Made by a program: the position numbers and the translations under genes. Below, piece after piece: positions 1-64,000 of a DNA stretch of 64,000 bases (positions are counted from its first letter, which is position 1; each line of letters opens with the position of its first letter). The stretch is taken from positions 62,001-126,000 of the forward strand of contig OW569381.1 in NCBI GenBank assembly GCA_937625935.1, in the 5' to 3' direction. This DNA is from Tetramitus jugosus. Lineage: Eukaryota > Protista > Heterolobosea. The notes below the pieces were generated by a model. It was not told the origin of the DNA, did no database searches, and saw only the letters and a list, made by a program, of their open reading frames with translations.

Positions 1-329
1 ATATGGAATTGGTTGTCAGAGAAGAGCTCATTCCCATTCTCGTCAATGTCCTGAGAGGATAGACCTTGTTGTTGCTTGTTTGCTAATGGCTTCTTCCTCA
101 CTGCAGAGTACGCACCAAGCAGAGCATTCCGTATCGTAGTTTTCTTTCCGACCGCGCCAGTTTTGGCGGAGTTTCGGGTTTCGCTCCCGACAAGTGAAGC
201 CGATTCAATATTGAGGAGTGCTTGGTCACGTTGCCTTTTGTTTGTAGTCTGATGATTGTCACTAAAGTCATTTGACTCGTTTTCATCTTCGTCGTTGTTG
301 TTACCAATGTGATCAAGCTTTCTTTTCAT
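1..329 (-). CDS. 5' part of a hypothetical protein, running off the window start
   Basis: Manual translation from ATG 329 is open to the window edge: MKRKLDHIGNNNDEDENESNDF...NELFSDNQFH. N-terminal KRK resembles an NLS. Not in the ORF track because there is no stop codon. Confidence 0.6.
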   Translation of the reverse strand, partial: MKRKLDHIGNNNDEDENESNDFSDNHQTTNKRQRDQALLNIESASLVGSETRNSAKTGAVGKKTTIRNALLGAYSAVRKKPLANKQQQGLSSQDIDENGNELFSDNQFH

Positions 330-437
330 ATCCCTTTTGAGTTCTTTTTTTTTGGGCAAGGATTGGATGGAAATTTTCAGACAAGGATGACATTTGAAGG
401 TCCATTTTTTATTATGCAAGCCAGAAGATGTGAGGTT

Positions 438-1940
438 TTAGTCTTGAGCGACAGAGTTCTCACTGTCCTCTGTGATCACCTCTTGTTGTTCTTGTTTGAT
501 AGACTTGTCCTTGCTGAGAATAAAACTACGGAAGTCATTTGCCAGGTACACTGTTCCATCCTGTGGAGTAAACACCTGCTCTGCTTCCATCTTCAACAGA
601 TCAACACTGTCGACTCTCTCCTTCTGGACGCCCTCCAGAGAGAAACGAGCAGAAAAGTGAGTGAGAATCAAGTTTTTGGCACCAATCTTCTTTGCAAAAG
701 AAGCAGCCATCGATGGACAACTGTGTCCTCTCTCTTCAGCCATACTCTGTTGACTATCGGAGAGTGTAGCCTCATGCGTAATAATATCACAGTCCTTTGC
801 AATGTGAGCGATAGGAGTCGGGTCGTGCGTATCACCCAAAACAACAATCTTTCTGCCCTTTTGAGGCTCTCCCAGTACTTGACTCGATTTCACAACCGTT
901 CCATCGTCCAGTGTCACATCTTGACCTGACTTGAGCTTGCTGAGCATGGGACCTCTTGGCACTCCCAATTGCTTTGCCTTTTCGAGATCCAACTTTCCCA
1001 CAGATTCCTGTTCTTCAATGACGTAACCCACAGTGAACACTCGATGATAAATGGGAGCAGCTCTAACAGAAACACCATCCTTGGAGTACACGTGATAACA
1101 CTGATTCTCTGCATCGTACGGTATTAATCCTCCATAGGCAACCATTGTGCCATCAATAGGTTCTCTACTATAATTGACACAATCACTCACAACATTAACA
1201 TTGTGATTACTATAGTGTTGGTCATTGTCCAATGATGAAAGAGTGGATGACAGATGAGGAGGAGCCATCTCAAATATACGAATCACAAAACTCGCATGAG
1301 AATCACTCAATTTCAAAGAACTGTGAACATAGTCATAGATGCCCACTGGTCCATAGATTTGAATCTCTGTTCTCGTTGGAGGATTATTGCCCGATAATGT
1401 ACATAGGAAACCAGGTAATCCAAACACGTGATCACCGTGCAAATGAGTAATGAAAATGGTTGAAATTTTTCCACTCTTCAAAGAACTTTTTCTGTATTGG
1501 TTCTGAGTGCCCTCACCACAGTCAAACATCAAGATGCTACCATCAGTGTCACCCAGTGATAAATTAATGTTGGATACGCTACGATCAAATGTGGGAACTC
1601 CACTACTTGTGCCTAAAAATGTAAGTTTCATGTCGTTGTTATGTTTTTTTCGAATAATGTTATATGTTAAAAAATCTGTTGTTGTTGGTTGTTGGAGATT
1701 TTCTAGCAGGGAAAGATTTTTTGATTTTAAAGCGACCGTTGTTGGTGTCGCGTAAATTGCGAAATTGTGTGTTCGATGAGGTGAGAACTTGTTTGTCCTT
1801 TGAGTGGCGTTCAAGATGGGACTTGAGTTCCTGGAAAAAGAGCGGAGTTTACAAGAGGCACGAGGATGCAAAAATGGGAGATGAGAGAAGAGGGTTGTTG
1901 TAGTTGACGGCCGAAGGTAGGTGTGATGGAGCAGTAGCAT
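438..1940 (-). CDS. RNZ: Ribonuclease Z (tRNase Z, short ELAC1/bacterial-type) with a ~100-aa N-terminal extension
   Basis: MKLTFLGTSSGVP, FDCGEGTQ, THLHGDH metallo-beta-lactamase motif, GVPRGP exosite, GDT, HEAT, HSCP and LTHFSARF motifs. Confidence 0.93.
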   Translation of the reverse strand: MLLLHHTYLRPSTTTTLFSHLPFLHPRASCKLRSFSRNSSPILNATQRTNKFSPHRTHNFAIYATPTTVALKSKNLSLLENLQQPTTTDFLTYNIIRKKHNNDMKLTFLGTSSGVPTFDRSVSNINLSLGDTDGSILMFDCGEGTQNQYRKSSLKSGKISTIFITHLHGDHVFGLPGFLCTLSGNNPPTRTEIQIYGPVGIYDYVHSSLKLSDSHASFVIRIFEMAPPHLSSTLSSLDNDQHYSNHNVNVVSDCVNYSREPIDGTMVAYGGLIPYDAENQCYHVYSKDGVSVRAAPIYHRVFTVGYVIEEQESVGKLDLEKAKQLGVPRGPMLSKLKSGQDVTLDDGTVVKSSQVLGEPQKGRKIVVLGDTHDPTPIAHIAKDCDIITHEATLSDSQQSMAEERGHSCPSMAASFAKKIGAKNLILTHFSARFSLEGVQKERVDSVDLLKMEAEQVFTPQDGTVYLANDFRSFILSKDKSIKQEQQEVITEDSENSVAQD

Positions 1941-2186
1941 GATGAGTGAATGTGTGTTGTAGTGATGGTGGTGACGTTGGTTTGTTTTTCACACTCGGGT
2001 GTCATCGCAGCAGATCAGAAAATGCAAATAATTCACCGATAAAAAATGGAAGCAGCAGTGGATTCGGTTGTATTCGTTATGTGGCCAATCTGGAAAATTC
2101 CACATCAGACAAGTCTTGCTGTTCTGTGGTACTATTGAGGTATGAATGGTTTATTGTGTTTCTTTGGGTGACTCCTTGTGCATTAA

Positions 2187-2732
2187 TCAGAATGGACCTT
2201 CATCCCAGTCAATCCATTGCATTTCTGCTTCAGTCTTGCCCTTTATCTGAACTTCGACTCTTTGATTTGCGTAGCGAATTCTATGCATTCGCATATGGTC
2301 GTATGCAAAAACATTGGGATGGTCTTCCGTGATGGCTTCAAAGACAGGACTAGTGTTTGTAAGTTCGTTATGCTTGCTCCTCCACCTTAACTTGCCACTC
2401 GCGAACCACCAATCGACTCTCCTTCCAGATGCATCTCCACACACATCACAATTAAAGCGGTAGCAGTGTTCTTCACGATTCATCACCACAAAGTGAGGAT
2501 AACCACGACCATACTTTTTGAGCACTTGTAAAATTATGGTGTATTTGATGTCGTCGTCCATTGTTGTGGTTGTCTCGATATCTTTTACTTTCTTTGGGAG
2601 CTCTGTGTCTTTTCCTTTGAGAGAGCAGTTATTCTCGTGAAGGAAGTGCATCTCTGTGAAGGAAGCTGTGGCTCGCTGAAATGAAAGCTTTTGTTGAACT
2701 TTCGCAGGATTGTTGATGCACCAGGTGCGCAA
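2187..2732 (-). CDS. Hypothetical protein
   Basis: 181-aa ORF filling an intergenic gap; no recognisable motif; start uncertain. Confidence 0.4.
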   Translation of the reverse strand: MRTWCINNPAKVQQKLSFQRATASFTEMHFLHENNCSLKGKDTELPKKVKDIETTTTMDDDIKYTIILQVLKKYGRGYPHFVVMNREEHCYRFNCDVCGDASGRRVDWWFASGKLRWRSKHNELTNTSPVFEAITEDHPNVFAYDHMRMHRIRYANQRVEVQIKGKTEAEMQWIDWDEGPF

Positions 2733-2944
2733 GTTCTCAGTACAACCAAATGTGGTGTTGTAAAAAGTGATATCCGTCGGTTAAAAAGTTGTTGTTTACA
2801 AATACAAAATAAATTGTTCATTCTTAGAGAGATTAATCAGTTGATTGATCAAGGGAAAGGACATGTCCCGTAAATGATCATTCCCACACGCACACACACA
2901 CCTATGCCAAGCAGTAGTAGCAGCAGTCAGTCAGTCATATCCAT

Positions 2945-3796
2945 TTATGAGTTCTTCTTGACAACCTTCTTAATATTTGCAATGATTGAATTGGCATCCA
3001 ACACCTTGATACCAAACGCTTCCAAAATACCTCTCAACACAATGGCCGTCACAGCCAACAACATTAAAATAATAATGATGAGAATAATGACCTTGGAGCA
3101 CACAATATTTCTATAAAAGCTTGCCATTTCCTTCTTTGCTCTCTTGAGACCACTTCCAATCTCATCAACCTCTGCTTGAATAATGTGAAGCTTCTCTGTT
3201 TGTTCCTTGAGTCTTGCTGCAGCTTTTTGACCAATCTGTATCGTTTCTTCGTTCAATCCAACCAACTCTTCTAGCTTATCTAGATTTTTCTGTTGTAGAT
3301 CGATCACCTCTTGTGTATGCTTGTCAAATGTTTGAACTTGAACTTGATTGCCATCAGTAGCCTCCTCTGCTTTTCTGTCTCTTCTCTTCTTCTTTTTGCC
3401 GTTGCCATCCTTGTCCGCACCATCTTTTTTCTTGTCGTTCAACAGTTCATTTCTTGCGCTCTCACCCGTAGATTTTCCCGATTTGGCGCTCTCGAAATCT
3501 TTCTTGTACTTGTTGAATTTTTTTTTCATGCGCTCAAAGTCGTCCGTATATTGACGCTTTTCGGACGCGTCCGCCTGGTTGAGAGAACTCTGGAAGAGGT
3601 TCATTGTTTCTTGAGTGTTGTTCAACACTTTTTCAGCCTCCTTTTGTTTACTTGACTTTTCAGATGTCTTGGCATTTTTTAGATCGTTAATTCTCCGATT
3701 GAGTTTCTTCAGTTGAGAACGGAGATCGTCAAAGTAGTAGGCTAGGCCTTCACCTCCATCTTGGAGAAAGTCATCATCGGTTGGGTGTGGTGTCAT
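2945..3796 (-). CDS. Qb-SNARE, NPSN/Vti1-like
   Basis: N-terminal helical bundle, SNARE heptads (EETIQIGQKAAARLKEQTEKL...LKRAKKEM) and C-terminal TM anchor. Confidence 0.8.
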   Translation of the reverse strand: MTPHPTDDDFLQDGGEGLAYYFDDLRSQLKKLNRRINDLKNAKTSEKSSKQKEAEKVLNNTQETMNLFQSSLNQADASEKRQYTDDFERMKKKFNKYKKDFESAKSGKSTGESARNELLNDKKKDGADKDGNGKKKKRRDRKAEEATDGNQVQVQTFDKHTQEVIDLQQKNLDKLEELVGLNEETIQIGQKAAARLKEQTEKLHIIQAEVDEIGSGLKRAKKEMASFYRNIVCSKVIILIIIILMLLAVTAIVLRGILEAFGIKVLDANSIIANIKKVVKKNS

Positions 3797-4043
3797 TGTG
3801 ATGTTTTATGATATAATAATTATTATTGTTATTATTATGCCTGTTGTTTGTTGGTGCTTGTTGTTGGATTTTTTGTTCGAACGAGGCACAATTTTTTTTT
3901 GACCGACGAGTCAAACGTTGGATTCGTCGGGATATTGGGATGCGGAATCTGGAAATGAATTTGGAGGTTTCCAATGGAACGACCGGCCAAAAAGTTTACG
4001 AAGAAAAGGAGATGAGTGTCCTTTTCGTCTTACGGCTCTCAGC

Positions 4044-7000
4044 TCAGTTCTTTCTCATAAAGGTTCGGACATTGAGTAAAAACTTTTCCAAATTCTCCAA
4101 GAATTTCTTCTCGTTTGCTCTGGATGTTTTCTCTTGTGGATTCACACCCTCGAACAATAGTCCAAATGCTGACAACAGTCTCTGCTGCTTCTCTGGAGAA
4201 CCATTCTCTCCTTGAACCAGCTTGTTCACCATTTGTCTGTACTTCTCCTCGTCCCAGAGGATCAGAGGCAATAGAGCCTCGGCAGCTGCTTCCACCATGT
4301 CATCGCTGAAAGCTTCGAACAAGAGCAGTGAAAATACATTCTCGAGCAAAAAGGAGACAAAGTTTGGATTTTGCAGTTCCTGCTGTCTAAATGTCTCTCT
4401 GTTCTGTTGCACGTTACGGATGCACATTGACCTGAGAGCGTCGAAACTTAATCTACAAATCTTTGCCTTGTGATGCTTAATACCGAAAACAATAGAGGAT
4501 ACAAGCTGTTGGAACAAATTAGGTGGCAATTGGGCAGCCTTTTCCGGATACATCTCAAACATAAATGTAACCAATGTAAAGTATTGCAGGCAAAGCTTTG
4601 GGAATTGAAGCATCTCTTGCGTGATCAGTGGCAATATTAGATTCAATCCCTGGAAAACAACCATCGAAATGTCCAACAAATCAGGATCATTGGTCTGATC
4701 TGGTCCTGCAAAGTCCAAAAAGTCCTTTGAGACAACATGTGTTCCAATGCTAATCAATGTCAACACATCTTGGAATTGTTCTTCTTCAGCATTGGAGCCC
4801 AAAACGCCCGTAAATGTTCTACCAGCATTATATTTTCTGTATGTTTCCATGATAGCCAAGCAGGCATGGCACAGATGCTTACTCTCTGCAATTGATAAGT
4901 GGACAAGCTGATTCTTGACACATTCTTCAAAGAACGAGAGAACTACATTCACAACATTGGAATGATTGTGATACTTGTCAGTTAGAGCTGCTAATTTCTC
5001 GAACAGTTGATTAGAGGTGAAGAAGGAGAATAGGAATTTCACATTCGAGTGGGATGATGCCTTGACAATACCAATAAACTTCTCCAAACAGTATGATACC
5101 TGAGCAATGGCAGGCGCAGACTGGAATAAGGTAGCAAATTGTGGGTTATCAACAATAGATAAAAATTGATTTCTCAGTGGAGTCAACAATTGCGTCAGAT
5201 AGTTGAGCAAATCTTGTTCGTTCAATCCATGTGTTCCACCAACAATCAAACATTGCAACATGATGGCCTTCACTGAATCTTGTTGATTTCCGAGAGTTGA
5301 AAAAGTGTCCTTGTCAGCATTCATTAGTTGTTTCCATGCATCTAATGAGAGCAAGCCTCGGCAAGCTTCCTTGTTTTTCACCAATGTGCTCAATAGAGCG
5401 CATGTGTCTGATGCCAGATCGGCTTCTCCTTGCCACTTGAAGAGATTGAGCATGATTTTGTTAAGTAAGAAGGCAACAAGTTGTTTACCACTCTCTGATC
5501 CATACTTTTGACTCAACGCAGGGCTAAAGTTTGAATAAAAGGTGGTATTTGGCATCAGGTAAGATTTTGACCATCGATTCAATAACCACATGAGTCTTTG
5601 GCCCATGTATGGACTCAACTTGTCTGTTTGTCCATTTGTTATGTACATTGACTCGAATTCAACATATTTGAAGATACTGTCCATGAGTTCAAACAGAATT
5701 TGACCATTTGGTGCTTGCGTCACTTGATTAATCGAGTTAGGAATCACAGGTGTCTCACCTTCATCGTCATCAGCCAAAACAAAACCAATCAATTGCAAGA
5801 TCGTATCCAAATCATTCCACAATGAATCAGACTGCGAGCCATTCGAACCCAACACTTGCGGCAATACGTTTAATCGCTCTAACAATCTCGCCTTCAACAA
5901 ACTCAATGTCTGAACAGGGTCCTGTCTCGCCAACACACCCAGAGAAGTCAATTGCTCCTCTAATCTTTGACTGTCGTCTTCTTCATCCTCATAATCATCA
6001 TCATCACTGCTGGCATTGGAAGTATTTGTGCCAAACTTGAGTCGTGATTCTAAATAAGCAGAGAAAATGGCAGTAGAGCAGTTTCTGAGCAGAGACACAG
6101 CATTCTGAGGAATAGTGCCTGCTGACACTTCGAGCGCAAGCACCAAAAGAGACCAAGAATCGAGCAAGTGCTCCAACGCATCAAAGAACCACTCATCATA
6201 ACTGTTGGCACTCAATCGTGTCACTTGAATAGTAGCGGCAGATAAATTGTTCATGATTTCGGCACATGACGGAACTTGCACAAACATATCGAGTCCAAAA
6301 TTACCCACAATTCTGAAGATACACAGTGCCAAGTGATAAATCTCGTGACCAGCAGTGTTCGATGCACCGGACAATGGCTGTTGCAAGAGACTGAAGATTC
6401 CGTTCATGATATGTGGAATGAACTGCAGACGTGACGAGTCATCAAAGAAGCATCTCTGAGACACAGAGCACAGCTGAACCAGTGATTGCAAAGTCAAGTG
6501 CGGCATCAACCGATCAGAGCGGAACTTTCCATGCAATTGAATGACTGTTGTAACCAACTCGGGATTCGTCAACACTCGTCTCCAATACTCGTTCGATGTG
6601 ACAATAATCGCAGGCAAGTCTTTTTTGCTCGGTTTTGCAGATGCGCGTCTGAGGACACTCCTGAGATCAAATGGCGAAAAATCCCAAGTCAAAATTTCGT
6701 TCAACAATTTGAATGCGGCATTTGCAATCGTCGGTACACTTGCTGCATCACTCAATCGCTGATCTCTCACATCATTTAACACTGTGATTGCAAATTGGAA
6801 GCACTGTGGCAACAAATCCTTTTGAAATGCGACTCGACATCTCTCATGAAACTCCCAGGATTGTCCAATTTTGGTCGTACGGTTCATTTGACCTGAAAAC
6901 TCTGAAACAAGTGTGCACAAAATATTCATTCCGACCAATCGAACCGATAAATCATTGGATTGGAGCAGTTGTGTAATGGTTTCGAGTGCACTTGACTTGA

Positions 7001-7510
7001 TTTGAACACTCTTTGGCTCTAACCACGACAGTTTGAGCATCATGGCATAACAGGCCAACAATTGTCCTCTAATCTGATTCTGCAAGTTGGTACTGAGAGA
7101 ACACAAGACAAACGTTTTCAATCACATTGCAAAAAAAAACATTGAAAATGTCAGATACAGCAATTCATCATGACAAAAAACAACATCAACGATCATACGC
7201 AATAAATAACATACCCCTGATTCATGACATATTGAATAATATAAACAGTCAAATTGTACTTGACATCTTCTGGTAGAATGACCCATTCTCTCGTGACAGC
7301 TTTACGCAAGATATTGGCAGCATGAAATCGATGTAATTGAGAAGTACATTTTTCGAGTGCAGTCGTACAGAATTCATAGGGTTGATTCGATGCTTCAATC
7401 GACTGCAAAAAATTTTCAGATTCGATGCGATGAGCTCCACCAAGATTGTTGCATGCTTGTTCAAATTTGGCCAACAATTCCTGTGTTGATGTTGTTGATG
7501 TGGTGTTCAT
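4044..7510 (-). CDS. XPO4: Exportin-4-like karyopherin; 2 exons (7510-7215, 7092-4044)
   Basis: Importin-beta-type N-terminus in the 7193-7510 ORF joins the 1025-aa ORF in frame via intron 7214-7093 (GTATGT...CTCAG), giving YVMNQG-TNLQNQIRGQLL. GFVLADDDEGETPVIP and LQFPKLCLQYF match XPO4 segments. Confidence 0.85.
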
Positions 7511-7695
7511 CCTTTTGCTTTTTTCTTATTGTTGTTGATTTTTTTTAGTTAGAGGATTTTTGGGACAAGTTCAATCAAAAATTTGACCTTGGAATTTTGG
7601 CGCCAATGCGCGTGTTGTATTTACGGAATTTCGAAGTGAAAAATGTCCGCATCAACAACAACAAAGAAGAGCACACAACAAAACGCGCAACAAAA

Positions 7696-10680
7696 ATGAG
7701 TGGAAACGATGTAGATGCATTCTTTGCTGATATGCTCGCCGAAGAAAACAAAAAGATACGTCACGTACTATCCACATTGGACGAAAAGCAGAAAAAACGT
7801 CAAAAGCTTGAAAAAACTTCTTCTCCTCACAACAATAATAACAATAACAACAATGAACCTCTCATTTCACAACCATCAAAATCATCATCATCATCATCAC
7901 AACAACATCATCAACAACATCATCAACAACATCAGTATCAAATGAATGGTACTCCACTTGATTTACTTCAGAGTATGCAGAGAGACATCAATGCTCTTAC
8001 AAGTCATGATCGATCCACTCGTCTTCAAAGCTTTCAACGCTTAAACAGTGCTATTCTCAATCAAAATACAAGTAATCAAACAAGAGTATTCTTGTTACCT
8101 CACATGATTCATCAATTGTTGAAATGTATGAGCAATGATAGTGTTGAATCATGTAGAGAACAATCCGCTTCTCTATTGCTTCACTTGTTGTCATCCATTG
8201 ATACCAACAATAATACTCCGACTAGTAGCGGTGGTGAAATGAGTGATGAATGGCTCAGTTTCTTGATTCCTGTTTTGGATTCAAGATTAAACGATAAAAA
8301 GAAGAGTAAGAATAGTCATATGGAAGGTGATTTGAATTATCATAGTGAGGAAAGTGCGAATTCAACTAGTGCTGCTGCTTCTGTTGTTGTTATTGAACCG
8401 AGTGAGGAAGTGAGATTGATTTTGGCAAAAATTTTGACAACTGTGGTTGAAAAATGTGCAAATCGTGCAGGTGATCTATTGTTGAACTATTTGGACACAA
8501 TCAGTGAGGTTATAAAGAAGGGATACGATGATTTCCACAATATTAAGGTCGAGATGTGCAAGTGTACGGTGCTATTGTGTCAATTGTTGCCTCAAAAGTT
8601 GGTCAGTTTGTTCTCTCCTGCTCTGGTGACTCATTTGAAGCCATGTTTGAGTCATCAACGATCTCTTGTGAGAGAGAATAGTGTACGGGCACTCAACGAA
8701 CTCGTCATGAATGGTGCACATGATTCTATTGAAGAATTGTTCAAGGATGGTGTATTGAGACAATTGATTGTTGATCATTCGTCCAGTGTTCGTCGTCTCA
8801 TGATGGAAACAGTTCAAAATTGGGCGATTAATCTCTCTGATCGTTGGTCCTATCAGTTCCAATTGGTATACATTGTTTGTGTAGCAATGACTGATGAGAT
8901 ACAGAGTATACAGCTTCTGGCAAAGGAGACATTGGATATATTGGGCAAAATGCACGAACAAGACAACGAACAAGAGGTGAATGATATCAAGGTGTATGAC
9001 ACTGACTATCAATTGCGACACTATGCCAATATTCCATTGCCCGAGCCTTATCACGAACGACCAGAACTAGGTTGTCGTATGATCATCTCGAAACACGCCA
9101 AAAAAATTATTGAAACAATTCTAGAAGAGATGAAGGATTGGAATATTCCAAAGCGAATGGTGGCTGTTCGAACGTTACAGAGAGTTATTATTCTCTGTGA
9201 ATCGAGCATTACTCAACACTTGCACCGTCTTGTGCACGAGTTCTTCAGTGCCAGTGACGAAGATGAATTAGATATATTGAGACAGGTACACACTGCAGTG
9301 CAATTGACTGGATATTTTGTTGAGCCAGAGACTTATATTCCTATTGTTTGGTCCTTTATGAAATCAGAGTACGCCACGTCTCCTGTGCTAGTTTCCAATG
9401 TTTTGAAAGTGTTTGCTCGTTTGTTGCAAGGCACCAACCCAAATACTATTAACTGGCAAGTATTGATCGAGGGTATCATGTCCAAGCTCTCATCATGCAA
9501 TTTCTTGATTTATGGAGATTCGAACATGATGAAACAAGCATGCCTCGAAGTGGTACAAGCACTGTTGAAATGCTCTAAAGAAAATGGAATCGCACTGAAC
9601 AACGATGTTAGCTTGCCTTTGTTTGTATTCATTGTGCGACTGTGTGCCCAGAGAGGAGTACCAAAGGAAATTGCTGAATTGGGTGTTCAATGCCTTGATC
9701 AAGTACGAGCACTGAAGAATTTATCGAACATGGCTGAACTATACTCGGTGCATTTCGAGCGAGCATTGGATGAAATCACGCGAGATGTTGCATCCTGGGA
9801 TAAAACATCCCCTAACTTGTATAGCTTCGAGGCACTAATCAAGCATGGACCTCATGCAGCTGCCAAGCATTTGGATGCTGTGTTGAGTGTCTTTAGTCGA
9901 CACATAGTAGATGATGCCAGAGATCTAACAGTTGTATTAGTGCTGTTTGCTGGTATGAATGGGCTGTTGTCTAACATTGCTTCCTCTATTTCTCGGACTC
10001 ACATTGACCGCCTCGTTCGTCTCATTGGTCCAAATTTGATATGGAAGATTGGTCCGATGAAAGCTCACATTCGTAAGGCAGCTGTAGCCTGCTTTAGTTG
10101 CATTTTGCGTCAAAAAGCAATTGCCAGCGATGATGTGCAGCTACTTCGATATATTTCCAGTGACATGTTGACTCATTTGAGATCGTGCTTGGATTCAGAC
10201 GAAGATATGGAAACCCGTGTTATTACTGTCAAATTGTTTGAAGATCTCATTCCTCTGATTCATCAGAACTTGGTCGATGAACAATGGGAAGCAATCACAA
10301 AGGACTTTACGGATCGACAATTAGAGGAAGGAATCGAAATATTGAGTAGTGACTCTGTCAAAGTGTTATTCCAGATCATTCTGCTCGTGCCGTGCGATGG
10401 AGATGTCCAAAGGGAGAAGTCAATCGTTGAGCTCATTGTGAATGCACTTGTTTTGCATCTTGACACTCCAAATACGAAAATCCGGACAAGCATTTATCAA
10501 TGTCTATCCAGCATACTCCAACGAGCTTGTGCTGAGCAGTCTTCGCCAACATCAATCTACGCAGCAAAGAGCGAATGGATACTGGATGCCTTTAGAAACA
10601 AAGCAGACAAAACAAAGAAAGTTGTAAGAGACTGCGGAGTTGAATTGTCACAGTTGTGTGCAATGATTGACAATAGATAG
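7696..10680 (+). CDS. DNAAF5: Dynein axonemal assembly factor 5 (HEATR2)-like HEAT protein
   Basis: HEAT repeats with EPSEEVRL, HQRSLVR, ERPELGCR and WKIG..AHIRKAA segments; first suitable ATG at 7696. Confidence 0.75.
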   Translation: MSGNDVDAFFADMLAEENKKIRHVLSTLDEKQKKRQKLEKTSSPHNNNNNNNNEPLISQPSKSSSSSSQQHHQQHHQQHQYQMNGTPLDLLQSMQRDINALTSHDRSTRLQSFQRLNSAILNQNTSNQTRVFLLPHMIHQLLKCMSNDSVESCREQSASLLLHLLSSIDTNNNTPTSSGGEMSDEWLSFLIPVLDSRLNDKKKSKNSHMEGDLNYHSEESANSTSAAASVVVIEPSEEVRLILAKILTTVVEKCANRAGDLLLNYLDTISEVIKKGYDDFHNIKVEMCKCTVLLCQLLPQKLVSLFSPALVTHLKPCLSHQRSLVRENSVRALNELVMNGAHDSIEELFKDGVLRQLIVDHSSSVRRLMMETVQNWAINLSDRWSYQFQLVYIVCVAMTDEIQSIQLLAKETLDILGKMHEQDNEQEVNDIKVYDTDYQLRHYANIPLPEPYHERPELGCRMIISKHAKKIIETILEEMKDWNIPKRMVAVRTLQRVIILCESSITQHLHRLVHEFFSASDEDELDILRQVHTAVQLTGYFVEPETYIPIVWSFMKSEYATSPVLVSNVLKVFARLLQGTNPNTINWQVLIEGIMSKLSSCNFLIYGDSNMMKQACLEVVQALLKCSKENGIALNNDVSLPLFVFIVRLCAQRGVPKEIAELGVQCLDQVRALKNLSNMAELYSVHFERALDEITRDVASWDKTSPNLYSFEALIKHGPHAAAKHLDAVLSVFSRHIVDDARDLTVVLVLFAGMNGLLSNIASSISRTHIDRLVRLIGPNLIWKIGPMKAHIRKAAVACFSCILRQKAIASDDVQLLRYISSDMLTHLRSCLDSDEDMETRVITVKLFEDLIPLIHQNLVDEQWEAITKDFTDRQLEEGIEILSSDSVKVLFQIILLVPCDGDVQREKSIVELIVNALVLHLDTPNTKIRTSIYQCLSSILQRACAEQSSPTSIYAAKSEWILDAFRNKADKTKKVVRDCGVELSQLCAMIDNR

Positions 10681-10717
10681 AAGATTTTGTGCAATTATCA
10701 TAAGTGTATTCTGTATT

Positions 10718-12874
10718 CTACAAGCCCAGTTTGCCCCTGACGGATGAAAATCGGGACTCTTCCTTCTTGGCTGGGCGATCTCTGCCATACTTCTTGTACA
10801 ATTCATCCAGTTTTCTGTTGGTCTTTCCGCCGTTCTTGTCCTCTCCTTCGTCAAAATCGTCCACTCTCATCTCCAAATCGTCCAAGTCTGCCTCATCCAA
10901 GTGAATATCGTGAATTCCAATGGTGGCCAACTCTTGTTGCAGCTCTGATTGACGGATTTTGCGCGCAGTGGCGAGAATACGTCTGCCTTCCTCAATTGTC
11001 TCATCATCAACCTTTGGATTAAATTTGAATCGCTTCACATCAAACAGAGCACCCAGCAGTCCACATACATTGAACAAAGTGAGCAGCACAATCACCGGCA
11101 ACAACAGTGGGAAAAAGTTGGTGAAACCACCGGCAATCACCTCCAGGAATCCCGTTGTCTTGAACATTTCCTTGAGACCGTCCACACGCAACACACCCAT
11201 CACAAGATAGTACGCAACACCATCGTCCTTGGTCACACCAGTCAACTGAAGGTAATTGTAGCACAGTGTAGGAACAATACGGCACAGGAAAACTGCAGTG
11301 TACAGAATACTGCCCGCATCCGAGTAATGAGGCACCAACTTGTACAGCGAATAAATTTCAATTCTAAACAGTGCAAACAGTGCAATCACTGCCATCAACA
11401 CAATAATGCCCAGTGACACGATTTGCAAAACGATTCGAGAAGGTGCCAACCAACGCACCAACAAACTCAACACGGAAATATCCTTGCTCTTGGTACCCTT
11501 GGACACATACAATTGCATCGTTTTGATAAATGGAGTAAATTCGGAATAAATGAGCACCAGGGCAAACAGCAACACGAGCACTGCACACACACGGTACAAG
11601 ATGATTCTAAAGAATCGATAATAGAGCCACTGAGGATAATCCAACAAGGTTTTTTTCCATCCGCGACGTGGTGGTCTATACATGGTACGAATTCTCTTAT
11701 CGGATGCGTCCATTGACTCTGCAATATCCTGCAAATAGAAATAACTGTCATAGAGGTACTTTAGTTGATACTGAGCACGTCTATATTGATTAATCGCATT
11801 AATGACATTCTTGTGAATCTTGACGAGTGAACTTCGTTGTAATCCACTGACTTCTTCTCTCGTAAATTTCGCAGGTGACAATCGAGGGTATCGATTCAAC
11901 TCTGCCTGACTCGTCTTCAATATCTGATCCACATATTTTCTCAAATGAACCTTGTCTGATGCCTCTCCTGAACCTCCTGATCTTCTATTTTCATCACTAT
12001 CATCCTCATCATCATCATCACCACCACCATTAGATCGTCTTCTTCCTGATTGTTCTTGATCACCAATCGATGGAATCAATTGATCCAGGGCCAACACTTG
12101 AGCCAACTGATCCTTCAAATCCGCTTCCATCGTATCCACAGTCTCCTCTCGTTCCACTGCTTGAAACTCGTAATACTTTAATGTTCGTTGCTTGTGCGCA
12201 TGTTGCCACAAGTACCTCGGTAAATCCACAATACCGTATCCCAACAATGAAATCAACAAAAACAGTCCATACATGTTGGATAAGCTCTGCGCCACACCAA
12301 TCACCGATTCCTTTGTAAGAGAAACTCCGGTCGGAATTCCCCGATGAACAATCAAAATATAGACAGCAACAGCAACACCTGCCAATCCACCGACAAGTGC
12401 CATAATACCATACATGATTGCATTATCAAAAACAGAGCGCAACAACCTACGCCAAACACTAAATTCACCATTCCAATATGATTGCCACAATGGCACACCG
12501 AACCATGCTAATAACTGAATGGACCAGTACATGAATTGCCAAAAAACAACGAGATAAACAGGAGGATGATTGTCATCATCAGTGTCCATGGTTGATTTCG
12601 CATAGAGACCAGATGATAAATCAATGGTGACCAATGAAAGTGCACTGAATAAAATCCAATAGGTTAAAAAGAGTGTGAGATAGGCCATCCAGGGCAATTG
12701 ACTCTTTTTGGCATAGTGACGCAAAATGAGGAAAACAACGAGTGCACTGAGACCAATGTAGATGGGTATGGAGAAGAGAACTACGAGATCGAGTGGTCTA
12801 GGAGTCGTGGTGTTGCTGTTGTTGATGTCAGTGTTGTTGTTTTGTTGAAAGAGCAAAAAATCATCACTCGTCAT
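10718..12874 (-). CDS. LMBRD2: LMBR1-domain membrane protein (LMBRD2-like)
   Basis: Multi-TM with FWQFMYWSIQLLAW, LLGYGIVDLPRYLW and CRIVPTLCYNYL signatures. Confidence 0.85.
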   Translation of the reverse strand: MTSDDFLLFQQNNNTDINNSNTTTPRPLDLVVLFSIPIYIGLSALVVFLILRHYAKKSQLPWMAYLTLFLTYWILFSALSLVTIDLSSGLYAKSTMDTDDDNHPPVYLVVFWQFMYWSIQLLAWFGVPLWQSYWNGEFSVWRRLLRSVFDNAIMYGIMALVGGLAGVAVAVYILIVHRGIPTGVSLTKESVIGVAQSLSNMYGLFLLISLLGYGIVDLPRYLWQHAHKQRTLKYYEFQAVEREETVDTMEADLKDQLAQVLALDQLIPSIGDQEQSGRRRSNGGGDDDDEDDSDENRRSGGSGEASDKVHLRKYVDQILKTSQAELNRYPRLSPAKFTREEVSGLQRSSLVKIHKNVINAINQYRRAQYQLKYLYDSYFYLQDIAESMDASDKRIRTMYRPPRRGWKKTLLDYPQWLYYRFFRIILYRVCAVLVLLFALVLIYSEFTPFIKTMQLYVSKGTKSKDISVLSLLVRWLAPSRIVLQIVSLGIIVLMAVIALFALFRIEIYSLYKLVPHYSDAGSILYTAVFLCRIVPTLCYNYLQLTGVTKDDGVAYYLVMGVLRVDGLKEMFKTTGFLEVIAGGFTNFFPLLLPVIVLLTLFNVCGLLGALFDVKRFKFNPKVDDETIEEGRRILATARKIRQSELQQELATIGIHDIHLDEADLDDLEMRVDDFDEGEDKNGGKTNRKLDELYKKYGRDRPAKKEESRFSSVRGKLGL

Positions 12875-13178
12875 TATTTGTGTGTGTGTTTAGTTGATGA
12901 TGGTGATGGTTTTTTTGTTGTGTATTTTATATTGTTGCTGTTGTTGTGAATGTGAGAGATTTTTTTGTTGGGTTGGAGGCTTTTTTTTGGGGCGTGGATT
13001 TTGATGATGGAAGTTTTTTCGCGTCCAATCAGATTCGACCTTCCAACCTCCCAACGGTTCCCTACAAGGAGAAGAACACTCCAAGAACTGGAACTCCCAA
13101 CAACAATCATGCATGATTTTGAGATATTTCCCCATTATCGCCTTGAACAACAAACAACAAACAAAAAGCACATCAGGC

Positions 13179-15257
13179 ATGACAGAGGATCACATCAAAG
13201 ATGCATCCTCATCCATCGAAGAACATCTTCAACAACAACAAACGAACCTCGTCGAACTACATCAAGAACAACAACAAGTTCAAGAAGCTTCAACAACAAC
13301 AACAACAACAGTAGCCGAAAAAGATGTAGAAATAATTCATAAAGGTAGTCCTACCATAGAAGTGAATAGGATAACTCTTTCAAAGGATAACGACAATCGT
13401 AGTCATGAACACGATGGAGATGATGATGATGATGCCGTTGAAAATAATGAGCATAAAGTCATGAGAGAACAAGTGAATGAGATGATGGCCTTTTCTAGTA
13501 GTAATGTTATTCCACAACAAGAGGATGATGATGATAATGAAGAAACAATAGAGCTAGAAATTGAAGTTGAAGAGCATCCTCAGAGACCTCGGTCCTCTTC
13601 TTCTTCTTCGTCGTCGTCGTCTGATTCTGACAACGACGAAAAATCTGTTGATTATCATGCGAATGGTCGATCTGTAGCTACGGAAGCCGCAGCGGCAGCA
13701 AGAGAGAAACGAAAAAAACGAGAAGCGGCAATGTATGTACCGCCCGAGGTGCTCACGTTTGAGAATTGTCCAGAGATGAGACCTCCACGTCAGATGACGA
13801 CAACAGAGACAATGAATGGTGATTATAGGATAGTAGATTTGGATTCAGATACAACGTCTCTTGTGCTGTCATATCTGGACAGGAGGAATGTGTTGAGTCT
13901 GGCTGAAACCAATCGATACTTTTATCATCGAACAAGCGACAATGCACTGTGGAGTAATTTGCTCACTCAAAACGAAAAATCAAGAGTGAAAGGAATGTGG
14001 TTAGCATCCAAAAAATTAACAAAAACTTATAAGAACATTGCAATGACAACGCATCGTCATGATGACCCTGAATTGGAACCAATTGAGATTAATCACGTGG
14101 ACCATACAGGATCTATACCCTATATTAAGGCACAGGTGAGACAGTTGCTTCATTTGGAGCCTCTATACACACGTATTGAGAATGTACCTACTTGTGCGAA
14201 AGATGGATACCATTCACGGTCAACTTCAGTGTTTGATCCTGCGATCATGAAAGACACAAACATTAAGCAGTTGTATGCAGAGGCTACACACAGAATGAAA
14301 TCTCACGGAAACTATTATCGTTTTGATAATTACACGACCCGGGCTCAAGTACCAGGAGATGAGCCTATTACTCAGTATTGGTACTTTTTCTTGGCAATCG
14401 GTATTATTTGGGTGCTCGCACTCCTCTATTTTGGAATATTTTTGCCATTGACAGTTGACAGATACATTCCCCGGCACAATCACATATGGTTGGTGCCGTT
14501 CATGCCTCCAGCTACAGTGATATGTCTCCTCTATGGAGTCTTTTTCGCTTTTCTCATGAAGAAGTACAACTATGTACCAATATTTACTCGCAGGAAGTTG
14601 GATGAGGCCGATAGATGTAACTATACGCTTCTCTTTGCTTCACTATTGATACCCATTCCTGTGACAATACTCATGTATGGATTGAAGTTAGGACTGTATT
14701 TCAGCGCACCGAACTTTCTATGGTCGTATATGATGATCCCCATTGTCGCATCCCTCTGGATCACTCTAGTCAATGGAGCATCATTGCACGTGATACGATG
14801 GGATCACCAACGTTATTATCTAACAATCCTAGGATTCATATTGATATATGTGCTGTTGACAGCAGGAATCGTGTTGAATGCTCTGAAAGCAGATGGATTC
14901 CTACCACGAGCTTTTCTCTATTCCTACGTTTTCTTCCTGTACTATGCGGCATTGGTCATGTTTGCTATCACTATGGCAGCCACGATAATTATGAAAATTG
15001 ATTTACACATTCGTTGGATTGTTTATGGTGGATTTTGTACAATGTTATGCTTTGCCATTGGATTGGCACCAATTTATTCAACTTTGATCCTTGGTGGACT
15101 CAGATTAGATAGAGTCATTACAATGCCGTACATTGCTGTTTTTGCACCCTTTTATGGTGGAATTGTCGTTCTCGTTGCGTTGGTAATGTTGGTTGCAGTG
15201 GGAATTTATGGCTTCTTTCACTGTCTCCAATGTCTTGGTATCTCTGAAGATGACTAA
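13179..15257 (+). CDS. F-box protein with C-terminal multi-pass TMEM185-like membrane domain
   Basis: F-box LDSDTTSLVLSYL...DNALWSNL; about 8 TM helices with repeated LK(A/L)DG...(W/Y)SY.(F/M) units. Confidence 0.7.
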   Translation: MTEDHIKDASSSIEEHLQQQQTNLVELHQEQQQVQEASTTTTTTVAEKDVEIIHKGSPTIEVNRITLSKDNDNRSHEHDGDDDDDAVENNEHKVMREQVNEMMAFSSSNVIPQQEDDDDNEETIELEIEVEEHPQRPRSSSSSSSSSSDSDNDEKSVDYHANGRSVATEAAAAAREKRKKREAAMYVPPEVLTFENCPEMRPPRQMTTTETMNGDYRIVDLDSDTTSLVLSYLDRRNVLSLAETNRYFYHRTSDNALWSNLLTQNEKSRVKGMWLASKKLTKTYKNIAMTTHRHDDPELEPIEINHVDHTGSIPYIKAQVRQLLHLEPLYTRIENVPTCAKDGYHSRSTSVFDPAIMKDTNIKQLYAEATHRMKSHGNYYRFDNYTTRAQVPGDEPITQYWYFFLAIGIIWVLALLYFGIFLPLTVDRYIPRHNHIWLVPFMPPATVICLLYGVFFAFLMKKYNYVPIFTRRKLDEADRCNYTLLFASLLIPIPVTILMYGLKLGLYFSAPNFLWSYMMIPIVASLWITLVNGASLHVIRWDHQRYYLTILGFILIYVLLTAGIVLNALKADGFLPRAFLYSYVFFLYYAALVMFAITMAATIIMKIDLHIRWIVYGGFCTMLCFAIGLAPIYSTLILGGLRLDRVITMPYIAVFAPFYGGIVVLVALVMLVAVGIYGFFHCLQCLGISEDD

Positions 15258-15269
15258 GTTAGTAAAGGC

Positions 15270-16946
15270 TCACTTTGTTTTTTGTAATGATTGCTTGTAT
15301 CTCTCTTTTTCGGCGTACAAACGACGATTCTTGTACATGAGAACAAGCCCAACCATAAATGCCAGAGTACAGAGACCAGTGTTGATCATAAATGTGACTC
15401 CAAAGCATGCCTTACCGTGGCATTCCTTGCCTGATCCCTTAATATGATTCTGGTACACCTTGCCAGCTAGTAGTGTAGAGATGATATACGATGCGAGTGC
15501 AGGAGAAACACTGCACACTGTGGAATTAACTGCAAAGAACTTTGCACCAAATCTCTCACTCACAAAGGCGGGACTACTGACGAGGATACATCCGTACATG
15601 AAACCAGTGAATATGATGAGAGGCAAAAACAATTTCAATGGAGCAAAAATGAAGGAATAACTGGCAACCCCAATCATCAACACACCAAAGACAAAGAATG
15701 TCGTTCTCTGGGCCATCCACGAAAATCTGTCAGACAAGTAACCAAACACAATTCTACCAAGACAATTTCCAATACTGTAGAAGAGCACGAGTATATCCTG
15801 ATCACCATCCTTACCTCCATACGAAATGACAACACTACCCAGATTATTCACAATGGTCAAGCCTGCACCTGCACCTGCAAAATAGCAAAAACAAAACAAC
15901 CAGAAGTCGAGCGTACACATCATTTGAATCGCATTCACATCATTCTCTGGTGGAGCAAGAACTGCAGCAACTGCCGCTGCTTCTGTCTTATCGGCGGAGA
16001 TGGAAAAGGACTTTTCAATCTCTTCTGTTTGTTCGAGCAGCGCTTGTTGGTCCAACTCACTCTTGTACTGTGCATCGAGGTGATTGCCACCCAACAGTGA
16101 ATCTTGTTCAGTTGCAACCGGTGCCAATGTATTCTCCCCTTCTTCCTCAATCAATTCACCATCTGTCTTCTTTCGTTGTTCAGAAATGACATTCATAAAT
16201 ATTGTTCCTAGCACGAGAGGAATACATCCACCGAAAATGGCCAAGAACATGATAAAAGGCGTCAGTTTCTCCTTGAAAATGTATCTGAATACCAGTGTAA
16301 AGATGGCCGAACTGATACCAAAGCATGCCGAATGCAATCCAACAAGTTTTCCTCTGTGCTCTGAACTAAAATTCTTAATGTTGGTCGAAATGGCAGTCAC
16401 ATAGCACCCAGAGCTTCCATTACCCATAATACCAAAGCAAATGGCAAGCAAAATGTAATTGGACGGAATTGCCTTGCACAAGATGAGAAAAGACAGAAAA
16501 TAACCAACGAAAATCAGACTACCAGACAATATAGAGTTCGGACGTGCACCAAACATGTCATGAATCACACTGGGGCCAATACCAGCATAGGAACCAACAT
16601 TGGCAAATGTTCCGACGAGATTGATCTGAGTTTGATCATAATCCATCGCCTTCTTGATCTTGGGACTCAATGAACCAAACATCTACATTCATTTTAGTTA
16701 TGGTAGTAATGTTTTAGTAGTGGTCCAATTTGAAAACAATCAAAAACAACAACTTGTGTGAAAAATAAACAAAAAATGTGCACAAACAAAAAAACAAAAA
16801 CAACAACAATGCATGGGACATACATATTGAGTTCCAGAGCAAACCATCATTAAAAGACCAACAATCAATGAGAGCCATCGATTCACAGTGATGATATTCC
16901 TTGTTGGAAAGGGCCACTTTTGCTTGAGACGATCTAGGGACGACAT
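15270..16946 (-). CDS. MFS transporter, nodulin-like (NFD4/MCH1 family); exons 16946-16824 and 16682-15270
   Basis: Intron 16823-16683 (GTATGT...TGTAG) joins SGTQY to MFGSLS; NF..HRG, DFWL and GRIVFGYLSD motifs; about 12 TM. Confidence 0.85.
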
Positions 16947-17923
16947 TTTTTTGTTGTTGTTGCTCAAAAGCTTTCGTGTTGTTTCACAGTGGGGGTTTGA
17001 TTTCACACTGGTGTTTTTGACTTGGGGTCTTTCTTGAAATTCAAGATGACACGCAGCAAGCTTTTCACATTTGGAAAACTTGTGTCCGCACAAGAAATTT
17101 CGTTGCTGCTCGTGGAATTGGAACGGAGTTGTCTAGGAGACACCAACACCACGATATGGAATGGAGTTTATGTGAACCTAGGAACAGGTTTCCTTGAAGC
17201 TGTTTGAGCAAAGAATGATCAGTTCCACGTTGCATGAACTTGCGCAGTTATGAATTTATGTACGACTCAAGCCTCTTGTCTCGGATCACAATCTTCGTTT
17301 AAGGTTTAACCATGCTATTCAATATTGATTCTCAAAACCAGCACGGTTGGAGTTTGGCAGATTCGCTAGCCCAGATGTCCCATTCCCGAAAAGAAGATGT
17401 CATCATAAATTTGTTGTGGATGTACATGATTGGAAGAGCCCCAGCTCATTATTGCAGCCCAGATGATCCTACCATTTTTTTGTCCAGGGGAATCATCCTC
17501 CTTTGTCCTCCGGCCACAGATCTGTGTTGGGACAGTTAGGATGGATGTTGGAGGCAAATCTAGATTGTAAAAATATTCAAACAAAGTTTTCAATGAAATT
17601 CTCTTCACCCAAACGATTCAATCAGCAATGTCCATGTCTTCGAGCGAAAAGGCAGTGAATTGAATGTTCCAAGTCTACAACCCCAAAAAGAACACGATTC
17701 ATAATCGAACATGATATATTCTTCTTGGTCGAAGTTGTGTCTCTTTGGTTCGAATTGGACCACGAGCTCATTTCAGATTCACCAGAACTTTACAAAAGTC
17801 GGTTATGCGAAGATCCTGAAGTGTGATGTGTGAACGCCACGCAATTTTTTCCCCAGAACTTGCGAACCCTCCGACAATACGCTCAACTTTGAAACCAAAG
17901 TGAACCAAACAAACTCGAACCTA

Positions 17924-18733
17924 ATGAGAAAGTCTGTGGATTATCGTCTCGTAGTGGTTATTGCCCTCGTGCTCATTGCTTTTATCACGGTTGCCTATGT
18001 GCTTCGTGTTCAACAAGACAGCACTGACTCAAACGTTGTCTTGTCAGACGCCACAACAAGCACAACAAGCAGCAAACCAGCAGTAAAGAGACAAAAGAGA
18101 AACGTCTTTTTTGATTTTGGTGCCAATTTCGGTGACTCTATCGAATCATTTGTTGGCAACGAAGGTGCCATTGGTGGCAAAGGACTCACTGGTCTGGGCA
18201 AGCAAGGAAAGTGGGATATTTGGGGCTTCGAAGCCAATCCATTCTTCAATGAAAAATTAGCATTGTTGGATCAACGATTATCTGCCATTACACTTCCTTC
18301 TGGTGAGAAACAATACAATGTGTATATGAAGCCAGAGTCGGCCATTACGACAAAGGACGGTAAAGTGAGTTTTTATTTGGATACGGTGAATGACGGATGG
18401 AGAAATTTCTGGGGTTCTTCACTGTTGGCCAATCACAGAGATGTCGTTCAGAGTGAGAAGGAAGGAAAGAAGAAGATTGTGACAGTGGACGGATATGGTA
18501 TTAGTGATTTGATTATGAAGAATTATGATATTGATGATTATATTGTGGTCAAGATGGATGTCGAAGGTGTAGAGTATGAAATGTTGATTGATATGATTCG
18601 CACGGGTGCCATTCACTATGTGGATTTGCTGTTGTGTGAGTATCATGACTGGATTGAGCCACAGCCTGGTCTAACAAAGAGCTTAAAGTACATTCTGTCA
18701 AAGATGGGTGTCAAGGAAGATGTTTGGACATAA
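17924..18733 (+). CDS. Membrane-anchored FkbM-family methyltransferase
   Basis: N-terminal TM; FFDFGANFG, GFEANP and VVKMDVEGVEY motifs. Confidence 0.8.
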   Translation: MRKSVDYRLVVVIALVLIAFITVAYVLRVQQDSTDSNVVLSDATTSTTSSKPAVKRQKRNVFFDFGANFGDSIESFVGNEGAIGGKGLTGLGKQGKWDIWGFEANPFFNEKLALLDQRLSAITLPSGEKQYNVYMKPESAITTKDGKVSFYLDTVNDGWRNFWGSSLLANHRDVVQSEKEGKKKIVTVDGYGISDLIMKNYDIDDYIVVKMDVEGVEYEMLIDMIRTGAIHYVDLLLCEYHDWIEPQPGLTKSLKYILSKMGVKEDVWT

Positions 18734-18902
18734 ATTTATGAGAATCTGATTAACCATTCATGAAGGAACCATGGAGCTAACTTCAAAAGTGTGAGAGTCC
18801 TCCACAATAAATGTAACAACTCAATGCCATCTGAAGAAGAGACCAGTCTTTGGTGCGTTTCAAAAAATCAGATCACCACTCCAACACCGAAAAAAAAAAC
18901 GC

Positions 18903-21104
18903 ATGACAGCACTGAAAACGACACTTGTGCTACTGTCGGCACTGATCGCACTCTTTGCTCTTCTGATCTCTCGGTTTCACTTGGATTCGTCACTCCTTCA
19001 AGATTCTCCAACCCCAACTGGATCTACACTGGCAGAGTTAACACGATTGTTCAAGGAGTTGTTTTCAATGAACATGGATCACACCTTTTATGATTCTGCA
19101 TCATTGACGAACAACGAACCAAGCCGGTTTGATCCATTGGAGGGTGATGTGTCGACACATGATGGAATTTCATATGACATGAAAAAGAGAGCTGAAAAGA
19201 TTCCATTGTACTTGATTCCAAAACCAAAGTTTATACAAGTCAATGCCGGTGGTGAAGGCAGTGGTACCATTGGTGTCACTTTGCCTGTGAACCCTCAATT
19301 GAATGTCGTGTTTTTCAAGGATCAATCTGCGACTGTAGATGTTGTGGCGCGCTCCCTGTGCACCATGATTTCCTTCTATTTGGATCATGATACGAGAATG
19401 GAGCAGATAGAGGCTGATGCGAGCAATCGAATAAGTGGTGCAATTCAATTGGTACATTTGAACAAGAATCCGTTCGTAGCACAGGATCAAGATGAGAATT
19501 ATGAGGTGATTGTTAAGAATGATAAGATTTTGGTGCAAGCGTACAGTCCAAGAGGATTATTTAGAGGAGCCATGACTGTCCTTCAATTGATATTTAGTGC
19601 AAGGGATGCCAACGAATGGGATGCTGACAATCAAGTCATGAGCAATAGAGAAGCAGGTTGGTTGAAGAAGCAAGATCTAGTGCTGCCTGAGATCCATATT
19701 CGTGATGAGTCCAAGTTTAAGTGGCGTGGTATGCTCCTGGATGTATGTCGTCACTTTTTCGACAAACATTTTGTGAAAAAGTACATTGACTTGCTGGCTC
19801 TGTACAAGATGAATGTATTCCACTGGCATTTGACGGAAGATCAAGCATTCCGTATTGAAATCAAAAAATATCCTAGATTGACATCAGTGGGTGCTTACAG
19901 AGAGTTGAGAGCTGATGAGCTCGCTGATCAGGAGTTTTTAGAGAAGAATAAGGATTTTATCACGCTGCGAGACGAAAAATTGTACTATGGTGGTTTTTAC
20001 ACGCAAGAGGATATTAAGGAGATTGTTCAGTATGCAGCCGATAGATTTATTCAGGTTGTTCCTGAAATTGAGCTACCAGGTCATGCAGTAGCCTCTCTTG
20101 CAGGATATCCCGAGCACTCATGCACTGGTAAGGATCACTTTGACGTGGAGAAGAACTGGGGGGTTCACAAGGATGTTTATTGCGCAGGTAACGAAAAAAC
20201 TTTTAGTTTCTTAGAAGATGTGCTTACGGAGGTGATTGAACTGTTTCCCAATAGCACTCATATACACATTGGAGGTGATGAATGTCCAAAGGACCGATGG
20301 CGCCGTTGTCCTAAATGTCAAAAGCGCATAAAGGAAGAAAAATTAAGGAACGAACATGAATTACAGAGTTATTTCATACGGAGAATAGGACAGTTCCTTG
20401 CTAGCAAGAACCGAAAGTTTATCGGATGGGATGAGATTCTAGAAGGTGGCTTGGCACCTGGTGCGATTGTACAAGCTTGGAGAAGTATGGATGGGGCAGT
20501 GACTGCAGTGCGTCTGGGTCATGATGCCATTGCATCACCACTTAGTCACTGTTATTTAGACTATGATATTAATACTATTGATCTGGAGCATATTTACAGT
20601 TTTAAGCCAGAGCAACATGCTTCGAGGGGAAAGGGAAATATCCTTGGAGGTGAAGTGAACTGCTGGACAGAGCACATGAGAACCGAAGAAAGAGTGAATT
20701 ACATGGTCTTTCCAAGATTGTTGGCCATGAGTGAGGTGTTGTGGACTGTTGGTACGAGGGACAGGTACTACGAGTTCTTGAAACGAGTACAACAACAAAG
20801 ATCGATCCTACAAGACTTGTTCGATGTTGAAATGGGACCAGAGACCGATCTACTGACTATCAGTACTCGAATAGGTTCCAATCGAAACATTATCGTTCGT
20901 GCGCAGTTGAAAAAGCCTGGAACTACTGTGCCTCGTGAGCTCATCAAAGTTTATTTCAGCACAGATGGATCTGAGCCCAAGCCAGACCCTAACAAAACAA
21001 TAACCCTGGGACGAGAGGTTTCCATACCTTATTCACAAACTCTTCTACTGCAGGGATTTGTAGATGGGATTTCATACGGTAAGAGCTACCTCATCCAGCA
21101 ATAA
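18903..21104 (+). CDS. Beta-N-acetylhexosaminidase, glycoside hydrolase family 20
   Basis: WRGMLLDVCRHF, FHWHLTEDQ, VPEIELPGH, catalytic HIGGDE, GGEVNCWTE; C-terminal FSTDGSEP Fn3-associated module; N-terminal signal anchor. Confidence 0.95.
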   Translation: MTALKTTLVLLSALIALFALLISRFHLDSSLLQDSPTPTGSTLAELTRLFKELFSMNMDHTFYDSASLTNNEPSRFDPLEGDVSTHDGISYDMKKRAEKIPLYLIPKPKFIQVNAGGEGSGTIGVTLPVNPQLNVVFFKDQSATVDVVARSLCTMISFYLDHDTRMEQIEADASNRISGAIQLVHLNKNPFVAQDQDENYEVIVKNDKILVQAYSPRGLFRGAMTVLQLIFSARDANEWDADNQVMSNREAGWLKKQDLVLPEIHIRDESKFKWRGMLLDVCRHFFDKHFVKKYIDLLALYKMNVFHWHLTEDQAFRIEIKKYPRLTSVGAYRELRADELADQEFLEKNKDFITLRDEKLYYGGFYTQEDIKEIVQYAADRFIQVVPEIELPGHAVASLAGYPEHSCTGKDHFDVEKNWGVHKDVYCAGNEKTFSFLEDVLTEVIELFPNSTHIHIGGDECPKDRWRRCPKCQKRIKEEKLRNEHELQSYFIRRIGQFLASKNRKFIGWDEILEGGLAPGAIVQAWRSMDGAVTAVRLGHDAIASPLSHCYLDYDINTIDLEHIYSFKPEQHASRGKGNILGGEVNCWTEHMRTEERVNYMVFPRLLAMSEVLWTVGTRDRYYEFLKRVQQQRSILQDLFDVEMGPETDLLTISTRIGSNRNIIVRAQLKKPGTTVPRELIKVYFSTDGSEPKPDPNKTITLGREVSIPYSQTLLLQGFVDGISYGKSYLIQQ

Positions 21105-21409
21105 ATGTACGACCAAAAGTTCGTGTCACAGAAACAATTTCCGAGCAGGGAGAAACTCACTATATTCAATATCCGGTGAGTATGATCATCAAGAGGCAAT
21201 TTTTGAATATGGCGCGTTTTTGGTGACTCTGACAGACAAACGGTCAGGCAACAAAGATCAATACCGCTTCCAGCACCTTTTGCAGTTTTCTTCCTCGTGT
21301 CAAACGTCAGTAGCTCTTCTTTTGAACGGAACAAGAGTATGCTTACCTTGTTCATTTTGTCGGAAAAAACAGTTATCAACAGGCAAAATACCTTCTTCAT
21401 ATAGCCATA

Positions 21410-23068
21410 ATGTCCTCACAGGGTTCAGTTCTGTTGTTCTTGTTATTACTAACACTCTCACTTCTTTTGCTCTGTACAGATGCCAAGAGTAGTGCCATCG
21501 TTGGAGGATCCAATGGACCTGATACCATTGGTTTCATCACACAAGGTACTTCACTACCGGATGACACTCGATTCGTCATCAGTGGCAAGGACAACCAATT
21601 GTACATGACGGGTACTTTTAGCTCCAGTATCACTCTCGGATCTTATCACTTTACATCCAATGGTGATACCGATATTGTGCTGGCAAAGATGAACTCTACC
21701 AGTGGACAAGTCATTTGGGCAAAGACCTTTGGTAATGCTAATAACGACCTTGCAAGTGATGTTGCATGTAGTTCAATCAACAAGTATTGCTATTTGACTG
21801 GTTCGTTCAACGGTACTCTCCTGTTCAGTCCAAGCATGGCGATTACCAGTGAGTCTCCCAGCAGCAACGATGCATTCATTATCAAAGTCGATTCTACAAA
21901 TGGAAATGTGATTTGGGTGCTTAGAGCCACTCAGTTGTATTCTCCAATGCTCTTTCTCGATCCAAAGAGCGACGCGTTGACATTGCTGGGAAAAGCAAAG
22001 CCTTCGCTGAGTTTCTTCAATGTGGATGGTACCAAAATAGCTGGTTTGACAATCAGCAATGATTTCGAAGGTTGTTTAACACGAATTGTTACCAGTGGTG
22101 CCGGTGGTGTATCATGGGTACGTAGCATCATCTCTGATGCAAACACTTTGAGTTACTTCTCCTTCTCAGGTCATAATGGAACAACATTGTACATCACTGG
22201 AAGTTTCAATGGTGAAATGGTGATAGACGGAACACAGAATTTGGTTTCCAAGGGATATGATGCATTCCTGCTCAAGCATGATGCCAGTACCGGTGTATTG
22301 CATTGGGCTGTCACAGGCGGTGGCTCAAGTAACGACGAGTCTGCAGTTATTTCCATCGATTCCAATGGATACCCTTACATCACAGGATATGCAGTCTACG
22401 ACAATATCACATTTGGTAATTGCCAATTGCCTGGTGTTTCCGGGTCAGTAACCATGTTTACTGTCAAGTATAATCCTGAGAATGGTAACTGCATCTGGTT
22501 GTCCAGTCCTAAATCAGTTGGAGATTCAGTGTTCCCTTATGGTGCAGTTGTAACCAAGGATTCTCTGTATGTGACTGGTCAGTTCTCTATCTCTTTGGAT
22601 CTCGGAGGTTCACTTCAACTCACCGCTGAAAGTGCTCTGTTCATTGCGAAGATGAATCTCGAAAATGGAACTTTTTCATGGGCTCTCTCCGCTGGTGCTT
22701 CTTCAGACAACTATGGTTCTCAACTAAGTGTTGGGTATGATAACACGTTGTACGCTGTTGGATACATCGGAGCGAATGCGACCGTCGGAGAGTATACACT
22801 GCCCAAGACTACCACCTATTTGTTCAGCGCACTAGTATCGCCTTACTGCAATGGAACTAAGGCCAATGATCCATCAGTATGTTCTGGCAATGGTGTCTGC
22901 AAAGCAACCAATACTTGTGTGTGTCACAACAACACTGAATTTTCAAGTGACAAGTACTGTGCCAAGATTGAAGTATCTGAGACGAGTGTCAGTGGTTCAG
23001 ACAGAGTTGCTTTACCAAGTTTGGTCTTGAGCTCCTTCATCTTGTTCCTTCTTCCTCTGTTCCTCTAA
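21410..23068 (+). CDS. Secreted or GPI-anchored beta-propeller (SBBP-like repeats) plus EGF protein
   Basis: Signal peptide; repeated Y(M/L/I/V)TG.F...DAF..K...G...W units; CNGTKANDPSVCSGNGVC EGF; hydrophobic C-terminus. Confidence 0.75.
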   Translation: MSSQGSVLLFLLLLTLSLLLLCTDAKSSAIVGGSNGPDTIGFITQGTSLPDDTRFVISGKDNQLYMTGTFSSSITLGSYHFTSNGDTDIVLAKMNSTSGQVIWAKTFGNANNDLASDVACSSINKYCYLTGSFNGTLLFSPSMAITSESPSSNDAFIIKVDSTNGNVIWVLRATQLYSPMLFLDPKSDALTLLGKAKPSLSFFNVDGTKIAGLTISNDFEGCLTRIVTSGAGGVSWVRSIISDANTLSYFSFSGHNGTTLYITGSFNGEMVIDGTQNLVSKGYDAFLLKHDASTGVLHWAVTGGGSSNDESAVISIDSNGYPYITGYAVYDNITFGNCQLPGVSGSVTMFTVKYNPENGNCIWLSSPKSVGDSVFPYGAVVTKDSLYVTGQFSISLDLGGSLQLTAESALFIAKMNLENGTFSWALSAGASSDNYGSQLSVGYDNTLYAVGYIGANATVGEYTLPKTTTYLFSALVSPYCNGTKANDPSVCSGNGVCKATNTCVCHNNTEFSSDKYCAKIEVSETSVSGSDRVALPSLVLSSFILFLLPLFL

Positions 23069-23147
23069 ACACGAAATTGCAACTTCAAGAAGAATAAAAT
23101 TTTCTCCGATTGAATCATCAAGCAAAGAAAATTGAACAAACGATAAA

Positions 23148-25010
23148 ATGCAAGTGCTGAGACTGGGCCGAACAGGCAACCTCAGATCACCACCATCCAT
23201 CCACGGTTCTTTGATATCGTCATCTAGACCGTTGAGTGGTTTGCTCAATGTTCATGAAAAGTCATATCTCCGCCTCTTTCACTCTTCATTCTCCACAATG
23301 TTGAGAGACGAAGCAAAGGTCATTGCCATTGTAGGAGGTGGTGCTGCAGGTCTCATGTGTGCCCTCTCTGCCCAACAAGCCGCGATCCAACAATACATGA
23401 GAAGTGAACAAAAGACGTCGCCGAAACAAAAAATTAAAATTTTCTTACTGGAGAGAAAGGAGCAATGTGGACGAAAGATTCTCATGTCAGGTGGAACTCG
23501 GTGCAACATTATGCCTCATATTAGCAAGTGGCCAACAGAGCTGTTGACTGATGAAGATTGGGCTAAAGCTGCACAGCAGAACATTGTTGAAGACAACAAG
23601 AGTAGTTCTGCTGCTGCTCATCACGTGGCTCAATCCGCGTTTGTTCCCTTTTCAAACCGCTTCTTCTCACAGCAACCAGAGCTATTGAAGCGAATTTTGC
23701 GGCATTGGCCCATTGTAGATCAGAAACAGTTTTTTGAGCGCGAATTGGGTATTGAGTTGAGTTTGGAAGTTGATACTGGCAAGTACTTTCCAAAGTCCAA
23801 TGATGCTAGACAGGTAGTCGAAGCATTTCTTTCCAAGATTAAGTCTAATAATCAACGGTACTCTGACTTTGTCAATGTAACCATTATTAACAATGCCAAT
23901 GTCGATGCCTTGGACAGGATAGATACAAGCACTGAGAACCGGAACTCCTCGTGGAACATTAGATATCGAAGAGATGAATCCTCCGATATTTCCAAACTCA
24001 AATATTCCAATAACAAAAATTTGGCTGTTCAAGAGCTGAAGTGCGATCGACTTGTGATTGCATCAGGCGGCCTATCAGTGATTAACAAGGATGGAGCCGG
24101 AATTCAACTATTGTACAAGTTGGGACATCGTATCATACCATTGTATCCTGCTCTGACACCACTGCTTTCGCACAGCGATGTTAAGCCATTGCATAAGGAG
24201 CTATCTGGGTTGTCTTCTCAGCGAGTTAAGATAGCTGCTGTTTGGTTGAGTGATCCAGAATCGCTAGAGAAAGGTGATATGATTCATAGGTTAGTTGATG
24301 CGAATGCGTTTCTATTCACGCACAGAGGATATTCGGGACCAGCAGCATTGAACATTTCTCATCATACGATTATAGGTGGGAGCAAGCTGGATCACGTTAC
24401 ACAAGCCACTTCAGGTGATACTGGAAAAAACTCTAGCAATTATCAAGTATCGGTTGTTGTGGATGAGCAAAATGATTCCGTTGATCGGCTCATGTACCAT
24501 CAATCCGTTGCTGAGAGCTCTACTCACCAAAAGAAGTTATACATTGAAGTTAATTGGACTCCAGACATCACCTATCAAGATTGGGATCATTTGTTCACTG
24601 TTGCTCGGAACAAGGGCTCAAAACAACAAGTGAGGAACTTTGTTCACAAACACAGTAACAATAACTTCTTGCCAAGTCGGTTAATTCAACTATTGTTTGA
24701 CTCGAACCAAGAAAAGCTGGGCGATCAGATTGTTTGTCAATTAACAAAGGATCAAAAACAGAAGATTATTAATCGCATGGTTCGGTATCGTATTCCTATT
24801 TCAGGTAATGAAGGACTCAAGAAGGCGGAAGTTACTGGTGGAGGTGTAGACTTGCGAGATGTGGACACTGAGACACTGAAGAGCAACGTTCAACCAAACT
24901 TGTACATTTGTGGAGAGGCACTAGATGCATTTGGTTGTATTGGCGGATTTAATTTTTCAATTGCTTGGGTGACAGGCTCTATTGCCGGTCATTCGAGTGT
25001 GGTAGATTAA
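23148..25010 (+). CDS. HI0933/BaiN-family FAD-dependent oxidoreductase, probably mitochondrion-targeted
   Basis: IVGGGAAG, GRKILMSGGTRCN, LFTHRGYSGP, AEVTGGGV and G.IGGFNF motifs; Arg/Ser-rich presequence. Confidence 0.9.
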   Translation: MQVLRLGRTGNLRSPPSIHGSLISSSRPLSGLLNVHEKSYLRLFHSSFSTMLRDEAKVIAIVGGGAAGLMCALSAQQAAIQQYMRSEQKTSPKQKIKIFLLERKEQCGRKILMSGGTRCNIMPHISKWPTELLTDEDWAKAAQQNIVEDNKSSSAAAHHVAQSAFVPFSNRFFSQQPELLKRILRHWPIVDQKQFFERELGIELSLEVDTGKYFPKSNDARQVVEAFLSKIKSNNQRYSDFVNVTIINNANVDALDRIDTSTENRNSSWNIRYRRDESSDISKLKYSNNKNLAVQELKCDRLVIASGGLSVINKDGAGIQLLYKLGHRIIPLYPALTPLLSHSDVKPLHKELSGLSSQRVKIAAVWLSDPESLEKGDMIHRLVDANAFLFTHRGYSGPAALNISHHTIIGGSKLDHVTQATSGDTGKNSSNYQVSVVVDEQNDSVDRLMYHQSVAESSTHQKKLYIEVNWTPDITYQDWDHLFTVARNKGSKQQVRNFVHKHSNNNFLPSRLIQLLFDSNQEKLGDQIVCQLTKDQKQKIINRMVRYRIPISGNEGLKKAEVTGGGVDLRDVDTETLKSNVQPNLYICGEALDAFGCIGGFNFSIAWVTGSIAGHSSVVD

Positions 25011-25054
25011 GTAAATCAAATAACCCACAAATCATTGTTTCGACGATAAAGCTG

Positions 25055-25260
25055 TTTCGTTCTTCGAATACACATTGAATCCACTTGCTGACTTAGTAAC
25101 GATGCCGCTCTGCACCGGTATCCACCTTTCACTGGTTCAGGTCCATACGGACTCAGTTATGATGCAAATGGAGGGAAACGGATATACGATGATGCGACAA
25201 TTTGCCTTCCATCAGTCGCAAGTTGTCAAGCCATCAGTCGATATAACTCTTATCGTCGTC
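25055..25260 (-). mobile_element. Decayed, 5'-truncated 3' remnant of the tRNA-associated LINE, upstream of tRNA-Ser
   Basis: Minus strand 25248-25201 translates to SYID*WLDNLRLMEGK, matching SCIDIWFDNVRLKDGK in the 56233-56907 ORF. Ends in TCAGCAA...CAATGTGTATT plus a decayed A-rich tail, like the family 3' end. Boundaries approximate. Confidence 0.7.
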
Positions 25261-25304
25261 AAAAATTAGAATTATGCCTGTTTCAGCCCCTCCTAACACA
25301 ACAA

Positions 25305-25386
25305 GCTCATTTGGCCGAGTGGTTAAGGCGGCGCACTGCTAATGCGTTGGGTTCATCCCGCGTAGGTTCGAATCCTACAGTGGGCG
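25305..25386 (+). tRNA. tRNA-Ser(GCT)
   Basis: Acceptor GCTCATT/AGTGGGC, anticodon arm GCGCA-CTGCTAA-TGCGT, long variable arm, GGTTCGAATCC B-box, T6 terminator. Confidence 0.97.
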
Positions 25387-25694
25387 ACTTTTTTGTGACA
25401 AAAAGAAGCCAGCCACTTAAGGATTTCCGTGGTGGAGTGAGCGAACTAAAAACGATCAAATTCCAAACAATTAACATTTCATTTGTCCCGAAGGTGAGGA
25501 ATGTTCTGGATCGTATTATGAACTCTGACAGATCTACCACCATCATACTTAAGCGGTTCCAATGTGGAATCCTCTTTCTTCAATTGTCTAACTGGAAGCT
25601 TTCGTTCTCAACATTGGAAAAACCATGCAAAAAACCTTGGAATGCCGAACAACTCAATAAAAACAACCAACCACAAAACAACATTTCTCTCACC

Positions 25695-27674
25695 ATGTGG
25701 CCAACAACAACAACCATAACAACTCGAAGAACCCATAACATCAACAAATTAAAAATCACACCACCACACTATCCAACAACAACAACAACACCACTTCTCC
25801 CACTGTTACTGCTACTATTCATTTTTCATTTCATTCCGCTTGTTCAATCCTATTCACAATGTGTCGTCAATAAACCAATGAATCCCTATGCAGCTGCACT
25901 CTCAAAGTTTCGAACAAGTGTTCAATTGAGTCATGTGACTATTCCTCCTAGATCCATGCTCAATATCACTTGTCTGACAAAGAATGATTTTAGGCACAAG
26001 TATGAACTGTCTATCCAGTACGATCAACCATCGTCGCGAATCGAAGGAGCTTACATTTTGGATCAAAATTTGAATTTAATGTCGGGGAAATACTATCGGA
26101 TTGTGGGCGCTTCACCGAGCATATCTGGCTCGTTCAAGGTGAAACGGAATCGTTTCGTGGTGTTTGTTGTGTCGAATAGTGAGGATGTTCCTGTGAGTCT
26201 TGCGTTGAAGTTAAACTTTCGAACTGGGTTATCCAATTGGGCCTATGTCATGTGTTGGATCGGTGGCATTGTAGGCGCACTTGTGTTGGTAGTCAATCTA
26301 CCCAATATATTGCAAGTCGTCTTTGAACTTTGTAGACGTGTGTGGCTGCTTGTTTCTTATATTTTCAACGGTATCACGTATCTGTATCAATTTGGCAGAA
26401 ACTTGCTCTTGTCGTCCTACTCACAATTGAACGACATTGATTCAGAGTTGGGATTGCATAGTATGTTGGACGAACCACTGGAATATTCATTACAGGATTT
26501 ACCACCAGGTTGTGTCATACACATTTTGGACTATTTAACGCTGGCAGTTGAGAATCCATCCAAGTGGACTGCTCAATCGCAAAACAAACAAGTGCTGGAA
26601 CGGTACATGATGGGACAATTGTTTGGAAAATTTGTGAGGAACGATGTAGGATGTGACATCGATCGTCCATTGCTACTCTATTCAACCATTGATTTTACAT
26701 TGGTTCATCTCACATTATTATCCATTCCTCACACGCTTAGACTGAGGGAGGTAAAGAGCATGAGTATTCTCTACTGGTATAGTAAGTCTTGGTCGACGAA
26801 GTATTACAATCCGAACCTGAAAGAAGTTAGAATCACCAACTTCAGTTATCTATCGGCGGATCAAGTGCAAGAATTCATTGAAGCCGCCCAGCACTTAAAC
26901 GTGCTTGAGACATTTGTATCTACTTCAGGTGTGCTTCCATATTTACTCAACTTGAAGAAGATTTCCTGGAACTCCTTAAGCTTGGAAGACGCAACAGCAC
27001 TCGCCCACTTGCCAAACAAGCTTACCAAAATTACAATCAACAACATTGAGCCAATAGTATTTTCGATGATCACACAAATACCTTCTGTGGAATCATTTGA
27101 TTTATCAGTCAGAGACCTGCCAAAGTCAGCCTGGGATAACGTGGACTTCACCGTTGAAAAATCATTCCGATTCAGAGAAGTGTATAGCACACTCGCCCAC
27201 ACTGTTTATGTTCCACTGTATCGATACTATCTCAGAAATGTCGAATTGAGCGGAAACACGTTCTTGGCTCCTGAGTCATTTGATGACGAATCTGCACCAA
27301 ATTCTCAGTCCCATCTGAAGAGTTTGAGAGTCGAGAACGAAATGCCTGCTCAATTCTTCTACAATCTATCCCGATTTACTGATCTCAAGGAGTTGTTTAT
27401 CTCTGTAGCACCACCAATGTTTTGCTTCTTGAAACTGCTTCACGCTCTGCCCTCATTGGAAAAGCTGAAGATAGAACTGAGACCAGAAACAATTGAAAAG
27501 TATCCTAGTGTACCCTTAACGTTCAAACTTCAACGAAATGACATGTTAGAGCTACGGAACAAATGTCGTAAACTAACCTACGTCTGTTTCTTGGGTGCAG
27601 TTGAATTCTCCAACACAGGGAGCGGGTGGGAAGAAAATATTTTGGAACAGAGTCCTTTCATAAACAATGCTTGA
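25695..27674 (+). CDS. Signal peptide + TM + F-box-like/LRR-like protein
   Basis: True start must lie downstream of tRNA-Ser (ATG 25695 chosen). Hydrophobic leader, TM (AYVMCWIGGIVGALVLVV), F-box-like LQDLPPGCVIHILDYL, LxxLxx repeats. Confidence 0.6.
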   Translation: MWPTTTTITTRRTHNINKLKITPPHYPTTTTTPLLPLLLLLFIFHFIPLVQSYSQCVVNKPMNPYAAALSKFRTSVQLSHVTIPPRSMLNITCLTKNDFRHKYELSIQYDQPSSRIEGAYILDQNLNLMSGKYYRIVGASPSISGSFKVKRNRFVVFVVSNSEDVPVSLALKLNFRTGLSNWAYVMCWIGGIVGALVLVVNLPNILQVVFELCRRVWLLVSYIFNGITYLYQFGRNLLLSSYSQLNDIDSELGLHSMLDEPLEYSLQDLPPGCVIHILDYLTLAVENPSKWTAQSQNKQVLERYMMGQLFGKFVRNDVGCDIDRPLLLYSTIDFTLVHLTLLSIPHTLRLREVKSMSILYWYSKSWSTKYYNPNLKEVRITNFSYLSADQVQEFIEAAQHLNVLETFVSTSGVLPYLLNLKKISWNSLSLEDATALAHLPNKLTKITINNIEPIVFSMITQIPSVESFDLSVRDLPKSAWDNVDFTVEKSFRFREVYSTLAHTVYVPLYRYYLRNVELSGNTFLAPESFDDESAPNSQSHLKSLRVENEMPAQFFYNLSRFTDLKELFISVAPPMFCFLKLLHALPSLEKLKIELRPETIEKYPSVPLTFKLQRNDMLELRNKCRKLTYVCFLGAVEFSNTGSGWEENILEQSPFINNA

Positions 27675-27700
27675 CCCAGTTCCTGAAAAAAGTCAAAACG

Positions 27701-27773
27701 TACACCATATGGGAGTCGAACCCATGACCCCTGGATCCGAAGTCCAGTGCTCTATCCACTGAGCTAAAGGCGC
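27701..27773 (-). tRNA. tRNA-Arg(TCG)
   Basis: GCGCCTT...ATGGTGT-A; anticodon arm CTGGA-CTTCGGA-TCCAG; T arm ATGGG-TTCGACT-CCCAT; A20 present; weak acceptor stem. Confidence 0.92.
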
Positions 27774-27815
27774 TGTACATTAAAACTCCGACTAAAATTA
27801 CTAAAGTAATTTAAA

Positions 27816-27976
27816 GCGTGGTTTGACAAATTACGTTTCTGATTCAGTCGAGCAGAGAGTACCTCATGGGAATGATGGGATTAGAGAATGACGCTGTCGA
27901 CCAGGTGGCGGATGCGCTGATGAAAAATGGGATGAAACAAGAAGTAGCGCAGCGACGTGTTGTATTAAAAAAACAA
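27816..27976 (+). mobile_element. 5'-truncated LINE 3' remnant upstream of tRNA-Arg, with candidate 9-bp TSD
   Basis: Begins AWFDKLRF (compare IWFDNVRL); ends GCAGCG-ACG-TGTTGTATT-A7; flanked by TAATTTAAA at 27807-27815 and 27977-27985. Confidence 0.7.
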
Positions 27977-28080
27977 TAATTTAAAAACAATTTGCAGATC
28001 TTACATCTGGTTTGACAACCACCGGTTGTAGTAAAAAAGGTTGGTTCACATAATTTATCCATACTCATTGACCAACCAAC

Positions 28081-31000
28081 TTATTCCTTTGTTATTTTCT
28101 TTCTTCTTCTTGGCCTCATGACGGATGGTTGTTCAGATTGTTCAGATTGTTCTTCAGAATCATTCTCCCTTTTTCTTTTTGTGGACTTCTTGCCCTTTCT
28201 CTTGTCCAAAAACTTCTTGGTCTTTTCAAGCAACTCTCCAGTCATCAAATCCAATGGTGTTCGGCCATGCAAGTCAGTGAGTTCAGTGCTTGCACCAAAC
28301 TCTAACAAGTCTGGCAGAATAGCTTGCAAGGAATTCTCTGCGACATGATGCAGACAAGTTCGACCCACCTCATTTTGAGTGTTTATAAAGTTTGCAAATT
28401 CTGTCTCCTTTAGAGTGCCAATAGAAGGACGTTTTGCCTTGATGATTGTTGCTCGTCTAGGTTCCACACTACTATCAATCATGAAAAGTTGAGAAATAGA
28501 GAACATGATAGAAGGCAATTCACTACTCTCAACTTTTGAGCGCAAATTGTTGGTCAGTAAGTGTAAGAGAGTGTTTCCTGTTTTGGGATCCACAGCTTTT
28601 ACTTCACTCTCCAACAGTGGATCTCTTTCATAATGACGAACAAGCCAATTGAACATGAGACTCGCCGCTTCACACACCAACAGTTGCAATGTACTCAAAA
28701 ATGAATAAGAGTTGATTTCTCCTTTCATTTCAGATGGTGTCTGAGCCATCATTTCAAGCCATGATGGTTTTGTTTCTTTTCAGCTTCAATCATGAGGTTG
28801 ACAAACTTGCGCTCATCCTCCGCATTCATTCTGTGCCTCGACAAACAAAATCGTATGATTCGATGTAACTGATCCTTTGATGGAATAATCTTGTGCCGAA
28901 GAACAGCCACTGATGCGAAATGATAATTATCGTTCGCCAGAGCAATTTCAACCGGGCTATCGAATTGTTCGGCAAATGAACTAGTATATGGCCATAGAAC
29001 CGAAAACACGTCAAGAAGATTCGCTTCGCAAGCAAGAATGGCAGCATTTCTAGGTTTTCTTCCATCGACAACGTCATTCTCTAATGGCTGACTAATTATT
29101 TTGGATAATTCTGCCTTCTTCTTATACGTTTTCTTCAACTGATTGATGATGCACCGACATTGATCCCCACTCCGTTTTGCAGCAATGTGCAAAAGGTTAG
29201 GCTTAGTATCTTGTGATTCATCTCTGAGCAGTAAGTTGTGGGTATAAAGCATCAATGGTTCAAATATAGGATTATCAACTGCCACGTGTGTGACAACATA
29301 TAAAATGGGCAGAGGAACAAATTCAGTAGGATGTTTGCTTGTATACACTGGCTTGTTTGCAATAGCAGTCAACTTGATCGATAAATCATTCAATATCTGT
29401 AATCCTTTAGTAGCTTTGAGCAATATTTGGAGAGGACTCAAACCAGAAATATCTTTAAAATCGCCCTCTGTCAATGCTTCTGACTTTTCATGGAGCATCT
29501 CAGGATGATTCTCAAGGCATTGAAGGGCACAGTGTCTTGCAACAGGAAATGCCCCGAGTTTGCGCATATTCGTGTTGGCAATTATATTCATTTCATTTGT
29601 CAACTCTATTAAATCTCTGAATAGTATGTGCAAAGCGTTGAAACCATGCTTCATTCTCGGACTCAAGAGCTCTGACAGAGGCTTGGAAGAGCACGATGGA
29701 TTCAACATGATGAAGTTAATCAGTGGATAGTTGTAATTACAAAGAGCAGCTGTGACGACCGAGTACCCCTCATTGTTTTGAACATCGACTCGAGCACCAG
29801 AGTTGATTAACATCATACCAATCAGTTCAACAAATTGTGGTTGAGAGTAACAATCTCGGGCAAGTTTCTGTAAAAGGGATGGATTCTGTTGGATATAAAA
29901 GAGTGCATTTTCGCCCTTCTCATTCACTGAATTAGCATCAAAATCATTGTCCAGAAGCCATCGGATCGTCTCAGTTGAAAGAGTCGCCATTGAAGCATGA
30001 AGCAAATTTCCTTTTGATGTTTGATAGCTGGGCAACGATCGTTTCTGATTGAAGTAAGCACCCCTTGCTGTTTGAAGGAAATCAACAATAGCATTGCGGC
30101 TGCTAAAGGAACTTCTGACTACTTTGGACAAGAAAATCAGCTCAAGAGGCGTTTGATCGTTATTGTTCCTTGCAAATAGAAAATCTTCAGAACACTTTGC
30201 AAGAAGGTACTCCAAGGTGCTTAATTGGGTAGCAAGGCAAGCTGAGTGGATAACATTGTTACCACATTTATCCAAATGTGTGAGTGAGGCTCCTTCTTCC
30301 ACCAAATGTTTGACATCGCCACAATTATTGTCTCCCTGATCCTGTGATAATATTAACTGAATGATGGGAAGATCTCTCTGATTATCTCTTATAACTCCTT
30401 CTGAGTCTCCAAGAGATATTAACTCTGGCTTTAATGACAACAAGTACTTGATCAATTCTAAGCGCTGAAAAAAGCGAGATTTCTTCGTGGTTAGAGCCTC
30501 AACCAGAAAATTTCGAACCCCATTCACTGCTAGCTCAGGTGAATGCTCCTCGATGATTGATTTCAGAGCAGAGAACGAGTTGTTAGTTGTACACTTCGAA
30601 ATCAAGAGACTCAAGAGAGTACATGATCCATGATATCCAGGATAATCAAACGTATTATCAATATCGAGAACTAGCTCTGGATACTTCATTCTGCCTGGGT
30701 TTGTCAGCAATTTCAAGACATGGGAAACAACATTGACATGTTCCAACACAAATTTCGAAGCTGGCTTAACGTATGTAGATAACTGGTAAATGTGATTGCT
30801 CTGTGGCAAGCCAAGTAAATGATGGAAAGAGGAATACTCTCGAACAATTGCATCGATTTCTTCTTCGACAGTGCTTTCTGTGACTACTCTAGCTTGTTTA
30901 TCCATGTGCGACAAAACAATTCCTTCTTTTGTGGACATGAACTTGACGTAATCACCATACGAAACGACTTGAGGAAAATTCTCTAACGAAGTGTGACGAG

Positions 31001-31931
31001 CATCGCCTACTATTGACACCTCAAAGTTTGAGAATGACTCTTTGAGTTCTTGCCAATAGGCTTTGCTAGGTCCGTGGGTAAAAAATAAGTGCGACAAAGT
31101 TAAACTTTGTATGTCCACTTTGATTGAATCTATATGAATAGGGAACCACGCATAAGGCACCGTTATGTTCTCCCTTCCTTTTCTTGAGAAAACGGATAAA
31201 TGTTTTGAGGCGGGGCTCGACATCGGCATACCAATAATGTTAAGGTTCTTTGTCGAGCTTGGCAATGAAAGTGCAAGTATGTGAAAGTCTTCGAATACAT
31301 CCCAGCTCGTCCAACGACTACTACGATAGACTTGCTTCGTACCCAGAATATCCAACGTTTCTAGTTGAGTCAACTTTGGCAACAAACATTTCACACATGA
31401 AAGAAAATCCCCTTTGCTGAGGAAGGAACCAAATCCCAACTTTAGGTGCTTCACATTGGAAAACACATGGCCCAAGAAGTCAAATATTGGATCTCTACAA
31501 AAATACCCGAAAGACTCTTCAGTCATTCGCTGTCGCTTTCCCGTTCCACCAATTGGCTTATACTGAACAATTTGATTGTCATCCCTCATGTAATACTTTG
31601 GCTTTCCATCATCCACCAGATTCAAAAAAGTGACATTGCCATACACTTGTTCTTGAAATTCATAGAGCCATTGGGAACAAACAGATCTCAACACGAAATA
31701 ATAGGGAAAAGCCGGAACAAACGACATGATCAAATGAAAGATGTCTCTGGAAATGGGCTTATTATCCAGCATGAAAAAACCCAAAAGTTTATCTCGTTCT
31801 CTCTCTACATTCCGTTGCCAAGCTTGCTTGAAGGGAAACAACTCACAGTTATCATCATCATCATCTCTATTTTCAGTCTTTTGTGCGACAACAGAATCGT
31901 AGTTGTTGCACATGGACTCATCATCCTCCAT
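28081..31931 (-). CDS. F-box + LRR-like + ankyrin-repeat protein, probably one gene split by a 1-nt frameshift near 28777-28780
   Basis: F-box-like ISRDIFHLIMSFVP...LRSVCSQW; ankyrin repeats (GNNVIHSAC, GENALF, GRTCLHHVA, GRTPLDL). Adding one A to the GAAAAG run fuses the 28749-32075 and 28081-28752 ORFs. Confidence 0.7.
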
Positions 31932-32154
31932 TTTGTTTTGGAATTTCTGTTTTCGTGGCGATTTTTCCCCGCCCTCCTCTATTTTTTCTGAAGGAACGTC
32001 ATGATCCTTCAGACAACTTTCAGTTTTCTGCACATGAACCTGTATTCCACTCCCCAGGAAACTATTTAACCACACCGTCGGTGACGACGTCTGTCAAAGA
32101 AACAAAAGAACCAACAATAACACAACAAGTAAACCAACGAACCTTTGTGAAATT

Positions 32155-33270
32155 ATGAACAACACAAACAACAAGAAACGAACTCGATCAAATTCCCCGA
32201 CTACGACAGAAGAAGAGGAACGTTATCAAAAAAGATTAAAGCTCGTTCCCGTTTTGGCAGACACTAGTACTCACAAGAAGAAAAAGAATAAGAAGAATAA
32301 GAGGCGAAAGAATGTATATTTTTTGAGATCACTGTTTGTTCATCTTTCCATTGATGGTGATGATGGCGATGAGGAAAAGATTGATTTTCCCGAAATTTTC
32401 GCGGCGGACGGTGAAGTTTACGACAAGGCTGACGAATTTGACAATGTGTATTTTCTGGAACTGCTCAAGCGTGCTAGAGAAAATGCGGCAAAATCATCAC
32501 AATTGGTGAAGCCATCTATTTTTCATGCCAACCTGAAGCAAGGAGAGTTTTTCTCAATGGTACCTCCACAACCACAAGTATCAGATCAGGATAGAAATGA
32601 ATGGAGCGAGAGACCTTACGATTACATGAATTTGTTGGCCAACACTGAATACACCTTTTTTTTCCAGTTGAGAAAAATACCGCGCATGTGCTCCAGGCTC
32701 TTACAAAACACGGAAACGGGCGCTTTTCTGGTGTGTGATCGAATGGACATGGAACTAAAGCTACAAAATAAGAACAATTATCCCATAAGAGTCATGCTCG
32801 CAGTGTACAATCCTCATCCCATAATTCCAAGCGATGAAGATGAGAGTGATGAGGAGGAGGATGACAACGACAATGACAATACAACTGACTCTACTGAGAA
32901 ATTAAAAGGGGCCGAAGGAGAAGAATCTGGTGAAGAATATCTACTTGAAGGAGAAGTCAAAAGCATTTACCCAAAGGAATCATTGACAATTAGTAATGTT
33001 GAAACTGATTTTGTGAGATTACCACCAGGAAAAACAGAAATGATTACCATTTTGGCAAGTCAGTTTGGTCACTTAAAGGACGGAGAGCGATCACAGCTCA
33101 TGCTCATTGTGATTGATGATAGAGAGGGTGACACAATACGAAGTGTAGCTGAGAGAATTCAGGCACTGCACTTCCCGTTGGACATGTCTGCAAAGTACGC
33201 TCTGTGCGACACTGGTGCCTCCATCACCAATTTTATATTTGAAAAGTTTACAAAGAGGAGAAACAACTGA
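32155..33270 (+). CDS. Hypothetical nuclear protein
   Basis: 371-aa ORF with basic NLS-like tracts and an acidic loop. Confidence 0.65.
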   Translation: MNNTNNKKRTRSNSPTTTEEEERYQKRLKLVPVLADTSTHKKKKNKKNKRRKNVYFLRSLFVHLSIDGDDGDEEKIDFPEIFAADGEVYDKADEFDNVYFLELLKRARENAAKSSQLVKPSIFHANLKQGEFFSMVPPQPQVSDQDRNEWSERPYDYMNLLANTEYTFFFQLRKIPRMCSRLLQNTETGAFLVCDRMDMELKLQNKNNYPIRVMLAVYNPHPIIPSDEDESDEEEDDNDNDNTTDSTEKLKGAEGEESGEEYLLEGEVKSIYPKESLTISNVETDFVRLPPGKTEMITILASQFGHLKDGERSQLMLIVIDDREGDTIRSVAERIQALHFPLDMSAKYALCDTGASITNFIFEKFTKRRNN

Positions 33271-33402
33271 TTGCAATGTGCAACACTTCAAGTGAGGGTC
33301 ACTGTAGGCTGAGCATTTCGGTTGATCAACCTCCCTACTAAGTTTTTGTCCCAAGAAGTCATGAAAAATAAAATTTTTGTTTTGAAATTGGATTTTACAA
33401 AA

Positions 33403-36400
33403 TCAGAATCCGAACAGATAGTTGACATCTTTGAGCCTAATGTTCTGAGCATCACGTTTCGTCATACCAAAGCCCATACCTGCTCCAAAATCGTCTTCTT
33501 CATCAGCGAGAGCACTCTCATACATGTCATCTTCGTCTTCCTGTGTTACGGTTGGCTGTCCACTGGAGGATTGTCTGACTGTAACAGTGGTGCTACTCTC
33601 TTCGAATTCTTCTTCCTCCTCCTTTGTAAACTCGTTCTCTGGATCATAGTCGTTCTCGTTGTCTCTGTTTGAAATGTCCAGAGCATCTGTGGCAATCTTT
33701 GTTTTCGTTTTCTGGAGTGTCATAATACGTTCCTCAACAGTACCCTTGATCACAAACCGGATCACAGTGACCGGTTCTTCTTGTCCAATTCTATGCACAC
33801 GATCGATGGCTTGTTGTTCAATGGCGGGGTTCCACCAAGGGTCCAGCAAGAACACATGGGTGGCCCAAACGAGATTGAGACCAATTCCACCAACCTTCAG
33901 AGAAATCAAACAGACGGATACGTCCTTGTCATTCTTAAAGTTGTCCACTGCAATTTCTCTGTCCTTTCTCTGCATCCGACCATCAAGTCGCACATATTTG
34001 ATACCGGCACGTTGCAGTGCAATTTCAACCAAATCCAACATGGAGGTCCACTGTGAGAACACTACACTCTTTGTCGTATCTGAGACCTTGTGCTTCAAAT
34101 AGTCTACCAGAGCGCCGGTCTTGGACGAATCTCTCCATTTGTTCTTCATGAACTGCGTGACTTCAATCATACCAGTGGGGGTCGAATCACTGCCACAACT
34201 CTCTCGCTTTGCGTTGTACTTTAACACAGCTGGCAGCATTGGTAGAATACTGTCATAGTAGTCAAAGGAGGTGTTCTTAGAAAATTCCTCTAAAAAGCCC
34301 TTCATGGTTGACCTCTCAGATTTCTTTTGGAAAGAGTTAATAATCAGAGCAGGGTGATCACACACCTGTCTCAAATGAAGCAACATCTCCAAAATGTTTG
34401 CATAATTTTTGAGAACAGTTCCACTTTGAACAAACTCATTGAACTTGCCCTTAGCATAATCATATAAACTATTGTAAAAGTGAGCCTCAGGATCAGAAAA
34501 CTCCAACTCCATAATCGTAATCCTCTTCGGTGGGAGCTTAACAATTCTAACACCATTGATCCTCTTGTCCTTTGTACGTCTAATCACAAGCTCACCAATA
34601 ACAGACTGAAGTTCTTGAGCAGCCTTCTTGTCCTTCTTTTCGAATGGCTTACCAATGTTCTTTGCCCACCATCTCCAATCACCATGTGGTGTCACACGCA
34701 AAAAGTGGAACAGAGAAAACAAGTCGTCAATATGATTTTGAATTGGTGTACCAGTGACAGCCCATCTCCGATTGGCTTCAACAGCAGTGGTTGCTCTTGC
34801 TTGTAGAGACTTCCGATTCTTGATATTGTGAGCTTCATCGAGAACAACTCTAAAGAACTCCATCTGGAAAATGGGACTCGGAGTAGTGTCCTTTGGAGTT
34901 GTAGGCTCCTTAACAGCCTTCTTCTTTTTCCTAGTACTCTCAGCACCTAAAAACGTCTGACTGTATTCGAAAGATAGGGTGTTGTATGTGGTGATGATCA
35001 CATCATACTGCAACAGCTGTACGATATCTCTATTTCTTCTGTTGCCTTGATAGATGTATGCCTTCAGAGGAGGGTTCGTGTGTCTCTCAATTTCAGATTT
35101 CCACTGATCGACAATAGTCAGCGGTGTGACTACAAGTGTGGCACGTGATAGATACTTCTTCTCCTTGGAGTCACCTCGTGAAACAGGTGCATACGACTGA
35201 GGGTCAGCCATACGGTTCGAGCAAACCAGTGAAATCACTTCGACAGTCTTACCCAGACCCATCTCATCGGCCAATATTCCACCTCTGGGTTCTGGAGGTG
35301 CAGGCACGAAGCGTAGAGTTAACACACCGATATCAACACTGTAATAATACTTTGTCTGCTTGGTGTCAGGGAAAGTCCTCTCTTCGAACAGTGGATGAAG
35401 TTGTGGCTTGGCCGAAGCTTGTTCGGCATCCTTACCCTTCTTTTCTCTATTGAGCATCCATCGTAGAGCTGTTTGTTGGTATGGACGTAGTTTTGCAGTT
35501 AATATTTCTGGCGTGGCCATCTCTTCCACCTTGTGCTTGCGTCTCTTCTTCTTTTTCTTTTGCTTCTCCTTCTTGACCTTTGAAGAACTCCGACCGTACA
35601 ATCCATCTGACTCCCAATCTGAATCAGAGTTCGAATCGGACTCTGATTCGTCGTCAGAGCTTTCATCATCGTCATCTTCATCTTCGTCATCGTCTTCATC
35701 ATTGTTGTCCTTGTCTTCATCTTCATCGTCGTCAAACTCGCTCGAAAACTTGCCTGATCCTGAGGTCATGGCATCATAAAAGAGTTTCAATCCATCCTCG
35801 TCAGTCTCTTCGGTCGGTGCTGTTTCTTGATTAATGTACTCATCTAAATCAGCGTCGTCTACATCACCCAAATCTTCTTCTTTCTTCACACTCGCTGATA
35901 CGTCACCAAAACCCAACTTTCTGAGTTTGCTGTTGCCATTCGTACCAACTCCTCCTGTTTGGTCTGCGTATTGGTCAAACTTCCGCACAGATCCAACAGG
36001 AACATAATACGATTCATCCGATCCATCTTCTCTATCGACTTCACCATCAATAATGTCAAATAAATCCCTTAGACTCGATCTCATTGGATCATCCATAATT
36101 GATGATTCCTTAGTATCGTCTTGCTCTGCAGCAATTTTCATCTGAAGCGAATCTGGATCATTGTCAAACGCTCTCTTGATCATGTACAAGTGCAGTGAGA
36201 CAAATCTTCTCTGTTGTCGATTTGCGTCACTTGCCTCCTGTAATCGAACACCAATCACATCCTTCTTTCTCAACAATGGAAGTAAACATTGATTCACCTT
36301 ATCGGTCACAATGTTTGCCATGTGCTTTCCTTGACAACATATAATCATTTGACAATCTGGATCATGATTCACCAGGACTTGATACACTGGTTTCTTTGCT

Positions 36401-37362
36401 TGCTCTTCTTGCGATGTGCTACTGTTCAACTCTGAAGCAAATTGCCAAAGTGGCATATCGATAATTGCTACATCAGCACGCAACTCTCCTAAAAACTTTG
36501 GCCAACTCTTACCGAGTCGAGCAGATACGTCAATCATATTATTCAATGATTGAGGCATATAAATGGCGCGCCTTGGTTGAATTGGCTGCTGTTGTTGCTG
36601 TTGATGTTGCATCTGCTGTTGTAATTGCATTTGTTGCTGAAGTTGTTGAAAGTGTTGCATTTGCTGTTGATACATTTGTGGATTTGCGAAAAATGCCTTG
36701 TTTTGTACATTGGGAAACGATTGGAATGGCATCATTGTGATACCACCTGCTGATTGACCATAAGCAGCAAATAATGATTGCTGCTGTTGTTGTTGTTGTA
36801 GTCCTTGTTGTGAATGTAAAGCGAACAAATTGGTCAAGTTAGTCGATGGTGTCTGCGGCTGTTGCGATTGTGGTGGTTTTGATATTGACATGAGGGAGAG
36901 TGGTGTGCTGGGTGTGGAGGGAACTGGTGTGGTCGTCGAAGCAGCAGGAATACCAGAGAGAAAAATGGAGGTTGGTGTAGAAGTCGGTGGTGCCTGTTGG
37001 GGAGTCATTGGAGTCCCAGGAGTGTTAAAAACGAGCTTGCGTATCATGTTATTATTGTTGTTAATAGTGTTTGGAGTAGAGGGTTGTGAGGGAATCATGA
37101 AAGCGCCACCACCAACACTACCAGGAGTGCTCGCAGAGTTTATGGTAGTAATGTGCAAGCGAGAAGAAGGATTGTTTGAGTTGATCGCCAATGGAACTGG
37201 TGAGTTAGGTAGAGTGGGTTGTGTGGTAATTGATGTGACCATTGGTGTGGTGGTTGATGGTAAAGATGAATTCATGAGCGTTGAGTCAATAATACTGCCA
37301 ATGTCGTCATCTCCAATATCATCCAATACACTATCCAAATCAAAATCATCATCGAAACTCAT
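33403..37362 (-). CDS. RAD5/HLTF-like SNF2 family ATPase
   Basis: LRPYQ..ALRWM, GGILADEMGLGKT, VVLDEAH, TGTPIQN, LRQVCDHP, VVFSQW, DPWWNP..EQQAIDRVHRIGQ; degenerate HIRAN-like region; no RING visible. Confidence 0.9.
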   Translation of the reverse strand: MSFDDDFDLDSVLDDIGDDDIGSIIDSTLMNSSLPSTTTPMVTSITTQPTLPNSPVPLAINSNNPSSRLHITTINSASTPGSVGGGAFMIPSQPSTPNTINNNNNMIRKLVFNTPGTPMTPQQAPPTSTPTSIFLSGIPAASTTTPVPSTPSTPLSLMSISKPPQSQQPQTPSTNLTNLFALHSQQGLQQQQQQQSLFAAYGQSAGGITMMPFQSFPNVQNKAFFANPQMYQQQMQHFQQLQQQMQLQQQMQHQQQQQQPIQPRRAIYMPQSLNNMIDVSARLGKSWPKFLGELRADVAIIDMPLWQFASELNSSTSQEEQAKKPVYQVLVNHDPDCQMIICCQGKHMANIVTDKVNQCLLPLLRKKDVIGVRLQEASDANRQQRRFVSLHLYMIKRAFDNDPDSLQMKIAAEQDDTKESSIMDDPMRSSLRDLFDIIDGEVDREDGSDESYYVPVGSVRKFDQYADQTGGVGTNGNSKLRKLGFGDVSASVKKEEDLGDVDDADLDEYINQETAPTEETDEDGLKLFYDAMTSGSGKFSSEFDDDEDEDKDNNDEDDDEDEDDDDESSDDESESDSNSDSDWESDGLYGRSSSKVKKEKQKKKKKRRKHKVEEMATPEILTAKLRPYQQTALRWMLNREKKGKDAEQASAKPQLHPLFEERTFPDTKQTKYYYSVDIGVLTLRFVPAPPEPRGGILADEMGLGKTVEVISLVCSNRMADPQSYAPVSRGDSKEKKYLSRATLVVTPLTIVDQWKSEIERHTNPPLKAYIYQGNRRNRDIVQLLQYDVIITTYNTLSFEYSQTFLGAESTRKKKKAVKEPTTPKDTTPSPIFQMEFFRVVLDEAHNIKNRKSLQARATTAVEANRRWAVTGTPIQNHIDDLFSLFHFLRVTPHGDWRWWAKNIGKPFEKKDKKAAQELQSVIGELVIRRTKDKRINGVRIVKLPPKRITIMELEFSDPEAHFYNSLYDYAKGKFNEFVQSGTVLKNYANILEMLLHLRQVCDHPALIINSFQKKSERSTMKGFLEEFSKNTSFDYYDSILPMLPAVLKYNAKRESCGSDSTPTGMIEVTQFMKNKWRDSSKTGALVDYLKHKVSDTTKSVVFSQWTSMLDLVEIALQRAGIKYVRLDGRMQRKDREIAVDNFKNDKDVSVCLISLKVGGIGLNLVWATHVFLLDPWWNPAIEQQAIDRVHRIGQEEPVTVIRFVIKGTVEERIMTLQKTKTKIATDALDISNRDNENDYDPENEFTKEEEEEFEESSTTVTVRQSSSGQPTVTQEDEDDMYESALADEEDDFGAGMGFGMTKRDAQNIRLKDVNYLFGF

Positions 37363-37811
37363 TTTGTGATTTCTAATCAATTAATGAATCTGTGTAGGTT
37401 GTTTGTTGTTGATGTGATGGTTGTTGGTTCTCTAGGGTGAACAAAAAACTTCAAAAAAAATGCAGCAAATCAACTTGTGTGATGATGCTAGAAGTTTATG
37501 CGAACAATAGGTTGTTGAAAAGCTAGGTTGGAATACGTATCAATAACAGTAGTCCGTAATGATGGATTGATTGCTTGTTCAATGAAAATATATCAACACT
37601 ATAGTCATAGATGATGGTACTAACCAAGTGTGTGATTTGCGCACGCACACCACTTCAAATTGCTCCACATTTTATCTGTTTATTGTAAACTTGTTGAATC
37701 GAATCGCGAAAATAGTATTCTTACAAGATTGAACTTCATCGGGGAAAAATACTTGCTCGGAGATAATGCGCACCCAACAGAAGACCAAACAATACATTTC
37801 ACATAGCAGTC

Positions 37812-38342
37812 ATGAGAAGAATCCTCAGCTCACGAGTAACTCAATTGTCTCGACGTCAATCAACTCCACATTACTATGCAACTCCATCACCATGCACTCC
37901 CCTTCTGACTCAACAAAGATTCTTCACTTCCACCATAACAACAACAAATGGAGCTTCACAACAAAAAGAGATTGAAAAATTGAATAACAAGCGCCGACAA
38001 TTGCTATTGAACAGCAGAAATCGTGGAAGAGTCGAAACTGAGCTTTTTCTAGGTGGATACGCACAAGAACACATTTGGCAAATGAGTCAAGAGCAATTGG
38101 AGCAGTATGACAAGATTTTGAATGAGACAGACGCAGATTTGTTCTTGTGGATGACTGGTATGAACGAGTTGCCAGATGATTTGAAAGAAAATCCAATCAT
38201 GACTCATGTTCTAGATTATATCAAACAAAAGAGAAACACGCACTATAATCAAGTCAATGCAAAGAGCTTTACTTCGGATTATGAGGATACGGATTTGGCG
38301 CCTCCTTCGGTACAACAAACGACGTCATCTTCCAGCAATTAA
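37812..38342 (+). CDS. SDHAF2: Succinate dehydrogenase assembly factor 2 (Sdh5)
   Basis: Mitochondrial presequence; RRQLLLNSRNRGRVETELFL and YDKILNETDADLFLW. Confidence 0.9.
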   Translation: MRRILSSRVTQLSRRQSTPHYYATPSPCTPLLTQQRFFTSTITTTNGASQQKEIEKLNNKRRQLLLNSRNRGRVETELFLGGYAQEHIWQMSQEQLEQYDKILNETDADLFLWMTGMNELPDDLKENPIMTHVLDYIKQKRNTHYNQVNAKSFTSDYEDTDLAPPSVQQTTSSSSN

Positions 38343-38535
38343 TTCCATCATGTGATGTGATTGGATTTGTTGGTGCACTGTATAAAATCATGAGTAAGGT
38401 CCATGAATTTGGTTCTTGGGTCCACAATCTTCGAAGTTCAACCGATGAGTGGAATAAAAAAATTTTAGCCAAAAACAACACAAAAAGAAGATTGTTATCA
38501 GCACATCCATTGCAGCTGCGAATCACAACACAACA

Positions 38536-40447
38536 ATGATGAGCAATCGCCTTAGATTGGGATTGGCCATTCGACACAACAATAACCTCTTCTCAAAAAC
38601 CATTCACAAGAACCATTCTTTTCTTACTCATTCTCAACAACAACAACAACAACAACACATTTCACACAACAACATAAGCTCATCTCTTTCTCACCAACTA
38701 CGACACAAATCATCATCCACTTTATCATCATCAAAAAAGCAGAAGACTACTACTCGCCCAAAAATTCTTCCTCCACTCTTCTCTTCTTCCTTTTTCAATA
38801 ATAAAAACAAGAGCTCTAATAGTAACAATGATGAGAGCAACAATAATGAGAGCAACAGTAAACGAAGAAAGTACATAAAGTATGGAATAGGATCACTTGG
38901 ATTCCTACTGGTCGTATCGCTGTTGGATGTGTTTGAACCTGTCATTTCACAAAAATTGTTTGTTCGAATAGAGTTGGACGAGCATGATGAGGCATTTGAT
39001 TGGGTCATGAATTGGCTCAACCAACATGACTATACGCAACAATGTACAAATCTTACAGTGTTCTCTGGTTCACAATATCACAAGGGAATGAATGGATTTT
39101 TGAGTGCGTTGATGCAAGTGACTTTTAGTCCTTCCATGACAACTGCCAATAAAGATGGTGATGAAGATGATAGTGAAAATGAAGATGATAGTAGCAAAAG
39201 TGATGAAACAAAGAAGAAAAAGAGGGATCAAGTGTTGTTTGTGCCCGGTCAAGGAAGACATTTCTTGTTTTACAATGGATATTTCATGTGGATCGATTAT
39301 AGTAAGGAGAAGAATAGTAGTAGTAGTTCCTCGTCTGGTGATTCATCAGGTGGAAAGGATCATTTGCGCAATTTGACCATTACTATTTGGAATCCGAACA
39401 TTATTGGTGGAGCACGAGTCGATGCACAGCGAAGAAAACTGGTGACTGATATTATTCTTGAGGCAAAGGAGCAGTACAATGCGCACAAGGTTGGTAAAAC
39501 AACGATACATTGTCCTGATCGATACTGTGAACGATGGGAGGAAGTTGTCAGGAAACCAAAGAGACCACTGTCCAGTGTTATCTTGCAACAACCAGAGACA
39601 TTGACTGGTCTATTGGGCGATGTGAAGGACTTTGTAGCTAATGAAAAATTTTATTCCGAGAGAGGCATACCGTATCGGAGAGGATATTTACTGTATGGAC
39701 CTCCAGGATCTGGAAAGGTAACACTGATTATTTACTTTTTTTGCTTTACGTTCGGTTTGTTTGGCAATTTTGTTCACTAACAACAATCAATTTGATAATT
39801 AGACCTCGACGGTTCAAGTGATTGCTGGAGAGTTGGGTTTTGATATATACATGCTGAATGTGAGCAGCACACAGATGACTGATGAAAAATTGAATTACCT
39901 GTTGCATCAAGCACCTCGAAAGAGTATTGTCTTGTTGGAGGATGTCGATTCATGCGTGTCGGCCACTGAGCGAAGCATTGACGCATCTGATTTGCCAGAT
40001 GATTATGAAGAGTTCCATGCTGGCAGCTATGGGATGAACATGGAGAAAGAGAAGGTTACTGTGAGTGGATTGTTGAATGCAATTGATGGAGTAGGAGCAC
40101 AGGAAGGTCGAATTTTGTTCTTTACCACGAATCATGCGAATCGGTTACAAAAGGCATTGATGAGACCAGGAAGAATTGACATTAAGAGAGAAATTGGATA
40201 CATTACTGATGTTCAGGCCAAAAACTTGTTCTTGTCTTTCTACAGAGACTGCTCCAACACTGCCAATGTGAATGAAATTGCAGACACATTTGTCAACGAG
40301 CTTCGACAAATAGAGCCAGTTGTTGGTGGAGTGACACCTGCTCTTCTCCAAGGACTGTTCATGGAGAATAGAAATCATCCAGAGAACACAGTTGAAAGAT
40401 TGCCGACTTATTTGGCAGAGAATATGCGAATTGTTGAACACGAGTAG
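38536..40447 (+). CDS. BCS1: BCS1-like mitochondrial AAA ATPase; intron 39718-39802
   Basis: GIPYRRGYLLYGPPGSGK|TS joined across a GTAACA...CACTAAC...TTAG intron; LLEDVD, SGLLNAIDG, ALMRPGRID. Confidence 0.9.
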
Positions 40448-40532
40448 TAAATTGCGTTTTGATATTTTACATGATAGTATATTTACAACTGATTTGGCTG
40501 GTCATTGGAATCAGTAGTGTACCTAAGGCGAC

Positions 40533-41270
40533 TTAAGAGTGAGTCGCAAGGCTTCGAACGATATCGTTCATGCCTCTGACAATCTCCATTTGCTTTAATC
40601 TCGATACTCCTCTGAAGAACATTGCTGATTGATGGTTGGGATTCAATTCCAAGGCCGAATTGAAATCTTCTATGGCTTGTTCATCGTTATCCATTCTCCG
40701 CTTGGCGATTCCTCTGTTGTAATAGGCTTCAGAGTTTCTTGGGTTGAGCTGAATGGCACGCTCATAGTCTTGGCATGCTTCTTCGAATAATTTCTTTTGT
40801 GAGTAAGCATTGCCTCGATTGACAACAGCACTTGAGCTATTGGGTTTCAGTTGAACTTGTCGCGAGAAGTCAAGTATGGCATCGTCGAACTGTTCGAGCT
40901 TTGCTAATGAACTCGCTCTATTGTTGAGAGCCGAGCAATCATCTGGATTCATGTCTATTATTTGGGTATAGTCTTGAATGGCTTGTTTCGTGTCTCCCTT
41001 CTTCATGAAAGCCACTGCTCTGTTATGGAGCAGAGTCATTCTGTTGTCGGATTGTTCTTGTTCCATGTTGAGCATCCCAATCGTGTACTCCTGAATGGCC
41101 TGATCATACTTTCCTTTTCTCACAAACTCGTTACCTCTTGTGAGGGATGGGTTGTTCGATTTCGTATTGTAATCCTCGGTAAAGGAGTTGTTAACAAACT
41201 CCGATCGTTGTTGCGGGATAGGGAAGGGAGTTGTTCCGGCAGTTTTGTCTTTCACTTGTTTCATATTCAA
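40533..41270 (-). CDS. TPR-repeat protein
   Basis: About five canonical TPRs (e.g. AYYNRGIA...AIEDFNSALELNP). Confidence 0.85.
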   Translation of the reverse strand: MNMKQVKDKTAGTTPFPIPQQRSEFVNNSFTEDYNTKSNNPSLTRGNEFVRKGKYDQAIQEYTIGMLNMEQEQSDNRMTLLHNRAVAFMKKGDTKQAIQDYTQIIDMNPDDCSALNNRASSLAKLEQFDDAILDFSRQVQLKPNSSSAVVNRGNAYSQKKLFEEACQDYERAIQLNPRNSEAYYNRGIAKRRMDNDEQAIEDFNSALELNPNHQSAMFFRGVSRLKQMEIVRGMNDIVRSLATHS

Positions 41271-41438
41271 TGGAGTAGAATGTTGTGTTGGGTACTATCT
41301 GGAAAAAGGACTTGTTAATTGCTTTCTTGGACTGCGCTCAATCCACAACAAGCTTTACTTTTGGGCACAAAAACTGATTGTATTTTTAGTCATGTATTTT
41401 TGGCGCCAACACACGGAGTTTCACACAAAAACAAAAAA

Positions 41439-42845
41439 ATGATCCCAAGAACAACAAGCAATCACAACAACCAGAGGAGACGACACGATCACAATCGTAT
41501 TCAACCCATTGACCACAACAATTTCGAACAACAACAACGACAACGTAGAATTCCCATCTCTGACAATCCAAATTTTTCATCTCACACACGAAACAGGAAC
41601 AACAACAACAATATCATCAACCATCGCAACACGAACAACAGTTATGGTGGATTATTGTACAATGCAACTACTTCTCTACTCGGTCAATACATGTTACCTG
41701 TAGCCGTAACATCATCACCCATCGTATCCACTCTTGCACTGACTGCCTTTCGACAATTGGTCAAAAATATAAATATGGCTGATGCGAAATTTGGCGCCAA
41801 ATGCTATGAAATTGTAAAATTATCCAATGACAATGATATCACTGAATCAACACAAGAACAACAAGAACAACAGAAGCAAAAACCATTCGTAACGAGTACA
41901 GTGCGTAAAACAATTGATTTGAACAATGATGAAAAGATTGAAATTAGTGCCATTACCGATCAATTACTCGCTTCTTCTTCAACAACAAACAAGAGTGGTA
42001 GTAGTGATCAACAGCAAACGAGTAAAGTGTATCGATGTACTGCAGATCGTATACCAGTGACTCTGCTCATTGAACTCTCGTTTGTCTGTTCTGTGCAGAG
42101 CATTGTTTTGCAGAGTGATCAATTTGTGCCTCAAAAATTGATTATTCAATTGTCGGAGAATGGATACTCCCAATCGTTTCGAACGGTCAAGGTGATGAAT
42201 CAGGCCATGAGAAAAGGAAAACCCTATCGCATTGATTTTCCAGAACCCATCAGAGCCAAATGGATTCGATTGATTGTAACAGAGGGAAGAGCAAAATCGG
42301 GTGCAAGCAGTGGTGGACGTGGATGGTTGACTCGATCGAATCAAGAGGAAAAGGGTAGCAACAACAAGCAGAAACCATTTGGTAGTTTTACACTCAAGAG
42401 TGTTCAAGTGTATGGTCCACCAGTACTCGAAGCAGATAATTTGAGTAATTTGATGGCAGTAGAGCCATTTGCTTCATGGCTCAAAAAATGGAATATTGGT
42501 AGTGCGTTTGGTGTCGGAGGAAACGGTGCAGTGGATGCTGATGTAAACTCTGAAGATGAGAGCAGTGGTGATGATGAAAGTGAAAGAGAAGAAGAAAATG
42601 ATAAAGCTGATGCAAGCAAGAATGGGAACGAACAACAGTCAACACAAAATGATGAGATCAGTTCGGACACATCATCCATACAGTTTGAAGAATTGGATTC
42701 AGATGATGAAGGAGATCAGGGCAGTGGTGAACAGCAGTCACCTGTTCATGGCTTTGCAGGTCAAACCAAACATGTTGATGAGGCATCTGTTTCATCAACT
42801 GCTCGATCACAGAGAGATTCACATTTTCTTAGATCGAAGTTGTAA
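41439..42845 (+). CDS. Hypothetical protein with possible galactose-binding/F5-8-like beta-sandwich and acidic tail
   Basis: PVTLLIEL...PIRAKWIRLIV...VQVYG pattern; start uncertain. Confidence 0.55.
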   Translation: MIPRTTSNHNNQRRRHDHNRIQPIDHNNFEQQQRQRRIPISDNPNFSSHTRNRNNNNNIINHRNTNNSYGGLLYNATTSLLGQYMLPVAVTSSPIVSTLALTAFRQLVKNINMADAKFGAKCYEIVKLSNDNDITESTQEQQEQQKQKPFVTSTVRKTIDLNNDEKIEISAITDQLLASSSTTNKSGSSDQQQTSKVYRCTADRIPVTLLIELSFVCSVQSIVLQSDQFVPQKLIIQLSENGYSQSFRTVKVMNQAMRKGKPYRIDFPEPIRAKWIRLIVTEGRAKSGASSGGRGWLTRSNQEEKGSNNKQKPFGSFTLKSVQVYGPPVLEADNLSNLMAVEPFASWLKKWNIGSAFGVGGNGAVDADVNSEDESSGDDESEREEENDKADASKNGNEQQSTQNDEISSDTSSIQFEELDSDDEGDQGSGEQQSPVHGFAGQTKHVDEASVSSTARSQRDSHFLRSKL

Positions 42846-42896
42846 AATTTACAAGTTGGATTAGAAATACAGTGCCAAGCAAGGCATCCAGATCAT

Positions 42897-44395
42897 TCAG
42901 TGGTGATGATGATGGTGCTTGTGAGCTTTTTCAATGCCCATGGTTCGTTTCAACACCTCAAATGAGGCATAGAGAATACCATGTGCAGGGACCGACTTGA
43001 GGAAAGATGGATTCTTGATGATCAATCTAGCCTTGATCGTATGCAAAGGATAGAATACAAATTGTGACAGAGTGGAAGAAGTCATACCAGCTACCATTAG
43101 TCCAACCACATTGTTTTGATCAGGTTCTGGATCCTCGCCCACAATCAGTCGCTTGCATGTCTCATAGGCCATCAGATTGAAACCAGAATGAGGAATAGTC
43201 GAGGCCAAGGAAACAGATAAACCGCGGTAGAACGGAAAGAACTTACCTTCGTTCTTCACGATATCTGAGACGAGTTGAGTTACTGAAACTGTAGAGTGTG
43301 ATGCAGACAATCGAGTTTTGATCACTTCTAATGGGAAGAAGCAACTATGGGCAGCAACACCAGCAGATGCACCAGCCACGAACAGCTGGAACGATGTCAA
43401 GTCACTATCATTTTCGCTGAACGTTCTCTTGACAGCCTCGAACGTTAAGAATTTCACAGCCGTTTCGGGACTATCCAAATTCAATTCGATGATTAGTACT
43501 AAGAGATCACATTCACAATAATTTAAATATTCACATACGCAATTTTCAAACAATTCACTCCATTTCCTCTCCATAGTCCCTTGATTCCACCATCTCTGTA
43601 CATGGTTCTCAATCCTTCAACAATGGTAGGTGATTTTCCGGTATTGATCTGGAACAAAATCTTCAGTCTTTCTAATGGAGCTGTACCAGTTCTCGATGCA
43701 GCACCTGCGATCGCACCAGCAGTCAAATGAATGAGTGCTTTTGTGCCCTTGCTTTGCGGAGGAGGAGGTGGAACACCATCGTCGATATCGAACACTGCTG
43801 CCTCCTTCCAATACTCCAACAATGAGTGCACATTAGCAATAGGTATCATCATCAACAACTCACTCCATTCTTCAAAGTCAATACCACCAGACTGATTTCT
43901 GTCCAACAATCTGACCAATCTGTTCACATTTCTCTCATCAGTCTGATCCATCATACCCATCTTCTCCAGCATTCTCTTCACTTCAGAAGCATCAATCAAA
44001 CCATCTCCATTCTCATCAAACTCTGCAAACAACTGATACAACTGCTTGTACTTGTTCACCACAAAGATTCTAAACTCATCGTACGAAATGTTGTGAATCT
44101 CTTCTGTTGGTGTCACTGCCGTCGTAGCAGGATGACGATGATTATGGTTCGATGCTGTTCCAACCACCTTGATACTCTCCATGACATCACGAACATACTT
44201 TTCACTACTGGGCAAACCCAATCGAAACAATGCCTTTTGTACCTCTGCACTCGTCAATTGTCCATCCTTGTCCAGATCCAGTTTATTGAACAGTTCGTGC
44301 AACACTTTTTCATCAATGGTAGAGTTGGGAACGATTGCATGATTCTTGTCAGTTGTAGTCAGTATGGGAACAACTTTTTCGTTGGTCTCTGTCAT
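42897..44395 (-). CDS. Ca2+-binding mitochondrial carrier (SCaMC/SLC25A23-25-like ATP-Mg/Pi carrier); intron 43538-43471
   Basis: EF-hands (DLDKDGQL, DENGDGLI, DRNQSGGI); PLERLK, PLEVIK and PLHTIK carrier motifs; GLWRGNGVNCLKIA|PET joined by a GTATGT...TACTAAT...TAG intron. Confidence 0.9.
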
Positions 44396-44589
44396 TGATT
44401 TGTTACTATTGTTATCTTCTGGGTGGTTTTTCAGATCTCGCGTTCTTTGTTATCCTGAAAAAAGTGGTTCTTGACGAGAGGTTGATTTCTCCTCTCTCGA
44501 TCTTCTGGATCAAGAACAAAGCTTCGTTCGAGAAGAGATCATTTCGCATCAAAATCATCAGAGAGAAATAAAAATATTGAGAGCGAGAG

Positions 44590-47253
44590 ATGAGAAGAGC
44601 AACAACAGGATCCATGATGATCAAATCCACCAACCGAACAAGAGCATGTGCTACTCTCTTCTCCTCACTCCCATCACATCATCATCTTTCTCATGTTTGT
44701 CACTATCATAACAGAAAAAGCATGCTTGATCATGATTTTACTATCAACATCAACAACAACAAGACCAATCAACAAAAACATGCATTGTTCAACTCTAGAC
44801 TCAATCAATATCATCACAATCACAACAATCTACAACAACTACATGCTGAAAAACAAGAACATAAAAAAGTCAATGGACATTTACAAGATGAATTCATGCA
44901 TCAATTCATATGGAGTCACTGTGATTTTTTGATACGTGAAGCTCACACCATCCTAACTCTCACTACTCCTTCCACTACTACTACTGCTCTTCACACGAAT
45001 GATGATGATAATGATACGATGATTTGTAAGAAAATAGCACGGGGATCGAATCTTGTCACTGCTGCATTCAACCATCACGATCATCATCATCATGGTCAAA
45101 AGAGTGGTATGAGCAATGATTTGTTGATTGCTTCTTCGTCGAGTGCCATTATGATTCCTCAGTTCACAGATCGATTTCAAATGTTGTTTAGTGTGATTGA
45201 TTGTGTGATTCGATTGACTAGTTGGAATGAGAGACAAGTGTTGAACATGAGTCATTCATTATTGTTTGATAATGATAATGATAATGATGATGAGAAGAGA
45301 AACATGAAGAGTAGTCATGGTAGTCATGGATGGTTCAAGGATTATGAAAATTTGTTTTGTCATGTGGCAAAGGGTGATGTGTTCTATGATGATTCACTGT
45401 TGTTGGGCAAGGATATATCGTCTTCTACAGCAGTATCGGATGACGCCATTTCGAGGGACCAGATAACAAGAGACAAACAACAATTGATGTTTCAGAGGTT
45501 TATGAGACGGCAGATGAATCATGCCATGAATAATGGATTGGGAAGTGGAGGCGGATGGAAGAAGGAGATTCAGAGAATGTACAAGTTGCGTGGACCGAGT
45601 GTCATGGCACACTTGAAGCAGCAGTTTCAAATGGTAATTCAAGTTTTGAGCAGAATGGAGACTGCTGTGCCATCGTACTGTCACGAAACACAACAAGTGG
45701 TTTATTTGGATGCGAGAATTGTGGCTGCTTTTGTCGACTTGATTCTAGAGTCTGAAGTGTTTGCGAATCATGGGGCCATTATTGAAAAGTGTGATCGTTT
45801 GATGAGCTTGATTAAAGAAGTGAAGAAGAATGAGAGACACGGTGCAGCGAAACGAGTAGTTGATTATTATTTGATTGAGCGATTGTCTGTTGCGTTGAAG
45901 CGCGAAAGAGAGATATCGGATCGTTTGGACGAGCTGAGTCCAATGTTGGATGCACAGGGTGAGAATGACGTCGTAGATGATGTCTTGAAAGGGAAGATGG
46001 AAGATCTGACAAATCTTGTTCAATCATATATTCATCAAGAACCGATCATACCTCTTTATTATTCCTTGAGAAGAGTACTCACTTTGCAAATGTCATGGAA
46101 TACAGAACAACAAGCAAAACAAATGAAGAAGGATTGTGATACTCTGATTGATCGATTGGGACAAAAGGGTGACGTGGATGCTTATATTGATCGAGCAATA
46201 GCGTTGGCAGAGATGAAACGATATGATGAAGCTGAGCGGGATTGTCTCACTGCATTGTCTTTGAACCCTGTTTTACCTGACGTGTACTTTTATCTCGTGT
46301 CGTTTGATCTGATTCGAGGCCACTTTATCAATGGTCTTTTGTTGGTCAATGAGGCAATATTTGCACTACAGCACCTTTTACATAGCAGACCAGGTTACAT
46401 TGAAATGTTGGAAGAGTTTAAAACAGAGTGCTTAAGTATTTGCAAGGAAGGCATCAAAAATCATTCGCTGTACGAAATTATATTGAATTTGATCGAGTGT
46501 AGAGTGTTGCTCGTTACAACGCCGATTGTTGATTCGGAGCAGTTTTGTCATCTGTTCGAACGATTGATCGATCACTGTCGAGTCAAAATCATGTCTCAAT
46601 TCCCGAACAACATTGAACTCATCTGTGCAGTTCACATGTTGAACGTCATGTATGAAGTCCAGGTTCTGCGGAAAACAACCGACGTGTTTCATAAGCTGAT
46701 GCACATCCAATCATTGATGCCGAATCATCCAGGTGTGCAACACTTTATCGGTGTTACATACTTTCATGCCTATGGCTGCTTGGTCGATAATGAAGAATAT
46801 TACGCAGAGGCTTACATGTTGTTGGAACAATCGTCCAACTCTTTCAACAAAGCTCTCTCATTGTCCCAGAATCAACCTGTAAAGAAGTACAGGTTCACAC
46901 CTTACCGTACAATGTCAAGTTTAGCAGCTGTTACGGCATACATGGAACAGGAGAATGATGCGTATCGTATCCGAGTTTGTACAGATGCCCTGGAGAAGCT
47001 CAAGGATCAACCAAACAATTTGGCTGTATCAAAATTGTTGATGTATCGATCGTCTTTTGCTGAGCATGGTGGTCTCTACATGGAAGCACTCAAAGACCTG
47101 GACAAGATTCTAGTCTACAATCCATTCAATGTGAATGCACTTCGCAGGCGAAGAGACTTGCTAAACAGGCTGAATATCCGTCCAGAGATTGCTCAAGAGG
47201 ATGACCGCCTCATCTCCATTCTCGTCCAGGAATCCAATGCCATTATTGAATAA
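44590..47253 (+). CDS. TPR-containing protein, possible mitochondrial presequence
   Basis: TPRs (AYIDRAIALAEMKRYDEAERDCLTALSLNP; EALKDLDKILVYNP). Confidence 0.7.
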   Translation: MRRATTGSMMIKSTNRTRACATLFSSLPSHHHLSHVCHYHNRKSMLDHDFTININNNKTNQQKHALFNSRLNQYHHNHNNLQQLHAEKQEHKKVNGHLQDEFMHQFIWSHCDFLIREAHTILTLTTPSTTTTALHTNDDDNDTMICKKIARGSNLVTAAFNHHDHHHHGQKSGMSNDLLIASSSSAIMIPQFTDRFQMLFSVIDCVIRLTSWNERQVLNMSHSLLFDNDNDNDDEKRNMKSSHGSHGWFKDYENLFCHVAKGDVFYDDSLLLGKDISSSTAVSDDAISRDQITRDKQQLMFQRFMRRQMNHAMNNGLGSGGGWKKEIQRMYKLRGPSVMAHLKQQFQMVIQVLSRMETAVPSYCHETQQVVYLDARIVAAFVDLILESEVFANHGAIIEKCDRLMSLIKEVKKNERHGAAKRVVDYYLIERLSVALKREREISDRLDELSPMLDAQGENDVVDDVLKGKMEDLTNLVQSYIHQEPIIPLYYSLRRVLTLQMSWNTEQQAKQMKKDCDTLIDRLGQKGDVDAYIDRAIALAEMKRYDEAERDCLTALSLNPVLPDVYFYLVSFDLIRGHFINGLLLVNEAIFALQHLLHSRPGYIEMLEEFKTECLSICKEGIKNHSLYEIILNLIECRVLLVTTPIVDSEQFCHLFERLIDHCRVKIMSQFPNNIELICAVHMLNVMYEVQVLRKTTDVFHKLMHIQSLMPNHPGVQHFIGVTYFHAYGCLVDNEEYYAEAYMLLEQSSNSFNKALSLSQNQPVKKYRFTPYRTMSSLAAVTAYMEQENDAYRIRVCTDALEKLKDQPNNLAVSKLLMYRSSFAEHGGLYMEALKDLDKILVYNPFNVNALRRRRDLLNRLNIRPEIAQEDDRLISILVQESNAIIE

Positions 47254-47370
47254 GTTGATCCGTAAAACAACACGTTTCCTTCAGATCAGACACCGTCTTC
47301 GAAACTGAAAAGAAACACCCAGATCACACCAAAAAAAAGAAATCATTTCAATTTTCATGCAGATCTGACC

Positions 47371-48417
47371 ATGAACTACAAACAGATGGATGAATTGCCA
47401 AACGATATACTCGTTTCCATACTATCGTATCTTCCCGCTCACACCATTATCAACTGTTGTGGTGGTGTCTCTGTTCGGTGGCACCAATTGATTCATTATG
47501 GCGCGATTGAACCTAATGGGCAACAAAAGGACAATGTTGGTGAAGGCTATCACTTTCATTCGGATTGGTTGTGGGAGGATATATTTATGGCACGATGGAT
47601 GAAAAATCAACTGTCGACAACTGCAACTACGACTGCTCCCTCAGCAACAACAACACCACTGGTTGAAAGTGAACAAGTGACCCGTGATCTTTGTTGGAAG
47701 GAGAAATTTGAGGTACAGTTGGCTCATTTGTACACTTGTAGAGTATGTCATGAACGTAGATCGCTCAATGATAGGATACGGGAGCATACTGTGGTTCACC
47801 CTTGCGAATGCCCTGGTTTCGTTGATCAAAGTTGTTTGGATCAAAGTGAGCGAAGTGGATTCGGTATCTTTCGTATGCCGTACAAGTACTGTAGTGCATG
47901 CAAGTCGTTTTATTGCTTGGAACGATCAAAGGATACTATTGTTCATCCTGCATTGTCCTCAATGGTTCAATTGAGTGTGGAACTAAGTTTATTGTTTGCG
48001 CTATATGTATTTGTTTGTTGGATGAGTTGGTGGTTGCTAGGAAAACCCTTGCTATTGGTGAATGCACCGAGTGAGAGCTCATACTTGGACAAGTTGACGA
48101 TGTACTCGCATGCCGCATCGATCATGGGGTTCTTCTTGTTTTGTGTCATTGTTATACTGTTGGATGTTGCAATAGTCTTATCTGGGAATGTAACAACCAA
48201 TTCATTTTCCGATCTGTTATTCAATTGGCAAGACAGTGATCAGGACTTGTTTACGGTCGCTCCTGGTGACCACTACTCCTTTGTTGGTTACACAATGATG
48301 GTAGTGGCTGTTTGTACCGTATTGAGCATTATCACCTATCGAAACACTGTAACGTACAACAGACGAATGACGCGCTACTATCAAGCCAAGGATTCTCAAC
48401 ACAGTCTCATAAATTGA
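47371..48417 (+). CDS. F-box + RINGv(MARCH)-like + multi-TM protein
   Basis: ELPNDILVSILSYLP F-box; CRVC...HPCECPG..DQSC...CSAC RINGv-like motif; about 3 TM helices. Confidence 0.75.
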   Translation: MNYKQMDELPNDILVSILSYLPAHTIINCCGGVSVRWHQLIHYGAIEPNGQQKDNVGEGYHFHSDWLWEDIFMARWMKNQLSTTATTTAPSATTTPLVESEQVTRDLCWKEKFEVQLAHLYTCRVCHERRSLNDRIREHTVVHPCECPGFVDQSCLDQSERSGFGIFRMPYKYCSACKSFYCLERSKDTIVHPALSSMVQLSVELSLLFALYVFVCWMSWWLLGKPLLLVNAPSESSYLDKLTMYSHAASIMGFFLFCVIVILLDVAIVLSGNVTTNSFSDLLFNWQDSDQDLFTVAPGDHYSFVGYTMMVVAVCTVLSIITYRNTVTYNRRMTRYYQAKDSQHSLIN

Positions 48418-48513
48418 GTTTGTTCATAACAACTTTTGTAAATGTTCGTCTTTAACATTTACAAAATGAATTAGCCACATAAAGAAGACTCCCCTTTGAA
48501 CCAAAACTCAGTA

Positions 48514-48586
48514 CTCCTCCAGTTGGGCTCGAACCAACGACCTGCAGGTTAACAGCCTGACGCTCTACCAACTGAGCCATGGAGGA
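48514..48586 (-). tRNA. tRNA-Asn(GTT)
   Basis: TCCTCCA/TGGAGGA-G acceptor; anticodon loop CTGTTAA; GGTTCGAGCCC B-box. Confidence 0.96.
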
Positions 48587-48632
48587 CACATTTCTGTGAC
48601 ATCAGCAAAAAAAGATAGGGTTCTACTTGCCT

Positions 48633-49951
48633 AAAAAACGCAGAAAAAAACGGAATCACATGTCTGGTGATTCAACAAATTTGGTGAAGGAATACGGCAA
48701 CAGCCGTTACGCAGTGTGGACCACTGCACGGAAAGGCTCTAGGCCAAGTGACAGAGAGGTGGTCATTACTGGCAACGGTAATGGTGTCTCTCAGTCATCT
48801 TTGGCAAGAAAGATAGGAGCGGAGTTTGGTGACTGGCTCAACCGAGTCCAGGTCATCAAGAGGAAAGGCCAGCAACGCTTTGTTGCATGGGTGACGGTCA
48901 AAGGCGACCGCATCTATGACTTTGTTGAGTTGTTCAACAAAGAGAGGAGGATTGGCAACAGCACTGCTGCACCCAAGCGCAGTGTTGATTGTACAAGAAA
49001 GGTGGTCGTCCATGGCATGAAGAACATGTCAGTGGACGACATCAAGAAGCTACTGGGACCTGAGAAGGTTGCCAGTGTGCTCAAGAAGCGTGACACTGCT
49101 TTCGTGGTCATGGGTGATGAAACCTATGCACGAGCAGTGCTCAGCGGAGAGAACAAGGTAAAGGCCACGGTCACTCGATACGTCGAGAGACCACATGATC
49201 CTCTCAAGGCTGTCAACAGGAGGTTGACGAAGATGTACGAGGAGCTGCTGACGGTGGTTGACGCACTGCGTCTACAGGTCACAGAACTCACCAAGGAATT
49301 GACAAAGACAAAGGGTCAAGAGAGCAACAAACCGGTTCCGATACCGGAACCAGAAGTTGCACAAAGTACTGCTCCTGATCTAATGGAGGCAGAAGAACAA
49401 AGGAGTGCAACACCACTGCCAACAGTGCCTGTTGTACAGCTCAGCGCTGAAAATCGGCAAATCCTGGAGCAAGTGAATACCACTTCTCCAGTGTTTGCAA
49501 GAGTGAAGAAGGAAATTGCTGCATTGGCACTGGCTGCTGCACGCAAAAGGTATGGTTTGACTGAGGACGAACCAGTCATTGTGGATGTGGATGATGACTC
49601 CGAAAAGGAGATTCAGAGCCCACAACTCAATGACAACAAGAAGAGGAGTGCCAGGATCACACTGGGTGATCTGATGAGCAACAAGGCCCAAAACAAGAAA
49701 ACAACAACAGATGGCTCTGTGTCCATCGACGGTCCTACTACAAGGTTACGCTCTTTGATGAAGGGCATCAACCAAAACACTCACCAGAGTGATTCTTCCA
49801 ACCTGTAGGTGCACCGTCGGGGACAACAAGAGAAGAAGAGTGAATGACGCCCTACGGGTCGTCACTCACAAAACAAGTCAATAAATGAGCAATCGTGTGC
49901 TTGCGCAAGCACACATGGTTGTATGGAACAAAAAAAAAATAAAAAAAAAAA
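48633..49951 (+). mobile_element. Element E1: ORF1-only non-autonomous retroelement with poly(A) and 16-bp flanking duplication
   Basis: AGGGTTCTACTTGCCT at 48617-48632 and 49952-49967; single ORF; 3' UTR with hairpin, AATAAA, 20-bp palindrome (49895-49914), TGGTTGTAT and an A-tail. Confidence 0.85.
48660..49808 (+). CDS. Retroelement ORF1 protein (RRM-like domains + coiled coil), intact, 382 aa
   Basis: KVVVHGM...TAFVVM RNP2/RNP1-like motifs; heptads RLTKMYEELLTVVDALRLQVTELTKEL; four paralogous remnants nearby. Confidence 0.75.
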   Translation: MSGDSTNLVKEYGNSRYAVWTTARKGSRPSDREVVITGNGNGVSQSSLARKIGAEFGDWLNRVQVIKRKGQQRFVAWVTVKGDRIYDFVELFNKERRIGNSTAAPKRSVDCTRKVVVHGMKNMSVDDIKKLLGPEKVASVLKKRDTAFVVMGDETYARAVLSGENKVKATVTRYVERPHDPLKAVNRRLTKMYEELLTVVDALRLQVTELTKELTKTKGQESNKPVPIPEPEVAQSTAPDLMEAEEQRSATPLPTVPVVQLSAENRQILEQVNTTSPVFARVKKEIAALALAAARKRYGLTEDEPVIVDVDDDSEKEIQSPQLNDNKKRSARITLGDLMSNKAQNKKTTTDGSVSIDGPTTRLRSLMKGINQNTHQSDSSNL

Positions 49952-51324
49952 AGGGTTCTACTTGCCTTAAAAAAACGCCGATGAAAAAACGAACACACAC
50001 CCCTGTTGTTCGTGAGTATGAGAATCCACGCTATGCTGTGTGGACCACAGCACCAAGAGGAACTGCACCAAGCAAGGAGGTCATCATCACTGGAAAGTGT
50101 GATGACTCTCCCAAGGCTGCCTTGGCCAAGAAGATTGGCTTGGATTTTGGTGATTTGCTCACCAGGGTTCAAGTCATCAAGAAGGGCCCTTCCCCAAGAG
50201 GTTTGTTGCGTGGGTAACTGTTGTTGATGACAACATTTACCCATTTGTTGAATCCTTCAACCACAACAAGAAGATGAGTGGCTGCAAGGCAGCACTCAAG
50301 CACAACGTAGATTGTGCCAAGAAGGTCGTCCTCCACGGTGTCAAAGGTAAGACGGAGGACGACATCAAGGCCATGCTTGGCACAACAAAGGTCAAGAACG
50401 TGCTCAAGAAGCACGACACTGCCTTTGTTGTGATGGAGTCCGAAACGTATGCCGAAGCTTTGCTTCGGAACGTTCAATCCATGCCAGTGGAGGTGGAAGC
50501 AAAGCGCTTCCTTCCACGCCCACGTGATCCCGTCAAGGCTGTCAGCAAGAGGCTGACCAAGATGTACCAAGAGCTACTGGCTGTGGTGGACGACCTGCGC
50601 CATCAAGTCAGTGTGTTAAGAGATATGGCTTCCGTCAACCGGATTCCCCTCGCATCCCCGTCCCCAAGGACGGAGCGAATCCCCGAATTCGAACCTTCGA
50701 CTCCGTCTACGACCGATGACTGGGAGTCGATCATGCCGGAGTCCCATCCCGCCACTCCAACTACGGTCAACCAAGAGCCAACCAACAACACCATTGATGA
50801 GGATGCTCGTAACAGAGCAATCCTCGAGCTAGTATTGAACACCTCCGAGGTGTTCAAGAAAGTCAAGAAAGAGATTGCTGCCCGAGCAATCATGGTGGAT
50901 CGTGCAAGAAGCACAACCACCGAAGAAGATCCAGTTGAGTTGGATCTCAGTAACCCCGACTGTGAGTTACAGAGTCCCCAACTCAACGAACACAAGAAGC
51001 GATCAGCACGTGTCACCGTTGGTGACACTGCTGTCAACAAGATCCCGGCCAGGTTGGCCAGTATCAAGTCAGGTGCTCTCCGTAGGTCCTACCAACTGGC
51101 TAGGACTACGGATCCATCTGACCTCACCAGTGGTGCTCCAGATGGTAGTGGAGGCCCTCGCAACGAATCCCTAAAGAAGGGATCAAAACAACATTCCAAG
51201 AAGAGAATGAATCCTGTTGCGTAGGCCTGCCACTCCACTGGGCAAGCACCACATCATGTTAGACAATTGAGAGCAGGCAAGCCTGCTCTCACACAAAAGA
51301 CAAATAAAAGTTCAGCAACGTGGT

Positions 51325-52936
51325 CTTTAGAAAAAAATATGAACGGCGATTGAAGTCTCTCTGACCGGCACCGGTCAAGCGGAGGGTTCAAAATGTCGCT
51401 CAAGGGTTGTCGAGTCAAGAAAGAGTGACCGGAGAATGAACACAGGGGTCAATCATCAATGAACCCACATGACCACGAGCGGTCAGACAAGGGTCACTCG
51501 AGCGTCTGACCTGGCTGTGGTCAAGTTGCGATCCAAGCACGTTTGATCAACCGCTCAGACCTCTTTGGCCTGTATCGGACTTGTCAATAAAGGGAACTTG
51601 GATCCATCTACTTCAGTAGAATTGTCATTCATTCTTGTTTTCAAGTTTTTGCCTCGTTTTGCCGTAGCTCTGTGCTTCACGACCTCTCAATTTTGAGATA
51701 CAAAAATTGAAAACCAAAACCATACAAAATCACAACAACTAACAAACAAATTAACATTATGTATACAGACCACCAACTGCAAACTCCACAAACAAGTGGT
51801 CAAGCTGATACAACACCACAACAAGCCATCTACTCTCAAGGTTTCTCCCAAGTACAGAACGGATCTCCCTACAACCATATTGCAAGTGTCCACGGCAATC
51901 CTATGGTTTTTACTCAAGCTCTGTCTCCTGGGTATCAAGCCATCCATCAACAACAGCAGCAGACTCCTCCAAGAGGCTTCCAAAAGTTGATGGAGATAGA
52001 GATGCATGGATTGACGATGCCTGGATGTCAAACAAGTCCAAATTCTTGGAACTGCTGCCAGAGTGGTCCAATGGCTCCTCTGCACTGAAAGAGGATAGAT
52101 TATCAGTGGTAATGTAGAACATTTTATTGTATTTTGTTTCAACAACAAACAATGCTAACTTTTGAGTAGTGGAAGCATATTCTAAAGCACTACTATTTGT
52201 GTAGATACATGAGGGATGTGAGCATGTACACCAATCCCGAACAAACAAGCAATTTGGTTCAAGTAGATGCTGAACAGTTTGAACTGTTCAAGAAGAAGAT
52301 GCTATTCTAGTCCTTAACAGAGGAAAATTTCAAGCAATGGAGGAATTCAGGTGAGAATGACCAAGCTGTAGGATTGGTATGTAGTGTTTATTGAAGTTGT
52401 TAACAATGGTACTAACTTTTGTATACCTAGTGATACGACAAGTGGGTGGAATTCTTTATGGATTCTTCAATGACTCTCAAGCAGTTGAAGATGAACGCTC
52501 CTGCAATCAGGAAGAACAAGGATTTGTGTCATGATAGCTCTGGAAGTGAAGAGAGCCAACAAACAGTGGTTTGATTGGTGTATTGATTTTGTCATTGAAT
52601 AAATTTTTACAATTCTCCTGCAATTACTTTACAATCATTTTTATAGTCAATACAACCATTACAACAAACACCGGAGCGGACCAATCGGATCCTTTGAGAC
52701 ATAGGAGCAGACCAATTATACTCTGCGGTCATCACGATTTGACACAATGTGGACCGTCGCCCAAGAATTGTTCATCGCCGGTTCAAGCTCATCCGGTCAC
52801 TCCCAGTTCCTGGTTCGGTCAGACATTCCCCCCAAGCTGACCGGTCAGTGACCGAACACCTGACCGATGCTCATTGAACGGCGAGTGAACGAAAAATGAG
52901 CGGAGGTCAAGAAATCGGTCCAATTTTTTTCTAAAG
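51325..52936. mobile_element. Non-autonomous DNA transposon, CACTA/EnSpm-like
   Basis: Perfect 14-bp TIR CTTTAGAAAAAAAT (51325-51338 / 52923-52936); 2-bp TSD GT; dense TGACCG/CGGTCA subterminal repeats at both ends; removing it restores the E2 3' hairpin. Confidence 0.85.
51759..52570 (+). pseudogene. Decayed intron-containing gene inside the TIR element
   Basis: Q-rich ORF from ATG 51759, then a frameshift; candidate introns 52109-~52169 (GTAATG...TGCTAAC...AG) and 52377-52430 (GTATGT...TACTAAC...TAG); in-frame stops. Confidence 0.5.
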
Positions 52937-52970
52937 GTGCGCGAGCACCATTTGTTGTATTAAAAAAAAA

Positions 52971-53607
52971 CAAAAACAACGCGAAAACAGATGCAAACAA
53001 ACGAAATCACGTAATTTTCCATCCTCTCAAGGAGTGCGCGAGTATGTCAAGAACAGGCATGCTGTATGGACTACACTTCCCACAGGAGGTACAGTCAACA
53101 AACATGAAGTCATTCAGGGCAACAACCAACAGGGCTCGGTCATGGAGGTTGCGAGACATGTCGCAAACAGGTGTTCACCTTGGGCAACTAGAGTCCAGGT
53201 GATCAAATGGGAGAAAGATGAGTATATTGCATGGTTCAACCTCAAGAAAGACGAGATCTATGAGTTTGTGGAGCATTTCAACACCACAGTGTGTGAAAAA
53301 TGCCAAGGCATCCATCAAGAGAGGATTAGAAAATGACAAGAAGCTTGTTATGCACGGTGTTGAAGGAAAAACTACGGAGGAGATTGCAAGACTTGTTGGA
53401 ACTGAGAGTACAGCAAGTGGTGAAGAACAACAATACGGCCTTTGTGACAATGAGGTCGCCGACATACGTGCAAGCACTGATTGGAGATTCTAGTCTCAGT
53501 GTGAAGGTGAGCAAGTACAAAGGAGGGATGAACGAATCATGGTGGTTAACCGAAGATTGGAAACCACTAGAAAACAACTAACTCTAATGGTCGAGATTGT
53601 ACCTTGA
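52971..53607 (+). mobile_element. Element E3: decayed ORF1 copy, 3'-truncated
   Basis: VREYVKNRHAVWTT...RVQVIKWEKDEYIAWFNLKKDEIYEFVEHFN, KLVMHGVEGKT, NTAFVTM and VVNRRL spread over several frames. Confidence 0.8.
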
Positions 53608-53809
53608 ATGACACCAAAGCAAGATTGCTCCTCAATCGTTGCATTCAAGGTACACGTATAAAATATCTTTATGAAGTGTACACTATTTACAAACAGTTGA
53701 ATCCTCTGAAGTCAGTGGGACGAAAAAGATATAGATTATCCATCCATCCAATATTGATCTGAAAGATACAGTATAGAGGTCCCAGGTCAATTCGATGAGA
53801 AAAAATCTT

Positions 53810-53880
53810 CTCGAGCACCGGGAATCGAACCCGGGTCGCCAGAGTGACAGTCTGGAATGCTACCCCTATACCATGCCCGA
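53810..53880 (-). tRNA. tRNA-Asp(GTC)
   Basis: TCGGGCA/TGCTCGA-G acceptor; CCAGA-CTGTCAC-TCTGG anticodon arm; GGTTCGATTCC B-box; T6 terminator. Confidence 0.96.
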
Positions 53881-53924
53881 TGTGTTCCTTAGTTTCATCT
53901 TTCAAAATGCACCTCTGGAGAAGT

Positions 53925-55350
53925 TTCAAAAAAACATGGGCACAAATGCAAACACTCCATCCTCTCTGGGGGCAAAGGAGTACTCGCGTGACGGGTATGG
54001 ACAGTACAGAACATTGGAAGTAGCATCAACAAAAAAGAAGTCGTGATCAAGGGTACACAGTTCTGTGATGATTGGCTCAAGGTACAAGGAGTGGGTGACT
54101 CGTGCACATGTCAGAAGATGGGAGAAAGGCCAGTTTATTGCGCGGGTAAACGTGAAGGACGATAAACTCTACGAGTTTGCTGAGATGTTCAATGAGTCAA
54201 GAAGAATCGCAAACGCTCATGCATCAAGAGAGGTCTTGACTCAGAGAAAAAACTTGTGGTTCACAAGGTCCTCGGCAGTTCAAAGGACGACATCGTTAAA
54301 CTCATTGGAGAGGATAGAGTGCATCATGTAGAAGTTAAGGGCAGCACTGCATTTGTCACGATGACATCTCAATCATATACACATACTGTCATTGAAAACA
54401 AGCAGATTCAAAGAGAAGAAGGTGAAATATCTGGTGAGTCAGTCTTAATTGCTGCCAAGTGTTGATTGAAGATGACATTTTAATGCTAGGAGATGAAACA
54501 ATCTCTGAACAAAAGGCTCAGACGCTGGAGAACAAACTACAAGTGGTTCGGCTGACAGATATGATTGATATTGTTCAGGCCAGTAAGGAAGTGGCGCGTG
54601 TAGTGACAAGCCATGTGATACACAGCAATGAGGTGTCTCAACCCCAGTCGGACCACACATCTCAATTATGTTGAAGGGTGATGTAACTGCTGTGTAAAAT
54701 CATCACATCCGCTATCATCAAACACGCTAAAGTGTTTGAAGTGGAAAGAACAGCGAAGATGTGGAGCAACAATCGTAATGTCAAGAGGTTGTTGATAAAC
54801 ACAGTGGGTAATTTGGCTGCCGAGTACTTTGAAGGTGCCTTCTCCACTATGTTGATAATCTAAGAGCTTTAAAAAGTGATGGGTACAGAGCAACAATACA
54901 CAAAGCGTTCACCCCAATCACTACCGAGGAAGTTAGCAAAGCCATTGGGTGGCTGAGAAACCGAAAATGTCCCGGTGTTGACAAAATACATAACGAAATG
55001 CTGAAAGTCCCCATCACAGAGATCCTTGCTGATTTCTTTAACAAAATCACCAGGCAAGGATGTTCCCCAAAATGTGGAAAGAGGGGATAATTATCACAGC
55101 GTTCAAGAAGGGAGATACTTCTAATCCTGCCAACTACAGACCAATTTGTCTGTTGAGTACTGTATCAAAGCTGTACACCAAGTTAATCAACGGCAGAATC
55201 TCCAAGGCTGCAGAGGGAACAAAAGACGATTGTTTCTGTTGCTGACAGATATATCAAAAGCCTTCGACTCGGTACCTCACAACGCTATCCGGTCTATCTA
55301 TGAGTTTTTCGAGCTCCCGGACAACATCGTGAGGCTGACTTCTGGACTAT
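53925..55350 (+). mobile_element. Element E4: heavily deleted autonomous-type LINE relic (ORF1 - APE - RT)
   Basis: ORF1 remnant 53936-~54430; APE-like DILMLGD and QSDH (~54470-54660); RT PITTEEVSKAI...KCPGVDKIHNEMLK, WKEGII...KKGD...NYRPICLL, DISKAFDSVPH (~54914-55350). Confidence 0.88.
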
Positions 55351-55354
55351 ATTG

Positions 55355-56152
55355 GAGTAGAGCAATAATACCACTGTGCTTTCTCCTTATGCCCGAATGT
55401 TGTACCACATTACTGCGATACTCATTCAAAGTCACTGTCGCTCACGTGTTCAATAATCACTGCTGGTACAGTCTTGTGAACATGAACTGTGCCCTTTGGT
55501 GTAGCGGATTCATGAACTTTGTTGGGTTCCTCTTCTCTCTCATTTTCTTCGGTATCCCTCTTCTTACCTCGCCTTTCAGGAGTCTTCAAATTGGGGAACA
55601 TCTTAGTGATTGCTGTCTCACGATTCTTGAATCCCCTCAATCTATAAGAAGCTCGGACCTCGGTTTCTCCAATGTCTTCACTTTGTTGAACTGATGGTTC
55701 ACTCTGGCGCACTGGTAGTTCATTTCGAGTAGCTGAGCTCTTTGTCAACCCTCTGAACAGTCCATGCAACTTAGAGACTTCTCTCTTAAGTGCATGGATG
55801 TCCTTCATACACATTCTGTACTTGTTAGTCATGTCGTTGAGTTGCTGCTGAAGTGATGCCGTAGAGTGTTTCATCTGTAGCGCTCTATCAGGCTCTGGGT
55901 GAACAAATGGTCTCACTCTTGTGTTCTCCAAGGGCTGCTTCTCCGTCATCACCTTTGTTGAATTCATGGATGAATTCCCACTCCTTGCCCTCCTACCCAG
56001 GCTATATCTCCAATTCTGTAGACTTGCGTCTTTGAATCAACTACCTTCAAGAGTGCCATTGGTCTTTGCGGCTGCTTCTTTAGACTGATAAGCGATCACG
56101 CTGAATAGTGGTTGCGACGTATCACCATCGCCTGTACGGCCCTTGAGTGTTT
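55355..56152 (-). mobile_element. Element E5: divergent ORF1 remnant followed by the start of ORF2 (APE)
   Basis: TQVYRIGDIAWV / EFIHEFNK, coiled coil LNDMTNKYRMCMKDIHALKREVSKL, VIIEHVSDSD; ORF1 stop overlaps an ATG at 55425 giving MSIAVMWYNIR. Confidence 0.6.
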
Positions 56153-56170
56153 GACATCGTTTTTAGTTTT

Positions 56171-56927
56171 TTTTATTTTTTTTTTTTAATACAACCATTG
56201 CGGTTGCTCACTTTATTATCAATACATTTTCATCAGCCATCGCTCATTGAGCGATGGCTCTTGGTCTTCTGATTAATTCCCAATGACGCTCGCAGACGCT
56301 TTTCCATCTTGCCGTCCTTCAGTCTCACATTATCGAACCATATGTCGATACAGCTGTTGGCTGACACGCCCATTCTGATCAGCTCCTTACTGACTGTCAA
56401 GGCTAGACATCTTCTTGCATACACAGTCCTTGGACATCGAATGAGACAGTGCAACACACTTTCGGGCTCTTTGTTGCACCAGACACACTTTGTGGGCTCA
56501 TCACAAGTGTTGTACAGACATCGAACAACATCCTCCGTATGTAGAGTCCCACTTCTGACCTGAAGCTGGAACCATTCCAGCCTTCTGTCAACAGAGTGTG
56601 GGTACTTGAGAAAGCAGAAGTCTGCTCCACTGTAGTTGGCATCCTTTTGAATCCACCAACGCTCACTCTTCTCTACTCGTGCATTCCTCTCCTGATCGAA
56701 TAAGGATTGAAGATGTTCCCTACTCTCGACTCGGAGGTTACCCTTGTACAGAGCCGGTTCATCTTTAGTGGAGTTTTGGTTTATGGGACACTGACATGTC
56801 CTCATCTGCGCAATCAAAATGTTCAGTATTTGGTGCGATTTTGCACCTATCTTACATGTTGGGAATAGTTGCTTGAATTCTTTGAAACACAGAGGCTGTT
56901 CCTCCACAAGCAGTTGATTGCGGCTTA
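56171..56927 (-). mobile_element. Element E6: 5'-truncated LINE (ORF2 C-terminal zinc finger + 3' UTR + poly(A)) with 18-bp TSD
   Basis: CVWC...ESVLHCLIRC zf-RVT-like motif; AATAAA-GTGAGCAACC-GCAAT-GGTTGTATT-An; GACATCGTTTTTAGTTTT at 56153-56170 and 56928-56945. Confidence 0.9.
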
Positions 56928-56982
56928 GACATCGTTTTTAGTTTTGCTTTTTTTATTGAAGCGAACTCGGTTGACACATCCT

Positions 56983-57055
56983 CCTCTGATAGCTCAGATG
57001 GTAGAGCATGAGACTGTAGATCTTGTGGTCGCGTGTTCGAGTCACGCTCGGAGGA
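56983..57055 (+). tRNA. tRNA-Tyr(GTA), intronless
   Basis: CCTCTGA/TCGGAGG-A acceptor with C1-G72 and A73; anticodon loop CTGTAGA; GTTCGAGTC B-box; T4 runs downstream. Confidence 0.95.
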
Positions 57056-58318
57056 ACCTTTTGCTTTTGACCAAGGGGCAATTTGATGTTACCAAAAAGC
57101 CAATTCTACTCGCTCCACTTTCTTAAACATGGACAGAAGTCAATATGGCCTAGGACACTTCGTGGCTCCACTATATCACTAATCTCGAGAAAGAAAAAAC
57201 ACCAGTCAATTTGCTGAATTGTGATGCAATCTCTAATTTTTCGTTTCGCTTTTTCGGACTTGGCGGTATTCATACTCTTTATGAAGAGCGAGCCGGTGAA
57301 GGAGAGACGCTGCAAGACATATTTGCAAGAATATCACCTCAAGCACGTTCTGCCAACCCACATGGATCAAAACATCCCTCCTTTTAAAAGAAGAATTTCA
57401 ATCTCTGTGACTACTTTGAAATCAACCCCCGAACGAAGTGCAAGAAATGCTAGAGGACTCAAGTGAAAGTTGGGAATCGGTAATACATCACTACACCCAT
57501 TGAGTACCCCACACAAGACCACATTGGGCGAACACCATTAATGATGGTACATAGACCGAACCCTCCCTAATAGTTTATGCGTGGTTTGGTACAATCTACC
57601 TGTAAACATGATCTTTGTTATTAATTCGCTCTTGTTCTTACCCGAGTTTTCAGTGCGAAGTTCTTCTTGCACCTTGATGAACAATTCGGCTCCATCTATT
57701 GTCTAGTTCCATAATCACTCCATACACAGGATTCATATATCTCTACATTGATGTCTTGCAACTCCATTTTTTCTTTTCCAAGTTTACAAAACAAGTTTGA
57801 CGTACATCGAAGAGGTATCATTAACGGTATGTGTTGGTATTCTACTCGCGGTTCTGGCATTGATGGTGGTATCGGAGTCGACTCGACCTCTTTGTATCAC
57901 ACCATCTGATGTGACAGTCTCCATCTGAAGGAATATGGTCGTGATGTAGTCTGTAGAGCGACTATACAAAAAAGAAAGAGAAATTATCGAACGTCAAATA
58001 GACTATAAGAAAAACATCTTCCTTGATTAATGGTCTTGATATTCGGTCTCCTTTTATTTCGTGTTTTTAAGAGAAGGTTGAGTCAACATTGGAAAGTAAA
58101 ATGAGTGTGTATGTTGTTCAGAAAATGTGTGTCGAAGAATCCAGATATTTCGAAAAGTATTTATCACCTCAAATATAATAATATAATTGTCTATTGACCC
58201 TCAATTGACATGAATAGATTTAGGATCCCTCTCTCTCTCAAATGTTTTATGAATAGCTTCAATATTAGAACAAGTCTTGAATAAGTCCAGCGATGTCTTC
58301 GAAGTTGATCAAGACACT

Positions 58319-59778
58319 ATGTCACTTCATTCTTTTCTCGCACCCGTGAATAAACTCGAGAGTGAACTCAATGGAGAGAAACTTCATAAATATAGAGAAG
58401 ACTCTGGTCAAGCTTATCATGAAAATCTATGGAACTTTACTCCTTGCGTTGAAAATTTAGAATTAAGGAAAACTAATTCCACGCAACATCTTTTTGGTCT
58501 CTCCGCTCGAACAGACCAAAAAGAACTGTTTTTGCTCGAGAGCGACATTTCTTCACAACAAACAAAACCAAACAAACATCACCGATCGATCATGAAAGTA
58601 CAAAATTTAAGACATCACTTTACTCAACTAGGAAAGATCCACAAGTTACCCAACTCTGGAGGTCGCACAACAGGATGGGAGTACGAATGGGAAGAGTGCA
58701 GAAAGTCCGACTATGCACATAAAACTCCGGATTTTGCAACATCAATGAACAATATGCATCTGAACCGATACTCTGATATTTTAGCAAGTAGGTTGTTGTT
58801 TGATTTGTGTGCACATTATGCATAATTGTCCGCGATAGTTGTGATTGTATCCAAACTAACATTGATTTTTCCATTTTGGCGCCAAAATTTTTTTTGTATT
58901 TTACTGTGAAAGATGAACATTCACGCATCAAGCTCCTGGACTACAAGGAACCAAGAAACGACTACATCAATGCCAACTACATACCAAGCTCCATGTTTCC
59001 TCACACTCACACCAATTACATTGCCACTCAAGGACCCAAGGACTCTACCATCGCTGATTTTTGGTACATGATTTTGCAGCAAAATGCCGCTCTCATTGTC
59101 ATGCTGTGCAATGAACTAGAGTGTGGCAGGCCAAAATGTGCTCAATATTGGCCAAAGTTATCTGAGAGCTACCAATTTGAGAACAATCATGTGACTCTGG
59201 GTGGAAAGCTTACTGTGACGACCATCAAGGATGAATTCGTGCCAAACTGCAACGAAAAAATTATTCATCGTCAGATACAACTCTCTACGAGCTCTACCAA
59301 CTCTACCACGAGTGATGATGAGACAACAACAAGAACTACAATTGTGGATCAATTACAGTATGTAGAGTGGCCAGATCACGGCGTTCCTGATCAAACCAAG
59401 AACTTTAGGCTGTTGTGTGAACAGTGTGACGATTTGAGAACATTAAAAACAAAAGATGCACCTGTCGTGGTGCACTGTAGTGCTGGTATTGGAAGAACAG
59501 GCACATTTATGACAGTGTGCATCTTGACGGAACAAATGAGACATCATTTGGCTGTGAAGAATGGTAGTAGTGATGGAGCAGAGAATGGTGATGATGTGGA
59601 TCAACCATTTGTGTTTGAAATTAAGGAAACAGTGATGAAGCTCAAGAGCTTGCGAAGAGGCATGGTGCAGACCATGGGTCAATATCAGTATGCTTATGAG
59701 GCAATTCTGGAAGAGGCAGAGAGTTTAGGATTTAACTTTAGTACGATGCGAAAGAATCAATCGTGTTCACTCATGTAA
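58319..59778 (+). CDS. Classical protein tyrosine phosphatase; intron 58788-58912
   Basis: NRYSDILA|NEHSRI, DYINAN, YIATQGP, DFW.MI, WPDHGVP, VHCSAGIGRTG, MVQT..QY. Confidence 0.95.
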
Positions 59779-59825
59779 ATCTAGATTATTTGTTGTCAAC
59801 AGACAAGATGGTGTCGTTTATTTGC

Positions 59826-62375
59826 TTATTCGTAACGGAAATCCAGTTCGTTTTCTTCCTCAATGAAACAGTGCTCATTGTCGAGGAACAAATTGAGAAA
59901 TGCCTGTTCGTCTTGATGAATGACTTCAACGTTGTTGAGAAATGATAGAGTCGGAGTGACGGGCACAAGCTCATCCAGTTTCGACATGTATTCATTATGA
60001 TCTTTCACTTGTTGCTTGATTTGGATGGACAATTTCTTAATATCTTCAACATGAATCTTTGCCTCAATACCATCCATAATCAAGCAATAAGTCTTTAAAC
60101 ACGATAAGCATTCTGATAATTCCCTCTTGTTTCTTGATCGACTCTTGCACAATCGAGCAGATTGTTCAATATGGATGCGACATGTAAACCTGAAAATGGT
60201 CAAGATACGAGCTCCGGCCGTAATACCAATTCCAACGTTCCTGCTCATAAAAGAATTGACAATGTTTGCTGATTCGAGCTGTAATTGCCACACGCTATCA
60301 CACACTTCTTGGTCCTTGCATATCTCAGCTCTATAAGCAGCAATCTCCAGCGCAAAAATCTCGTATGAAAATGTGAAAAACTGCCAACCCTTGGCTAATC
60401 CAGTTCCATGATTTCTGCCTCTCATCTCGCGACACTCGCTCAAAAAATCATTCAATTGGTCTATGTCCGGTGGCCCCACATCTAACATATTTCTCTGCAC
60501 AATTTTCTTCATTTTCTTCAATCGCTTGATCGTGTCTTGCGTATGAGGCACGTGCTTGCACGTCCGTATCGACAATTTTATATATTTTCGCAATGATTTC
60601 TGATTGTATAATCGGCCATCGCGCGGCGCAAAATTCAACCACATGAACGACTTGAGTCCAGAATGAACAACATGCAATTGACTAACGAAATACTGTCTCT
60701 GTTCTTTGCCTCTCTCAGACTCATCCGAAAATGCTGTTTTGGCATGCATCTTCAAATACACCTTGACACAATTCATGAACAATCGTGCCTCACTCAATCC
60801 CTCATCCGTCACACCAAACGACAACAAAAACACAACTAATAGCTGTGATGCATACGCCAATTTCAAATGAGATGAAACGCGAGAAAAAACTCGTTCATCC
60901 AACAATGTTTCTCTTGCCTGAGAGAGCATAAATTTCGACACTTGAATCAAACACTGTTTTGGCAGTTTACAAAAGAGCCCAAACCACTGCTCAAAATCCT
61001 CGGTTGTATTCTCCGCTTTTTCTTCTTCTTCTCCACCATCGTCGTCGGAGTCTGTATTTTCTCCGAATCGTAAAATTTGTCGGATGTCTTGTAATTTTTG
61101 CGACATGATTTCAATGACTTGTTTTTGACGATTGGAGTCAAAGTAGGGCAATTGTTCGAGACTTGGCATATTGAACAGTGCCAATCCAGTGACTGAGAAC
61201 CACAATGCACGATTCGCCATTTGTTCTACCCACGCTTCATCATCTTTCTTGTCTTGTGCTTCTGCTTCTTCACTATTGTTCTTTTTTTGTTCCTTTAATC
61301 GAGTTGCAAAATGATGATTGAGCAATTTTGCAATGAGCATTTGTTCGAATTGTGAAGTTTCATCATCATCATCATCATTCTGACTATTACTACTATTACT
61401 ACTATTGTCACTATTGCTACTATTATCACTATTGTTATTACCGGTGTTGTGATTAGTAACAGATGGCAATTCTTCTTCTTCTTGTTGTTGTTGTTGTTGT
61501 TGTGGTTGTGGTGGTGGTGGTTGTTGTTTAGGTGGTGGATACATGTAAAAACAGGCATCAATCATGTGACGAATCATTTCACTCGTTGATTGTTCCTTTT
61601 CACTGTTCAACAATGTATTTTCAACATTTTCATTCCTTGTATTACCTATAGTTGCTGTTGTTTCTGTAGTTGCAGTTGTTGCTGCTGAAGTTGTTGTCAG
61701 AGTTGGTTGATGATATTGATGATTGATTTTGGCATGTTTCAATGGTCGGTCAAAAGTGTTGTTATCAGTGGGAGATGGTGGAACATGTAACGATGATGGT
61801 TGAGGAGCATTGTTGATCAACAATTCCGTAGTCGAACTTTGATTGTTATTTTCAGTGAAAGCATGCGGACGTTTTTTCGGTGTCGGATAATGACATTTAA
61901 TTCCCCGATCGAGACAGGAAGTGCAAGAAGGGAGTAACCGAGAGCATTTTTTGTGATCTTCTCTGCATTGTGCACATGATATAGTTGAAGTTTTCATTAC
62001 TTGTTGTTGTTGTTGTTCAAAAGCTGATGATGATGATGATGTAGAAGATGATACTGTCATGTTTCGATAAAATTGTTGAGTTTGTTGTTGCAAAAGCTCG
62101 AATTGTTGTCGAAGGAATTGTTGTTGAAGAAGGAGTTGTTGTTGTTGTTTGAGCAGTGCTTCTTGTTGTTGCTCCCAACTTTGTTCATGTGCTTGCATGG
62201 GATGATTGTTTTGTTGTTGTTCGTGTGGTTGAGTTGAAGGAGGTGGAACAGAATACATTGGAGGGAACATGTTGTTGTTGGTGAGGATATTCTTTTTGAT
62301 TGGTTTTTCAATGTAAGTTTGGCCACCAAGAACTTTTGAAGAATTGTTGCGCATGACAGGGTCAAATCGAATCAA
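59826..62375 (-). CDS. Zn(II)2Cys6 transcription factor
   Basis: CAQCREDHKKCSRLLPSCTSCLDRGIKC binuclear cluster; Q/N-rich tracts; start may be the downstream ATG (MFPPMY, 62270). Confidence 0.85.
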   Translation of the reverse strand: MIRFDPVMRNNSSKVLGGQTYIEKPIKKNILTNNNMFPPMYSVPPPSTQPHEQQQNNHPMQAHEQSWEQQQEALLKQQQQLLLQQQFLRQQFELLQQQTQQFYRNMTVSSSTSSSSSAFEQQQQQVMKTSTISCAQCREDHKKCSRLLPSCTSCLDRGIKCHYPTPKKRPHAFTENNNQSSTTELLINNAPQPSSLHVPPSPTDNNTFDRPLKHAKINHQYHQPTLTTTSAATTATTETTATIGNTRNENVENTLLNSEKEQSTSEMIRHMIDACFYMYPPPKQQPPPPQPQQQQQQQEEEELPSVTNHNTGNNNSDNSSNSDNSSNSSNSQNDDDDDETSQFEQMLIAKLLNHHFATRLKEQKKNNSEEAEAQDKKDDEAWVEQMANRALWFSVTGLALFNMPSLEQLPYFDSNRQKQVIEIMSQKLQDIRQILRFGENTDSDDDGGEEEEKAENTTEDFEQWFGLFCKLPKQCLIQVSKFMLSQARETLLDERVFSRVSSHLKLAYASQLLVVFLLSFGVTDEGLSEARLFMNCVKVYLKMHAKTAFSDESERGKEQRQYFVSQLHVVHSGLKSFMWLNFAPRDGRLYNQKSLRKYIKLSIRTCKHVPHTQDTIKRLKKMKKIVQRNMLDVGPPDIDQLNDFLSECREMRGRNHGTGLAKGWQFFTFSYEIFALEIAAYRAEICKDQEVCDSVWQLQLESANIVNSFMSRNVGIGITAGARILTIFRFTCRIHIEQSARLCKSRSRNKRELSECLSCLKTYCLIMDGIEAKIHVEDIKKLSIQIKQQVKDHNEYMSKLDELVPVTPTLSFLNNVEVIHQDEQAFLNLFLDNEHCFIEEENELDFRYE

Positions 62376-62394
62376 TTGTTTGGTTTACGCATTG

Positions 62395-64000
62395 TTAGTG
62401 CGTGCAGTGAACCAAGCACTTTTTGTTGAAATCGTACAGCCTGGAGTAATAGAAATGTTTGTCACCAGATCCAGCAGATGCTTGGGATGATGTGTTATCT
62501 TCACCAAACTTCCATTGAAGGTAGTCATCGTAGGTCATCACGTGCACCTTCTCAACAATGTTCCTCACATCAATACGCTCTAATTCGTTCGTTGAATAGA
62601 GTTCATCTTCCCCGAATGGCTCTTGAGCCTGACGGTTAGACAAAATAATATCCCTTGACTGTGGATGCAGGAACTGTTTGACTTCAATCAAGCACTCACC
62701 CTTGTCTTCGATCACAGAATGGATCTGACCAATGAATTCACCTTTTGTTCCCGGTTTCCGATACAAGACGCCTTCTTTCACTTCGTAGTTCACGCTACTT
62801 ATCGTAACAGATGAATAGTATTCCAAACCATTGGATGTTGATTTACCTAACGAACCAAACAACAACCACGGTTTTCGGGCACTTCGTTTGTTCTCATTTT
62901 TTGTTGTTCCTGTTGTTGTGCGGCTCAGAGCTGATTGAGCAGTTGATTCGGATGAAGTGCTTGCTTGTTGTGCGACATACTCTTCACCATCAGATTCAGA
63001 TACAGTTGATTGCTGAGAGTCTGCCTGAGCCAACTCGGTTGCAAACTTCAAATCAGCTTCCAGTTGCTCCTGCTCTCTTCTCCGTCGATCTTCAATGAAA
63101 GCATCATGGGAGTTGATGACACGGGCGGGCAATGATGGATTTGTCAATAGAAAACCCAGTCGATTGGTATCAATCAACGGTGTATCATCACGTGCAACGA
63201 GCTCATTGATTGCATCCTCAGACATGTGCCGCATCAGAAACGCACGTTGCTTTCTAATCTTTTTCTGCAATTGTTCATTTGATCGCTTTAAAATTTTCAA
63301 ATCCTGTTGCAACGATCTCCCATTCTGAACAATAGAATTCTTCCAGAATGAGAACAGAAATGATTGATACTGAGAACGGAGAAATATAGATTGAAGGCCA
63401 GTTTCGTTTGACGCATAAGGAGTCAATTCGTTCGGGCTATGGTTACATTGATGGCGACTATACTTTTTGTTCAAATTGATAAATGTTTCACAATTTTCCA
63501 AGAATGCAGTATGGAGTGTGTTTTGCATCTCGACACGAATCTCTGGCGTAATCAATGGCTGATGATTCACAGTGCACATGACACTAATCGCTTCCAATGA
63601 TTGTCGATCGCCATTGTCATTCACTCCGGCAGCACAAGTAGCACCTTGATCCATCACATTGCTACCTGTTTGCCGCGTTCGAAAACAGTTAAAATAAAAC
63701 GAATGCTTATCACTACTGTTACTACTCGTACTCTCATCATAATACGCCGAACAAATAATTCCAAGTGCATACGGTGCTTGCATTTGCATTTCATGTTGCA
63801 TATTCAAGTCTTTCACACTGGGGAATGGAGGTATGCGCGGATGAGAGTGATACCATCCCACAAAAATCAATCCCTTTTCTGAAAAATTGTTCTGAGCCTT
63901 GACAACTTCGTTTCCGTCACACTCTACACCATCAATAGCCATATTGTTCACATCTCTCACACTGGCACAATAATGTTTAATGTGAACAATGTTGTGTTCA
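62395..64000 (-). CDS. JAMM/MPN+ metalloprotease (BRCC36/MYSM1-like) with C-terminal BAH-like domain; 5' end outside window
   Basis: VGWYHSHP...PSVKDL JAMM motif; frame open to the window edge; C-terminal IGQI...GEDELYST...IVEKVHV...FYYSRLYD BAH pattern. Confidence 0.8.
   Translation of the reverse strand, partial: EHNIVHIKHYCASVRDVNNMAIDGVECDGNEVVKAQNNFSEKGLIFVGWYHSHPRIPPFPSVKDLNMQHEMQMQAPYALGIICSAYYDESTSSNSSDKHSFYFNCFRTRQTGSNVMDQGATCAAGVNDNGDRQSLEAISVMCTVNHQPLITPEIRVEMQNTLHTAFLENCETFINLNKKYSRHQCNHSPNELTPYASNETGLQSIFLRSQYQSFLFSFWKNSIVQNGRSLQQDLKILKRSNEQLQKKIRKQRAFLMRHMSEDAINELVARDDTPLIDTNRLGFLLTNPSLPARVINSHDAFIEDRRRREQEQLEADLKFATELAQADSQQSTVSESDGEEYVAQQASTSSESTAQSALSRTTTGTTKNENKRSARKPWLLFGSLGKSTSNGLEYYSSVTISSVNYEVKEGVLYRKPGTKGEFIGQIHSVIEDKGECLIEVKQFLHPQSRDIILSNRQAQEPFGEDELYSTNELERIDVRNIVEKVHVMTYDDYLQWKFGEDNTSSQASAGSGDKHFYYSRLYDFNKKCLVHCTH

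Follow-up and report, generated by a model that had tools for sequence, protein, structure and literature searches.

To our knowledge, LINE insertion at a TRE5-like address beside Pol III genes was previously known only from Dictyostelium social amoebae. The TRE5-A, TRE5-B and TRE5-C elements of Dictyostelium have two ORFs, of which ORF2 combines APE, reverse transcriptase and Cys/His domains, with a poly(A) tail and short flanking duplications. Their sites lie upstream of tRNA genes at a distance of approximately 40-50 nt, and the element 5' end is directed towards the gene; they also use 5S genes, commonly give rise to ORF2-deleted derivatives, and form stacks in a compact genome. The LINEs described here are alike in these features, but differ in others. 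Firstly, the TRE5 hosts are Amoebozoa, whereas this host belongs to the Heterolobosea, within the Discoba. Secondly, positions of 37-95 nt have been reported for TRE5 in D. discoideum, whereas those found here are tighter, at 40-46 nt. Thirdly, TRE5-A has A, B and C modules, whereas the 5' UTR here is only 27 nt long and without modules. Fourthly, the predicted tandem-RRM N-terminus of ORF1p is conserved across all subfamilies here, whereas TRE ORF1 proteins are reported to be mutually dissimilar (PMC5006619).

Other systems share single aspects of this arrangement. Compared by description, Pp_NLTR-B of Polysphondylium pallidum is alike in its tRNA-upstream site, being a non-TRE LINE at a TRE5-like position 39-64 nt upstream of tRNA genes, although this dictyostelid element is present in only 3 copies and lacks a full-length consensus (PMC5006619). 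The yeast elements Ty3 and Ty1 likewise use the Pol III machinery as a beacon (TFIIIB for Ty3, AC40 for Ty1), and are thereby safe in a compact genome, but they are LTR elements employing an integrase rather than target-primed reverse transcription (TPRT), with Ty3 inserting at the start site and Ty1 over a wide window, both without such a fixed orientation. The R1, R2, Tx1, NeSL and TRAS LINEs also belong to the non-LTR elements and have a fixed address in the genome, but they read DNA sequence, whereas the targets here are unrelated, and only the gene-relative position is fixed. Finally, HAL1 (half-L1) and TRE5-A.2 are LINE derivatives with ORF1 and without ORF2. The two ORF1-only families found here, A and B, resemble them in combining an intact, selected ORF1 with a LINE 3' tail, poly(A) and duplications, and in outnumbering the autonomous elements, but are unlike them in constituting two families, approximately 50% identical, with sharp ends, both at the Pol III-gene site.

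The window, by which we mean the whole 64 kb stretch of DNA analysed, contains five tRNA genes, each called by both ARAGORN and Rfam: tRNA-Ser(GCU) at 25305-25386 (+; 59.5 bits with Rfam), tRNA-Arg(UCG) at 27700-27773 (-), tRNA-Asn(GUU) at 48514-48586 (-), tRNA-Asp(GUC) at 53810-53880 (-) and tRNA-Tyr(GUA) at 56982-57058 (+). At all five, tblastn and blastn identified LINE sequence, either a copy or a fragment, that lies 43-57 nt upstream and has its 5' end towards the tRNA, upholding the original prediction of upstream insertion in one orientation. The accompanying claim that no copy lay elsewhere also stood, as a tblastn search of the entire 64 kb with six element proteins found none beyond those at tRNA genes or in the stack headed by tRNA-Asn. 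Several subfamilies are represented among these copies, at a divergence too high for DNA repeat detection.

The copies range from decayed remnants to an intact element. Upstream of tRNA-Ser, blastn and sequence reading identified a decayed, old, 5'-truncated LINE tail (25070-25255, -; approximate limits). Its secure homology (25194-25248, -) begins 57 nt upstream of the gene, within the 45-57 nt predicted, and has 85% identity across 55 nt to positions 5957-6011 of L049 (E 2.6e-12, blastn), which fall in the 3' portion of a full-length ORF2. At tRNA-Arg, a LINE tail with its duplications spans 27807-27985 (+; tblastn, blastn and sequence reading), comprising a 161-nt, 5'-truncated fragment (27816-27976, +) between copies of TAATTTAAA at 27807-27815 and 27977-27985. 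This fragment holds the ORF2 C-terminal end (residues ~1208-1245 by tblastn; 91% to L007 by blastn), the ...TTGTATTA terminus and a short A-tail. The first base lies at -43 in this fragment and at -47 in the element at tRNA-Asn, just as had been claimed.

The tRNA-Asn gene heads a stack of three elements. Nearest to it is element A (48617-49967, + including duplications), an intact ORF1-only "half-LINE" whose body (48633-49951, +) consists of the 27-nt 5' UTR, ORF1 (48660-49808, 382 aa), a ~120-nt 3' UTR with hairpins and the terminus ...GGTTGTATGGAAC, and a poly(A) tail, between 16-nt duplications of AGGGTTCTACTTGCCT at 48617-48632 and 49952-49967. It is followed by element B (49968-52970, +), of the second ORF1-only family, in which ORF1 is frameshifted (49981-50184 and 50196-51224) and a 1.6-kb foreign insert (51325-52935) splits the 3' UTR, the terminus ...TTGTTGTATTA and A9 ending at 52970; intact 414-aa copies of this family are present in L005, L016 and L018. 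Element C (52971-53600, +; end approximate) begins directly after the poly(A) of B, and represents the 5' part, in decayed form, of the ORF1 of a third family (53004-53518), with 48% identity to residues 3-177 of the L049 ORF1 by tblastn, and also a blastn match. This ORF1 copy is on the downstream side of tRNA-Asp and is a member of the stack begun at tRNA-Asn.

The tRNA-Asp gene has its own degenerate copy, element D (53928-55350, +), found by tblastn, blastn and a weak RVT_1 match. Its 5' end lies near 53928, ~48 nt upstream of the tRNA, with the ORF1 ATG at 53936, 56 nt upstream as originally described; a broken ORF1 extends to ~54660, followed by pieces of ORF2 (residues ~279-646) with internal deletions, and the 3' half is lost. 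As TPRT does not yield 3'-truncated copies, later deletions must be assumed for both D and C, the latter also lacking its 3' end. At tRNA-Tyr, element E (56153-56945, -) retains a 5'-truncated ORF2 C-terminus, 3' UTR and poly(A), and matches a genomic element with a 1116-aa open ORF2 (L047) at 98.6% identity. Its body (56927-56171, -) is flanked by an 18-nt duplication, AAAACTAAAAACGATGTC, at 56945-56928 and 56170-56153. The upstream insertion at tRNA-Tyr was correctly predicted, but its distance needed adjustment from 56 nt to ~55 nt; similarly, two of the three target-site duplications originally proposed were exact, and the third was two bases off the junction given.

Autonomous members of the superfamily, ~5.3 kb in length, carry ORF1 and a 1274-aa ORF2 in which an APE endonuclease is combined with a reverse transcriptase; their 3' UTR is conserved and rich in hairpins, and they end in poly(A) and are flanked by duplications. 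This is exemplified by L049, in which tRNA-Val is followed by ORF1 (463 aa) and then by a 1274-aa ORF2 that overlaps it and contains Exo_endo_phos and RVT_1 domains, with poly(A) and a duplication. A sister element of L049 has a C-terminal match to zf-RVT, weak and below Pfam's cut-off, suggesting that the autonomous ORF2p bears a zf-RVT-like Cys/His domain at its C-terminus. The commonest copies are 1.3-kb ORF1-only half-LINEs, the two abundant derivative families being 1.3-1.45 kb in length, and host genes come directly after these elements. The A family has at least 35 near-full-length genomic copies, 92-98% identical, and its 29 intact copies (95.9% DNA identity) have a dN/dS of 0.26; hence the ORF1 of half-LINEs is under purifying selection. 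The ORF1-only elements end in the same hairpins and ...GGTTGTAT terminus as the autonomous elements, and it is these shared 3' tails that suggest they borrow ORF2p in trans. ORF1p itself is predicted to consist of tandem RRMs plus a coiled coil: residues 8-175 were modelled with a pLDDT of 70-89, and the best Foldseek matches were tandem-RRM proteins, albeit with low TM-scores (0.17-0.24 by the model's length).

The 26.35 Mb genome contains at least 113 ORF1 matches and at least 152 matches to the ORF2 C-terminus, of which the best-scoring subsets (30, 12 and 4 loci), together with 53 tRNA genes, formed the census. Among the best 30 ORF1 loci, 20 lie head-to-head on tRNA genes of 13 amino-acid kinds, three adjoin 5S rRNA genes, and one adjoins a weak (33-bit) tRNA-like match. 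Hence 24 adjoin a Pol III-type gene head-to-head at a fixed distance, which excludes chance; the remaining six are stacked, each starting straight after another copy's poly(A) tail. The tRNA heading the stack was traced in four of these six, in the same orientation, with the head genes of L005 and L020 being untraced. None of the 30 was reversed or downstream of its target, so these copies are neither scattered away from such genes nor randomly oriented. Judged by coordinates, a correctly oriented ORF1 or ORF2 match lies directly upstream of ~21 of the 53 listed nuclear tRNA genes, and a wrongly oriented one upstream of none of them; five of 11 further ORF2-tail loci have an opposite-strand tRNA at their truncated 5' end. 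Targeting of tRNA genes thus extends genome-wide, and 5S genes are also used; neither this nor the predominance of ORF1-only elements had been noticed originally.

The position of these insertions is precise. At least 24 copies have target-site duplications, 12-19 nt in length (median 16), whose near edge lies 26-30 nt, and whose far edge 40-46 nt, from the tRNA 5' end; at 5S targets the corresponding distances are 21-24 nt and 38-40 nt. In the proposed mechanism, integration would proceed by TPRT upstream of tRNA and 5S rRNA genes, with the poly(A)-side nick made at 26-30 nt from the mature 5' end in tRNA genes and at 21-24 nt from +1 in 5S genes, and a second nick ~16 nt farther out placing the element 5' end 40-46 nt upstream, towards the gene. 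Repeated insertion at one spot would then generate stacks with the newest copy nearest the gene, and the nesting of the L050 stack is the pattern expected for successive insertions at one site. Given that the duplications are unrelated, and that tRNA and 5S genes differ in their internal promoters but have the upstream TFIIIB/Pol III complex in common, this complex is most likely the position ruler, as for TRE5-A. We consider it very probable that this is a LINE superfamily with fixed-position, fixed-orientation integration upstream of Pol III-transcribed genes, most likely measured from the upstream complex. By analogy with TRE5, these elements would be tethered to the Pol III machinery, and ORF1p may contact TFIIIB as in TRE5-A; the host factor contacted, and the element protein contacting it, are what we infer from a geometry that TFIIIB, TFIIIC, Pol III and promoter DNA shape or chromatin all fit.

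The targeting might have been invented only once, with this family belonging to the true TRE lineage through old inheritance or horizontal transfer between amoebae. The similarity of layout (ORF1, an ORF2 with APE-RT-Cys/His, poly(A), duplications of ~13-16 nt) and site (~45-50 nt upstream, head-to-head, 5S genes included, with ORF2-less derivatives) to published TRE features (PMC5006619) accords with this, and both hosts are soil amoebae, between which DNA exchange is possible. We nevertheless regard it as unlikely, if deserving of some weight. The best named ORF2 relatives among 1.84 billion representatives searched were arthropod and charophyte LINEs, at 26-30% identity, and none of the six names recovered from ten long matches looked up was a dictyostelid. 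The ORF1p N-terminus common to all subfamilies and the module-free 5' UTR also count against shared ancestry, and TRE-like elements were not found even among non-dictyostelid Amoebozoa (PMC5006619). Rather, the targeting probably arose independently of Dictyostelium, and Pp_NLTR-B illustrates that LINEs unrelated to TREs can gain a tRNA-upstream site independently (PMC5006619).

Alternatively, the ruler could be the complex that TFIIIC forms on the A/B boxes of the internal promoter, or else the body of the transcribed gene, instead of the upstream TFIIIB/Pol III complex. In tRNA genes the A box lies at ~+8, whereas 5S genes have a type 1 promoter with an internal control region at ~+50 to +90. 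An A-box ruler would hence predict very different distances for the two, whereas those observed are nearly equal (21-24 and 26-30 nt from the 5' ends), with a gap approximating the length of a tRNA leader. This makes an internal ruler improbable, even though every target here has internal promoter elements, and TRE5-A depends on the B box of its target being intact (PMC5006619). The near-equal distances instead favour measurement from the start site or from TFIIIB, with TFIIIC perhaps still loading TFIIIB.

An endonuclease reading a specific DNA sequence that happens to be sited upstream of Pol III genes, in the manner of R1, R2, Tx1 and NeSL, is very improbable. A weak enrichment in T/A is present immediately inside the near nick, and an ATATT-like motif is conserved 4-8 nt from tRNA 5' ends, but this motif is missing at the 5S targets, which are used regardless, and no motif is common to the 23 reconstructed empty sites at either nick, in agreement with the earlier observation that the flanking duplications have no common sequence. 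Least credible of all is random or weakly biased integration followed by selection sparing copies in harmless space upstream of tRNA genes, since, although most random insertions would be harmful in a compact, gene-dense genome, selection cannot give a 5-nt nick spread, a strict single orientation and ordered stacks at identical base pairs, and the other intergenic space of the window contained no copies by tblastn.

The genome is compact, with closely packed long genes and few introns, in which insertion upstream of Pol III genes would provide a safe landing site. The host had been described as apparently heterolobosean, and the best named matches of normal length to its HSP90 agree, being Willaertia magna (77%), Naegleria fowleri (75%) and Acrasis kona (74%). 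A dictyostelid host was rejected on the basis of these HSP90 neighbours, a flagellar assembly gene (dynein axonemal assembly factor), and (TTTGGG)n arrays, with ~12,000 in-register matches to (TTTGGG)5 in the genome; TTTGGG has been proposed as the N. gruberi telomere repeat (PMC3622300).

Contigs from RNA libraries, one of them oligo-dT, include A and B sequence up to the poly(A) end at a depth greatly exceeding that of the adjacent host gene, though as assembled metatranscriptomes they cannot prove transcription, strand or organism. In one environmental contig, a tRNA-like end that is cut off lies 44 nt from the same element, and a second contig contains a stack junction.

LINE copies lie upstream of all five tRNA genes in the window, each with its 5' end facing the tRNA, as the original prediction proposed from sequence inspection; gene calls, tblastn searches and direct reading of the junctions agree on this arrangement. 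The genes, each detected by both ARAGORN and Rfam, are tRNA-Ser (25305-25386, + strand), tRNA-Arg (27700-27773, - strand), tRNA-Asn (48514-48586, - strand), tRNA-Asp (53810-53880, - strand) and tRNA-Tyr (56982-57058, + strand). Junction reads place the first base of a 161-nt 3' tail (27816-27976, flanks TAATTTAAA) at -43 relative to tRNA-Arg, and that of an intact 1.32-kb copy, element A (48633-49951, flanks AGGGTTCTACTTGCCT), at -47 relative to tRNA-Asn. Element D starts near 53928 (-48), again by junction read, with its ORF1 ATG 56 nt upstream of tRNA-Asp, while the copy at tRNA-Tyr, element E, is a 757-nt 5'-truncated ORF2 tail (56927-56171, - strand, flanks AAAACTAAAAACGATGTC) with its first base at about -55. 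The copy at tRNA-Ser is a decayed tail with secure homology from 57 nt upstream (85% over 55 nt, E 2.6e-12). Window 5' junctions therefore fall 43-57 nt from the tRNA, and the distances and duplications first proposed were right to within two bases.

Searches of the 64-kb window by tblastn, using ORF1 and ORF2 proteins from the window and from full-length genomic copies, confined element matches to the upstream side of the five tRNA genes, bearing out the earlier impression that no copy lies elsewhere in the window, and the strand of every match put the element 5' end beside the tRNA 5' end. One assignment had to be changed. The third ORF1 copy (53004-53518) had been attributed to tRNA-Asp, but element B terminates in ...TTGTTGTATTA followed by A9, ending at 52970, and element C begins immediately afterwards; the copy is therefore the third member of a stack, comprising elements A, B and C, that is headed by tRNA-Asn. 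A DNA repeat search found no repeats of at least 60 nt within the whole window, and the copies come from different subfamilies, hence protein-level and genome-level searches were needed.

Other sequence is found between and beside these copies. The 3' UTR of element B is split by a 1.6-kb insert (51325-52935), fairly GC-rich for this genome and mostly unique within it: matches elsewhere, at 81-96% on six other contigs, are short. The insert carries a Q-rich 109-aa ORF and lacks any Pfam match; it may derive from host DNA, by transduction or capture, or from an unrelated element now decayed. The ~0.8 kb separating the D and E tails (55338-56157) resembles none of the fetched element loci, and contains a 181-aa ORF (55422-55967, - strand) with weak, coiled-coil-type Pfam hints; this may be the original spacer of the divergent tRNA-Asp and tRNA-Tyr genes. 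Directly 3' of tRNA-Ser lies a 787-aa ORF (25311-27674, + strand) that belongs to no Pfam family; its middle looks transmembrane, and its C-terminal half is rich in leucine. A start at an upstream TTG makes it overlap the 3' part of tRNA-Ser, and its real start is probably further in.

The association with tRNA genes extends across the genome, which totals 26.35 Mb in 56 contigs, the window being C38:62001-126000. The ORF1 of element A has at least 113 genomic matches, including ~35 full-length copies at 92-98% identity and a second family at ~51% identity, and the ORF2 C-terminus has at least 152, with at least nine ORF2 frames of 1200 aa or more remaining open; the 27-99% identity range of the ORF2 matches indicates many subfamilies. 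Of the 30 top-scoring ORF1 loci, 20 lie beside an opposite-strand tRNA gene situated ~70 nt from the ORF1 ATG (13 amino-acid kinds in total), three have a 5S rRNA gene in the tRNA position, and one has a 33-bit tRNA-like match there. The remaining six start directly after another element's poly(A), and for four of these a tRNA in the expected orientation was seen at the head of the stack. The head-to-head orientation was found at all 24 loci adjoining a Pol III or tRNA-like gene, at 5/5 window copies, at 4/4 long loci, and at five further ORF2-tail loci where a tRNA faces the truncated 5' end, with no exception seen among adjacent cases. In the converse comparison, made by coordinates for the 53 nuclear tRNA genes in the Rfam listing, ~21 are immediately preceded by a correctly oriented ORF1 or ORF2-tail match, and none by a wrongly oriented one. 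This fraction is a lower bound, as the search scored only a subset of candidates, and is too low because short tails, such as those at tRNA-Ser and tRNA-Arg in the window, escape protein searches. The insertion pattern is real, strongly non-random and mechanistically coherent. The tRNA-like match (locus L013, 2726-2782; contig C50 of assembly G000, ~203.1 kb; Rfam 33 bits) was missed by ARAGORN, and an A element is inserted there with exact tRNA geometry; the site is possibly an atypical or degenerate Pol III gene on which a transcription complex can still form.

The autonomous members, which encode both ORF1 and an ORF2 with APE endonuclease and reverse transcriptase, are exemplified by locus L049 on contig C20. 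The order here is tRNA-Val (- strand), a 9-nt duplication, an A-rich 5' UTR starting ~48 nt upstream of tRNA-Val, a 463-aa ORF1, an overlapping 1274-aa ORF2, a 3' UTR, a long poly(A) and the second copy of the duplication. The best Pfam domain scores for the intact 1274-aa ORF2s of L049 and a second such locus, L050, were E 1.3e-08 for Exo_endo_phos and E 5e-26 for RVT_1, and a sister element gave a weak zf-RVT match (E 0.0034, 18.4 bits, under the 27.5-bit Pfam cut-off). Four sampled ORF2s share 57-73% pairwise identity, and 5'-truncated copies occur at two other loci (L047 and L048) as well as upstream of tRNA-Arg and tRNA-Tyr. The APE-RT ORF2, poly(A), variable 5' truncation and duplications of variable sequence identify these as non-LTR (LINE) retrotransposons with an APE endonuclease.

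The commonest units lack ORF2 altogether. Those of family A comprise a 27-nt 5' UTR, an ORF1 of 382-388 aa, a 3' UTR of ~125 nt and poly(A), with host genes following directly; family B has the same layout, with an ORF1 of 414 aa. ORF1 is open at 29 of 30 A loci, with a premature stop in the other (L002), and the 29 intact copies share 95.9% DNA identity with a dN/dS of 0.26, meaning the ORF1 protein is needed for propagation. With intact ORF1, no ORF2, a LINE 3' end and the hallmarks of retrotransposition, A elements fit the half-LINE type known from HAL1 and TRE5-A.2. Families A, B and the ORF2-bearing elements have in common a 3' UTR stem-loop layout and a terminal ...GGTTGTAT motif. Such sharing of a 3' end is typical where non-autonomous elements are recognised by the reverse transcriptase of a partner; in this case, an ORF2-bearing element would supply the enzyme that recognises the tails of A and B.

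The first ~215 residues of ORF1p are conserved in all ORF1 families. An AlphaFold model was confident for residues 8-175 only (pLDDT 70-89), and predicts two beta-alpha-beta-beta-alpha-beta domains followed by a 40-residue helix. The best Foldseek matches to this model were tandem-RRM proteins (DND1, HuD and SFPQ/NONO), with low TM-scores of 0.17-0.24 by model length. No ORF1 matched a Pfam family, and an ORF1 profile searched against PDB sequences returned nothing usable, the only match, to an entry called 'CAP REPEAT', being short and biased.

The precision of integration is best seen where the empty site could be rebuilt from both duplication copies, as was possible for 23 copies. Poly(A) and duplications of 12-19 nt characterise at least 24 of the 30 ORF1 copies, and the median duplication in the rebuilt sites is 16 nt. 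At tRNA targets, the gene-side duplication edge, which is the poly(A)-side nick where target-primed reverse transcription (TPRT) starts, lies 26-30 nt from the mature 5' end, and the far edge, at the element 5' junction, lies at 40-46 nt (median 44, 20 copies); at 5S targets, the edges are at 21-24 and 38-40 nt. Insertion by a sequence-specific LINE of the R1/R2/Tx1/NeSL type was rejected, as the 23 empty sites have no conserved base at either nick, and their duplications are unrelated in sequence and share no motif, in line with what had been noticed of the duplications in the window. The reading in which insertion is random, and only copies upstream of tRNA genes survive, was also considered and rejected. 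Repeated insertion at a fixed distance would be expected to produce nesting, as in the stack at L050, where a newer full-length element has entered the duplication of an older A copy at its inner edge.

The comparison of the two target types suggests what sets this distance. The A box of tRNA genes is at about +8, and the 5S internal control region spans about +50 to +90; despite these different internal promoters, both gene types assemble a common TFIIIB/Pol III complex upstream of the start site. Nick positions at tRNA and 5S targets are offset by 5 nt, about the length of a pre-tRNA leader; counted from the start site, both target types are therefore nicked near -22 and -39. This coincidence argues that the ruler is the upstream TFIIIB/Pol III complex rather than the internal boxes. 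At most tRNA genes in L001-L030, the 30 best ORF1 loci, a conserved ATATT-like motif (AAATAT when read on the tRNA strand) precedes the mature 5' end by 4-8 nt. All three 5S targets lack this motif, a possible start-site or leader element of the host's tRNA genes.

The original prediction took the genome to be apparently heterolobosean, and the host is indeed not a dictyostelid. The window encodes a homologue of the dynein axonemal assembly factor DNAAF5, meaning the host builds flagella, which excludes dictyostelids. The best named matches of normal length to its cytosolic HSP90 are heterolobosean (Willaertia magna, 77%; Naegleria fowleri, 75%; Acrasis kona, 74%), although a few longer plant entries, apparently fusions, have higher bit scores at 67-76% identity, ordinary plant HSP90s are only ~20 bits behind, and environmental sequences reach 81-100% identity. 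Another host protein, LMBR1-like, had a single match, in a metatranscriptome, and the protein atlas narrowed the host no further than 'Eukaryota'. In-register (TTTGGG)5 30-mers match ~6,000 times on the forward and ~6,000 times on the reverse strand genome-wide, with long arrays including one from C1:698978 onwards, consistent with telomeres of the (TTTGGG)n type proposed for N. gruberi (PMC3622300). Genes are long and largely uninterrupted, and the 26.35-Mb genome, at ~41% GC, differs from the sequenced Naegleria genomes of 30-41 Mb and 35-37% GC (PMC6125883). We therefore assign the host, with moderate confidence, to a heterolobosean lineage other than the sequenced genera. Contigs C54 and C56 have identical tRNA matches at identical coordinates (941, 12773, 14364, 14438 and 44585), and are probably one organelle genome (mitochondrial, at least 45 kb) assembled twice.

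To our knowledge, dictyostelid amoebae are the only organisms previously documented to have LINEs that integrate at a fixed position upstream of Pol III genes. As with TRE5 in Dictyostelium, two-ORF non-LTR elements are found ~50 nt upstream of tRNA genes in head-to-head orientation, and derivatives without ORF2 are common (PMC5006619). The behaviour is also alike in that the target is set by the Pol III gene rather than DNA sequence, with 13 tRNA kinds and three 5S genes used here, and TRE5-A also reported at Pol III sites on the rDNA element (PMC5391098). Several indirect observations nevertheless point away from the TRE clade. Firstly, the nearest named ORF2 relatives recovered, in a search of 1.84 billion representatives, were arthropod and charophyte LINEs at 26-30% identity. 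Secondly, the ORF1 N-terminus is conserved between subfamilies, unlike in TREs. Thirdly, the 5' UTR is minimal, which is unlike TRE5-A. Fourthly, TRE-like elements were absent from non-dictyostelid Amoebozoa in a 2016 survey (PMC5006619). These elements are TRE5-like in behaviour, sit in a host of a different supergroup, and probably had an independent origin. No link of TRE5-type targeting to any heterolobosean was found in the searchable literature; LINE fragments are merely counted in Naegleria genome papers (PMC6125883), and transposons are not discussed in the Acrasis genome paper. The names of the ORF2 relatives were uninformative about LINE clade. An exhaustive search returned metagenome fragments at 38-93% identity, the best of them on a 3-kb contig, and generic LINEs at 22-33%, and a word-index search returned only 10 distant matches. 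Among PDB sequences, phmmer matched the reverse transcriptase to R2 enzymes (E 1e-14), and not to human L1 ORF2p.

The elements constitute a Pol III-gene-targeted LINE superfamily, in which autonomous members coexist with two parasitic families that have ORF1 only; the host is probably a heterolobosean. A joint reading, which we advance tentatively, is that Pol III tethering of LINEs arose independently in Discoba. The TPRT nicks at about -22 and -39 from the start site would bracket the seat of TBP/TFIIIB, with the 16-nt duplication corresponding to TFIIIB-covered DNA, and the conserved tandem-RRM/coiled-coil ORF1p might combine RNA packaging and docking on TFIIIB in one module. The two half-LINE families would then live off the ORF2p of their autonomous relatives, and such a module could explain why ORF1-only families are the genome's most successful elements. 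Were this reading correct, the elements would provide another system, experimentally distinct from the first, for studying how TPRT can be aimed to the base pair while DNA sequence is not read. The recurrence of such targeting in a distant supergroup, probably by independent origin, strengthens the view that compact genomes repeatedly drive retrotransposons to the Pol III pre-initiation complex as a safe harbour. The sharp geometry, with its 5-nt spread, and the many young, intact copies are material for studying how TPRT is aimed by a protein landmark, and the ORF1-only elements would be a natural example of the address being retained. Such position-exact, sequence-independent targeting is of practical interest for retrotransposon-based gene insertion tools.

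Related sequences are present in RNA and environmental data. Two soil metatranscriptomes and one oligo-dT RNA library contain contigs that cover families A and B at 90-99% likeness, including a loose end in which the A terminus is followed by poly(A). In the oligo-dT library, the depth of the element bins exceeds that of the adjacent F-box gene by a factor of hundreds to thousands. As contigs from mixed samples, these are a hint, rather than proof, of element transcription. A metagenome scan with the ORF1 alignment identified only three short contigs. One, with an ORF1 95% identical, has the element 44 nt from an apparent tRNA 5' half cut by the contig end; in another, with an ORF1 45% identical, the poly(A) of one element adjoins the 5' end of the next, forming a stack junction, and the terminal motif is the same.
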